Origin: Mobula hypostoma
Taxonomy: Eukaryota
Length of the DNA: 64,000 bases
Reading direction: 5' to 3'
NCBI RefSeq assembly: GCF_963921235.1
Contig: NC_086108.1
Span: 41,976,001 to 42,040,000 of the forward strand
Part shown: piece after piece, positions 1 to 64,000 of the stretch
Position numbering within the stretch: the stretch's first letter is position 1
Layout of the letters: each line of letters opens with the position of its first letter
The notes under the pieces: generated by a model
What the model saw: only the letters and a program-made list of their open reading frames with translations
Told to the model about the DNA's origin: nothing
Databases searched by the model: none
Program-made: the position numbers and the translations under genes

Positions 1-2085
1 ATCTAACATTGAAAACAATCTCAGTATTCTGCATGTAGAAAGCTGCATTTCAAATTGTGCTTTGGGCATATACGAAGCTCTGGTTAGCATACCAAATCAG
101 TAAACACAAATGGATTTATTCTTTTTATAAAACAACATTGAATCTTCATCTGCCATTTTAAAAGGCTGGAGTTTTAATCCTTTGACAAGAGTTCATAGTG
201 GATTAAAAAGAACAACTGAGCTGGGACTGACCTAAACCATAAATCAGTGACGGACACTAATTTTAAAATCCTGTGTATAAGAATAAAATTTAACTGCCTC
301 TCCAAAAAAAAATCAATTCCAACAATTAGAACGCCACATTCAAAATGCAAAGATGATGAAAGAGGAATCAGTAGTATAAGTTCTAAATATCCAAAGTTTC
401 CAAAATAACGTAAACCTGAATGTCAGTTTCAACCAAATATCTGAGGTCATATCAACTAGTTGACACTTACTGATATATTCACAAATACACTGTTGATGAA
501 GCTAAAGTTCTTAAGATTTGCTTTCAATCCAAATTTTTTAAAAACTGTTTTTGAGTGTATAATTGGTTTCATGGAAGTCACACTTTGAACGAAAGAACTG
601 TCAGCAAATGTCAAAGTTACAGACAACATGTAACCATTTCTCAAGAAGTCAAGTGAGGTATGTTAGATGCTCAGCTTCATTCGATCCACAAGCACATATG
701 CAATGAACAAAAACCTCAGTCTCTTAATGGTGTACTTAATTTGGAGAAAAAGTTTCAAAGCTATTTCAATACTAAATTCTTTTAGTTTAATATGAAGAAT
801 TATGAGGTCCTTTAACATTCTTAATCTTGTGGCAAGTTCTCTGTGTGTTCCTTTGAAAGCAAAGATATACCGTCCACTCCTTGTATTGTTCAATGAGGAC
901 ACATGTCTGCTACATCAAGAATTGTTATTAGGAATTATCAAGCAGGTTTGAGAATAATCTGTAATCTATATTTACCATGTTCTACCTAATCAGCTGAAAA
1001 TAAATGCAGGAGAATATACAATTCCAATAGGAAACAACAGTATTTTGTTCATCTCTGTTATTAACCTTAGTTAAATGGTAACAATATCTTAATCTCCCTA
1101 TGTAAATACTAGCATTTCAGTTTGGAGTTTACGTATATTTTTAACGTGTTCAGCCAATAAACTCTTAAGAATGGCAATAAATATATTGTTTTATTTTAAA
1201 TAGAAATAAATGAAAAACAAATGTAAAAACTTGAACAAAATAGAAAAATGAACAAGGAAATAACCTCAAAAGTACTGCATTAGATATTTATGTTCCCATT
1301 ATAAATGAACAATGTTGCCAGTTGCGCCTCCTAACCTTACCCAGTACACAGAATGATGTTCCGTGGACACATACAGCAATAGTCTCAGATTCGGGCAATG
1401 AAGAAAGTAACAACTAAGTGGCAAGAAATTCTTCAGGTATACATTAACAGATTATCGAAATTCAGTAATCCAATCTGGGTGTTCCAGACAGCAATCATGA
1501 TTTGCCCTCAACTGGATTACTGCTTTGTAGTAATTCATCTGCAGGTATCCATTATCCTCTTCAATACACACACTATCTACAAAGTACTGCTAATGGGCTC
1601 TGCAACAATTAGGAAGGTCACAGACACTTGCGAGGTGATCCTGTTAAAGCTAGCAAACAAAATTATTTTATTGTTCAAAATCTCTATGTCTATTAATGAA
1701 CAGCTGAGGTCCACTATAAAGTAGTCGTAGGGTTGGTAAGAACTTTCAAATGATTAACATCCTGAATAAGCGCACATCAATTTTTTTTTTGCAGAACGTA
1801 GCACACAAAACAGAGCACGGAAATTATCTCTGCCACATTACCACACCAATGCTTAACTTGCCCTACTATTGTAAAAGCAGCATTACCCCACGTTACATTG
1901 CCAATGTCTCGGAGAAGGCAAGTAATCACCACCTCTCTAATTGTTTAGTCAATCACTTTACTCAACTTTGGCAACTTCCATAAGTCAGCAAAAAGCAACG
2001 CTGCAATTCAAAGCTAAAAGAAATGCAATCTAACCCCTCATTTCAGAGAAACCCTAGCAGTGCAGAGGCCAAGTAATGAGGCAAT

Positions 2086-2104
2086 GTCGCCATCTGGTGG
2101 TAGG
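2086..2104 (-). promoter_or_regulatory. Candidate CTCF binding site
   Basis: Minus strand reads CCACCAGATGGCGAC, close to the CTCF core consensus CCASYAGRKGGCRS, in non-repeat DNA. Confidence 0.55.
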
Positions 2105-4021
2105 TTTTGAAAACTAGAACCACTGATTTTTCTGATTAGAAACATGCACATCTCATATACAGTACATTGCTGGAGACGACGTGAGAAGACAGCATTAATT
2201 AATCATCTCTTGAAATCAATTACAGCTTTATTGGTTTTTGCAATCTTTAGCATCTTATGACTGAGTATTTTGTGCTTATTAATTGCAGATGCTTCAATTT
2301 AATTATTTTATTTCTTACTGTACCTTGGAGTAATTTTTATGTCTTGCATTGCAGTACAGCCACAAAACAACAAATTTCATGACATTATGTCAATGATAAT
2401 AAGCCATATTCTGATTCAAAACCAACACGCACAAAATGCTGGAGGAACTCAGCAGAGGAGGCAGAATCTATGGAAGAATCTTGTCTTCCACAGTGAAGCA
2501 CCCTTCTGTGAGCAGATTGTTCATGGCACAGAATCCCACCAGCCTTCCACCATTGTTATTCATCGTTTCACATCCATGCATGCCCATGACCCTGGTGAAG
2601 TGTGAGTTGTTATTTCCCACTTATCTGCACTACATGTAGTTAATTATCTCTGTTTCAGAACATCCCCAAAGACAGTACAGATATAAATAGGGACAAAGGA
2701 CAGTTATGTGATTGAGTTGTTTACCTTTCATTTATTTTTAACTTTTTAATGTATTTAAAAAATATATATTTTGTTAAGAATTAATCAATTATACTTGAGC
2801 TTTCTTTAAATATCACAGACTACAGTAGAGGAAGTTTAAAATGCTTTATAGTGATAATCTGGCAAGATGTCGGAGCACCATACAGCAAGGTCTCTAACGT
2901 TTCCTCTCCTCTCACCTTGCTGGGTCCGTTCACCCATATCTCCGCATTCAGAGAAGCCAATTATGGATAGGTATTGCCGATTTCTGAAAATTATCCAATC
3001 CTGTAGCCTAGCACTGATCTTCACAGAGTTATATAGCACAGAAACAGGCTTTTCAGCCCAACTCATGCATGCTACCCAGGTTGCCTACCTGAGCTAGACC
3101 CAGCCCTCTAAACCATCCCTATCCATGCCCTTGTCTAAATATATTTCAAATGCCGGAACTGTATCCACCTTTCCAGCATCCTCTGGCAGCTCGTTCCATA
3201 TTCCAACCACCCTCTGTGTGAAAAAGTGCTCCTCTGGATGCTTTTAAATCTCTCCACTGACTCTAAACCAATGCCCCCAATGGCAACACACAGATTAGAG
3301 ATTCAAAACCCCTCACTTTTCAACATATTTACCATGCCACTAAACAGAAGAATCTTCTTCATATTTCAACAAATTTTCACAACTGCACTGCTTCAAGGTT
3401 GACTCTGGAATATCATCAGGTCATAGATGATTCAACATGCCTTTTATTTGAGTGTGTTTTTTTTATTTTAGAGATACAACGCAGTAACGAGTATTTCCAA
3501 CCCAATGAGGTCTCCCCACCCAATTACACCCATGTGATTAATTAACATACTAATCCGTATGTCTTTAAAGAATGGGATGAAACCAGAGCCCTGCACTGCC
3601 TAGTCAGTCATCCAGAGCCCTCAATTCCCAGTATTTACCTTCAGTTAAAGACTCCTAATAAGGCCCAAGAGGATTTTCTTACATTTGACATCATGGCAGA
3701 GGGGTCTAGAAACAGGGGCAAAGACTAAAACTGGAAGATGGATTGAGACACAGAAGAAATGTACTTTACCAGAGGATAGCAGGGCTCTTACTTGCTGAAA
3801 GGATTTTTGAGGCAGAAACCTTCAGCAGCGTTAACAAAATGCCTGGATAAGCAGCTAAAGTCTGGGGCATGCAGGGTCAGGAACTGAGTGATGGGGGGTG
3901 GGATTTACTTTGGTGGTTCTTTTGCACCCAACACAGACTCAGTGGAATGAATGGCCTCCCAGCATCGTGAGTTTTTTTTACATTTTAGGTGAAAGAATAA
4001 ATTCTTTCTTTCTTTAAACTC

Positions 4022-7000
4022 CCCAGGAGGACCACAACCTTGTCGGAGGGTTTGGAGGCTTTCGTGCCTCAACGAGCCAGAGAGCTATGTTGTCCGGAGA
4101 CAGGGCTCTATGCTTTGGCTCTTGGCAGGGTCACCCATGCCAAACAGGTCAAAGGGTAGAGGCCACACCAAGAGTGGTCCACCTGTCCTCCAGATTCAGA
4201 GGTCCAGCGCAGGCCTAACAATCCTGACTGGTCAAACAAAACTGTTACAGAAACAGCAATGAAGAACCCTACATCTGTGTGTGACAATATCCCTGAGTCT
4301 CCACCTGGGACTTGCATGGCTGACGGTAGTGAAAACTGCGAGGAAGCTACTAACATGATGAAGAAAGCCCTGAAGTCTGCCAAGACCAAGACCAAAATTG
4401 GTTTCTGGAATGTACAAACCATGTACAACACTGGCAAGCTAGCACAAGTAACTGCAGAAATCCATTGTTACAGCCTACATATACTGTGCGTCAGTGAAAG
4501 CAGGTGGACAGGGTCTGGCAGACTAAAAGCAACAACTGGTGAGACGGTTTTATGCTCAGGAGGGGAATATGGTCAGCATCATGATGGTGTAGCTGTCATT
4601 TTGAAGAAAGGTATTGAGAAATGCTTGCTGGAGTGGAAACCAGTCAACAGGAGGCTGGTAAGAGTCAGACTGAAAGAGAAGCAAGTGAACATGACTGTGA
4701 TCCAGTGCTATGCTCCAACTAACAACAGTGACATTGAAGAAAAGGAACTCTTCTATGAACAACTGCAATAAGAGATCAAGTTAACACGACACCTTGACAT
4801 AATCGTCGTCATGGAAGATCTAAATGCCAAAGTGGGAAATAACAACTCACACTTCACTAGGGTCATGGACACGCATGGATGTGGAACGATGAATAACAAT
4901 GGTGGAAGACTGGTGGAATTCCGTGCCATGAACAATCTGGTCACAGAAGGGTCCCTCCTTCCACACCATGAAATCCACTAAGTGACATGGTGCTCACCCA
5001 ATGGACGCAACAAGAACCAAATTGGCCATTTGAGGCACACACTCAATAATTCAGGAGCAGCTTCTTTCCCCCTGCCATCTGATCTCAGAATAGGCATTGA
5101 ACCTTTGAACATTACCTCATGACTATTTTATTTCTATTTTTACACCACTTATTTAATTTAACTATTTATAAATTCTCATTCTGATTCTGATGATCAATGG
5201 TATGCGGAGACAATCCTTGCAGGATGTAAAGGTGAAGGAAAGAGCAGATACAGGAAGTCATCACCAGCTTGTTGTAACTCAAGCTGAGAAGCAGCCGCAC
5301 CAGGACACATGTACAAAAACGTTCTGAAGGTGAGAAGCCCAAGGGTACCAGTGTGAGATCTGCCTTCACCATTCAGCTTAAGGACAGACTTCAAGCCTTG
5401 TAAGACATTGGAAAGGATGTGTCAGTAGACAAGATCACACAATGTGGAAATGATTGCCTCAGTCTTCGAGGAGAGCAATGGGGGTCATCTAGGATACAGA
5501 GCTGGAAAGCAGAACAAAGAATGGACACAGCAGGAAAGAGGGACAGCCTTAGAAGAAAGATGGAAAATTAAGAAAGAGCTGGATGGAAAGCCAACATGAC
5601 TTAAGGTGAAACTTCAGCTAGTATACACTGAAGCTAACAAGAATGTGAAGAGACCTGAGAAAGGATATGGGTGTCTACATGGAACACCTTACAGTGCAAG
5701 CCAAAGGTGACCAGTGAAATATATAAAATAGTTCAAAATTAGTATACAGAAGTTTCCAGGCCATAAAACCATAAGACATAGGAGCTGAATTAGGCCATTC
5801 AGCCTAGTGAGTCTGCTCCACCATTCCACCATGGCTAATCCTGGATCCCACTGAACCTGCCTTCTTGCTATATCCTTTGATACCCTGACTAAACAGGAAG
5901 CTATCAGTTTCCGCCTTAAGTATACCAATGGACATGGCCTCCACCGCAGTCTTTGGCAGAGCATTCCACAGATTTACTACCCTCTGGCTAAAAAAAAATC
6001 CTCCTTACCTCGTTCTAAAAGGTCGCTCCTCAATTTGAGGCTATGCCCTCTCATTCTGGATACCCCCACCATAGGAAACATCCTCTCCACATCCACCTTA
6101 TCTAGTCCTTTCAATATTTGGTAGGTTTCAATGAAATCCCCACATTCTTCTAAATTCCAGTTAGTACAGGCCCAAAGCTACCAAATGCTCCTCATATGTT
6201 AACCCCTTCATTCCTGAGATCATCCTCGTGAACCTCCTCTGGACCCTCTCCAATGACAACACATGCTTTCTGAGAGATGGGGTCCAAAACTGTTGACAAT
6301 ACTCCAAGAGCAGCCTGAGTAGTGTCTTATAAAGCCTCAGCATCATCTCCTTGCTTTTATATTCTATTCCCCTTGATATAAATGCCAACATTGCATTTGC
6401 CTTCTTTAGCACAGTCTCAACTTGTAAATTAACCTTCTGGGAGTCTTGATGAGGACCTAAGTCCCTCTGCACCTCTGATGTTTCAACTTCCCCCCCCCCC
6501 CCCATTTAGATCATAATCTGCACTACTGTTCCTTTTACCAAAATGCATTATCATACATTTCCCAACACTGTATTCCATCTGCCACTTTTTTGCCCGTTCT
6601 TCCAATATGTCTAAGTCTTTCTGCAATTGCATTGCTTCCTCAGCACTACCTACCCCTCCACCTGCCTTCATATTATTTGCAAACTTTGCCACAAAGCCAT
6701 CAGTTCCATTATCCAAGCCACTAACAAACAATGTGAAAAGTAGCAGTCCCAATACTGACCCCTGAGGAACACCATTCGTTACTGGCAACCAACCTGAAAA
6801 GGCTCCCTTTATTCCCACTCACTACCTCATGCCTGTCAGCCATTCCTCTAGCCATACCAGTATCTTTCCTGGAACACCACAGGATTTTATCTTGTTAAGT
6901 AGCCTCACGTTTGGCACCTTTTCAAATGCCTTCTGAAAATCCAAGTAAATGACATCCACTGCCTCTCCTTTGTCCACCCTGCTTGTTACTTCCTTGAAAA

Positions 7001-8678
7001 ATTCTAACAGATTTGTCAGGCGAGATTTCCTTTCACAGAAACCATGCTGATTTTGACTTATTTTATTTTAGGCCAGATCCAGTGGCCCCATGAGAGATAA
7101 AAACGGTTTGCTTTTAACAACTGAGAAAGAGCAAGGAGCACAATGGATAGAGTATGTTGGAAAATTACTGAAAATAAACCAGCACCAGATGAAGAACCTG
7201 ATATGTGAGAGGCAGCAGAGGACCTCTACATCAACATAGGTCCACCCAAGAAAAAAAAGAGATTATTGCTACGATTAACTTACTAAAGAACAGCAAAGCT
7301 CCAGGACATGACAATTTGAACACCAAACTTTTCAAAGCTGAACCAAAAGTTGTAGTAGTCACCCTGCAACCACTGTTTACTATTGTCTAGGAACGAGGAC
7401 AAGTTCCCAAGGACTGGACAAAGGACTGTTAGGATCCTGACTAAGTGATTGCAACAACTGGCATGACATCACACTTTTGTCAGTGCTCAGCAAGATTTTT
7501 GCCAAAGTCATTGCCCAACAGATTACAGATGCTGTCGATGTCTGCTTGAGAAAAGATCAAGCTGACTTCAGGAAGAACAGAGGCTGTATCGACCAGATCT
7601 TCACACTGCCCAACATCATAGAGCGGTGCACCCAGTACCGGAGACAATTGTGTGTAAATTTTCTGGATTTGAAAAGGCTTTTGGTAGCATCCACAGGGAA
7701 GGCCTCAGGTGAATTCTCAAATCATATGGGGTCCCTTCCAAATCTGTCCAGCTCATCCATATTTTCCATGCTAACTTCACCTGCACAGTTGGGGATGGCT
7801 TTGAGGTCAAGTCAGAAGTGAGGTAAGGCTGCGTTATGACAGTGACATTGTTTAACCTGGTGATCGACTGGGTTATGAGGCAAACAATGAAAGGTGAGCA
7901 GGGAGGTATTAGGTGGACTCTGTTCTCTACTTTGGAAGAGCTTGACTTTGTGGATGACCTCACATTACCATCACATGCAAGAGAAAACTCCGTGCCTATA
8001 CCTTTGGTGGACAGGTTAGACTCAGGGCCAGCCAGAGAAAGACTCAGACCATGGCCCTCACCGTAGAGTCTTGTCCCTCACATCAAGGAATATTTACCCA
8101 GTGTCAACTTACCAAGTACCGGCAGATTCACCTGTCTGGGCAGCATCACTCAGCACGATGGTGAGACCAAGGACGACATCCACAGCAGACTCAGCAAAGC
8201 TAGAAACATCTTCAGAACAATGAGCAACACCTGATCAACCAAGTATAGCGTCCATAACAGGGTGAAGCTATACCAGAGCTGTGTTCTGTCCTTAATCTTG
8301 TGCGGGTCAGAATGTTGGTGCATGACTGAGAGTGACCCTTGCCAAGCTGTCATCACCCCACACCACAAGCCTCTGGAAGATCCTTGATATCTTCTGGCTA
8401 AGAAAGATCTCCTTCAGTGTCATCAAGCAGCTATGGCAGAAACGTTGGAGATGGATTGGGCACATGATGAAGCCAACTTCATCATCAGGTCAGCATTTCA
8501 TTGCACCCCTGAAGGGCGGAGGAAAAACGGGAAACCAAAAATAAGTTGACTCCATAATGTAGAGGCAGAAATGATGACCCTGAACATGAGCACAATAGAG
8601 AAGTTGGCCAAGGACAGACAGAGACAAAGGACCTCCATTACTGCCCTAGATGCCAACAGAGTAATGGGCAGTAAGATG
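4022..8678 (+). mobile_element. Decayed near-full-length RTE-clade LINE (APE endonuclease plus RT), interrupted by a CR1
   Basis: IGFWNVQTM...VSESRWTGSG...IQCYAPTN (4259..4771); RT remnants (GCIDQIFTL, LDFVDDL); 3' end gggcagtaag; candidate 9-bp TSD TTTAAACTC at 4013-4021 and 8679-8687. Confidence 0.8.
5764..7065 (-). mobile_element. CR1 LINE 3' fragment nested in the RTE element
   Basis: VTNGVPQGSVLG, KFA..., LERVQRRFTRMI in ORFs 6483..6818 and 6161..6505; CR1-type tail at the left end. Confidence 0.88.
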
Positions 8679-9449
8679 TTTAAACTCGAGCAAATAAAAT
8701 ATCATTTGTCGATTGAGTTATCTTTCAACACACACTATATCGACTTCAAAACAGCTGCTGCTAGAAGCAGGAAACAACCAACTGCGGAAATTTGAACAGC
8801 TGAAGGTTTTCTGGAAAAGCAAGATGATGGCAGCTGTATTCGTGTGAGCAATGTGTGATTAGTGAGATTGCACTGATGTTCTCCCAGCCAATGCAAATTA
8901 AATGCTCCAGACAACTTCTAATTACATTCAATATTGATCTTGGTCATTGCAAATTTATTGAAAGTTTTAAGTGCTATTTCCAATTATGACAAAATCACAA
9001 TAAATGAAAATTGGTTCAATAACAAGGCTATGCAAATATTTATTGCCTGTAAATTTGTTTCACTATTATCTATTTACAAGAGCTTGGATAATACATACTG
9101 TATAATCAAATTTAGCACAATAAGCAAGTTATATAAATAGCAGTATCTGTTGTTTTAATACTCTGCACTGGCTTTGTAGCTACTCTTTGGACTGCAGCCC
9201 TGTCAGTCTTGGCTAAAGTAACCTTTGGAGTCAAGTTACCAGAAGACAAGAAACAGTAGTTCACACAAGCCGACAAGTGTTTTAAAGACATTACAAATCA
9301 ATATTAATTTATTACAATAAAGCCAACAAAATCATCTGCAGCCATACCCCACCATCCCCTCACCCCTCCCAGCAGTCTGAGAGCATTGCAGAGATTTCTT
9401 GGACCAAACAATATTCAGTGAAATCTTCCATGGTGTGCAACACAGAATA

Positions 9450-10150
9450 AAGTTCAAAGTAAATTTTATTATCGAAGTAGATATATGCCACCATATTCAA
9501 CCCTAATATTCATTTTCTTGTGAGCATAATCAACAAGTCTATAGAATAATAACTATAACAGAATCAATGAAAGACCACCCAACTAATGCATTCAACCAGA
9601 GTGCAGAAGACAATGAACTGTGCAAATACAAAATGAAGAAACAATAGTGATAAATAAGCAATAAATAACGAGATCATGAGAAGGAAGAGTCCTTGAAAGT
9701 GAGTCAATTGGTTGCAGAAACATTTCAATGATGGGGCAAGTGAAGTTGAGTGATGTTATCCTCTTTGGTTCAAGAGCCTGATGGCTGAAGGTTAGTAACT
9801 GTTCCTGAACCTAGTGGTGTGAGTCCTGAGGCTCTTGTACCTTCTTGATGGCAGTAGTGAGAAGAGAGCCCTGGGTAGATGGAAGCTCCTTTGCTGCGAC
9901 AGCCTGTCATGTAAATGTGATCAATGGTGGCAGGGCTTTACCCGTGATGGACCGTGCCACATCCACTATCTTTTGTAGGATTTTCCATTCAAGGACATTG
10001 ATGTTTCCATCCCAGCCTGTGATGCAGCCAGTCAATATACTCTCCACTACTCATCTATAGAAGTTTGTCAAAGTTTTAGATGTCATGCCAAATCTTCGGA
10101 AGCTCCTATGGAAGTAGAGGAGCTGCCATGCTTTCTGCGTAAATGCACCA
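9450..10150 (-). mobile_element. Rex1/Babar-like LINE 3' fragment
   Basis: Similar to the 3' part of the 24660-25965 element (gtgatgcagccagtcaatatactctccac...tagaagtttgtc). Confidence 0.6.
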
Positions 10151-11510
10151 ATATGTTCTAAACCACTAAATGGTTTGAGTAATTCATTCTTAACTTAGGC
10201 TCTGCTGTTAAGATATCAATTAATGGCACTCGTCCACTCCAACCAACATAACCAACATCTCAGTATCTCTGATTTATTTTTCTTAATACTCTGCACCCTG
10301 CAGCCAGTTCATCTGGACTCTAGAGGCACCCTGCCTCCAGATCATTGTTTGAATGAAGCTTTTTGCTACACTTGTTAATCTGACATTCTCTGGCCACAGA
10401 ACCATTGCTGAAGGGAATACAGATGGGCCTTGGAAATCTATCCTATCAGGTAATTAATTTCTTCCTGCACTTGAAAGCAGCAGCCAAAGATGTCCCAGAT
10501 GAATGTGGAGCTCTCTGGCTAGCACGCTGATCCCCAAATATATGCATAGAAGAATTATTTGGTCCCCCTGATTTAAGAAAGGATATATTCACCTTGCAGT
10601 CAGTCCAAAAAAAATTTGCAGAACTCATTTGCTGGAATGAGAGGTTTGTCTTATCACAAGTGGCTAAAGAAATGACCGTAGTTGAAGAGCTGAGGGGCCT
10701 ACACTTACTCTTTTGTTTAATGCTCATCTGGTTCCTCCAGATATTGCAGAGCACAGATTTTGCCAGATATACTCTTGACCTGTTACTAACTGAATTTAGA
10801 AGCAGGCACATAAAGCTGGTTTCAGAAAAAGGAAAGAAAACAAACAAAATCAAAATATTGTAATTAAATGCAAACCTTTTCAAAAAAGTTTGTCTGCACT
10901 TGATAGCACATGGTCAAAAGCACAATACTAAGAACAGGACGAAGAACACTCAAATAAACATTTGTCAGTAAGAAACTTCAGCACAACTGCGTGTAATTTA
11001 AAAATGTGCTTTCTGCCAAATTTCCTGGAAAAACAATCTACAGCACAAGTCAAAAATTTCACCCACCATGAAAATACTTCGAGATCATAAGACCAGGTTA
11101 CAAGTTCACTGAAAAGCAGATGTCAAAATATTCCTATGTTCCACTGCCAACCTGTGAACTATAAATGTACTTGTAAAAAATGACAAATTAGTCTTTACCA
11201 GTCATGGAATGCTACTGAAAATAAAATGCTCATATTCCTATTAGTTTAATATGAAATGTTTCTGAGTATGGACTGGAATTCAGAGAATAGTCGTCTGAAT
11301 GGACAGAGCAAGTTAAATATACAGACATTTAGAAAAATACAATAGAATAGTATCTAACATTATTTAAGCAATGCACCCTATTGAACAGTGAAAGAAGCAA
11401 ACATTTGTTTTTATAAATTCATGACTGTATGTTCAGCGGAGACATCTTATGGGAGCACTCAAAGAACTCATACCCTAACAATGTGCATTGGAAGAAGCCA
11501 TATCACTCAC

Positions 11511-11631
11511 CTGCAGGGAATTCAGTATCACAAAGATATACGCCATCACAACAGAAAATGGAACAAGTACTCCACAGAGCCACGTGAGTCCCAAAATGGG
11601 CAACAGTACCAGCACCGCCTTCACAGCAGTC
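11511..11631 (-). CDS. ADGRD2: ADGRD2 exon 19: TM6 and first half of TM7
   Basis: RTAVKAVLVLLPILGLTWLCGVLVPFSVVMAYIFVILNSLQ; acceptor ctgttgcag, donor gtgagt. Confidence 0.95.
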
Positions 11632-14600
11632 CTGCAACAGAATGAAGAAAATCACACACCACATGGTCTTGTGGTCACAGATCAAACCACAACTCCTGCT
11701 TCATGCAGGCAACTCAGCGTCAGTGACAAAAAAAAAATCATTATTTAAAGCAATTATAGTCATTCTGCATGCTATGTTGTTCCCAGAGAATCCCAGTCGT
11801 GTCATTACCCAACATGAATCCATGAAGGGGTAAACTCAAGAACAGAGAAATAATGACAAAATGTGGACACTGCATTTTTTCTAAAAAGTCAATTACTTAA
11901 GGATCCTAAGAAAAATGCAAGCCTGAATCACTAATCTGCTTTTGTTTTTCCAAACCCAGCATTTACAGTACTGTGGTCTGCTTTTTACGTAGGGCGAAAA
12001 GTTTACATCTTCTGAAGAGAAATACCAAGGCAATTCAATACCACCCCTTGAGCACCATCATTTACACAACGTTTCTTACCTTATCTGATCGTAGGCTTGC
12101 TCCATCGGACTGCTGTTAACAGCAAGCATGATGGCACGCCGTTTAGCTGTTGACATGGTGATCAGCACAACTCGTGTAAGCACAAACATGTTCACCTGCA
12201 CAACAATAACACAATGTATTTGGCAGCAAAGCCAGGAAAAAGTCAAGCCTCATGCCAAATGTAATTTAGGGGTAACCGGTTAAAGCTAAATACATGAACT
12301 GCAAAATTATATTTAGAGTTTTACACAAATAAACTTTCAGAAGATGAGTAGTTGTGTCATAACCAGGCTCATTATGGATCTGAGGGTATTCTATTTTCTC
12401 AACTCCAGCCAGCAAAGCCTGACAAACAATCACTTTGTCCCAAGAGAGTTACAGATAACTAAGAGAGTTGGTGTTTATTGTAAGCGGTGATAGGAACACC
12501 ACTACCAGAGACCGCATGAGTGATTAAAGCTAAGGATAAGGTGTCATGGTAGAGGGTAACAGAGAATTTTTTGAAATTATTTCTTTGATAAGTTTGCTGG
12601 ATCAACATTACCCCAATCAAAGGGAATAAACCTGCTTCTGTGACACAGAAAAAGAGGTTCTGCAGTAGGATTGTCAATGGACAAAGATAAAAGAAACTGC
12701 AGGTGCAGAATCTGGAGTAAATCAGTGGATCAAGCAGCAACTGTGGAGGGCTTTAACCCAAAATGTTGACTTACATCTTTTGCCTCCACAGATGCTGTTT
12801 GATCCTCTGAGTTCTTCCAACTTTGTTTATTGCTCCTGTCAATTATCTTTGGATAGGATGTTCCCATCTTCAACAATAAGTGACTGAATATGATGAATCC
12901 AATCCCCTTTCTAGAATTTAAGTATGCATTTTCAGTATAATACTAATAGATTTGCTAATTTCACAGAGAGGATTTGAAAGAGCTGCCCTGCTAATTCAGA
13001 GCTCAATAAGGGTTCGATGCTCTTTTCAGAGGCTTACCATAATAATGAAGATCACTGGCCCAACAAAGGCCCAGATTACTCCATTGTGGACATTCAGCCA
13101 GCAGTACCGATCGGCAATGTACTTGTCGTGCGCTGCTGCCAGTGTGATAGTTACTATAAGAACCGGAATACCTAAAATCAAAATGCAAAATATTACAACT
13201 TAATGGTAGGTTTGAACAAATTTGAAAAACTGATGAAAACCAATGGATTGTCACAGGATGCTGATAGAGTCCCACAAATTGAAATTTCTGCACTTTCCCA
13301 ACGTGTAAACATAACCTGTTAGTTTAAATTACAAAAGCAAAAAAAAACACTGGATTAAATCACATCCATGGATTTCATCAAGTCTGTATCCAAATTTACT
13401 TCTCATATATTCTCTAACAGAAGAAAATATATACTTCAATTCCATTAAGGACCCTTTAGGAACGGACTTGGCCATATTTTGTAGAATCAAACAATAAAGA
13501 AACAGGCCCTTCAGCCCACCTATTCAATGTTAGCAGTTTTCGCTATCTACGCCGTCCAATTTGCCTATATTAGGCCTCAGTACCTCCATATCTTTCCTAC
13601 CCAAGTGCCTTTTTGTCATTGGTACTTTATACTTCATACTTTATTGTCGCAAAACAATTGGTACTAGAATGTACAATCATCACAGCGATATTTGATTCTG
13701 CGCTTCACACTCCCTGGATTACAAATATTAAATATTAAAAATAGTTAAAATTAGTAAATATTTAAAATTTAAGTTATAAATCATAAATAGAAAATAGAAA
13801 AAGGGAAAGTAAGGTAGTGTATATAGCTTCACTACATAATCTGGAAACTCATTCAGTTAACGAGCAAGTTCATTCAGATAACCAGCATCCTATGTGTGAG
13901 AAACCTAACCTTCCAATCTCCTTTTGACTTCTCCCCTCTTATCCTAAACCTGTGTCCTTTAGTTTTAGACACCTCTGCCTGGGGAAAAATAGAATTTGAT
14001 TGTCTATATGCCAATGAAAGCAGGATTTCCCAGTAGGCACACATTTCAGTTTGGCTTCCCATTCCCATCCCGACCCTGACACGTTGGTCCGTGGCCTCCT
14101 CACTATTACGATGAGGTCACTGTCAGGTTGGAGGAGCAACACCTCATTTTCTGGCTGGGTAGCCTCCAACCTGATGGCATGAACACTGATTTCTCTAACC
14201 TCTGGGAATTTCTCTCCCCCTCCCCCTCCACCCCTCCCTTTTTCCATTCCCATTGTTGTTCCCCTTTTACCTCTTCTCTTCTCTTCACCTGCTCATCAGC
14301 TCCCTCTGGTACCCCTCTTTCCTCCATGCTCCATTATCTCCTCCTATCAGATTCCTTCTTCCTCAGCCTTTCACCTCTTCCTCCTATCATCTCCCAGTTT
14401 CTTACTTCATCCCTCCTCCTCCACCATATTATTCTGACTTCCTCCCCCATTTCCAGTTCTGATGAAGGGTCTTGGCTCAAAATATTGACGGATTATTCAA
14501 CTCCATTGATAATGCCGGACATGCTAAGTTCCTCCAGCACTTGGTGTGTTTTGCTCAAGATTTCCAGCATCTGCAGAATCTTGTCTGTTAATGATTTCAT

Positions 14601-17600
14601 ACCCCTCATAATTTTATAACCTTCAATGAGATGTACATTTCTGTAATAGCTCTTGCAAATCTCACACAATCTGTTCCAACTGAATAAAGGCCCAGTTGCA
14701 TAAGTTTTAGTGTCAGCCCTCATCCTGAAGTTCTCAGTCCAATTCTTAATAAGATGTGGTTCAGTTATTTTCCCCCAAAGGAGTTCATCAATAAGAGTTG
14801 GACTACTTTTACTCAGAATATATTTCACAAACTCTGCATGCACTGTCCCATACAACTCGAGGAGTGTCATCCATTTTCCCTTCTAGACATCCAAGCAGTC
14901 TCTCCAGATAAAGCAGCAATCTCGTGTACTTCTTCCAATCTCATCTAGTGCATTCACTGTTCACAATGTGGTTTCCTCTATTGTGGAGAAGCCAAATGCT
15001 GACTGGGGGATCAATTTGTGGAGAAGCTGTGTTCACTTTGGAAGAATGCCCCTCCATTTCCCTGTCATTTTAATTCACTGTGCCTCGCTTTATTCTGACC
15101 TATTTGTGGTTCCTACACTGTTAGGGAAAGTTCCAACACAAGTTTGAGGATCAACACTTCACATTCTATCTGGGCATATTGCAGTCTTCTGTATCAAAAT
15201 CTCCAACTACAGTTCACTCACTCTTTCTTTCTGTCTGAAATGGCCACTTCTGCCTGTCATCATTATTTCTTCTTGTCTCCCAGCCTAACTATTGACAACA
15301 TATAACACAAAGAAACATAGTAGGCTTCTAACTGTTACATTAACTCATTACGATTCACCCAATTAGAAGAATGCTTGTCCTAAAGCACATCTAGGAAACT
15401 CTCAGTTTTAACCTGCATGCAGCTGGCTACAGATCTAACAATGGTGAATTTATCACACGAACTAACTGGTTAATTAACTAAGCAACACACATCAAAGTTG
15501 CTGGTGAACGCAGCAGGCCAGGCAGCATCTATAGGAAGAGGCGCAGTCGACGTTTCAGGCCGAGACCCGAAGCCTCTTCCTATAGATGCTGCCTGGCCTG
15601 CTGCGTTCACCAGCAACTTTGATGTGTGTTGCTTGAATTTCCAGCGTCTGCAGAATTCCTGTTGTTTGCGGTTAATTAACTAAACTTTGTTTACTTTTCC
15701 GTTATAATGTCCCTTTAAGCTCCTGACTTAAAACCATTTTCTTTCTGTTATATACAGTAGCTAAATCATGTGCATGCTATCAAATATTTGGAAGAACGTA
15801 TCAACAGATTGGCAGCACCAAAATATTTGTTTCCCTGCTATGTAATTATAGGAAGATTGAATAGTATTTTTGGCACCGAGCAAGGTTATGTCTGTCTTGC
15901 ATGACCAACACACGATTCTAATAGCATTAGGAATGCTAGCAATCTATGGCACAATGTCTACTGTATGTGGGCACACTCACGTTACATCACACCCGATTAT
16001 TATGCATTTTGTGAACTGTTAGAACAGCCTGTCTGAATAACTAGAAATATGCTTATAAATTCCTCCTTGTTTAGGCTAGGACATCATTACTCCACTTGCC
16101 GTGAACGTGTTCAGGTAAAAACAAAGTGTAGCCAAGTGCATATTCTCTCAATTCACTGGACTTTCATAGAACCACTAAGGGATATTTAAAATCCATTGTT
16201 CTTACAATACAAATTATAAGTAAGAAAACATAGTAGTGTACATGCTACGAATATATATATATAGTGATATATATTTACTTTAAACTTTAACATTTATGTC
16301 CCAATGGTTACATCCTCTTGTACTCTTTAAATTTGGACACTGAGACTTCAGTTGTCAGTGTTAAGCGGAAGTTAAAATCAAACTTGCCAAATAATTTTAA
16401 ATAAGCTGAATACTACAAACCATAGTTCACATTTTACATAAATTGGGCATTTATAAAACAGCATCATTTATTTCAACAATATACAAGTGCAGTATTAACA
16501 ACCCAAGTTGGGAATCTATACTCTCCTGATCAAAATACTATAGTTCTCAAGTAACCTACCCCATCCAATAAGGTAGTAATATTTCATTCTCCGTTCCTCA
16601 CTCAAATTGACAGTTACTACTTTACTCCAGAGAAGCAGCCCCTCCACCATCATCCACGCAAAAGCGGCCATAAAGAATAAATGCAGGAGCGCAGTAACAG
16701 CGGTGCAGGCAGTCTAGAAAAAGATGCAACAGATTACTTTTCTCATTAGTATTTTGACACATTAATTGTCACATTATCAATCTAGGGCAATGTGTGTTGT
16801 GTAAATGTCAGCTGATCATGTCTAGGCAACAAATACAAAATGCTGGAGGAACTCAGCAGGTCAGGCAGCATCGACGGAAAGGAATAAACAGTCAGCGTTT
16901 CAAGCCAAAACCCTTCACCGTTTATTCCTTGCCATAGATGCTGCCTGTCCTGCTGGGTTTCTCCAGCTCTGGATACCCAGCATCTGCAGAAAGTCTTGCG
17001 TTTGTGAGCTGATCACGTCAGGCTTGACTATGTACTGCCCCACTGCTAAGCTGTCATGATGGTGCTCACTAACTGGACTCATTTACAATAAAATTACATA
17101 AGTTGGTCTGTAGGATCAGTGGAGCTCCCAGTCCACAGCTCTGCACAGGTCCACAGTGCATTACTCTACATTGCTTGGAGATCCAGGAAAAGGCAGCAAG
17201 GGGAGGAAATGCAATCACAATTTCACCCCCCCCCCAAACAAACTACACCAGCCCAACAAACCCTCCAACTTATTAACACCCATAAATAAGAAAAATTTTA
17301 ATAAAATTCAGGAGGGAAGTTCAACCGAACTCCTACCTGCTCACGAAAGTGGATATAAAAGATCCCATGGCACTATTTCAAAGATCACCCAACATCATTA
17401 AAATCAGAGGTTATCATGAGCACATTGTTGTCTAAGACAGTATTGTGCACAAATTACCTGCTGCATTTCCTGCATTAAAATAATGACTACACTTCAAAGG
17501 AGTACTTTACTGGGCTACAGAGCACACACTATGCAAATGCAAGTTGTTCTTTGATTACTTACAGCACTAAAAATGTACTTGTTAGAATTTCCTTGTTAGA

Positions 17601-20600
17601 ATACTTTGCCATTCAGTCATGATCATGGTTAAGAGTTGTTACCCTGCCGCTGCCTAAAAGGAGTTTGTACATTCCCTCCTCCGAGTACTCCGGTCTCCTA
17701 CACAGTCCAGAGGCATACCAGTTGGTAGGTTCATTCAGGGGTGCAGTGCTAGCCGGAGCACACCAGAGCACGTCTTTAAGAAAAAAGCCGAAATAAACAA
17801 GCTAATTAATTAGGTGCCGCCCAGGGTGATTTGAGTATCTCAGAAACTGCTGATCTCCTGGGATTTTTACACACAACAGACTCTGGAGTTTACAAAGAAT
17901 GGTGCCAAAGACAAAAAAACATCTGGCGAGTGGTTGTTCTGTGAGCGAAAACATCTTGTTAAATCCACTCACTGGATGATTTTTTTTTGTTTTTGGCACC
18001 ATTCTCTGTTATCTCCAGAGTCTGATGTGCGTAAAAATCCCAGGAGATCATCAGTTTCTGAGATACTCAAATCACCCTGGGCAGTACCTAATTAACTAGC
18101 TTGTTTATTTCGGTTTTTTTCTTAAAGATGTGCTGGACGCGCTCTGCTGCGCTCCAGCTAGCACTGCACCCCAGGTTCATTGGTCATTGTAAATTGTCCT
18201 GTGACTAGGCTAGGATTAAATGGGGGATTGCTAGGCAGCACGGCTCAAAGGGCCGGAAGGGCCTCTTCCACACTGGATCTCAATAAATAAATAACAAGAG
18301 CTGCTCCGGTAAGATGGCCGCACGTTTGGATGCAGCAGCCTCTCTGGGGCTGACCAAGGGTGTTTTTGTCTTCTTTAAGTGCCTTTTTTTATGATCACAA
18401 GACAACGGGGACACTAAGAACTTCAAGTTCTGCAGGAATACCCCAACGGAGAGCTGCTTGTTTGCGGGGAAGCTAGAGGAGTTGGACTTGGTGCAGGCCT
18501 GCTACAGAAAAGTGTTGTAGTCAGTGCGTGAAGGCAGTGTGCCCTCTAATAGCGAGTGATTTTCTTAGATGTTTCACTTGTGATCACAAGACCCTGTTGG
18601 ACATTGGTAATGTAAAATACTCCAAGTTCTTTTCCCTTGTTTATTGGGGGAACTATGTGAGCTTGATTGTAGAGAGGACCAGACCTCGTCATGAGCTTGC
18701 CTGTCATGGCAGTCCAGGAGAGGAAATGCCAGAGGTCATGTAGCCTGGCATCTATGCTGTATACATTTACCGTTAACTTATATGTGCTATACTTGTGTTG
18801 TGCTATGTGTTACACCTTGGCCCCGGAGGAACATTGTTTCATTTGACTGTATTTATGGGTATTCATGTGTAGTTGAATAATTAAACTTAAACTTGAATTT
18901 AACTTAGGTGTCAATGTTCAAGATAAATTGATTCACAGAGCAAAGCAAAAGTATGATAGACTTTGATCAGAATATTGCTGATCGCAATCTCCAAATGATA
19001 TCCCTTGTCTTAATAGAGGTACATGAAAATATTCTTTATTTATTCATTTATTTTTAATTAGAGATACACCACTGTAAAAGGTTCTTCTGATCCATTGAGC
19101 CTGTGTCACCCAGTTACACTCACGTGACCAATTAGCATCAACACATGCGTCTATTGGGATGTGGGATGGAACCAGAGCGCCCGGAGAAAGCCCAGCAGTA
19201 ACAAGGAGGACATACAAACACCTTACAGACACCGGTGGGAGTTCAGCCTGGGTCACAGGCACTGTATTACTGTTATACTGATGACTACATTACATTTAAT
19301 GTTTATTCTCAAAAGTACTGTGCCAGAGAGCATAATATTCCAGATCTCTCTCTCTCTATTAATAACAGTACAATGCTGCTCAACCATCTAAATAGCTCAA
19401 TTATTTTTATCATATGTACAATAGATACTGCTGACATGCTTAAACATTAAAGGCATTCTAGTAAGACAAGCTGCTGTATCACAGAGGCTCAGCATACCTC
19501 ATTGTCTGTTGCCGAGTTGCTACTCAGTAACACTACCTGTGCTGCAATCAGAGCCACAAACAAGTTTTTGTGAATGGAGGTTCGATCAGATTTTGGAATA
19601 CTAGAGATTTAAAACAGAAAGAGAAATTACTCTTATTTGACATTTATGCTACCTGAAGGAAGGTGTTCACCTGATGACTGTGATTGGGATCGTATAATGC
19701 AACGGGAACACTCCCACATCGTACCACAAAACAAAAAACTTCTGTGTAGCAGGAATTAATAGCATATGCACTGTAAAATACTTACTCCAGTACAGTGAAA
19801 AGAATCAAGGTCACCAATAGGGCACACAGGGAGGCTCCAGATCCGATGAACGTCAGTTTATTTAAAATCATCTCCGTTTCCACGCCCCACTGCACAGAAC
19901 AATACAATGTTCTAGAAACTATTGAGTTAATACAATACAGCAGACACCAATTTAGAGTTGTTGCCTACTCCATATAATTCATACTAAAGATAAATCCATA
20001 GAGAACATCTATTTTATCTTTTAATACCCGTGCCCTTTCATCACAATTGTATCCCATGGTTGTTGGGAGAATGGAACCAAGTGAGGAAAAGCAGAGCTCT
20101 TTGTCTCACTGATCCCCTCATGGTTCACACTCTGTCCAAGTCTTGCCAAAGCATAATCACACTTTGCTGGTTTAACCTAAACCTAAAAGACAATCGATCT
20201 TCAGAGAATTCTACGGTGTGTGCCTGTCTCCCTGTCTCAGTGTGTCTGTGTTTGTGACTGTGTGTGATATGCAAATAGTAGCAAAAATACAATGTGACAC
20301 AATTGAAAAAGAATTGAAGGTAACAAATAATTCGGGACACTTGCTCAAAACATTTGTGCTGATAAATTTTGTGGTGTAATTTTCAAACACTTTTATAATA
20401 ATCAATGCAATCGGGTAGATAAATTTGTGTTGTGATCATAATTTATCTATATTCTTGGTTCAACCTTCATTTAACGTGGGAAATGCTGCTTTTCACAAAG
20501 TAACAGCCGCTATTAATCACATTTGCTATGTTCAGTCGCAACATGTCACACACAAAATATTCTTTATTGACCTGTGGGAGGTATGTCTAATTGAAGTTAG

Positions 20601-23600
20601 ACTAGTTTTCCAGGAGTTATGCTGCATTTTCAGAAAGGCTTTGTTGGTCCAGCATAGCAAGTGTTCCACAGGCATTGATACATGAACACAAAGCTCTGTA
20701 TTGTTCCCAAAGTGTATAATCTTTCCCAAACCATTCAATCATGCATAAATCTCAATTTCTTAGGTCACCCTGCATGATATGGACTGATTAATGCCATTTT
20801 CATTATGGGTGAGAAAAAAAGTGATCAAAGTTCCCACACATCAGTCAAATACGTATGCCAGAATGGAAAAATTCTCTATCTTTGAATGGAATGAAAATTC
20901 CTCACCTACTCACAACCCTACCTGTATCTCGGTGTACTGCATCAACACAGCAAAGTTAGTTGTATGGCTACAAAAGCAGACTGTGATTTCCGACTCAAAC
21001 TGGACCACTTGGCAACCCTGGCTTGACCATCCGGCATAACGTCCATCTCTGAAATAAGCATAATACAATATCCACTCTCTATAAAAATAGAATTTTCAGA
21101 GACAGATATCTTATCAAATTAGTAGCTAACTACAAATCAGATTTATATTGAAAAGGCATCTCAGTCATACAACCAAGAACCAGGCCCTTTATGTCCATGC
21201 TACTGACTCATCTATACAAATCCCATTACAAGCACGCAGTCTATAGCCTTCTGCGCCATAACAACTTTAAGTGCTTATCCAGATACATTTTCTAATGCTG
21301 AACACCCTGAATTAACTAACACATAATAGTATACCTGCACCTTTTAATTAAGCTAATAAATTAACCAACATGTGAGAGAATCAAGAGGGTCACTGATTTT
21401 ATCTTCTCAATACTAAGTTATTCAGCTTTGAAGTAATGGGTTCAACTAATTTGTTGCATTAACAATGCAGCCACAGAGTGGTGCAGCCAGTAAAGTCATT
21501 GCCTCACAGTTGTAGTGACCCGGTAATGCCTGCACAGAGTTTAAACATTCCCTGAGTTGGCTTGTATTTCCTCGGAATTATCCAGTTTCCTCCCTTATCC
21601 CAAAGACCTACAGATTGTAGGTAAGTTTGACATCGTACATTTCCCTAGTGTGTGGGAATATGGTATAAGCTGCTGGGAGCTGATGGGAACTTCGAGTGAA
21701 TGACGTGTGACCAGTACAATTGGGTGGTTGGCACAGAGAAAGTGGAGTGGACAATTCACTGACTATTGGACAAGGTGAAAAGTCATGCTTGGTTCCTTCT
21801 CTTCAACGTCCAGTAGACCAGTTTGATCGGAGTGGTATTCATTCCATTACTTGCTGATTACAAGGGAAAAGTCAGTAGGAAAATCTAATTTATTCTCATG
21901 TCAATCTATTTGGAGACAGGAGTAAATACAGAAAGTGCAATCAGAATCAGAATCAGATTAATTATCACTTTTGTAGGACGTGAAATTTGTTGTTTTGTCG
22001 CAGCAACACAGGGCAAAGACAAAAATCTATAAATTTAAAAAATAAATATTGTAAAACAAAAGGAATTACGAAGTGGTGTTCGTGGACTATTCAGAAAGCC
22101 GATGATGGAGCGCAGGAAGCTGTCCCCAGATCATTGAGGGTGGGTCTTCAGGTCCTGTACTTCCTCTCTGAAAGTAATACTGAGAAGAGGGCACACCCAG
22201 GGTACTGAGAGTCCTTAATAATGGAGATGGATGCCACATTCTTGAAATACAGCCTCTTGAAGCTGTCTTCATTGGTGGAGAGGAGCTGGCCAAGTCTGTA
22301 AGACTCTGCAGCCCCTTGCAATCTTGTGTATTGGAGGCTCCATGCCAGTCAAAGTGCTCTCCATTGTGCAGCTATACAAATTTGCCAGAGTATTTACCAA
22401 ACCTTCTCAAACGCTTAACAAATTAGAGCCACTGCCATCCCCTCTTCCTGATTGTATCAATGTGTTAAGCCCAGGATGGATCGTCTGAAATATTGATGCA
22501 CAGGACCTTCAAGCTGCTCACCAATGGCCCCACAATGAGGACGGGTGTGTGATCTCCCAGCTTCCCCTTCCTGAAGTCCACAATCAATTTCCTGCTCTTG
22601 CTAGCACTGAATGACTTTTATTGTGATTCCCTTAATACAAGTAAGCTCTTGACAACTTGCTATCCTGCTTACTTGGGGAAGCACTTTTTGGAGCATTAAT
22701 CATTGACTGAATTAGATTGAATACATTTCATCACCAACTGCAAAGCACAGGAATAATGCAGAACCTGATGGGCACCTATTCTTGTTAAGTGTTCACAGAA
22801 TGCAGTAGTCTGCTCTGAATAAATATGTTGTACTTACTGAAGACTGAAATTCCAAAATACACATGCTGGAATGGCAAATTTAGAAAATCCAACCTTAAAA
22901 TGAGGAAAACACAAACAGTTACTCAAATTGGCCAAAATGAGCACTAGATATCATTCATATTGTTTAAAACAAAATAACTCCAACATATCTGAACATTCAA
23001 GTATGTTTTCAATGAGATTCTATTTATTTACTTTATGATTCTAAAATATGTTACCCATTGGTTATAATTCTATAATTGATGTTTCAAAAGGCTATCTTTT
23101 ACAATAATAAAAGTATATGCAGATTGAATACCCCTCAACTGAATTTCTAAAATCCAAAAACTGCACAAATCCAAAATATTTTGAATGATGACATGACTTC
23201 ATAAATGGAAAATTCCACAAGATGCTAGGTAGATTCCCAGGCCTTGCACAGGTCTCCACATAGCACAGACAGTTCTAAGCAGTGAGCTCATATATGTAAT
23301 AAACAGAAGTTAATGATAAATAGAAAAACACGGCATAAAGCAAGAAATGAAGATCTTGCTCATGCATCGATAAAATGAATCTATCAGCATCGAAGTAAAC
23401 ATATACTGCTTAATGGTATACTGATCACGGAACAAGCAAAGATCTATCACAATGAACTGAAAATTGAAAGTAGTTCTGAATATTTAGAAGGCTGGTTGCA
23501 AAAATTTAAGAAAAGGCACAGCACTAAATTCTTAAAAATTTTAAAGGTAGAGCATCTGATGATTATGAAGCAGCAGAAATTCATTGATAAGTTTGCAAAG

Positions 23601-26600
23601 ATCGTCACTGATGAAAATCTAACACCAGAGCAAGTCTATAATGCTGATTATTTTTATACCTTACATAAAACCACAAAAAAAAGTAAAATACAAATACAGT
23701 GTAATGTAACCTTTAATCAAAACATGGCATTGTAGCTAAGACTGAAAGCCTGCCGTTATTTGTTGTCACTCAACAGCTGTTTCAGGTATTCTCCTGATGC
23801 TGCTGTGCTGCTTTTGCCCTGCACACATTATATTGGTGATCTGTAATCATTTTTACAGTCAATTGCACATGTGAAAAGAACATATGTAAGACTTTCCAGT
23901 AGCACGTAAATTCAGAGTCAGAAATGATGCTGATCCAAAACTGTCTCATTATATACACCAAATCCAAAAAGAATCTGAAATCCAAAACACTTCTGGCCCT
24001 GAGCACTTCGGATAAGGGGCACTGAACCTGTACTTGTTATAATATTTCAGGCTTCACTTTAATTTCATGTATGTGCTCCCACTCACTGCTTGACTCCCTA
24101 TTAAAAACTACACTCTTCGCTCCTTCCTTCTGGGCACTAACTTAATTATGATTGTGCATATGCATCTATATATACAGTATGGGGTAGCAGGAGTAAAGGG
24201 TTGGAATGGAGCTGCCTGTGCCTCAGAATGCCTGCTAGTACCCTTGTCCCTCCACTTTCACCCACATTGCAGACATCATTGAATTCACCTGAGTAATAAA
24301 AGAATGCAATCAAAAATGCTGCTATGGTAATCTGTCAAAACAGTAAGATTATTAATCTAGTTCAAAATCAAGTAATATTAAGTTTAAGGAGTATTCTCAA
24401 TCTGCTTACCACAGCTCTGTGCGAGAGAGAGTACTGCACAGCAGTGGGAATGTTTCTCCCTCGGACTGGATCACGAACAGTTGACGAGATAACAGCCGTT
24501 TGTAGCTGGCTTGCTTGCAAATTAGAATCGTAATATATCAAGTTGTATCGGTTGTTTTCACTGCAAAAATTACAGAGGTTGGCCCGTGAAATTCTTTGCA
24601 TTCTGAATTTACAATGTAAGAAATAATATTTATCCAGTGTCTCAATTGGGCTGCATTTAGAGTCAGTCAGAATCAGGTTTAATATCACTCACATGTCATG
24701 AAATTTATTGTTTTGTGGCAGCAGTGGCAGTACAGTGCAATACATAAAAAAAACCTATAACTTACAGTAAGAAATATATATTTAAATTAAGTAATGCAAT
24801 AAGAAAGCAAAACAAAAGTGAATTAGTGTTCTTGGGTTGGTTCATTGTCGGTTCAGAAATCTGAGGGCAAGGGAAAGAAGCTGTTCCTAAAATGTTGAGT
24901 GTGTGTCTTCAGGCTCCTGTACCTCCTCTCTGATGGTAGCAATGAGAAGAGGGCATGTTCTGGGTGAGGGGGGTTCTTAATGATGGATGCCACCTTTTTG
25001 AGGCATCAGCTTTTGAAGATGTTCCTGATTCTGGGGAGGCTGGTGCCCATGATGGAGCTGACTGAGTTTGCAGCCTTCTGCCAGTTTTTCCGATCCTGTG
25101 CAGTGGCCCCTGCATACCAGACAGTGATGTAACCAGTTAGTATCCGCTCCATGGTACATCTGTAGAAAGTTGCTAGAGTCTTTGGTAACATACTAAATCT
25201 CCTCAAACTCTGAATGAAATATGGCCACTGTCCTGCCTTCCTTGTAAATGCATCAGTATGTTGGGCACAGGATAGAGTTTCAGAGCCATGGACACCCAGG
25301 AACTCGAAACTGCTCACCTTTTCCACTGCTGACTCTTGATGAGAACTGGTGTTTGTTCCTTCGACTTTCCCTTCCTGAAGTTCACAATCAATCCCTTAGA
25401 CTTACTGAGGTTGAGTGCAGGTTTATTGTTGCAACAATACTCATTGAGCTGATCTACCTCACTCCTGTACGTCTCCTCGTCACCGTCGGAAATGCTGCCA
25501 GCAATTGCGTCATCAGCAAATTTATACATGGCGTTTGAGCTGCGCCTAGCCACACAGTCGTGGGTGTAAAATGGGTAGAGCAGTGGGCTAAGCATGCAGT
25601 TTTGAAGTGCACTAGTGTTGACTGACAGCAAGGAGGTGATATTATTTCTGATCTACACTGATTGTAGTCTCCTGATGAGGAAGTCAAGGATCCAGTTGCA
25701 GAGAGAGGTAAAGGGGTCCAGGTTTTGACGTTTTTGATTAGTGCTGAGGGTATGATGGTGTTGAATGCTGAGCTGCCTAACATAGGTATTGCCGTTGTCC
25801 TGTTGGTCCAAGGCCAAGTGGAAAACCAGTGAGACTGCATCTGTTGTAGGACTATTGTGGCAATAGACAAATTGCAGTTGGTCCAGGTCCTTGCTTAGGC
25901 GGGAGTTGATTCTAGCCATAACCAACCTCTCAAAGCTCTTCATCACAGCTGTTATTGTAGTAATCAAAAGTTAAAGGTAGATTTTTTTCAGTTTATTTTT
26001 TGTTTCCTTCTTTATAATTGCACCCTTACAGCAGTAGGGATGCTGGGCAGAATCCCTGGCAACTTCACCTGCAAGAAGTGCACTCCACATTACAGAGCTG
26101 GAGCTGGAAATGGATGAACTCCGGATCATTTGGGAGGCTAAAGGGGTGGTAGACAAGACATAGATAGAGGTACTTACATCCAAGGTGCAGGACACAGGAA
26201 ACTGGGTGAGAGTCAGGAAAGTGAAAGGGGTTAAACGGCCAGAGCAGAGTACCCCTGTGGGGCCATCCCCCACAACAACAGGTACACTATTTTGGATACT
26301 CTTGTGTGTTGGGGGAGTGGGAAATGACCCAGCAGAGGAAAGTCACAGCGGTCAGAACTCCAGCACCTAGTCTGTCTCCGTGGCTCAGCAGGTAAGGGAA
26401 GGAAGAAGAGAAGAGCTGTGGTGATAGGGGGACAGAAAGCAGGTTCTGTGAACGATAACAAGATTCCTGGATGGTACGTTGCCTCCCGAGTGCCAGGGTC
26501 TGGGACGTCTCAGATTGAGTCCTCAGTATTCTTAAGTGGGAGGGTGAGCAGCCGGAGATCAAGAGCCATACAGGTACCAATGACATCAGTAGGAAGAGAG

Positions 26601-29600
26601 ACGAGGTTCTGCAAAGTGAGCTTAGAGAGTTGGGTGCTAGGTTAAAGGACAGGACCTCCAGGGTTGTGATCTCAGGATTGCTACCTGTGCTACATGCCAC
26701 TGAGGCCAGAAATAGTAAAATCATACAGTTTAAAATGTGGCTAAGGAGTTGGTGTAGGATAGAGGGCTTCAGAATTCTGCATCATTGGGCTCTCTTCCAG
26801 AGAAGGTGAGACCTATACTGAAGAGAGAGCTTGCACCTAAACCGGAGGGCGACTAATCCTTGCGAGAAAGCTCACTAGTGCTACATTGGGGGTGGGGAGG
26901 GGAGGGTTTAAACTAGAGTCGCAAGGGGATGGGAACCAGAGTGCTCAAACAGACAGTGGAGAGGTTGTGGAGACAGATGTTGTTACTGCTTCAAAGTCAG
27001 GAATCAAAGGTTGTGCATGGTGGGACTAATGCTCTCAGTTGCGTATATTTCAATGCAAGTAGCATTGTAGGAAAGGCAGATGAACTCAAGGCATGCATCA
27101 AAACCCAGAATTACTATATAATATTGTAGCCATTAGTGAGACTTGATTGCAGGAGGGTTAGGACTGGCACCTCAGTATTCTGTGGTTCTGTTGTTTTAGA
27201 TGTGAGAGAGTGGAGGGATTAAAGGGGGGAAGGGTGGTGTTACTAGTCAGGGAAAATGTTATGGCAGTGCTCAGTCAAGACAGACTGGAGAGCTTGTCTA
27301 GAGAGGCTTATTCGGCGTAAATGAGGAATAAGAAAGGTACTATCATGTTAATGAAGCTAGACCACCCAACAGTCCACAAGATTTAGCAGAACAAATTTGG
27401 AGAGAGATTGCAGACTGTTGCAAGAAACATAAGGTTATAATAGTCGGTGATTTTAACTTTCCTATACTGTAAAAGGACTAGATGGGATAGAGTTTGTCAA
27501 AAGTGTTCAAGAAAGTTTCCTGAATCAATACAAGAAGTTCCAACAAAAGAATGTGCAATACTTGATCTCCAATTAGGGAGTGAGACAGGGCAGATGATAG
27601 AAGTTTGTGTAGGGGACACTTTACATTAACTGATTAGTTTCAAGGTAATTATAGAAAAGGCTAGGTCTGGTCCTTGGGTTAAGACTCTAAATTAGAGAAA
27701 GGTCAACTTTGATGATATCAGAAAAGATCTGGCAAGTGTGGATTGGGACAGCTATTTTCTGGCAAAGGTGTACTTGGTAATTGGGAAGCCTTCAAAAGTG
27801 AAATTTTTAGTGTACAAAGCTTGTATGTGCCTATCAGAATAAAATGAAAGGTTAACAGTTTTAGGTAACTTTGCTTTTGAGAGACATTGAGCCCCTGGTT
27901 AAGAAAAAAAAAGGAGGTGCATAGCAGGTATAGGCAGATAGGAACAGATTGGGTGCTTATGGAGTATCAGAAGTGCAAGAGAACACTTAAGGAAGAAATC
28001 AGGAGGGCTGAAAGAAGGCCGACAAGGTGAAGGAGAATCCTAAGGGCTTCTACAGGTATGTATGTTAAGAATAAAAGGATTGCAAGAGACAAAACTGGTC
28101 CTCTGGAACATCAGAATAGTAACCTATGTATGGAGCCAAAAGAGATGGAGGAAAACCTTTTTACTTCTGTATTTACAGAATGGACACAGAGTCTATAGAA
28201 GGCAGGCAAAGCAGCAACAAAGTCCTGGAAACTATACAGATTACAGAGGAAGAAGTATTTGATAGGGTTATACTAAACTACGAGGGGTATAGATAGGGTA
28301 AGCGCAAGCAGGCTTTTCCACTGAGGTTGGGAGGCTACAACTAGAGGTCATGGGTTAAGGGTGAAAGGTGAAATGTTTAAGGGGAACATGAGGGGAAATT
28401 TCTATTTCTCCCGACACAAGAAAATAGGTGTATCGTTCTGATTCCCTTGGCACAACTGCATCATATCCTTGTTCAAACAGGGAGACAAAGCAACTACGGA
28501 CCTACTTCAGGTCCATGTGAAATAAGGAACCGTTTATCAGAAGTTGTGGATTATCTGTCCAACAATTCAACCCCGAAGGTTGAAGACTGAAATTGGCTAG
28601 TCTGGAAGTTGAGGCCTGATGGTTGAAGCCCCTGGTTCGGCCTGTCCCAAAGTCAGAGGCTCAGTGTCTGCCAGTCTCCAAGTATAGGCCAGGGACTGGA
28701 GGTTGGAGGCCCGGAGGTGGCCAGCCCTGGGATTAGAGGCCTGTCTCCGTGTATGAGTGGGAGGATCGATGAGAGGGAGGAAAGGAGTTTGTTTTGCTGC
28801 TGTTGTTGCATTGTTACTGTTGTTACTCATGTTGTTCGGCTGAAGATGGTGGGCATGCTACATTGCTGCCAGAATGTGTGGTGACACTTACAGGTTACCC
28901 CTGCACTTCCTTAGGTTGTGCTGGTTGTTAAATCAAATGACACATTTCACTCTATGTTTTGAAGTACATGTGATAAATAAATGAATCTGAATCTGAACCA
29001 AGGATACCACAGCCAATTCTGACACTTGGTTTGAAGATATGTACCTTATCCAGGTATAATTTGAATCCAATATTTGAAAACCCCATCTTACCCAATCAGT
29101 CACTATTCACTTACAGAAAGCATTATGATTATCTGATTATGTAGCACTTTCCAAATCTTTGTGCTCTTGGTAAAACACAATGAATTGTCTTTTCATTCTA
29201 TGTAGCGCCACTAAAATGCATCCAGAGATTTCCTTTCTCATCATGTCAATTCACTTCATCTAAAGTAATGGAAGCATGTTTACTTCTTGTAATTCAAGGC
29301 AATATATCTGTGAACTGTACTCCTTAACACGAGATGTGATTACAATCATTCAAGAGTAAAACTGTACCACACTTTTTTGAGTGGTGTTGAGTAATTATCG
29401 CATATTCTTCCAAGTAGCTGTATCCTTGGGCACTCCTAGGGGACCCATATTTTAATGCCACTGTGGCTGGAACTCCACAAGATAAAACCTGTAACTTATC
29501 TGCTCTGCCACCATTCTCCTTCTACCCATCATGTTAACAAACAACCCACCCACCAGGCCCAGTCTGATCACAACACACTCCTCAAATAGCCTAACCCCTC

Positions 29601-32600
29601 AGCCCTGAACTCCCAGCTTTCTTAATGGAAGCCTGATTCATAGAATGCCCTGACTGAGCCTTGATTACTCATTCAAGTTTTGGTGCCTCCAAATGGCCCA
29701 AGATCTCCAAACCAAAATGCAGTAATATCCAACCAGACCCCACATTCTCCACTCGCAATCCACCCCAGTCTGTGCCACCAGCCTCTAATTGGACCACGAC
29801 CCATTCTAACCCTATTCAGAGACACCAAACAAGATGATGCAATGGTTGTTCAATGGCAAGGCCCTGAACATGGCTGAGGTTCATGGCAGTGGGTCACAAC
29901 CAAGGGGCTGCAGATATGTTATGCACCAGCTGAACAGTATACCCCCTTTGGACACAGATTAAATTCCAAATCATAATTTGTAATGCTCAGACAGTCATTC
30001 TTTCCACATGTTTTTTGGCTTGTAGTAGGTATTACATTATTAAATATAAAATAAAAATACCAGAAATTACTCAGTGCGGAGTAGCATGGTCACCTGAAAT
30101 TTGATTTTCTTTTTCAGATGGAATCAGTTTACTACATCTTTCTGCTTAATTCAATTTTGAAGTTTACATTTTATATCAGAGTATTGATTATATTATGATC
30201 AAACTTGTTATAGATTATTTATAAGCATAGCCTTACCTTCTGTCTGTCCGCCCAGCTACTAGTACATTGTGAGGTGCCAAATGATGTTCTACACTCCGGT
30301 AGTAAGCATGTATAAATATCAAGTCCTCGTAGCCTGGAAGTGAAAAAGGAACACTGTATTTCAGCTCACAATAACACAAGATGTTTCAGCTTTCACCTTG
30401 GATAGCAATCATTTATTGATCCTGATGACTCAGTACAACACCAGCACCAAACTACCAGAATAGAGTGGAAGTTAGTTATTGGTAACTGAAGTCATAGATT
30501 TACACTGCATATGTAAAGACCTCCTACTGATCACATAAATCCTCCTCAGCTTCCTGCATTTTTCATTCAAGAGGTGTGGACTTCACTGGCAATGTCAGCA
30601 TTTATCACCCATCCCTATTTGACCCTAAGCAACACTGGTGAATCTACAGTCAGACATCGCCCAGACCGCATATGAGTATCAGATTTCTTTGTCTAATGTG
30701 CTTTAACAACAATTCTGCAGTTTTGTGCTATTACTGAGGTAATATTTTTGATTCAATGCCAGATTAATTGAACAACTAATTTAAATTCCCAGCTGCCATT
30801 TCTCAGATTAGAATTCATGAATCCAGGTCACTATTCTGGAATACTGGCTGATCATTCAGTAACACAATTACCAGGGTACATATTCATTTATCTCGAGAGT
30901 GAAAAGTTAGGTTCTCTTTTCCATACTACGTATGTGCAGACAATTAAGGGATCTAATAAAGAATGATTGCACCTGTATTAAGAAAATTAGCTACAAGAAA
31001 TCCTTCTTTTAAATTGTATTAATAGTATCTTTTGCCCCAAAGCAGATTAGGACTCTATTCTTAACCAGGCTTGTCTTCTGGGATATTTCCATTTTAAGCA
31101 CCTTCAGTTTACAGTTTCATTCAGGGAAATGCCTATTTAGCTGTCAACTGATAGACTTAGAGTCTGCTTGGACTCATTACAAACTGCATGAGAGAAATGT
31201 GATATCTTTGAGGAACTTAAATGATTTTTTGAAAATGCATGGTTATGCCATTTCACAAGCTGCAGGTCAAGTCTTTCCTGTGCCCAACTAATATCGTAAG
31301 TAGTCCATCAAAATGCTCCTGTTACAGATAGAGATTTGAACAATAAATGCAGTAGACTAGTCCTTATGAAAGTATTGCAGATTCACCTTATAGAACAAAA
31401 AAATGTAGTACTTTTCATCTCAGTTTCTGATCATAAAGGAGTGCTGGCTCAATTCTTCTTGCCAATTGGAATACTTTTGTTGTTATTCCAGCTAAAGACA
31501 GCTACCTCAATGGGGATTTCTTCTTTATTGTTTACGTAGGGCTACCAACTAGCCTTGTATTCTCTTTCAAACTAATCCAGGTCTGTTGTGTTGAATTAGT
31601 CAACCTCTTCTAGAATATTCTCAGAGAGCTGGCTGTTACCAGTCTCCTCCTTGGCAACATTAAAATAAAGATAGATCAGCAGTATAGATGGTTGCCACTC
31701 AATGGGAAGAATCTCTTACAAAGATGATTAAAATACTACATGAGATTTGGATTGAGATTTTCAGTATCACTTACCTGATGTGAAGAGCCTAGATATCTCT
31801 GAACCAGGAACCCGGACTTCATCCACTCGGTCCCGAGCAGAAAGACATGTTGGTTTGTAAATAAGACCATTTTCCAAACTAGACAACTGACTTGCTTTCA
31901 TCTGCACATCTACAAGGTGAAATCAGGAAATGTTATGCAAAATGCTATCCACTTTTCCTCCCATCAGCCTACCTAAACTCCCTTTTCTGGAGTTTGATTC
32001 CCAGTGGTGCTGAGAAATCTTCAAAATGCCCCAAGGTGGCCACTACTGTAACATGAGCGAGAGCAGTGAGTGTGACCTAACAAATTCCAGTCCAGATTTT
32101 ACTCAACATCTACTCACAATCATTTCTGACACAAAACAAAATCGCAATCAGGAATAATGGCAGATCACGGAAAGATATAGAAGCAACAGGGTTATAGCAG
32201 TGGAGGACAGTAACTTTCCCAATATCGACTGGGATTGCCTCAGTATATGAAGCTTAAAGTTGAATCTGCAAAATATTTTTTGAGACAATATATAAACAAT
32301 CTTGCCAGAGAAGAGGTTGTATTTAACATCATCTTGGGAAATAAAACTGGGCAGTGGCAGAAATGCCAGCTGGGGAACTCGGAAAAGGTTACCACAATTC
32401 TGCTTCTTTCAAGGTAGTTACAGAAAACCATAATATTTGTCCTCAAGTTAAGGTCCTAAATGGTAGGAAGGATCATTTTGTAAGAGCAAAGAGCAGATGC
32501 TTGTGGTCAAAACAACATCTGACAAGTGAGTCTCTTTTTAAAAAAGTGTCAGCAAATGTTCAGGAACATTATGTTCCAATAAAGAAGGGAGTAAAAGATA

Positions 32601-35600
32601 ATCGAAGGCTTGATCAACAAAATATGAGCATATGAATGGAATGGGCAACTACAATCAAGCGAGTCCCTTCAGGAACATAGAGGGTAAAGGGAAGTATTTA
32701 ATAAGGAAACAAGGAAGGTAAAAAAGAGGAGATGAAAAAGAACATTTGATGGCTCAGAGTTTGCACTCACTGGAGTTTAGAAGAAAGAAGGGAATCTCAT
32801 TGGAACCTACAGAATTGAATATTGAAAGGGCTAAATAGACTGGACATGGAGAGCATGTTTCCTATAGTGGTGGGGTCCTGGACCAGAGGACACAGCCTCA
32901 GAATAGAAGGATGTCCCTTTAAAACAGAGATGATGGGGAATTTCTTCAGCCAGAGGGTGGTGAATCTGTGAAACTCACTGCCACAGATGGCTGTGGAGGT
33001 CAAGTTACTGGGTATATTTAAAGTGGAGGTTGACAGATTCTTGATTAGTCAGGACAGCAAAGGTTACAGGGAGAAGGCAGGAGAACGAGCAGTATGGAGG
33101 ACTGTGGTCTGGGTGCAGGTCGACGGGATTGGCAGATTAATAGTTTTAAAAGGACTAGATGGACTGTAGTTTCTGTGCTGTGGTGTTCTGTGACTCGATG
33201 CAAAAAAATTTAATAGAGCCCCAGAAATCTTGTTGTTTCCAATAGTACAGTGGGGTAGATCATATCCGATTCTGGCAATTTATCATTTTTACCCACTCCA
33301 GAACATGTAACACCTCCAGTTTAATACATAAATACTCCAGACTAACAATGTACCCTTCCCTGAATTCTGGGTGGGGATAGCCAGCCTGGCTTTGTGCAGG
33401 GGAAATCCTGTCTCACTAATTTTACTGAATTTTTGGAGAAGGTAGCAAAGGAGATTGATGAAGGCAGGGCAGTATAAGCTGTCTAAAAGGACTCTACAGT
33501 ACATCAGTAAATGATTTGATATGGTTCCATATTATAGGCCAATCCAGAAGGTTAAGGCACTTGGCATCCAAGGAGAATTACCTAAATCAATGCAAATTTA
33601 TTTTGATGATAGGAGACATCAAAAGGTAGTAATGGAAGGATTTTTTAATTGGAACTCTGTGACTATTAGTTAATCACAGGGATCAGTGCTGGGCCCTTTG
33701 CGGTCTGAGATATATACTAATGATTTTAATGTGAATATAACATGTTTGATTAGATAGTTGTGGATGACGTGAAAATTGCTGGGATTGTGGATAGCGCAGG
33801 CAGCTGTCTAAGGCTACAGCAGGATATAGATCAGTTGGAAAGTTGGGAAAAGCATTGGCAGTTGCAATTTAATCCTGACAAATGTACACTGATAAGTCAA
33901 ACAGGGATCGAACATATAGAGTAAATGGTAAAGCATTAAGGAAAGTCGTTGCGACCTTGGGGATCAACTCCCTGAAAGTGTCATCACAGGTGGATAGGGT
34001 GGTGAGGAAGATATATGGCATTCTTGCCTTCATAGACTCGACATAGAATACAAGAGTTGAGATATTATGTTGCAAATTTTACAAAATGTTGGTTAGTCCA
34101 CACTTGGAGTCTAATCACCACACAAGTGGAAAGGTGTGATGGCGCTGGAGAGAGTACAGAGAAGGTTCACCAGTATGCTTCCTGGATTGGAGGACTACAG
34201 ATATGGGAAGATATTGGCCAGGCTGGGCTCAGCGAAGGAGGCCCAGGGGTAACATGATAGTATATAAGCTTATAACAAGCACAGATTATAGATGGATTGT
34301 CAAAATGTATTACCGTGGTAAAGATAACAAAAACAAGAAAGCATAAGTTTAAAAAGAGAGGAAGGAGTATCCTGATATGTGAAACTCACTGTCAGAGGAA
34401 TCAGATACAATTAACCATGTTTAACAGGCGTTCAGACAGACACTTCAATTAACAAGGCACAGAAGGATACGAGTGTAAAGCAAGTAAATGGGATTAGTGC
34501 AGATGCATCATGGGGCTTTCTGTGCTAGACCTCTCTTTGGCCCGAGCTCCTCCATTGCATTATATACGTAAAATAGTCCCAACATCTAGTTCTTCCTTCA
34601 CAAAACCAGAAGCAGGCTCAGCAAGCTCAGTGATAGTCGCTCCTAGCACACCGGAGAACATTTGATAATTCAGCGCAAACCAGAACCTAGTAGCTTTCTT
34701 GTACATGACCTTGCTAGTCATTCTATAAAATGGCTGTGCCTTTATGAGGGTATTTTAAACAGTGGGAAAGGCCCTTCAACGTCTACTGTGTACTACTCAC
34801 AATCATTGAAGTGATCAGCTTAGGTATGTCAACTTAAAAAATTAAGTACAGGTCCTATAGGAATGAGAATAATACCAATCTTCAACCTAACCCTTACTTT
34901 CCAAAGGAAGAGATGGATGTTGTTACAGAGAGTATTTTGGAGTTAGGTAACATTGCAAACTACTAACTTCAGCAACCAACTTTAGACCTGAACGTGCACT
35001 GCAAATTAAACTTAAAATACAGCTCTGGACAATAGGTTTGTCGAGTTGTGAAAAGCAGCTAATTGAAAAACCAGACAATGTTGATTAACATTCATTTTGG
35101 GTGTCTGCAGTATGGGTGCGAAGAAGGAAGTGTGAAGGTCATATGTAATTGAAAAGAAGCATTGTAGACACATTGTAAATATAGAATTGTCCTTTAATCT
35201 TTTTGTCATGTAATATTGGGTGAAACAGGTCTCTTCCTCAAAAGGGTCACAATGTACTACCTGTTGCTCATTTTTGTTGGATGAACTACTTTATGTTCAC
35301 TAGGTTCAGTATCTCACTGGTGACTTTATTCACATTACAACATTTGGGGGCTCATCCAGGATACCTTCTTGTGACCCACTAAGTGGACAGCGATCTCAGC
35401 AGTCTAAGCAGGTGAATATTTTTAAAAGTTGCACACACTCAGACTTGTTCAGGTCGGCGGCTACAGGATCCAAGTTACCACGAGCATGGCAGAGAGCTGA
35501 ACTAATAGATATAAAAGTAGCAACACACATAAAAGTTGCTGGTGAACGCAGCAGGCCAGGAAGCATCTCTAGGAAGAGGTACAGTCGACGTTTCAGGCCG

Positions 35601-38600
35601 ACGAAGGGTCTCGGCCCGAAATGTCGACTGTACCTCTTCCTAGATGCTGCCTGGCCTGCTGCGTCAACCAGCAACTTTTACGTGTGTTGCTTGAAATTCC
35701 AGCATCTGCAGATTTCCTCGTGTTTGAGATATAAAAGTCGTGTGATATGTGTGCGTGCATGTGTGTTTATGTAAAAAAAACTAAACACGTCTGTGTTCAT
35801 TTGGTGAGACAGGGCCACCAATTGCAAAGGAAAGTGACTGATGGTTTTGGACACCAGATTGGGGGAGTGTTTACTCATTCCAGGAACCGTGTTTTGGCAG
35901 ACGCATTTACGTGTGTTCTGTTTTAATAATAGGTCTGTAGCCTTGGTGTAACAGTTAGATGCAAAGGAATGCAACAGGCATTATGAGTTCAGAGGCACAT
36001 AAGTAGCAGATTGCAGAGTACATACCCTGTGGTTTTAAGACTGTACTGTTTAACTTGTACCTGTCATGGTGCGATTAGTGTCCTGAGCTGCATATATTTC
36101 AACACAAGAAGTATCATAGGAAAGGCAGATGATAGTGTCGAAGATGAGGTAGCTGGCTTACAGAGGCAATGTGTAGTGAGGAGAGGCTGTTGAAAGGGTA
36201 AAATTGCAGTCAACAGGATGAGTTGCAACTTTAAAGGATGAATACAGGACTAAAGGAGTTATAATTGAATGCCCTCAGTATACAAAATAAGGTCAATGAA
36301 TTTGTAGAACAGTTGCAGATTGTCTTGTATGATATTTTAAGCATCACTGAACCACGGCTGAAAGAAAATTATAGCAGGGAGCTTAATGTCCAAGGATACA
36401 CATTGTATCAAAAGGACAGGCAGGAAGACAGAGGGGACAGCGTTGATCTGTAGGTAAAAAATGAAATCAAATCATCAGAAAGTGGTGTCATAGAATATAG
36501 AACAGAAATCTAAAGCACATCTCAGGCCCTTCAGCCCACAATGTTGTGCTGACCATGTAACCTACTCTAGAAGCTGCCTACCCTACTGCTTGGCCTATAT
36601 TTTTCTGAGCTCCAGGTACCTATCTAAGAGTCTCTTAAAAGACCCTATTGTATCCGCCTCCACCGCCGTCACCAGCAGTGCATTCCACGCACCCATCACT
36701 CTCCGTGTAAAAAACTTACCCCTGACATCCCAACTGTACCTACCTCCAAGCACCTTAAAACTGTGCCCCCTCATGTTAGCCATTTCAGCCCTGGGAAAAG
36801 CCTCTGACTATCCACATGATCAATGCCTCTCATTATCTTGTATGCCTCTATCAGGTCACCTCTCACCCTCCGTTGCTCCAAGGAGTAAAGGCCAAGTTCA
36901 CTCAACCTATTCTCATAAGGCATGCTCTCCAATCCAGACAACATCCTTGTAGATCTCCTCTGCACCCTTTCTATAATATCCACATCATAGGATCAGGTGT
37001 TGAAGCACTGTGGATAGAGCTAAGGAACTGCAAGGGTAAAACGACCCTGATGGGAGTTGTATAGAGACCCCCAAACAGTAGTAAGGATGTGGCTTACAAA
37101 TTACAATGGTACATAAAAATTGCATGCCAAAAGGGCAATGTTACACTGGTCATGGGGGATTTCAACATGCAGGTAGATCGGGAAAATCGGGTTGGTGCTC
37201 AATTCCAGGACAGGGAATTTCCAAAATGCCTATGGGATGGCTTTTTATAGTAGCTCGTGATTGAGCTCACTAAGGGGATTAGCTATTCTGGATTGGGTGC
37301 TGTGCAATGAACCAGAGTTGATTAGAGAGCTTAAGGTAAAAGAACCCTTAGGGGCAAGTGATCATAATATGATCAAATTTGAGAAGGAGAAGCTAAAGTC
37401 AGATGAATCAGTATTACAGTGGAGTATAGGGAATTACAGAGGCACGCGAGAGGAGTTGGCCAGAATTGATTGGAAAAGAACACTGGCAGGGATGACGGCA
37501 GAGCAGCAATGGCTGGAATTTCTGGAAGCAATTCGGAAGGCACAGGATATCTACATCCAAAGAGGAAGAAGTGTTCTGAAGGAAAGATGATATAACCATG
37601 GCTAACAAGAGAAGTCAAAGCCAAAGAAGGACATACAATCCAGCAAAAATTAGTGGGAAGTTAGAAGATTGGAAAGCTTTCAAATACCAACAGAAGGCAT
37701 CTAAAAAAGTCATTAAAGTAAAGATGGCAAGCTAGCCAATAATATTCAAGAGGATATCAAAAGTTTCTTCAGATATATAAAATGTAAAAGAGAAGTGAGG
37801 GTGGATATCGCACCACTGGAAACTATGCTGGAGAGGTAGTAGTGGGGGCAATGAAATGGTGGACAAACTGAATAAGTATTTTGCATTAGTCTTTACTGTG
37901 GAAGATACTGTCATGAAACTGAAGAATTCAAAGGAGGTTCACAAAAATGATTCCAGGATTGAATGTCTTGTCATATGAAGAATGTTTGATGGCTCTGGGT
38001 CTGTATTCACAGGAATTCCAAAGAATGAGGGGTGACATTATTGAAACCTATTGAATGCTGAAAGGCTTTGATAGAGCGGATGTAGAGAGGATGTTTCCTA
38101 TGATGGAAGAGTCTAAGACAAGAGGACACAGCTTCAGAATAGAGGGGCGTCCTTTTAGAACGGAGATGAGGAGGAATTTCTTTAGTCAGAGAGTAGTGAA
38201 CCTGTGAAATTCTTTACCACAGGCAGCTGTGGAGGCCAAGTCTTAAAGTGTATTTAAGGCAGAGGTTGATAGATTCTTGACTGGTCAGGGCATGAAGGGA
38301 TATGGGAAGAAGGCAGGAGATTGGGGCTGTGAGGAAAATTGGATCAGCCATGATGAAATGGTGGAGCAGAGTTGATGGGGGCCAAATTGCCTAATTCTAC
38401 TCCTATATCTTATTGTCTTACGGTCATTTATATTTTGCGTAGTGTGGACAATAGTGTGGAGATATTACATGGAGAGGTTTTACCCAGATATATCTGTCAG
38501 GATGGTACCTATTGAGGTCAAGCAACATCAGAACTCTGATGACCCCAAGCCAGCTCTTAACTTTGAATACGACCATTCATAAGCCCTTCACCCCCAGGGA

Positions 38601-41600
38601 GAAGAAGAGCATTTTGTCAATTAGGGTCACCTCTGAGAACGTAGAATTCTGCCACAAGCTCAAGGTAATGATTGAAATCCACCAGATGCACCCTGAAGAT
38701 ATCCATGTGTTGATAAAAGTGAAGTGCCCAAGGAATATGTGGGACAGTATGGCCCAGGGAGTGTGGGATGGTACACGGGCAACTACCGGGAACATCAGCG
38801 ATGAAGAGAGATATCGCTTCTTTAAAGGGGGAAGTGAGGCAGCGACTGGGAGGAGCTGAGAGTAATTGGGAAAGGATAATGTCTGTCATTCAGAAAGCTG
38901 ATGGGCCCGCCTTAGATTATGCAGAACACAGACATCGAGCATACGAGGAATATTCCGGGTTGGATAATCCAGGGAGGGACGACCCAGTCTTCCTGAAATC
39001 ACAAAAGGAAGGCCTGAGCTCAGCTCACCAGAAGGTTTTCGATTTGAGGATAGTGGTGGGATCATTAGTGTCATGAGCTGGCGAGATAGACCGGAGGATA
39101 GAGAAGTTGTAAGGTGGCTGTAGTGAATGTAGCTGCTGAGACGTCACAGAGGGCTTGCTTTGCTTCGTGTGCTAGCAGCTGGGACATGGAGCAAGGAACT
39201 GCTGGAGTAGGCATGGGAGGGTAAAGGAGATGGTGTGCTACAGCTGTGGCTTCTCAGGCCACGGTTGGAGGCAGTGCCCTGAAAGATGAGGAAATTGGGA
39301 AAATCACTCACCAAAGAAGGCAGAATCTACAGCAGCACCCTCTCTCAGATTATGGAGCTGGTGAGGTCAAACAGACGTCCGGCAGCAGCCTCTATGGCTA
39401 GTGGTGGTCATCCACAGATGTACACAAGAAATTTATTAGGGGGTCAACAACGTGAAACATTAGTGGGCACAGGATCGTCAGTATTGATAACTGATCTACC
39501 CTTGCCCACAACTGGATTGGCGATTTACATTACCAGTGCAGGAGGTGAAACAATGAGGGCAGAGAGAAGTCAGCCCTAGGTGCTTGAGATGGAGGGAGTG
39601 CAGCTTCCTGTAGATTTCTGGGTGTGCCCAAACAATGAAGGTACTATCCTGGAATAGACACACTGAGTAAGGCAGGTGCAATCATAGACTCAGGAAAAGG
39701 AGAATAACACGGACAAGACAAGGACGACGAACATGGGTGGCTCGCAAAGCGGCTAACACCGCCCACAGAGAGAGACAGCAGCCCAAGCAGGGGGAGAGGC
39801 AGGGCGATGTCTGGGAATCACGTCAGGAGGTCCCAAGTGTGGATGCCAAGCACAGTCAGGAGCTGTTAGAAGTAGTGCAGCTGCCTGAAGAGGTAGCAGT
39901 GATTAAAGTGAAGGGAGGGAGGGAATGTCGACTCAGACCATGAGAGGCCTGCGTCGGGCATTTTCACACCTTACAATGCGCAGATCGGAAGTCTGTGTGA
40001 GACGCCACTCCTCGCACAGACACTAGAGCAATGTGTGGTTAAGTGCCTTGCTCAAGGACACGAAAGCACTACCACAGCTGTGGCCCGAACCAGCGACCTT
40101 CAGGTCACTAGACGAACACCTTAACCACTTGGCCACGTGCCCAACGTGAAAGCTCACCAACGTAAAGTGAAGGCCCACCAGAAAGGGGAGAGTAAGGAGC
40201 CGAAAGGGAACAAGTGGGCAGACATCAGTGTGAGGAGGGCAACAGAAGACCAAGAAGAAACTACAACTGCCAATGTAGTAAGATTACATAGAGATGTGGA
40301 AGCTACCGGAACCAGGGTAACACATTGAGCGATCGAGCAAAGCAGCAGTGACATAGTGCTGATCAGAGAGAGCCAGAGGGAGGGACGGTAGTCCTCCCAG
40401 AGCCAGGTGACCAAGACGTGGTAAGGGAGCTGGTTGAAAGGACAGGTTTCACTCCCAAGTGGATATAACCACAGGTAATGCTCCGGACAAACAGGGCCTG
40501 TGTTGGTGCACAGTCCCGGCAAGGCAGCCAGTGGAAACACTGGACTCAGCTTAAACCACCTTCTTGTCACCCCTCTCAGACAGAGAAAGAGATAGCGTGT
40601 ACCCGGTAACAGTGCCATTGCAGAGAACCCAAGTAATGAGCACCAGCCGGCTGCATCAGACCTGACCACGCTCAGTGGAAGCAGACCTACAGCCAGCGCA
40701 AAGGCAGAGGGCACAGAGAGAGCGCGACAGCAAGCCGTGAATAACATGTTAAAATATAATGGTAACAGTACTCTGTGATGAAGGCTGGTTGCTGAAGGCA
40801 GATGATTAGTTGTACAGCATAGAATAGAAAAAATATTGGGGAAAATAGATGGGGAGGGATCCAAGTTCCAGCAGAGACATCAGGTTTCACAACTTCAATA
40901 GCATGGCAGACTGAGCAAGAGAAGAAATCGCACACACACAGCACCTGAGGGCAGTCCTCCCAGCCTGAATGGGGAGCAAATACAAATGAGCTGGGCCCTT
41001 TCAGTGGTTGGGCCAGCAAGCGACTGGACAGACCAGAAGGGGTGGCAACCGGGGAGAGGTTCTTGGAGACATTCCAACCCCTCCTGTACATCGGTGAGAG
41101 GGCTTGTGAGCCTGATACATTCACCTTGCTAGTGCCCCTGACCAGAGAGCCACTGAAGAGTTTGAGCTATCAGAGAATGAAGGGGTGAAGGTGAAGAATG
41201 TGATTAAACTGCAATCAGCCAGCAGGGAAGGGGGCAACAGGCATGCAAATGACAAAAGCTGCATTTTAAAGACTGTTGGTCAAATTTCAGAAACAACCTC
41301 TCTGCTTAGCATCTTGTAGGTAGCCATTAGGGATGATAGTGTAGATGTAGATGCACAGAGAGTAACAGGGAAGGGTTCCAAAGCAGAACATTTCTGTTGT
41401 CCTATTTGAGTAGATCCTCCTTAAGATTGACCGTTCCTGGTACAAATTTATTTTTATTCAGGATGCCAAAGAAGAGGACTGTTAGAGAGTATTCTGGAGT
41501 TAGATTATATAGCAAAATATTAACTTCAGCAACCAATCTTCAGGCCTGAACGTGGACTATAGATTAAATTTAAAACGCAGCTCAGGACAATAGGTTCCTT

Positions 41601-44600
41601 GAGCTTAACTGAAAAATTAGACAAGTCTGATTAACATTCATTGTGGGTGAATGGAGTGTGGGTGTGAAGAAGGGGTTGTGAAAAATACCTTTACAAGGAA
41701 GCATTGTAGATACATTGTAAATATTGCATTGCCCTTTGATCACTAGCAGATAAAATGTTGTGTCATATTGGAACATACATGCCTCTTCCTTACAAAGCAC
41801 TGAAGTGAATCACCTTGAGATAATTTTATTTAATATTATATCAATTTGTTAATGAAAAATTAAAATAATCAGAAGCAGTCAGGATTTTTTCAAACATAGC
41901 TCAACCAAGGTCCTGAAACCGCCAACATTTCTCTTCAGAAATTACATAGGTAGCCAAAATGAACTCAATCTTCAACATCAGCAAAGCACAACACAATCCT
42001 TACCTATATTATCTGTTGACAGGACAATACTTGGTTTAATGGAAAGCAAAATACCAGAAAGTTTTTCAGTCAGCATATCAATACTTTGAATTATGACATA
42101 TGGACCAGGGATCACCTGCAAGATCAAAAGTCACATCATAAGCATTTCCTTCACTTGTGAACAATGCTTCTAAAATTTATTGAAATTCATTGAAGTTCCA
42201 ATACAGGGTGGATCGTCAAATTCCTTTCAGCCACTAAATGTAAAAAAAAGTGAACTAACCCTTCCATTTTAAAATTATAAATGTTAAAAGATAACAGTTT
42301 CATGCAAAATTTGCAAAGAAACCTGGATTTGCATGATTTACAGTTGTTTGGATAGCAGTACATTTGCCAAAAATAAACTACTATGAACTAAACCATCTTT
42401 GGCTACAGTATAGCCTGATTCAAGTCATTGTTTCTATTTGCCCATTATTCCTTCAGCAAAAAAAAATACTCAAGGAATGCATATTTTCCATTTCAGAGTT
42501 TTATCTAAGGGAGGGAGACAAAATACGGGAAATACTTGGCCAGTTAGCCTGACTTCGGTGGTTGGGAAGATGTTAAGTGTCCATTATTAAGTATGAGGTT
42601 TTGAGCTATTTCAAAGAAATGATCAAATTAGCCAGAGTCACCATGGTTTCCATAGGGGGAAGAACTTGCCTGAAAAATCTGCTGGAAATTTTTTTCTTAT
42701 TATTTATTTATCATGTACATATTTCATTGCACTGCTGCTGTAAAGTTAACAAATTTTACAACATATGCAGTGATACTAATGCTGATTCTGAAACTACAAG
42801 CAAGATGGACAAAGGAGAGTCAGAGGATGTTGTTTACTTGGATTTTCAGAAGGATTTTGCCAAGGAACCGCACATGAGGCTAAACAAAATAAGAGCCCAA
42901 TAGTATTACAAGAAAGATATGAGTATGGATAGAAGATTGGCTGACTAGCAAAAGGCAAAAAGTGTGACTAAAAGGGGCCTTTTCTGGTTATCTGCCAGTG
43001 ACTAGTGGACAATGTTGGGTCCACTACTTTTCACATTTTACATTAATTATCTGAATAACAGCATTGATGCCTTGGTGGCCAAATTTGCAGATGATACAAA
43101 TTAGGTGGAGGGTCCAATCCTGTTGAGGAAAACCGGGAGTCTGTAGAAAGACTTGGACAGGTTAGGAGAATGGGCAAAAAAGTGCAGCTGAAATATAGTG
43201 TAGGGATGTGTATATGTAGATAGATAGATAGATAGATAGATATACTTTATTAATCCTGAGGGAAATTTGGTTTCGTTACAGCCGCACCAACCAAGAATAG
43301 AGTGTAAATATAGCAATACAATAAAAACCCCAACAATCAAACACCAAAATGCAAACTATGCCAGATGGAAAATAAATCCAGGACCAGTCTATTGGCTCAG
43401 GGTGTCTGACCCTCCACGGGAGGAGCTGCACGTTCGATGGGAACGACCTCCTGTGCCGCCAAGTGTTGTATCACGGTGGAATGTGGCCAAAGTCCAACAG
43501 TGAAAAGCTCAATACCCAGTCTGCAAACACGTTCCTCGATCGTAATATGCCCCGGATTGCACCATCCATTGTTAGCCAGAACAGTAAGCACCCAATTCCT
43601 TTATGCATACCGCTCACTTCCGGTCAGCCGGAAGTGCACTGAGTATGAACACACACTTCGGTGGGAGGAATAAAGGCAAAGACTATTTTCAAAACAGAGA
43701 GAAAATTCAAAAATCAGGGGTGCAAAGGGACTTGGGTGCCCTTGTGCAGGATTCCCTAAAGGTTAACTTGCAGGCTGAGTCAGTAGTAAGGAAGTGAAAT
43801 GCAATGTTAGCATTCAGTTTGAGAGGACGAGAATATAAAAACAAGAATGCAATGTTGTGACTTTATAAGGCATTAGTCATACCATATTTGGACTGTTGTG
43901 AGCAGTCTTGGGCCCTACATGTAAGGGAAGATGTGCTGGCATTTGAGAGAGCCCAGAAGAGTTGTAGGAGAATGAGCCAGGGAATTGGAACAATTAATGT
44001 ATGAGAAGTGTTTGATGGCTCTGGGTCTATTCTCACTGCAGTTTAGAACGATGGTTAGATGGTGGAGGTGGGAACGTGGATGAAACGTCTTTGAAACTGA
44101 AAAGTGAAAGGCCCACAGAGAGTGAGGGTAGAGAACATGTTTCAAATAATGGGAGAGCCGAGGACCAAAGGGCACAGCCTCAGCCATCTTTTTAGAACAG
44201 AGATAATGAGGAGGAATTTCTTTAACCTGGGGGTGGTGAATCAGTGGAATTCATTGCTACAGACAGCTTGGAGGCCAAGTCATTGGGTATATTTAAAGCA
44301 GAAGTTTATAGGCTCTTGATTAGCGAGGGTGTCAAAAGTTAGAGAGAAGGCAGGAGAACAGATTATGAGAGATAGAATAAATAGGCCTTGATCAAATGGC
44401 GAAGCAAACTGGATAGGCCACATGGCCTAATTCTGCTCCTCCACTTGTCATTTCGTTTTATGGTCTTAAATATATTTTTGATTCATATCTATGTTTTATT
44501 GGTGGATTTCACTAGACACATCATTATTATGATAATTAAATATTTTATTAAGTTTTGCAGCATAATAAAATTAAACATTCTCACCTCAGATATTATGAGC

Positions 44601-47600
44601 CATTCCATGGAACATTTGGGATCAATGACTTTGCTTGCCAATTTAACGTAGTTAGCAGCCAAGCTCAAAACTGCTTTTGAATTATTTGCTTCTGTCTCAA
44701 AATCCAGTTCAGCAACATTTCCAAGAAACCTTATCAGTGCTAGCAAGTCAACAGACGTCAGTCTAGCATGGCTTTCATCAGCCGCTTGCAGTAGCTCATT
44801 GGTGACATAATCTGCACTCATCACATCTGGTGGATAATCACTTCTGTTCAGCAAAAGATAATCTGAAATCTGGAGCAACACAGAACTGACTGTAAAGAGA
44901 TGCCACCACCATATGTACTCAATATTTTATATTTCAAATATTCCAAAATACCTATAAGCAGCTGAAATGGCACAGACTGTGCTGGAATTTATTTGACCAT
45001 TCAAGGGAAAATGACTGTGTGAATGCTGATGGCCACCCCAGGGTTCCTGTTCCTGATGGACACTTCAGGGATCTCATGGGTCACATGTTCAAGCCATCAG
45101 TTCCACTACATCAGGGAAGCCTGCTTTCTAGAAAAATCTGCTGCTCCCTACTCAAAGAAATTAATTACTCTCTCCTCAGCAAGAGACTTGAAGCTTGTCA
45201 TGTATGCTACACATTTATCTGCTTCCTTTCTTCGAGGTATGAAGGGCAGTTACATTATTAGGGACAGCGATGCGCACACTGTTGTGGGGGTGGAGAGCAA
45301 GTGGAGACCTCAGCCCACAGCAAGTATCTCGTTTGAGTGGCAACCCCTTTTGAAAATCTGCCTCTGCAGATTAAGTGGCCCTCTCCTCCAGCTCCTGGTC
45401 ATGATGAGACTCAGCAGGAGCACTACAAATGCATGAATATTATTTAATAAGAGTTACAACTTTCAGCCCAGTTGAGCACGAAGAGCTTTTCTCCAATTCA
45501 AGTCCTCCACAGTGATTCCACGAAATGGAGCAGGCCAGGCTTCTTACCAGTAGTTAGCCCTTAAAATTGTCTGTTTGGTCCACACGATGTAAGATGCATT
45601 AGAGTACATTAGAAATTAAGAATGCCGGGGGGGGGCAGAGGTTAAAGGTCATCCTCACACATATGTACTGCAATACTATAAGCAGTCAAACACGCTTTAA
45701 TAATTCAACCATAATTCATGGTCAAAATTACACACAAATAGGATCCTATTCAACTACTTACTGAAACTTCAGTAGACCTTTCCTTTATATGGAGGAAAAA
45801 TGCAGATGGAAGTAAGGAAGTAAAGACTTGCATTTGTTCATAAGCTTCTGAAAAAGAAAAAAAACTGGAGTACCTTACAAGTCACTGGATTTGTATTGCT
45901 TTTAGAATTTAAATCAATCATTGACCTAATGTATGCTAAAGCTTCCCTGATCAATTCTGGACTCTTCATCAGAGGTGACATTGTCCCTCAACGCTGCTCC
46001 CCAACATTACTTCAGAACAATAGCAAGTGCACAAAGTTATCTCACAACAATGCCATTGGCAACAAGTAGGGAACTGAAACAATGACATCCTTCTCTGAAC
46101 TTCTAGAGGTTTTGGTATAGTCATTTAATAGCAAACTTAAATAGAACACACAATATACTAAAAATAAATCTCAGACCCGCTTTAGTCTCCCAATTAATAA
46201 ACTTAATTTCTGACTTTGGAACACGTCATTTTCTCTGGTTTTCCTCCTCCTTCCCTTTCTTCCATGGTCCACCATCCTCTACTATAAGAGTCCCTCTTTT
46301 CTTCAGCCCTTTACCTCACCTGTCTATCACTTCTCAGATTCTTCATTCATCCCCCTTCCTTCCCCCACCCACCCCTTTCCCCTCACCAGGTCTCACCAAT
46401 CACCTGCCAGCTTGTATTTCTTCCCCATCTTCCAATGCTAACCTGTCCCTTTCCTTTCCAATCCTGATGAAGGCGCTCACCCAAAACATCGACTGTTCAT
46501 TCAATTCCATAGATGCTGCCTGACTTGCTGGGTAGCCTCAGCATTTTATATATGTTTCTCAAGATTTCCAACATCTGCAGAATCTCTTGTGTTTATGTAT
46601 TGTCCTTTATGTTCCTATATCCTTATTTATAATGGACACTTCCTGTAACAATTCACACTTCTCTTCTGTAGTTCAGTAGTAAATTGATTCTGATGAGTTT
46701 TTTTATATATCCCAAAAGGGTTTCCTTCCCCATTTCCCAAACTTGCATAATCTCCTGTCTTCTGCCCTCTAACAACCCTCATGTAATTTCTCAATCAATT
46801 GTTGAATATAAATAATATACATTCTTGGACGCATGCACTCATAGTCTAACACAGGGTGTAGATTGATATCTTATGAGACATAAGCAACTCAAAAAACATA
46901 CATTTGATTTATACAGAAGTTCCTCACATACCAGTTATAAAACATTTGATACAAGCCACGTGAGACAATGTTTAATGCAATATGCATAACCTACTACAGA
47001 TCCAAATCTAAATACTTTTCAAAGAGAGCAGTTGCAGCAAATACTTCAGAAGAATATTTCAAGCACTGTTGTATAAAACTTCAAATCAATCTGGCATTAG
47101 TGCAAAACAACAAAAGCAGCACATTTCACAATTCTCTCCGTCTCATAAAGTAGAAAATGTTCTAAACAACTTCAATATCACAGAAGCAGCCTCTGAAACT
47201 TCAGAAAGGTCAGACTATATATTACAATGCTGGATCTACTGATACAGCCATTGAGCTGAGAAATAAAGTACTCCAATAAAGAAATAATATGATTAATGAT
47301 AATTCCGCTTTCTAAGTTACATTTTTCTCCATCCCTTCCTGATATCCCTTTCAATTCAGGTAAGTGTGAGGTACTGCATTTTGGGAAGTCAAACCAGGAA
47401 TGGTAGATCCCTGGGGAGAGTTGTGGGCCTAGGAATACAATACATGGCTCACTGAAAATGGTGGCACAGGTAGACAGGATGGTGAAGGTGGCATTTGGTA
47501 CACTGGCCTTTATCATTCAGACCCCTGAGTTTTATGAATTGCGACATGACACTGCAGATGTACAAGATGTTGGTGATGCTGCATTTTGAGTATCACGTCC

Positions 47601-50600
47601 AGGTTTGGCCACCATGCTACAGGAAAGATTTCATTAAGCTGGAAAGAGTGCAAAGAGGATTTATGAAACTTTTACCAAGACTCAGCAGCTGAGTTACAAG
47701 GAGGGGGTGGGCAAACAAGAACTTTACTCCTTGGCATTTAGGAGAGTAAGGGTGACCTTATAGATATGCATAAAATCATGAGGGGCACAGATAGGGTGAA
47801 TGCACATAGTCTTTTTCCATGGAAAAGAAACCAAAAGCCAGAGGGTATGAGTTTCATGTGAGAGGGGAAAGATTTAAAAGAAACCTGAGGGGTAACTTCT
47901 TCACTTAGAAGGTGATGTATCTATGGAACAAGCTGGTCATTGAGGCAGGTACAATAACACCATTTAAAAGACTTTTTTTATAAGTGCATGGATAAGAAGG
48001 GTTTAGAGGGATAAGGGGAGAACATAGAAAAATTGAACTAGCCTAGGTGGGCACCTTTTTATCAGCATGGGCAGTTGAGACAAAGGGTCTGATTTTGTGC
48101 TCCATTAGTCCATGACTTTGGTACCAGAAGCTTTCTGGTAGCCTATCCAAATATTCATTCTGCACCAACCTGGATAATGAAGATCAGCACATTATTTGGC
48201 CTAGATTTGCAGCCTAGTACAACCCTGTTTTTATAGAGTTCATTTTCACATCTGTGCAGTAGGACATAATGAACAGCAGTCAGCAGAAGGAACCTCAATA
48301 AATTTCGTTTCCTGGTGCAGGCCAATTTCAACGAAGGTCAATTGGTTACAAGCTTTTACCGAGACATTTCTCTCAAGCACACTGCAAGCCCTCACTACAA
48401 CGCAAGCTATTCTTCCCAACAGTTGCCTTCCCTTCCAGGGTCATCAGTCATTCTACCCGTCCCTGTACTCGAGTCCCCAGTGTCTCTATCGAGTCACGTA
48501 GCAGCAGGGACATTATCTGGATGCAAGTCAGGCTCAGGTTAGATATGAAAAGAAAGAAGGGAAAATTCAAGATAGCATTAAGATGAATTCACTGCATCAG
48601 GAATCAAAAAAGAACAGTACCACACAGAGCAAGAGAGGAAAAGAACAGTGGCTGATGCCAGTAACTACTGTGAGCTCTATTGCCTTTTTACAGGATTAAA
48701 AATGAAACTGTTGTATTTTTCCCACATCTGGGGAAAAGTGTTTGAAAATCTGCTGATTTATCTACTGTCTGGAATATTAGCATTTATTTCTACCAACATA
48801 CAATATTGAAACCACAAAAACTGAAACAAATTATCTTAATATATTTTTCAGATAAAACTATTTCAATAATAATAAATGGATTGTTACTTGAAAGTGGCAT
48901 AATTTAAAACAAGTAATTTATTAAATGTACCTTTACTATATCTACAAAGTGCTTGTTTCTGTTTAGAGCATTCTTCAGAAGTCCACGCTCCACTCAATGA
49001 GTTCAAGGCTATGCATTCACCTTTGTTAACTGGATGGACACCATCCGCTGAGACATTGTGAAAAGAGGACGCCATTCCATCCACCCACACAACATCAAAT
49101 GGTTCCGTTGTTTGGAATCCATCACCTTCCATGGAATAAAAAATAAAGTAATTGTCATGAGCCACAACCTAAAGCGATGTATTCAACATTGTCACGAATT
49201 CCAAAGTCACAGAATTATGCAGCCAAGAATGCTGTTCAGACCATTGTGACTGGCTCTGATGTTCCTTGTCCTGGTGAAACATTCCTGCTTTATCCTACCA
49301 TCGGTTCCAGTGTTCCATGCGATGGAGCCTCTACTTCACACTAGGAACTGTCAGCAGAGAAGGTATTCTCCATTTCCCATTCACCTCACTAATCCTGGTT
49401 CTCCCATCAGCAAGTCCTTCACCCACTTCTTTCCCCTGCTATTGGTTACAAACTGGACCACAGTAACTGGCATTTCCTTCTTCCTTTTCATCCACTTTGA
49501 GATGACCTTTTGAATGGAGTAAGCAACATACCTTCCTTGACTCACAATCAAAACTTAACGAACACTCTCCTACAAGACCCTCCTTGTTATCAAGTACTTA
49601 TAACTCCAACAAATCCATGGCTTATTTTTCCTTCTTTTAGCTGCCTTCTACTTCACAATGCTTTGGCTAGCCTTCTGGCCAGCTCATAGCAGTCCGTTTC
49701 CCTGTCTTCACAAGTTCTGAAGACACTGCACCTGCTGAACAAAGTGATTCCTCTTCTAGGGTTATCAAGAACTAGGACTGATTGAACACAGAGAGAAGGC
49801 AGAATTTACTCTGTCAGAGGGTTATGAATTTTTAGATCTCTTGATCCTGGAGCCATAGAGTTAACTCATTGAAGATATTTTTTGAAATACAGAGGTTGTT
49901 GATGTTGAGAGAAGTTAAAAATTATGGGGAACTGACAGAAAAGTGATATTGAAGTCAATATCATATCAGATACTGAAAACCCAACACCTCATGGTTCAAT
50001 AACAGTTGCTTCCCCACTGCTATCAGGTTCTGGAATGGACCTGAACACACCTAATTCTACCTCAGACTACAATTCCCTCTATTTGTACTAATCTCATATG
50101 TTTATTTTCAATTATTTTATCACATAAATTGAATTGCCACCTGCAAGAACGAAGGCAATTGGTCAACGGCACTGTCTTCTGATTTTTTTAAAGTAATATT
50201 TGTGTGTAGCAACAACCAGAGCCTACAACCTGTACCAGATGGCCTCATTGATACTTCCTAGGATACACGGTACATCACTCTCTGCTTTATTTTCAACATT
50301 AAACTTGCTGCAAAAGAAGAACACAATTGCTGCTACAGTGGCTGGCAAAGAAGCCATTAGTCATTCCACTATTATTCTTTGCAGAAGCCTGCACAAAATA
50401 GAAGACAGATGTCAAACTTGATTACTCCTGTATGGTCTAGCACCCCACTCCCAGCAGAAAAATGGAAATTTTGTAATTATGTTATAAAAGGCGATAATAT
50501 GTCCAGGGCTTTCGAGGAAAAAGTATAGTGCAAAATCATAAATTAGTTACCACATTAAGGCATATTAAACATTATGATGATGAGCTAAATCAGAGAACAC

Positions 50601-53600
50601 TTCTTCATTTACATTTAACATTGTGCAGAAAGTCTAGTTGACGATGAGGGAATTGGGGAGTGTGCATACAAATAAAAAAATCCATGGAAATGAGATTGCA
50701 CAGAACACAAATTAAAGTACTGCATCAAAATGAGTATTACTCGACAGTTGTAGTGATAAGTCTTGCATTCTATGTAAGTTGCACTACAGTATTTTAGTAA
50801 TTATTTGGCTTTAAAAGAGACACTCCTGCAAAGATGAAAAGCTACATGTATTACTTCTATGTAGATCAGACCATAATTAGCAAGCAAATTGTCTATTTTT
50901 AAAGATTGCAGAGTAACAGTGGATACATCGTAACATAAGATTGGCTAATGTAAAATAATTTTGCTTAGTCATCTATCATGAAAATTGCCATGTACATTTC
51001 ACAAAGAAATAATCATTTTTTGAATATGTTTCAGTTTGAAATCTCCAAGATGTGCAATCTGTAAGCATTTTTATAAAGATTTTTTTTAAATAAATGAAAT
51101 TAATTTTGTTCTTTTTTCAATGAACTGCATTCCTTTCCATCAAAATCAATGATTATTACAAATATCAATTTTCATTTTATCTGTATGGCATTGCAATTGT
51201 TTTCTTTCTGACTTTCTTCCTGTCTACCACCAGAGAGCAGCATTCCCTAGAGTTATACCTCAAGACGCCTCAGTCAATTATCAGAGAAATTTAATGATGG
51301 ATTGCACAACAATTTTGCCAAGATGGCGTTAAATTCTGGAAACCTCATTCTGACCTGAATACAGAAAATTAAGTTCTTCAATTTGCCTTTGTCCCCTCCC
51401 CTGAACTCATGGCTAACATTCAGTGAATGCATATGTATCCTAACTTAATTTCATAGGTTCCTGACAACTTCTACAATAGAAAACTTTGGATAGCACTGTA
51501 GCTATTTTACATTCTCATTAAATTAGTATACACTGATGAAATAATAAAGAGAAGGATACATCTACTAATTGCCCAAGCAAGTTTACCCATAAAGCAACAA
51601 ATGTTTATTGGAATAAAAGCAACGCACACAAAATGCTGGTGAACGCAGCAGGCCAGGCAGCATCTATAGGAAGAAGTACAGTCGACGTTTCAGGTCGAGA
51701 CCCTTCGTCAGGACTAACGGAAAAAAGAGATAGTAAGAGATTTGAAAACGGGGAGGCCCGAAATGATAGGAGAAGACAGGAGGGGGAGGGATGGAGCTAA
51801 GAGCAGGGAAGTTGATTGGCAAAAGGGATACAAGGCTGGAGAAGGGGGAGTATTGTAGGACGGAAGGCCTTGGAAGAAAGAAAGGGGGAGGGGAGCACCA
51901 GAGGAAGATGGAGAACAGGCAAGGAGTTATTGTGAGAGGGAAAGAGAGAAAAAAAATTAGGGATGGGGTAAGAAGGGGAGGAGGGACATTAATGGAAGTT
52001 AGAGAAATCAACGTTTATGCCATCAGGTTGGAGGCTACCCAGACAGAATATAAGGTGTTGTTCCTCCAACCTGAGTGTGGCTTCATCTCGACAGTAGAGG
52101 AGGCCGTGGATAGACATGTCAGAATGGGAATGGGATGTGGAATTAAAATGTGTGGCCACTGGGAGATCCTGCTTCTTCTGGCAGACAGAGCGTAGGTGTT
52201 CAGCGAAATGGTCTCCCAGTCTGCGTCGGGTCTCACCAATATATAGAAGGCCACACTGGGAGCACTGGACACAGTATATCACACCAGCAGACTCACAGGT
52301 AAAATGTCACCACACCTGGAAGGACTGTCTGGGGCCCTGAATGGAGGTGAGGGAGGAAGTGTAAGGGCAGGTGTAGCACTTGTTCCGCTTACAAGGGTAA
52401 GTGCCAGGAGGGAGATCGGTGGGAAAGGATGGGGGGGACAAATGGACAAAGGAGTCACATAGGGAGCAATCCCTGCAGAAAGCGGGGGGGGGGGGGAAGA
52501 AAGACGTGCTTGGTGGTGGGATCCCGTTGGAGATGGCAGAAGTTATGGAGTATTATATGTTGGACACGGAGGCTGGTGAGGTGGTAGGTGAGGACAAGAG
52601 GAACCCTATTCCTAGTGGGGTGGCGGGAGGATGGGGTGAGAGCAGATGTGCGTGAAATGGGAGAGGTGTGCTTAAGGGCAGAGTTGATGGTGGATGAAGG
52701 CAAGCCCCTTTCTTTTAAAAAGGAAGACATCTCCTTTATCCTGGAAAACAGAGCCTCATTCTGAGAGCAGATGCGGCAGAGATGGAGGAATTGAGAGAAG
52801 GGGATGGCATTTTTACAAGTAACAGGGTGGGAAGAGGAATAGTCCAGGTAGCTGTGAGAGTCTGTGGGCTTATAGTAGACATCAGTAGATAAGCTGTCTC
52901 CAGAGATAGATTCAGAGAGATCAAGGAAGAGGAGGGAGGTGTCGGAAATGGACCAGGTAAACTTGAGGACAGGGTGGAAGTTGGAGGCAAATTTGATGAA
53001 GTCAATGAGCTCAACATGTGTGCAGGAAGCAGCACCAATGCAGTCGTCGATGTAGTGAAGGAAAAGTAGGGGATGTATAGCAGTATAGGCTTGGAACATG
53101 GACTCTTCCACAAAGCCAACAAAAAGGCAGGCATAGCTGAGACCCATACAGGTGCCCATGGTTACACTAGTTTGGAGGAAGTGGAATGAGCCAAAGGAGA
53201 AATTATTAAGAGTAAGGACTAATTCGCTAGATGGAGCAGAGTGGTGGTAGAGGGGAACTGGTTGGGTCTGGAATCCAAAAAGAGGCGGAAAGCTTTGAGA
53301 CCTTCCTGGTGGGGGATGGAGGTATATAGGGACTGGACATCCATGGTGAAAATAAAGCGGTGGGGTCCAGGGAACTTAAAATCATCGAAAAGTTTTAGAG
53401 CATGAGAAGTGTCACGAACATAGGTGGGAAGGGATTGAACAAGGGGGGATAAAACCGTGTCGAGGTATGCAGAAACGAGTTCGGTGGGGCAGGAGCAAGG
53501 TGAAATAATGGGTCTACCTGGACAGGCAGGTTTGTGGATCTTGGGTAGGAGGTAGAAACGGGAAGTGCGGGGTGTGGGAACTATAAGGTTGGTAGCAGTG

Positions 53601-56600
53601 GATGGGAGATCCCCTGAGCGGATAAAGTCGGTGATGGTGTGGGTGACAATGGCCTGGTGCTTCTTAGTGGGGTCACGATCGAGGGGTAAATAAGAGGAGG
53701 TATCCGCGAGTTGTCGCTGTGCCTCGGCAAGGTAGAGGTCAGTACACCAGACTACAACAGCACCCCCCTTATCGGCGGGTTTTATAGTAAGGTTAGGATT
53801 AGTGCGGAGGGAGTGGAGAGCAGAGCATTCGGAAGGAGTGAGGTTGGAATGGGGACAAGGTGCGGTGAAGTCGAGACAGTTGATGTCCCATCAGCAGTTA
53901 GCAATAAAAAGATCCAGAGCAGGCAGAAGACCAGAGTGGGATGTCCATGAAGAGGAGGAGGGTTGAAGACGGGAGAAGGGGTCATCGGTGGGGGTGGGAG
54001 AGTCCTTGCCGAAGAAGTAAGCTCGGAGACGGAGCCGGTATAAGAAGAGTTCAGTGTCATGGCACACGCGGAACTCGCTGAGGTGTGGGCGCAAGGGACA
54101 AAGGTGAGAGTCTGCTGGGGTGATATACTGTGTCCGGTGCTCCCGGTGTGGCCTTCTATATGTTGGTGAGACCCGACACAGATTGGATGACCGTTTCGCT
54201 GAACACCTACGCTCTGTCCGCCAGAGAAAGCAGGATCTCCCAGTGGCCACACATTTTAATTCCACATCCCATTCCCATTCCGCTATGTCAATCAATGGCC
54301 TCCTCTATTGTCGAGATGAAGCCACACTCAGGTTGGAGGAACAACACCTTATGTTCCGTCTGGGTAGCCTCCAACCTGATGGTATGAACATTGATTTCTC
54401 TAACTTCCATTAATGCCCCTCCTCCCCTTCTTACCCCATCCCTAATTTTTTTTCTCTCTTTCCCTCTCACAATAACTCCTTGCCTGTTCTCCATCTTCCT
54501 CTGGTGCTCCCCTCCCCCTTTCTTTCTTCCAAGGCCTTCCGTCCTACGATACTCCCCCTTCTCCAGCCTTGTATCCCTTTTGCCAATCAACTTCCCAGCT
54601 CTTAGCTTCATCCCTCCCCCTCCTGTCTTCTCCTATCATATCAGGCCTCCCCCTCCCCCTCCCCCTTTCAAATCTCTTACTATCTCTTTTTTCTGTTAGT
54701 CCTGATGAAGGGTCTCGACCTGAAACATCGACTGTACTTCTTCCTATAGATGCTGCCTGGCCTGCTGCGTTCCACCAGCATTTTGGTTGTGTTGCTTGAA
54801 TTTCCAGCATCTGCAGATTTCCTTGTGTTTGCTTTATTGAAATAACCTGCTTTACAACTAAGTCAAGAACTACAGAACCCCAAACTTATGTCTGATTACT
54901 TTGGAGTGTATTATGACAACCCTTCATCAACCACCATCGCAAAGGTTAAGTTTTAAAAAGAGCATTCCCATTCCCCCAAAAAAAAATGGAAGAGTTATTC
55001 TTCACTCATTACCTTTACACTGGGAAAATCCCTTGTGCACATGCACTGTTGACTCAATCTCAAAGGCAGAGAGGTTCCATTGAAAATATAATCCCAGTGG
55101 AACAACCACACAATCTCCTGCTAAAGCCTGAATCTCACTGGCATTCAAAAGACGATCCCAGATGTGGAGTTGTGTAATATTCCCAATAAAAGATTCATCC
55201 TTCTTAAACGATCCGCCAAATGTGTCTTGCTCTTGTCCGATGATGAAAACTCCACCGGCTCCAATATCTTCAGAAATATAAAGATGATCTCCAGATGCAG
55301 TGACGGATCCATCTGCTGCAATAGCCCAGCTACCACCATGGCTGGTCCAGCTCAAACACACATGATGCCATCTACCATCATTCTTCACAGCTTGAGAGTA
55401 AGGAGTGTGGACACCGTGGACCAGCAAAGCAAGTTGGATTTGTTGATCATGGACAATGTTAGCACGCAGCTGAAACTCATTGATAAATGATGGTATTGAA
55501 TAGGAAAATACAGTGGAAACTCCCACATAACTTGAATCAAATTGCACTTGAGCACAAATAGTCACTGAATGCATTTGAGGAAACTGCCTGAGAAGTTTGG
55601 CATATTTGGTGTCAGTTTTGGTAGAAAATGTCAGAATGTGTGATCCAAAGGTACCTGAACAAAAGAAGATGAAGCAATGAGTGCACTGTGGTACCTTTCT
55701 CATTACAGCAGTCTTCCTTAATCAAACAATTTTCTATTTTTGTAAGTTTACATTTGAAATGTTTTTTCAGCTTTTTTTTAGATGCTCACAGTCTACATTA
55801 ATAAACTTATGATTAAAAAAATCCAATACATTTTATCACAAATTAAATTTACTCAAAATTATCACTATTCCTATTTGAACAAAGACAGGCACTAGTCCGA
55901 TAAGGAAGTTCTTTATGAAATACTTAAACTTCAGCTATTACATCACAAAGCAAACATTTCTCTGATTAAGGAAAAATACTTTGAATGATTAATGATGAAT
56001 AATTACAACATTAGGACAGTCTCCAATTCTAAAAGCAATGACCTAGGATTAATATTTCTCACTTTAACAAATTAAATGTTTTGGTTTAATGTCAGCTATA
56101 ACCTAATTTTGTCACAGGAATATGCATAATTTAAATAAATTACTCACTGAGAAGAAATCAGAATAAATATTATCAAGTTCATATAAACGAAATTCTGACA
56201 AATTACATATATATGTTTTGATAGAAATTCTATCATTTTTGCTTAGAATCTTTGATTATCAGAAGTCATCAAGAAATTTATTAAATTTGATAAATTTATT
56301 ATCAAAAGACATATACACTGTCTGTCACCATATACAGTGCCAGGATTCATTTGACTCTCTGGGTTGTATCTGAGATATCTTGCATCAGAGGTGCTTTGTT
56401 GTAGTGCCTTTAACATTCATAGGTGGTAAAGTTAACTGAATAGAAAGAATACATTTTTAAATTTACTACAAAGGATAGATGGGAGGTGTCTCAAAACTTC
56501 AGCTTATATATGAAAGAAGTTGTAATTATTTCAAAAAAATTCTTTATCCAGCATGAGGGAGAAGTAGAAAGCAGCTTCCAGACTTCACCTGAACCATTTT

Positions 56601-59600
56601 ACAGCCAACTAGTTTTATTTAAAATATAGTTTGATACTTTGCTGCATGGTTAGCCTTCTGACTTTTCCTCCATTCCGATAGTAAGTTGGCTGCCTCTGCG
56701 CCAAGCATTGACGTAACAAAAAGAAGACTAGTAACCCTGTGCATTCCACAGTTCTGTAGCACAATGCATCAGAGCTCCATGGCACCAAACCACTCAAGAT
56801 GTGGCTTCTTTATTTATGGTTTATGTTACAAAGATCAACAGTGTACAACCATCTTGGTTGAGGGGGAGGGGTGTGGAGTTGGAAGTAGGAAAAGGCATTC
56901 AACGCAGATGTATCCACCATCGATCACAATGCATGATACCCCAGTAAATGTATACATGTCTCTTTAATGGCTTCATTTCTCCTCACAGTCATACTCCAGA
57001 AGGTCCCTTCAATTTGTAGTCATTCTTTTTAAGAAGTTCTGTGTCCGGTTACCAAGGTTGAACTTGACTTCTCCCAGCTTTCACTATTTTAACATTGTCC
57101 TGCAATCAAGGCTTCAGTGAGAGGAACTCTAGGTTCCATGCATGCACCACGCAGAGACATTCACCATCCTACAAATTGCTGGAGGAACTCAGTGGGTCAG
57201 GCTTGGAGTCCCAGATTTTAAGTCTATTCATTCTTCCAGATTTCTATTAAGTAAGTTCCCAGTATTGACTTGGTAGCTAGCCAGCTTAATAAAGTTGCAA
57301 ACATCTGCAGAAACCCGAAGAGGTATGTTCAATAATCTGAAGTCAGCTATTGTTGCATCAACAACCCATACTTTTAGAGAGCCATTAGCAAGTCAAAAGA
57401 TCTCAAAATGCTTCAGTGTACCAATATCAAAGGAAGTAATCAGGAAGAAGCAAGGTTTATGGAGAATCTTGAAGGAAGAATGAGATGGAGAAAGTAATAA
57501 GATGGAGAACTTCAGGGTGAATTTTGACTTCAGGCCCTAAAAACATAAAGAAACTGAAAAAAGGATTTGAAAACTCAGTGGACTTCATGAAGTTAGATGC
57601 TTTCTGGTTATTTTCAACTGTTGTGATAGTGGACAGAAATCCGAAACTTTTTCAGAACAGCATCCCTGCTGCAGCCCACTGGAAAGGGCATGGGCCTAGA
57701 TTCAGTAGCAAAGTGATGGTACTCGTCTTCGACTGGTATTCGTTCCAGCAATTTCATCTGAAGCCACCAATGTTAATGGGTCACATAAATGAGAATAGAA
57801 AGAAACAGCAAGGAGATTATAGAAGCTTCCAAGGAAAGGGTAAATAGAAATCTATTAGAAATGTTCAAGATCACAGTTAAAACTGCCTATAAGGACCCAA
57901 CAATCCCTGTGGTGTTGTCTTCCCTCTTCCTAAGGTTAGTTGCAGTCAGGTATCTGTTTAAGGAATCCCTGCATCCAACAACATCAGCCTGGCTGGGTAA
58001 TCAAAGGCATTGGAAAGTTCTTGCAAAAAATTAATGTTGAAAAGATAAACACAACATAGAGGTAGAAATGAAATAGATATTTCTGAAATAAAAATATAGT
58101 TTAACCTATATTTAGAAGTACTTAGATGAGAAAATTATATTCTACCTACATTAAGCCAGATATTTTGCTAAACAATAAATATATCCAGGTTTACCATTAA
58201 AAATTCATGCACACTAGTGGAATAACTGCATTTTTCAAATTATTATATAGCCAAACTATTTTAGAACAAAAAGAAATCCCTTCAGTTTACATCAGTTGCC
58301 AGGATTGGGATGAATTGACTACAAAACAGAACAACTCATTGGTAAATTCAGCAGTCAGTTTTACACCACAGACCTCTGGAAATCCCAAAGATACTCAGTT
58401 TCAGTCATGTACAATATTTAAAGCTCTGGTGGAAGACCATTAACCTGAAATTAAGCTTCTGATTCTCTCTCTACAGATGCTGCCTGACCAGCTGAACATC
58501 TCCAGCATTTTCTATTTTTTGTCCTAAAGTACAGATTGCTGCCATTATACAAAGGAGAATCTAAATCCATAGTTGCTGAAAAATTGCTCTATTTCCATTA
58601 TCCCATCATCTGAAGAGGAAAAATTACCTGTCTATGAAACAGCATATTAGTCTGAACCACTGTCTTGGCAAATTTTACTTTAGTGATCAACTTTACTGGA
58701 TTTTACCAGATCAATTGATAATTCTCTCTCTAGGGGCAAACATACAGATGAAATGTACAATGAACACAATGAAAGGCTCTGAACTAACACAATATTATGG
58801 ATTTATTTTTAAATTGATCTTATCCAGAATTATAAGATGAAACAAATTTTGAATTTAATTTCATTCAGTCAGTAAATTTGTTTAGAATTTTCCAGGTGCA
58901 TCAGATTGTGTGATACAACTGTCGTACACTTGCTTAATGTTCCATCAATTTTATCTGATGCCACCATTGTTAATGGGTCACATAAATGAGAATAGAAAGA
59001 AACATTCAATTGAATAGCAAAGAGATGATAGAAACTTCCAAGGAAAGGGTTAAATGGAAATCTATTAGAGATGTTCAAAATTATAGTTAAACTGCTATAA
59101 TCTAGCATCCAGCTGATCAGAAATCCAGTTGGCCCAGCAACTGGCTCAATCATTAGTTGGACTGTGAGGACATGTGGAGTCAGGGCTGGGGTCCAGACTT
59201 TGGGTCAGTTATGCTCTAGAGCAGGAGCATCAGGGGTCAGTAAGGTGGAGCTGGGGTCTGGAGTCCTTTAGTATTTCCTGTTCCCTTTATTCTCATCTGC
59301 TTCCATAGAAATTTTACTGCAACAGAGTGAAATAAAATTGTGTTTGGTTATTGATAGGAGTATCATCAATAGATCAGCAAATCTGATAGTCCGGCATGAC
59401 AGATAGTGCCAGATGATCAGATGTGTCCTGTGGGAATGGGAAATAGTTTCCAATGGTAGCAGCTCGAATTAAGCTTATTATCAAAGTACATACATGTCAC
59501 CATAACCCACTTGAGATATATTTTCTTGCAGACATTCACAGTAGGTACAAAGAAACACAATAAAATAAATGAAACACCGCACGCAACAAAGACGGACTTA

Positions 59601-60838
59601 CAATCAAAGTGCAAAGAATTTAAGCTAATCGATAAAAGAAATTTTAGGACCTCGGGAGATATACTTTTAACGAAATTTCATGATTTTAGTTAGATGTGTG
59701 GAAGCAATTGGAAGAGGTAGGGCTGATAGATAAAGCTCTTTGAAAAAGCAGACACGGGCATCAAGAGTCTAATGGCTTCCCTCCGCGCTGCTCGATTCAA
59801 AGACGTAAGAATGAACGGGACAGATAAATGTGGCCGTATTTAGAAATAACAAACCGAAGCCATGGCATCTGTACCGCCTTCCGATAAGAGCCACATCCCT
59901 TAGCTCTCGTTTCCTGCACAAGTCCCACTATCCCTGGATTTCCTTAATATCCAAAGATCTATACAGCTCGCTGACAATTTAGCCACAGTTAATCGCAAAT
60001 CCATAAGAATGATTTTTACTCTGAAAGACAGAGCATCAAACGGTCAATTTGATGTATAAAAAATTGTGTCTTTTTTTTTCTTTATTAGCATCCCCAACAA
60101 GCATTTTGGGACGTTTACTCCAGTGAAAATACGGCATAACTTTGGAAGGTTTCACTACTGTAATTACTTCGATTATATTCCCAGTATGACCGCGGTGATA
60201 TGTAAAAGAAATCTACTCCCAATATAACCGAATAGATGAATGTCTTGAACTAAAGGTTATAAAGACATTTCAAATCGACGGGCATGATGTCACTGTTAAG
60301 TTTAAAATCATTCTTAGTGGAAAAAAATGATAAAATAAAAAAGAGGCGATGAATAATCTCACCAGGACCCGCCTCTTTTACTTTGGCACCAATCCACACT
60401 GTCTCCTCCACACCAATGGACTTCATGAAGCTTGTTGTTTTCTGGTTATCGTCAACTGTCGCGATAGTGGCCAGAAATCCAAACCTTTGTCGGCACAATT
60501 TCTCTGCAGCAGCCCACTGGTGTTCCTTTGGGACATAAGTATAATAGTAACCCCGGTAGAGGTAACACGGGCCGTCCAGCGTCGGCAGCTGCGAGTCTGG
60601 GGAGGCTGAGGAAAGGAGGACACTTTGTAACGACTAATTTCTGCACTTAAGTTCAAATGCTTGGTGACGCTGTTGGATCTACTCACCTGCCAGCAGGCCA
60701 GGGACACAGAAGAACTGCGGGCAAAAAAAAAACACTAATTGTCATATAAACAAGAAGCTTGATCACTGAAATAAAGTAAAATAAATCGTTCTCATTTACC
60801 AGAATAGCCGAACATGGAAAGACCGTTCCCACGTGCAT
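11511..60838 (-). CDS. ADGRD2: Adhesion G protein-coupled receptor D2-like gene (GPR144); 19 coding exons found, 3' end not located
   Basis: Manually spliced exons with GT-AG sites and consistent phases give a 976-codon open frame: signal peptide, CTLD halves, pentraxin, GAIN/GPS (CVFWN...W...GC...CFCSHTTNFAVLM) and 7TM with IPKSDRTSIHKNL, MVEGLLLWSKVV, CWLNVHNGVIWAFVGPV and VLVLLPILGLTW. Pentraxin plus these TM motifs fits subfamily D, recalled as D2. Confidence 0.9.
12080..12195 (-). CDS. ADGRD2: ADGRD2 exon 18: TM5 end and ICL3
   Basis: VNMFVLTRVVLITMSTAKRRAIMLAVNSSPMEQAYDQI; acceptor gttgtgcag, donor gtaaga. Confidence 0.93.
12690..12835. mobile_element. Old, diverged PLE-type fold-back remnant
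   Basis: Imperfect palindrome (ggatcaagcagca.ctgtggagg versus cctccacagatgctgtttgatcc) resembling the younger PLE fold-backs. Confidence 0.5.
13038..13171 (-). CDS. ADGRD2: ADGRD2 exon 17: TM4, ECL2, TM5
   Basis: GIPVLIVTITLAAAHDKYIADRYCWLNVHNGVIWAFVGPVIFIIM; acceptor gattttag, donor gtaagc. Confidence 0.95.
14010..14590 (+). mobile_element. Penelope-like element 3' fragment with decayed hammerhead motif
   Basis: C-terminal end of the PLE ORF (LEEQHLIFWLGSLQPDGMN) matching 54120..54413, pyrimidine-rich UTR, CTGATGA at 14459 with GAAA lost. Confidence 0.8.
14880..15215 (+). mobile_element. Older PLE GIY-YIG fragment
   Basis: Decayed match to the GIY-YIG coding region of the 51617-54832 element (tgttcacaatgtggtttcctctattgtggagaagcc). 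Confidence 0.55.
15482..15669. mobile_element. Short PLE fold-back insertion with 14-bp TSD
   Basis: Inverted arms of the PLE 3' end; TSD GGTTAATTAACTAA at 15468-15481 and 15670-15683; hammerhead core deleted at the junction. Confidence 0.88.
16560..16713 (-). CDS. ADGRD2: ADGRD2 exon 16: TM3 to start of TM4
   Basis: TACTAVTALLHLFFMAAFAWMMVEGLLLWSKVVTVNLSEERRMKYYYLIGW; acceptor tttttctag, donor gtaggt. Confidence 0.95.
16823..17006. mobile_element. Older PLE fold-back with TSD
   Basis: Imperfect palindrome; TSD AGCTGATCAYGTC at 16810-16822 and 17007-17019 (one mismatch). Confidence 0.75.
17640..18295 (+). mobile_element. V-SINE (HE1-like) split by a MITE
   Basis: ggagtttgtac...ctccgagtactccggt.tcct...cagtcca...ggtaggttcatt resumes after 18174 as ggtcattgtaaattgtcc...aagggccggaagggcct...aataaataaataa. 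Confidence 0.65.
17736..18173. mobile_element. Palindromic MITE with hAT-like ends and captured Tc1 transposase fragment
   Basis: About 195-bp inverted arms starting CAGGGGTGCAG; 8-bp TSD GGTTCATT; arm translates from 17831 as LSISETADLLGFLHTTDSGVYKEWC (Tc1 HTH-like). Confidence 0.8.
19498..19600 (-). CDS. ADGRD2: ADGRD2 exon 15: ICL1/TM2
   Basis: DIPKSDRTSIHKNLFVALIAAQVVLLSSNSATDNE; acceptor tctctag, donor gtatgc. Confidence 0.92.
19786..19889 (-). CDS. ADGRD2: ADGRD2 exon 14: TM1
   Basis: WGVETEMILNKLTFIGSGASLCALLVTLILFTVL; acceptor tctgtgcag, donor gtaagt. Confidence 0.92.
20922..21048 (-). CDS. ADGRD2: ADGRD2 exon 13: GPS motif and Stachel peptide
   Basis: DGRYAGWSSQGCQVVQFESEITVCFCSHTTNFAVLMQYTEIQ; acceptor ttatttcag, donor gtaggg. 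Confidence 0.93.
21940..22615 (-). mobile_element. Rex1/Babar-like LINE 3' fragment
   Basis: (tcagaa)n tail on the + strand and similarity to 24660-25400. Confidence 0.65.
22838..22893 (-). CDS. ADGRD2: ADGRD2 exon 12: start of GPS motif
   Basis: VGFSKFAIPACVFWNFSL; acceptor attttaag, donor gtaagt. Confidence 0.88.
23120..24030 (+). mobile_element. Tigger/pogo-family DNA transposon, internally deleted
   Basis: TIRs CAGATTGAATACCCCT.../...GATAAGGGGCACTGAACCTG followed by TA; transposase remnants GWLQKFKKRH and KFIDKFAKIVTDENLTPEQVYNAD. Confidence 0.85.
24410..24560 (-). CDS. ADGRD2: ADGRD2 exon 11 (GAIN)
   Basis: SENNRYNLIYYDSNLQASQLQTAVISSTVRDPVRGRNIPTAVQYSLSHRAV; acceptor tttttgcag, donor gtaagc, phase 2 to 0. 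Confidence 0.85.
24660..25965 (-). mobile_element. Rex1/Babar-like LINE, RT-containing fragment
   Basis: VMKSFERLV...LDQLQF, LSPLLY..YTHDC...KFADD, VSSFEFLGV...FYRCTMERILT in ORFs 25653..25967, 25314..25631 and 25006..25326. Confidence 0.85.
26020..28400 (+). mobile_element. CR1 LINE with decayed ORF1, endonuclease region and a 3' piece
   Basis: CxxC and esterase-like ORF1 remnants, CVYFNASSIVGKADEL endonuclease start, GDFN motif, CR1 3' region at 28260-28400. Confidence 0.8.
30237..30333 (-). CDS. ADGRD2: ADGRD2 exon 10 (GAIN)
   Basis: GYEDLIFIHAYYRSVEHHLAPHNVLVAGRTDR; acceptor cacttccag, donor gtaagg, phase 1 to 2. Confidence 0.82.
31775..31909 (-). CDS. ADGRD2: ADGRD2 exon 9 (GAIN)
   Basis: DVQMKASQLSSLENGLIYKPTCLSARDRVDEVRVPGSEISRLFTS; acceptor ccttgtag, donor gtaagt, phase 1-1. 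Confidence 0.82.
32150..34520 (+). mobile_element. Cluster of decayed CR1 fragments
   Basis: Endonuclease remnants, 3' segment (cagagggtggtgaatctgtg), RT remnants (KSCLTNL, QGSVLGP). Confidence 0.7.
35519..35726. mobile_element. Short PLE fold-back with 12-bp TSD
   Basis: Inverted PLE 3' arms; TSD AGATATAAAAGT at 35507-35518 and 35727-35738. Confidence 0.88.
36075..38425 (+). mobile_element. CR1 LINE containing an antisense CR1 3' fragment (about 36492-36985)
   Basis: LNALSIQNKV...ITE endonuclease, AILDWVLCNEP...LGASDHNMI, CR1 3' end; nested minus-strand ERVQRRSTRML...RGDLIEAYKI. Confidence 0.85.
39943..40142 (-). mobile_element. tRNA-derived SINE with CORE-like domain
   Basis: Minus strand: A box TGGCCAAGTGG, B box GGTTCGGGCC, then GTGTCCTTGAGCAAGGCACTTAACC. 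Confidence 0.7.
42004..42115 (-). CDS. ADGRD2: ADGRD2 exon 8 (GAIN)
   Basis: VIPGPYVIIQSIDMLTEKLSGILLSIKPSIVLSTDNI; acceptor cttgcag, donor gtaagg. Confidence 0.85.
42510..44465 (+). mobile_element. CR1 LINE 3' half with nested insertions
   Basis: CLKNLLE, DVVYLDFQK, KFADDT remnants and CR1 3' tail. Confidence 0.82.
43215..43640 (-). mobile_element. Internally deleted Rex1-like element with (TATC)n tail, nested in CR1
   Basis: (gata)n at 43218-43242; endonuclease-like LTVLANNGWCNPGHITIEERVC. Confidence 0.55.
44585..44869 (-). CDS. ADGRD2: ADGRD2 exon 7: helical GAIN subdomain A region
   Basis: ISDYLLLNRSDYPPDV...DLLALIRFLGNVA...EWLIISE within ORF 44489..44881; acceptor ttgctccag, donor gtgaga. 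Confidence 0.85.
45762..45847 (-). CDS. ADGRD2: ADGRD2 exon 6: EAYEQMQVFTSLLPSAFFLHIKERSTEVS
   Basis: Strong acceptor ttttctttttcag and donor gtaagt; phase 1 to 0 fits both neighbours. Confidence 0.75.
46200..46592 (+). mobile_element. PLE 3' UTR fragment with decayed hammerhead
   Basis: Pyrimidine-rich UTR, CTGATGA...caaaacatcgactg, terminal aagatttccaacatctgcagaatctcttgtgttt. Confidence 0.7.
47350..48115 (+). mobile_element. CR1 LINE 3' fragment
   Basis: YKMLV...EYHVQVWPPCYRKDFIKLERVQRGF in ORF 47495..47692. Confidence 0.8.
48931..49125 (-). CDS. ADGRD2: ADGRD2 exon 5: C-terminal half of the C-type lectin domain
   Basis: GDGFQTTEPFDVVWVDG...ECIALNSLSGAWTSEECSKQKQALCRYSK; acceptor tttattttttattccatggaag restores phase 1, donor gtacat. 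Confidence 0.8.
51680..51715 (-). ncRNA. Minimal type I hammerhead ribozyme motif (intact)
   Basis: AGUC-CUGACGA-AGGGUCUCGACCU-GAAA-C-GUC-GACU: stem I AGUC/GACU, core CUGANGA and GAAA, palindromic ACGU in place of stem III. Confidence 0.75.
54698..54733 (+). ncRNA. Minimal hammerhead motif with CpG-type decay (ACGT to ACAT)
   Basis: AGUC-CUGAUGA-AGGGUCUCGACCU-GAAA-C-AUC-GACU. Confidence 0.6.
55013..55654 (-). CDS. ADGRD2: ADGRD2 exon 4: pentraxin/LamG-like domain
   Basis: Within ORF 55002..55703: TVFSYS...DGRWHHVCLSW...FIIGQEQDTFGGSF...SFIGNITQLHIWDRLL; acceptor ttttgttcag, donor gtaatg, 642 nt, phase 1-1. Confidence 0.93.
57752..59100 (+). repeat. Diverged ~140-bp direct repeat pair (57752-57891 and 58951-59100)
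   Basis: Shared gccacca.tgttaatgggtcacataaatgagaatagaaagaaaca...cttccaaggaaagggt...aaatctattaga.atgttcaa. Confidence 0.8.
60363..60605 (-). CDS. ADGRD2: ADGRD2 exon 3: N-terminal half of a C-type lectin domain
   Basis: ASPDSQLPTLDGPCYLYRGYYYTYVPKEHQWAAAEKLCRQRFGFLATI...VWIGAKVKEAGP; acceptor tttcctcag, donor gtgaga, phase 1-1. Confidence 0.88.
60687..60714 (-). CDS. ADGRD2: ADGRD2 exon 2: FFCVPGLLA (28 nt, signal peptide end)
   Basis: Acceptor ttttttgcccgcag, donor CAG|gtgagt, phase 0 to 1. Confidence 0.8.
60800..60838 (-). CDS. ADGRD2: ADGRD2 exon 1: MHVGTVFPCSAIL (signal peptide start)
   Basis: ATG at 60838, donor CTG|gtaaat, phase 0; joins the next exon into a hydrophobic leader. Confidence 0.65.
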
Positions 60839-62152
60839 ATCCTGTTTGGAAAAAAGTAAAAAAAAATGTAAAAACAAGAGTTTCCCCGAGATTAACTGGG
60901 GAAAACTGCGCAAAACGGGACGTGCGGTGTTTAAAACGTCAAATGGTATCCCTGGTGTCCCATACTTTTGGCAACAATGAACAGGCAATTGATTTCTCAT
61001 TTGTCCTGACTGTCATTCCCGACTCTGCGGGAGATCGCAGCAAATTTCCACTAAAATAACTTACACATTTCCTCAGTCTAGCTTTAAGTGGGCACAATAA
61101 GTGTTTAGTTTCCTATTACTCATTCAAATGACAAACTTTCCATTCCCTTATTAATGTTTCTTTGCAACATTAAAAATTGTTCAAAATTGGGAATTTATCA
61201 ATATTATTACTTGTGAACTTGCCTTCTTCATTGGTCATACACCCAGCCCTGAAATGAATTACTTTGCATTTTATCGAAGGGTGCATTGAAAACTGCGTTA
61301 TGGGGCTTTCCGAAGTTGCTAAGAATCAAAGGGGCAAAATGCGCGGCGAAGAGCTCTGGTGCTGCCCCATCTCCTACCGGGTTCTTAGTCAATGCCGAGC
61401 AGGAAGCCAGACGGAATCCCAAGTCATCGGTCATTTCCCTCGCAGACCTTGTGTCCAAGAGGAGCCAAGTCATCCACTGTCGCCGTACCCCATCCGTACG
61501 TTGTCGCCAACACCTCGCTTCCGTCCTAATCTACATCCTTTTCACTTCCACGAGTTCTAATATCCCTTTCGCTAACGTTTCCTTTAATTTTGGTACTCTA
61601 CAAATGTGAGCCTGTTGAAAAATCCCGCATCCTTCTTTCCAGGAGCAGGTCCGAATCTGACTACGACTTGATTCCAAGACTACCTATTGCCATAAATTGC
61701 GAATACTGTAACAATATTTCACCGGGAAGAAAAGTGCGCAGCAACCTATCAGCGGAGCTCTGCCACCGACTGACACCTCAATTAACCTATCAAGGGTGGT
61801 AATGTTTCGGTACTGGGAAAAATTGCAACGGGGAGTGAAACGGGTATCCGTTAAGTTTATGGGACCAAAGTTAAAAGGTGCCGCGTCGAAGCAAATCACC
61901 TTCGGACCTAAAGGAAAAAAAGCTGTTGCTTTGATGAATGAGCCTAATAAAACACATGTTGGTCATCTTTCGTTTCCAGAAGTAGACAGGGTTTCTAGTA
62001 TCACAACCGAATGAAACGCTTATTCAAAGAGATTGCGATGGACAGTATGACCAGCGGCCATCCTAGAGAAAGGAAAACAGGGTTAACATGTAAAACACAT
62101 CAAAGTTGCTGGTGAACGCAGCAGGCCAGGCAGCATCTATAGGAAGAGGCGC

Positions 62153-62188
62153 AGTCGACGTTTCAGGCCGAGACCCTTCGTCAGGACT
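62153..62188 (-). ncRNA. Minimal type I hammerhead ribozyme motif
   Basis: Reverse complement of AGTC-CTGACGA-AGGGTCTCGGCCT-GAAA-CGTC-GACT. Confidence 0.75.
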
Positions 62189-62242
62189 AACTGAAGGAAG
62201 AGTGAGTAAGGGATTTGAACACACGTCACTCTTCCTTCAGTT

Positions 62243-62278
62243 AGTCCTGACGAAGGGTCTCGGCCTGAAACGTCGACT
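62243..62278 (+). ncRNA. Minimal type I hammerhead ribozyme motif
   Basis: AGTC-CTGACGA-AGGGTCTCGGCCT-GAAA-CGTC-GACT; predicted cleavage after GUC at 62274. Confidence 0.75.
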
Positions 62279-63430
62279 GCGCCTCTTCCTATAGATGCTG
62301 CCTGGCCTGCTGCGTTCACCAGCAACTTTGATGTATGTTGCTTGAATTTCCAGCATCTGCAGAATTCCTGTTGTTAACATGTAAAATTGTGGTTTTTGCT
62401 GTTATTTTAAATCACAGCTAGGCGATAGAGTTTAAGTTGCGAGGTTTTTAAGGGACAACAAGAGAAAAGGTGAAGATTCGAACCACAATGGAAATCGGGA
62501 AAGTTTAAATGACCAAAAGGACTGGGACGAGTGAAGAAATAGGAGCGTTTTGAGGAGGTACAAATGGGTGAAGCAGAACAGTCTCGCCGACAGCTGCAGT
62601 AGTGGCTAAACATGTACAATCTACAACGAAGACAACGCGGTAGAAATCGGAGAAGGAAAAATAAACATGAAGAAATAAGTGGTGATGATGTGAAGTTTGA
62701 ACGAGATAAAAAGAAACGAACAGAGGGGTCGCGTGGAAGAGTGGCTTGAAGGGAGTGGGTAATGGATGATTAAAAGTGAATTGGGGCGTTATGGAGGATA
62801 CTCCGTAGGTCAACTTTAAATGGCACCTCCATTTATCTTCCTACAGAGGCTGCCGGATTCACCAAATATTTCCAGCATTTTCGGCCCTTGTTTTAGATTT
62901 TTTTTATTGTCGTGCAAGATTACTTTATAGGTTTGATAGAGAGGTGAGCATAATTGCATGTGAAATCACACTAAGAATGCTGGGGATGACTGAGGATGAT
63001 TTCACTGCGATATTGGGAAGCAAGAAAATCATTCCTGATTTATGGGAAGAGATGAGAGTGACAGGTAGCGGACCCTGTAGGATAAAATTCTCAACTGCGG
63101 TCCGAAGGACTAATACGTAACAGAATGCACCATGTGACTAAATGAGATGAAGACAAGTGAAAGGATTAGCGTTCTGAAGAGAAGCAAATTACAAGTGGCA
63201 GTCTTTGGGCTTTCACTTGGTAGTCTTCACTCGATAATTGTTGACAACAAACTTCCGGTAGAGTTACAGAGAAGTCAAAGAAAATAATGCAAGATTCTGT
63301 GAAATTGTGTTCACAGTGAGGACAAGAAATAAATGATGGTCAACTATTCTTAAAAGTGAGAGATGGGATCCCTGTTGAACCCGAGCAAAGAATTTATCCC
63401 ACGTGTAGGCAGGCGTAGATACACTCGCAA

Positions 63431-63444
63431 GTTGCCATAGCAAC
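63431..63444. promoter_or_regulatory. RFX X-box motif
   Basis: GTTGCCATAGCAAC, 13/14 match to the palindromic consensus GTTGCCATGGCAAC. Confidence 0.6.
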
Positions 63445-63823
63445 AGCTTTTATGTGGAGATCTTAACGAGAATCAAAGGAGACGTTGTTCAAAGCAAGAA
63501 CTAATTCATTAAGGTAGAGGAGGACAACGGTGATCGTTTTGAATTTATTGAGTTTCTGTTCAAGAAAGAATTAGACTGCCTGGCTTTCCTGATTGTAGAG
63601 TAATACTGGAGGCCAAGAGAAAAAGGAGACAATTAGAAACTGTACCAAAGAGCATTGGGTATATTAGCTGGTATAAGCTGAATCAAAGGAAGAGAGGGTT
63701 TAAAACAGAAGGAAGAAATAAATTCTAAGAACAAGAATAGGCTTTGGTTGCGACGACAAGATCAGTCACACTTGTCACCTCAGGAAGAGGGATGGTAGTA
63801 GCCAAGTGAGTTTGAGAAGATCG

Positions 63824-64000
63824 AGCAACACACATCAAAGTTGCTGGTGAATGCAGCAGGCCAAGCAGCATCTATAGGAAGAGGCGCAGTCGACGTTTCA
63901 GGCCGAGACCCTTCGTCAGGACTAACTGAAGTTAGTCCTGACGAAGGGTCTCGGCCTGAAACGTCGACTGCGCCTCTTCCTATAGATGCTGCTTGGCCTG
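63824..64000. mobile_element. Young PLE fold-back (cut off by window end) with hammerhead motifs at 63888-63923 (-) and 63934-63969 (+)
   Basis: Perfect palindrome over the visible part, with a 2-nt spacer (63928-63929); both hammerhead cores intact. Confidence 0.9.

Follow-up and report, generated by a model that had tools for sequence, protein, structure and literature searches.

The fold-back insertions described here are probably 5′-truncated products of a Penelope-like element (PLE), formed for the most part independently by priming from both ends of a cut target, rather than MITEs of a DNA transposon. They lie in a 64,000-nucleotide stretch of the genome of the ray Mobula hypostoma (‘the window’), and each consists of two inverted copies of the 3′ end of the element, one ending in a short tail (the ‘tail-bearing’ arm) and the other lacking it (the ‘tail-less’ arm). 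The initial annotation had listed six copies, five complete and the sixth truncated at the window end; all of them, here termed A to F, were found where it had placed them.

Table 1. Coordinates of the fold-back copies and of the host gene within the window
Feature	Position	Strand	Parts and remarks
Copy A, left TSD	15468..15481		14 bp; final 2 bases also fit the element end
Copy A, tail-less arm	15482..15568	-	contains candidate partial hammerhead core
Copy A, tail-bearing arm	15572..15669	+	preceded by 3 extra junction bases, 15569-15571
Copy A, right TSD	15670..15683
Copy B	16810..17019		TSD 16810-16822 and 17007-17019; left arm 16823-16919; right arm about 16917-17006
Copy C	35507..35738		TSD 35507-35518 and 35727-35738; arms 35519-35601 and 35600-35726
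Copy D, left TSD	51604..51616		13 bp
Copy D, tail-less arm	51617..54107	-	5′-truncated frameshifted ORF, then 3′ UTR and pLTR end
Copy D, tail-bearing arm	54108..54832	+	GIY-YIG region, 3′ UTR, 35-nt tail
Copy D, right TSD	54833..54845
Copy E	62082..62386		TSD 62082-62095 and 62373-62386; arms 62096-62219 and 62226-62372
Copy F, cut by window end	63824..64000		left arm 63824-63931; right arm from 63930
Old decayed fold-back	about 12683..12836		reversed orientation (tail left); flanks have 7 letters in common
ADGRD2 (adhesion GPCR D2)	7483..61434	-

Between their direct repeats, the complete copies measure 188 (A), 184 (B), 208 (C), 3216 (D) and 277 bp (E). Mismatches between the two arms number 1 in 63 columns in A (at the junction edge), 6 in 81 in C, 2 in 117 in E, none in 71 in F, 43 in 693 in D and 14 in 64 in B; this copy belongs to an older subfamily, and its right arm has also suffered an internal deletion. 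Copies A to D are intronic in ADGRD2, B being 97 bp from the exon edge at 16713; E and F are found upstream, at about 0.65 and 2.4 kb from the first matched codon. Several other candidates were rejected. Neither of two solo tailed copies (ends at 14591 and 46597) has an inverted partner within the flanks examined or a convincing target-site duplication (TSD); 2421-2490 and 57170-57316 were not confirmed as collapsed fold-backs and are excluded from all counts. A pattern scan for further copies returned 10 loci (0 and 3 in genome contigs, 1 in viral contigs, 0 and 6 in metagenome contigs), all of them GC-rich chance matches with similarity confined to the seed.

The Penelope-like identity that had been proposed is borne out by the GIY-YIG and RT regions of the 3.2-kb copy D. 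Pfam matches PF01541 (GIY-YIG) at 54108-54410 (E 3e-5) and returns no match for the RT pieces of the copy itself; the long arm aligns with proteins that carry RVT_1 and GIY-YIG, in the same domain order, at about 52% and in three frameshifted pieces. The CCHH motif (two cysteines between GIY and YIG) and the RT DKG motif, as defined for EN+ Penelope-like elements in PMC8557442, can be read by eye in the translations. The RT–EN linker, in frame 1, reads C-x4-C-x2-C, of the CX2-5CxxC type, a motif also present in three of the four relatives displayed. The element is an endonuclease-bearing PLE with a linker of the Neptune/Nematis type; no named Neptune or Nematis reference is among the protein matches. 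A candidate hammerhead core at about 54697-54734 in copy D has the core letters and, in the predicted fold, stems I and II (z -0.02 and -0.72; for the minimal type I descriptor see PMC4209133). Rfam gave no hammerhead family match, only sub-threshold microRNA matches, and none of six hammerhead and tail pieces folded better than its shuffles. There is no direct pLTR (partial tandem) within the window, whose sole long copy is 5′-truncated.

Direct repeats flank all five complete copies, in keeping with the TSDs of 12–14 bp claimed at the outset. They are identical over 14 of 14 letters in A (15468/15670) and E (62082/62373), and over 12 of 13 in B (16810/17007) and D (51604/54833); that of C (35507/35727), missing from the earlier list, is AGATATAAAAGT, 12 of 12. 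Among 20,000 pairs of positions drawn at random, 0.16% match this well. The targets show partial symmetry, at 22 of 30 pairs (post hoc p about 1e-3), into which the cut-off copy F does not fit; inspection of the five TSDs by eye showed no constant ATT cut motif at their edges.

One empty site can be observed directly. In a contig from a related organism, B (record 30 of run X5, about 1.8% diverged), position 62081 is joined to 62373 with zero letters between, so that copy E is skipped and one 14-mer is kept; the repeat flanking E is therefore a true target duplication. This is the outcome of a check that the initial annotation had proposed: the empty site holds the single 14-mer, not both repeats. 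The window match of the same record ends at 63825. Copies E and F are young and absent from organism B, directly so for E (one of the two complete copies in the stretch compared) and indirectly for F; the evidence of an empty site for D is likewise indirect. Loose contig ends pile up at 54785 in three of four runs (513, 470 and 811 contigs) and at 54831 (477, among those listed for X13 only), in both cases continuing into AT-rich letters; run X10 was left out as too shallow.

The two arms do not end alike. The tail-less arm stops 35–37 nt short of the tail-bearing one in A, C and D, and 36–40 nt short in E, both of whose ends are shifted inward; of the six copies, these four allow the offset to be measured, the right arm of B being internally deleted. 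The tail is indeed absent from the left arm, as had been noted, and the missing part is 35–37 nt rather than the 30–35 nt first given. Exactly one tail is present in each of the five complete copies and in the old decayed copy. That the longer end is always on the right holds for all six copies (p = 0.031) and is not general: the old copy is reversed, making 6 of 7 (p = 0.125), and the orientation bias is then weak and no longer supported. The central junctions of the six copies all differ, with 2 nt of microhomology in C and F and extra bases in A (3) and E (6).

We explain these features as follows. At a target that is usually AT-rich, the GIY-YIG/RT protein would nick the two strands 12–14 bp apart. 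Each exposed 3′ end would then prime a separate cDNA on element RNA, one cDNA starting at the tail end and the other about 35 nt inward. Both cDNAs would end early, end joining would unite them with about 1–3 nt of microhomology or 3–6 extra bases, and fill-in would yield the TSD. Two-ended priming from a staggered GIY-YIG cut, as originally suggested, is the best reading of the six copies on which it is based; no priming intermediates were seen, and we infer the nicking, priming and joining steps from the finished insertions. The regular arm offset, the longer tail-less arm and the partly symmetric targets favor it, perhaps with both primings coupled on one RNA; the two pile-ups of loose contig ends and the behavior of an anole PLE in vitro, described below, also point this way. 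The variable junctions could also reflect later deletion of palindrome centers.

An unlikely alternative is that short fold-backs stem from longer masters, which either multiplied intact as non-autonomous units or lost their centers later. Long perfect palindromes are unstable, which would fit this account, as would several joints of high depth with 2–4 nt of microhomology, such as 52155-54191 (depth 634, X5) and 62156-62249 (289, X1). Among the best 15 of 8159 joints, not all of which are fold-backs, several have depths of 109–634 versus about 9–16 in single-copy contigs, though contig depth is not copy number; nor is the summed depth at 62325 in X1, 4.7 million versus about 16. Some junctions may thus be common to tens of copies, or amplified as units. 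Against masters, the six window junctions are all different, and the 8159 joints suggest great diversity even allowing for those that are not fold-backs; E and F, both young, are already short, and the outer end points vary, those of E being pulled in at both ends. The claim that this is not a MITE family accordingly stands for the six distinct junctions in the window, whereas identical junctions shared by many copies are not cleared genome-wide, given joint depths of up to 634.

Which arm reaches further 5′ bears on self-priming, in which the inverted arm arises when one target-primed cDNA, or else an antisense template, snaps back at a palindrome and serves as its own template. Such snap-back has been described for Adineta copies whose inverted junction contains palindromes (PMC3846280), and would account for identical arms, for the junction microhomologies, and for one base that both arms of F have in common, unlike those of A and E. 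It requires the tail-bearing arm to extend further 5′, which is true of C only; in the other five copies of six the tail-less arm does (p = 0.22, not significant), and there we infer that snap-back from the tail-bearing cDNA is ruled out. The tail-less arm of D has 1.8 kb without counterpart in the other arm, and the junctions of A and E hold extra bases instead of a priming hairpin. Snap-back is improbable for the set as a whole. Joints in the related contigs were dropped as a test of the longer arm: they cannot show it because contigs across fold-back junctions map equally well with the arms swapped. The one informative exception is a tail-only joint, which occurs in both organism A and organism B with a short side of just 21–23 letters.

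Equally improbable is sequential, uncoupled TPRT, in which a first nick primes cDNA and the inverted arm follows from a second, later nick through template switching, on either a partial-tandem transcript or another RNA. In its favor, TSD length is stated to reflect how far apart the two strands are cut, a distance that varies (PMC8557442), and lengths do vary (12–14 bp here, 8–10 bp in Adineta), but the narrow TSD range, the partial target symmetry, the near-constant offset and the single tail of all five complete copies and the old one speak against it.

Within two-ended priming, a more specific version is possible, and we offer it tentatively: twin priming in which both reactions are coupled on one RNA, carried out by a PLE dimer whose target, about 12 bp long, is partly palindromic. 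The dimer would nick the strands symmetrically, two RTs would start about 35 nt apart on one transcript, and the trailing, tail-primed RT would displace the leading cDNA, so that the 3′ region is copied twice. Such coupling would account for the single tail, the offset kept in the shifted copy E, the longer tail-less arm, the private base in both arms of F and the tail-only joint described above.

How do these insertions compare with known systems? Like the MITEs of DNA transposons they are short, palindromic, TSD-flanked and abundant; they differ in having unequal retroelement 3′ ends, six different centers, and RT and GIY-YIG in place of a DDE transposase. Short PLE fold-backs are thus easily confused with MITEs, or with microRNA hairpins. 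In LINE-1 twin priming the inverted pieces generally do not overlap; unlike these, the ray arms duplicate the same 3′ region over 63–693 aligned columns, while one joint outside the window copies, 62186-62341, has non-overlapping pieces. LINE-1 likewise primes from both ends of a staggered break, giving head-to-head cDNAs within an outer TSD (bioRxiv 10.1101/2024.12.14.628481), but has a poly(A) end and variable internal priming where the ray element has no poly(A) and a near-fixed second start.

Closer still are other PLEs. Inverted pLTRs, a 30–40 nt tail, TSDs, two RT starts and cutting of both strands have been published (PMC3846280, PMC8557442, PMC11167929), so that inverted PLE structures with a short tail, taken as established by the initial annotation, are in print (PMC3846280, PMC8557442). 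Pen2a/Pen2 of Adineta vaga likewise has head-to-head 3′ ends with a 30–40 nt tail at one end (PMC3846280; scheme in the Fig. 2 legend of PMC8557442), 5′ truncation, a short TSD, and an empty site that holds the TSD sequence once (PMC3846280). The ray copies have TSDs of 12–14 rather than 8–10 bp, are very short and abundant (six in 64 kb), and include no direct pLTR in the window; target symmetry and a fixed offset were not found for Adineta in the available text. The Poseidon element of Anolis carolinensis, PAc, cuts and extends both strands in vitro, is a predicted dimer, and has two RT start sites with the tail between them (PMC11167929). Like the ray element it has AT-rich targets; its pLTR contains a hammerhead, of which the ray element has a candidate core. 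It belongs to the Penelope/Poseidon clade, without the CX2-5CxxC linker that the ray element has. The available part of that paper reports no strand difference in start site, leaves insertion ends unpaired and does not give TSD lengths. Published views favor sequential nicking (PMC8557442) or self-priming on an antisense template (PMC3846280), and the origin of the inverted ends and tail is called unresolved in PMC8557442 and PMC11167929. Our literature search, with most subscription papers outside its scope, found no description of PLE fold-backs in rays, nor of target symmetry or twin priming in PLEs.

The architecture, then, is already known; what goes beyond print, on few copies, is the arm offset, the longer tail-less arm and the target symmetry. 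A young, very abundant family that differs between close species offers empty sites and paired ends in bulk, and the very many termini in ray genomes make coupled priming testable by counting alone. Should both the offset and the target symmetry prove general across the genome, they would reveal the geometry of PLE integration in vivo and link it with the pair of RT starts observed in vitro.

The fold-back set in this window is a real and correctly described feature. All six copies of the initial annotation (A to E, and F, which the window end cuts off) are genuine, and direct repeats of the quality that flanks the complete ones arose by chance in 0.16% of 20,000 trials. Of the 43 arm mismatches in copy D, 16 lie in a CpG context. 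Judged by their mismatches, the copies differ in age and belong to two or more subfamilies. The claimed Penelope identity is borne out by copy D. Its long arm, on the minus strand, matches reverse transcriptase (RT) and GIY-YIG proteins in three frames (~52% identity over the RT, 45% over the linker and endonuclease), its short arm also has a GIY-YIG match, and its translations display a DKG motif, a CCHH motif and a CX4CxxC linker. According to the accessible text of PMC8557442, linkers of this kind mark Neptune and Nematis, and not Penelope/Poseidon; by linker motif alone, copy D would be of the Neptune/Nematis type. The letters of a minimal hammerhead (descriptor from the accessible part of PMC4209133) are present at the arm ends, where the predicted fold was no better than in shuffles; Rfam returned only microRNA hairpins, all sub-threshold.

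Fold-back copies and other repeats in the window (PLE, Penelope-like element)
Feature	Position	Length (bp)	Flanking direct repeat	Arm mismatches	Remarks
Copy A	15482 (start)	188	14/14	1/63 (at junction edge)	within ADGRD2 intron
Copy B	16823 (start)	184	12/13	14/64 + a deletion	within ADGRD2 intron
Copy C	35519 (start)	208	12/12	6/81	within ADGRD2 intron
Copy D	51617 (start)	3216	12/13	43/693	within ADGRD2 intron
Copy E	62096 (start)	277	14/14	2/117	upstream of first matched ADGRD2 codon
Copy F	63824 (start)			0/71	upstream of first matched ADGRD2 codon
Hairpin element	17736-18174		7-8 bp (by eye)		arms 157 nt at 92%
Inverted repeat	2495-2622 and 4830-4957				128 nt at 92%; encloses ORF piece 4160-4771
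Older tailed PLE 3' ends	14010-14591, ~46240-46597				plus strand
Decayed PLE end fragments	2421-2475, 57170-57202, 58424-58532, 62836-62881				

The window is vertebrate DNA (GC content 34-51%). A pentraxin exon matches devil ray and stingray ADGRD2 proteins at 99-100%, and tblastn with two of these proteins finds minus-strand exons between 61434 and 7483. Copies E and F, two young hairpin insertions (62082-64000), precede the first ADGRD2 codon by less than 2.5 kb. The C-type lectin region of ADGRD2 is matched a second time, more weakly (40-46%), at 57487-57693, possibly a duplicated exon. Among the other repeats, the hairpin element resembles a hAT-type MITE; the ORF piece resembles a LINE endonuclease, and 2495-4957 may be a 5'-inverted LINE. 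Neither an inverted partner nor a clear TSD was found for the older tailed PLE ends, and 57295-57316 looks like the remnant of a PLE tail.

Contigs from four sequencing runs were aligned to 50500-64000, a stretch that holds copies D, E and F. Among the aligned pieces listed, divergence from the window is 1.8% for organism B (179 of 9881 letters) and 7.8% for organism D (642 of 8260). Record 30 of run X5 (organism B) matches 59537-62081 and runs straight on into 62373-63825, with no record letters in between. Copy E is thus missing from organism B, where the 14-mer repeat occurs exactly once, a true empty site. The same record continues past 63825 with 80 letters unlike the window, so copy F, too, is probably absent. 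Pieces of run X13, among those listed, end at 62081 and 63818, which fits the absence of both copies. Copy D is present in X1 and X5, since their contigs enter both of its arms. X13 record 17 starts at 54841, just past the sole base that differs between the two TSD copies of D, and is preceded by 208 letters outside the listed alignment, which points indirectly to an empty site. The arms of copy D differ by 6.2%, a value between the distances of the two species and the one that arms alike at insertion would lead one to expect.

The six copies have six different central junctions, in agreement with the initial annotation. Microhomology at the junction is 2 nt in C and F and, estimated by eye, ~1-3 nt in B and D; A and E have 3 and 6 extra bases there. 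Among the best 15 of 8159 joints (contigs linking two separate window positions), depth reaches 634, versus 9-16 in single-copy contigs, although joint depth is not copy number and some joints were left out of counting. Because this depth is so far above that of single-copy contigs, some junctions may be common to tens of copies, a point against mostly independent insertions. Joints from 54820 and 54832 to 57171, in three runs, lead from the tail end to an inverted arm start, and suggest that at other loci of these genomes insertions lie tail to tail or next to each other. The longer end is on the right in all six copies, as had been claimed for the complete ones, but in an old copy at ~12683-12836 the tail is at the left end (6/7, p=0.125), and the orientation claim is therefore weaker. 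For this old copy the arm-to-arm score is 53.5, where shuffles reach at most 37.5, and the tail scores 30.5, where they reach 29.

On a common ruler, the two outer arm ends lie 35-37 nt apart in A and 35 nt apart in C and D. In E both are ~3-6 nt further in, at short target matches, with an offset of 36-40 nt; B and F are not measurable. Loose contig ends accumulate at two places: three runs show them near the tail-less end, and the one run listed for the tail end shows them there, followed by AT-rich letters in both cases. The targets themselves tend to symmetry. In the best 12-bp register, the five TSDs form 22 of 30 symmetric pairs, compared with means of 13.6 for shuffled TSDs (p=9e-5) and 16.3 with a free centre (p=1e-3). 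The flank of copy F contributes 1 of 6, for a total of 23/36 (p=1.1e-3); the test was devised with the data in view, on five or six sites.

The data show that the copies belong to a PLE, carry TSDs and differ at their junctions, and that one of them has an empty site. The two-ended priming from a staggered cut claimed earlier is retained as the mechanism that we infer, and consider probable: both target strands would be cut with a stagger, each of the two 3' ends would prime cDNA, at two RNA sites, and the two truncated cDNAs would then be united by end joining. Rather doubtful, in our estimate, is that a single RNA is copied twice with strand displacement, in place of two RNAs. If true, this would account for the single tail and the preserved offset, for the base common to both arms of F, and for a tail-only joint, 62186 to 62341, in X1 and X5, whose short side is just 21-23 letters. 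Snap-back of the tail-bearing cDNA to form the inverted arm could not leave the other arm the longer of the two, yet in every copy but C (A, B, D, E and F; 5/6, p=0.22) the tail-less arm extends further in the 5' direction. The worth of the set, with priming from both ends of a staggered cut as the favored reading, lies in testable regularities, based on four to six copies.

Our search, which key subscription papers and Repbase lay outside, found no paper that treats this PLE family in rays, nor any on symmetry of PLE targets; the accessible portions of PMC8969392, PMC12910113 and bioRxiv 10.64898/2026.07.22.740005 contain nothing on PLE target geometry. What is accessible of PMC3846280 describes inverted pLTRs (PLE terminal repeats) with a 31-bp tail, TSDs of 8-10 bp and an empty site, and puts forward self-priming as the model. 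An inverted copy with a 30-40 bp tail is typical of PLEs according to PMC8557442, which, in the text available, explains the length of the TSD by sequential cleavage and describes the mechanism as undefined. For comparison with L1 twin priming, the source is the available part of bioRxiv 10.1101/2024.12.14.628481. PMC11167929, in its accessible part, reports cleavage of both strands and two RT starts that bound the tail, and predicts a dimer.
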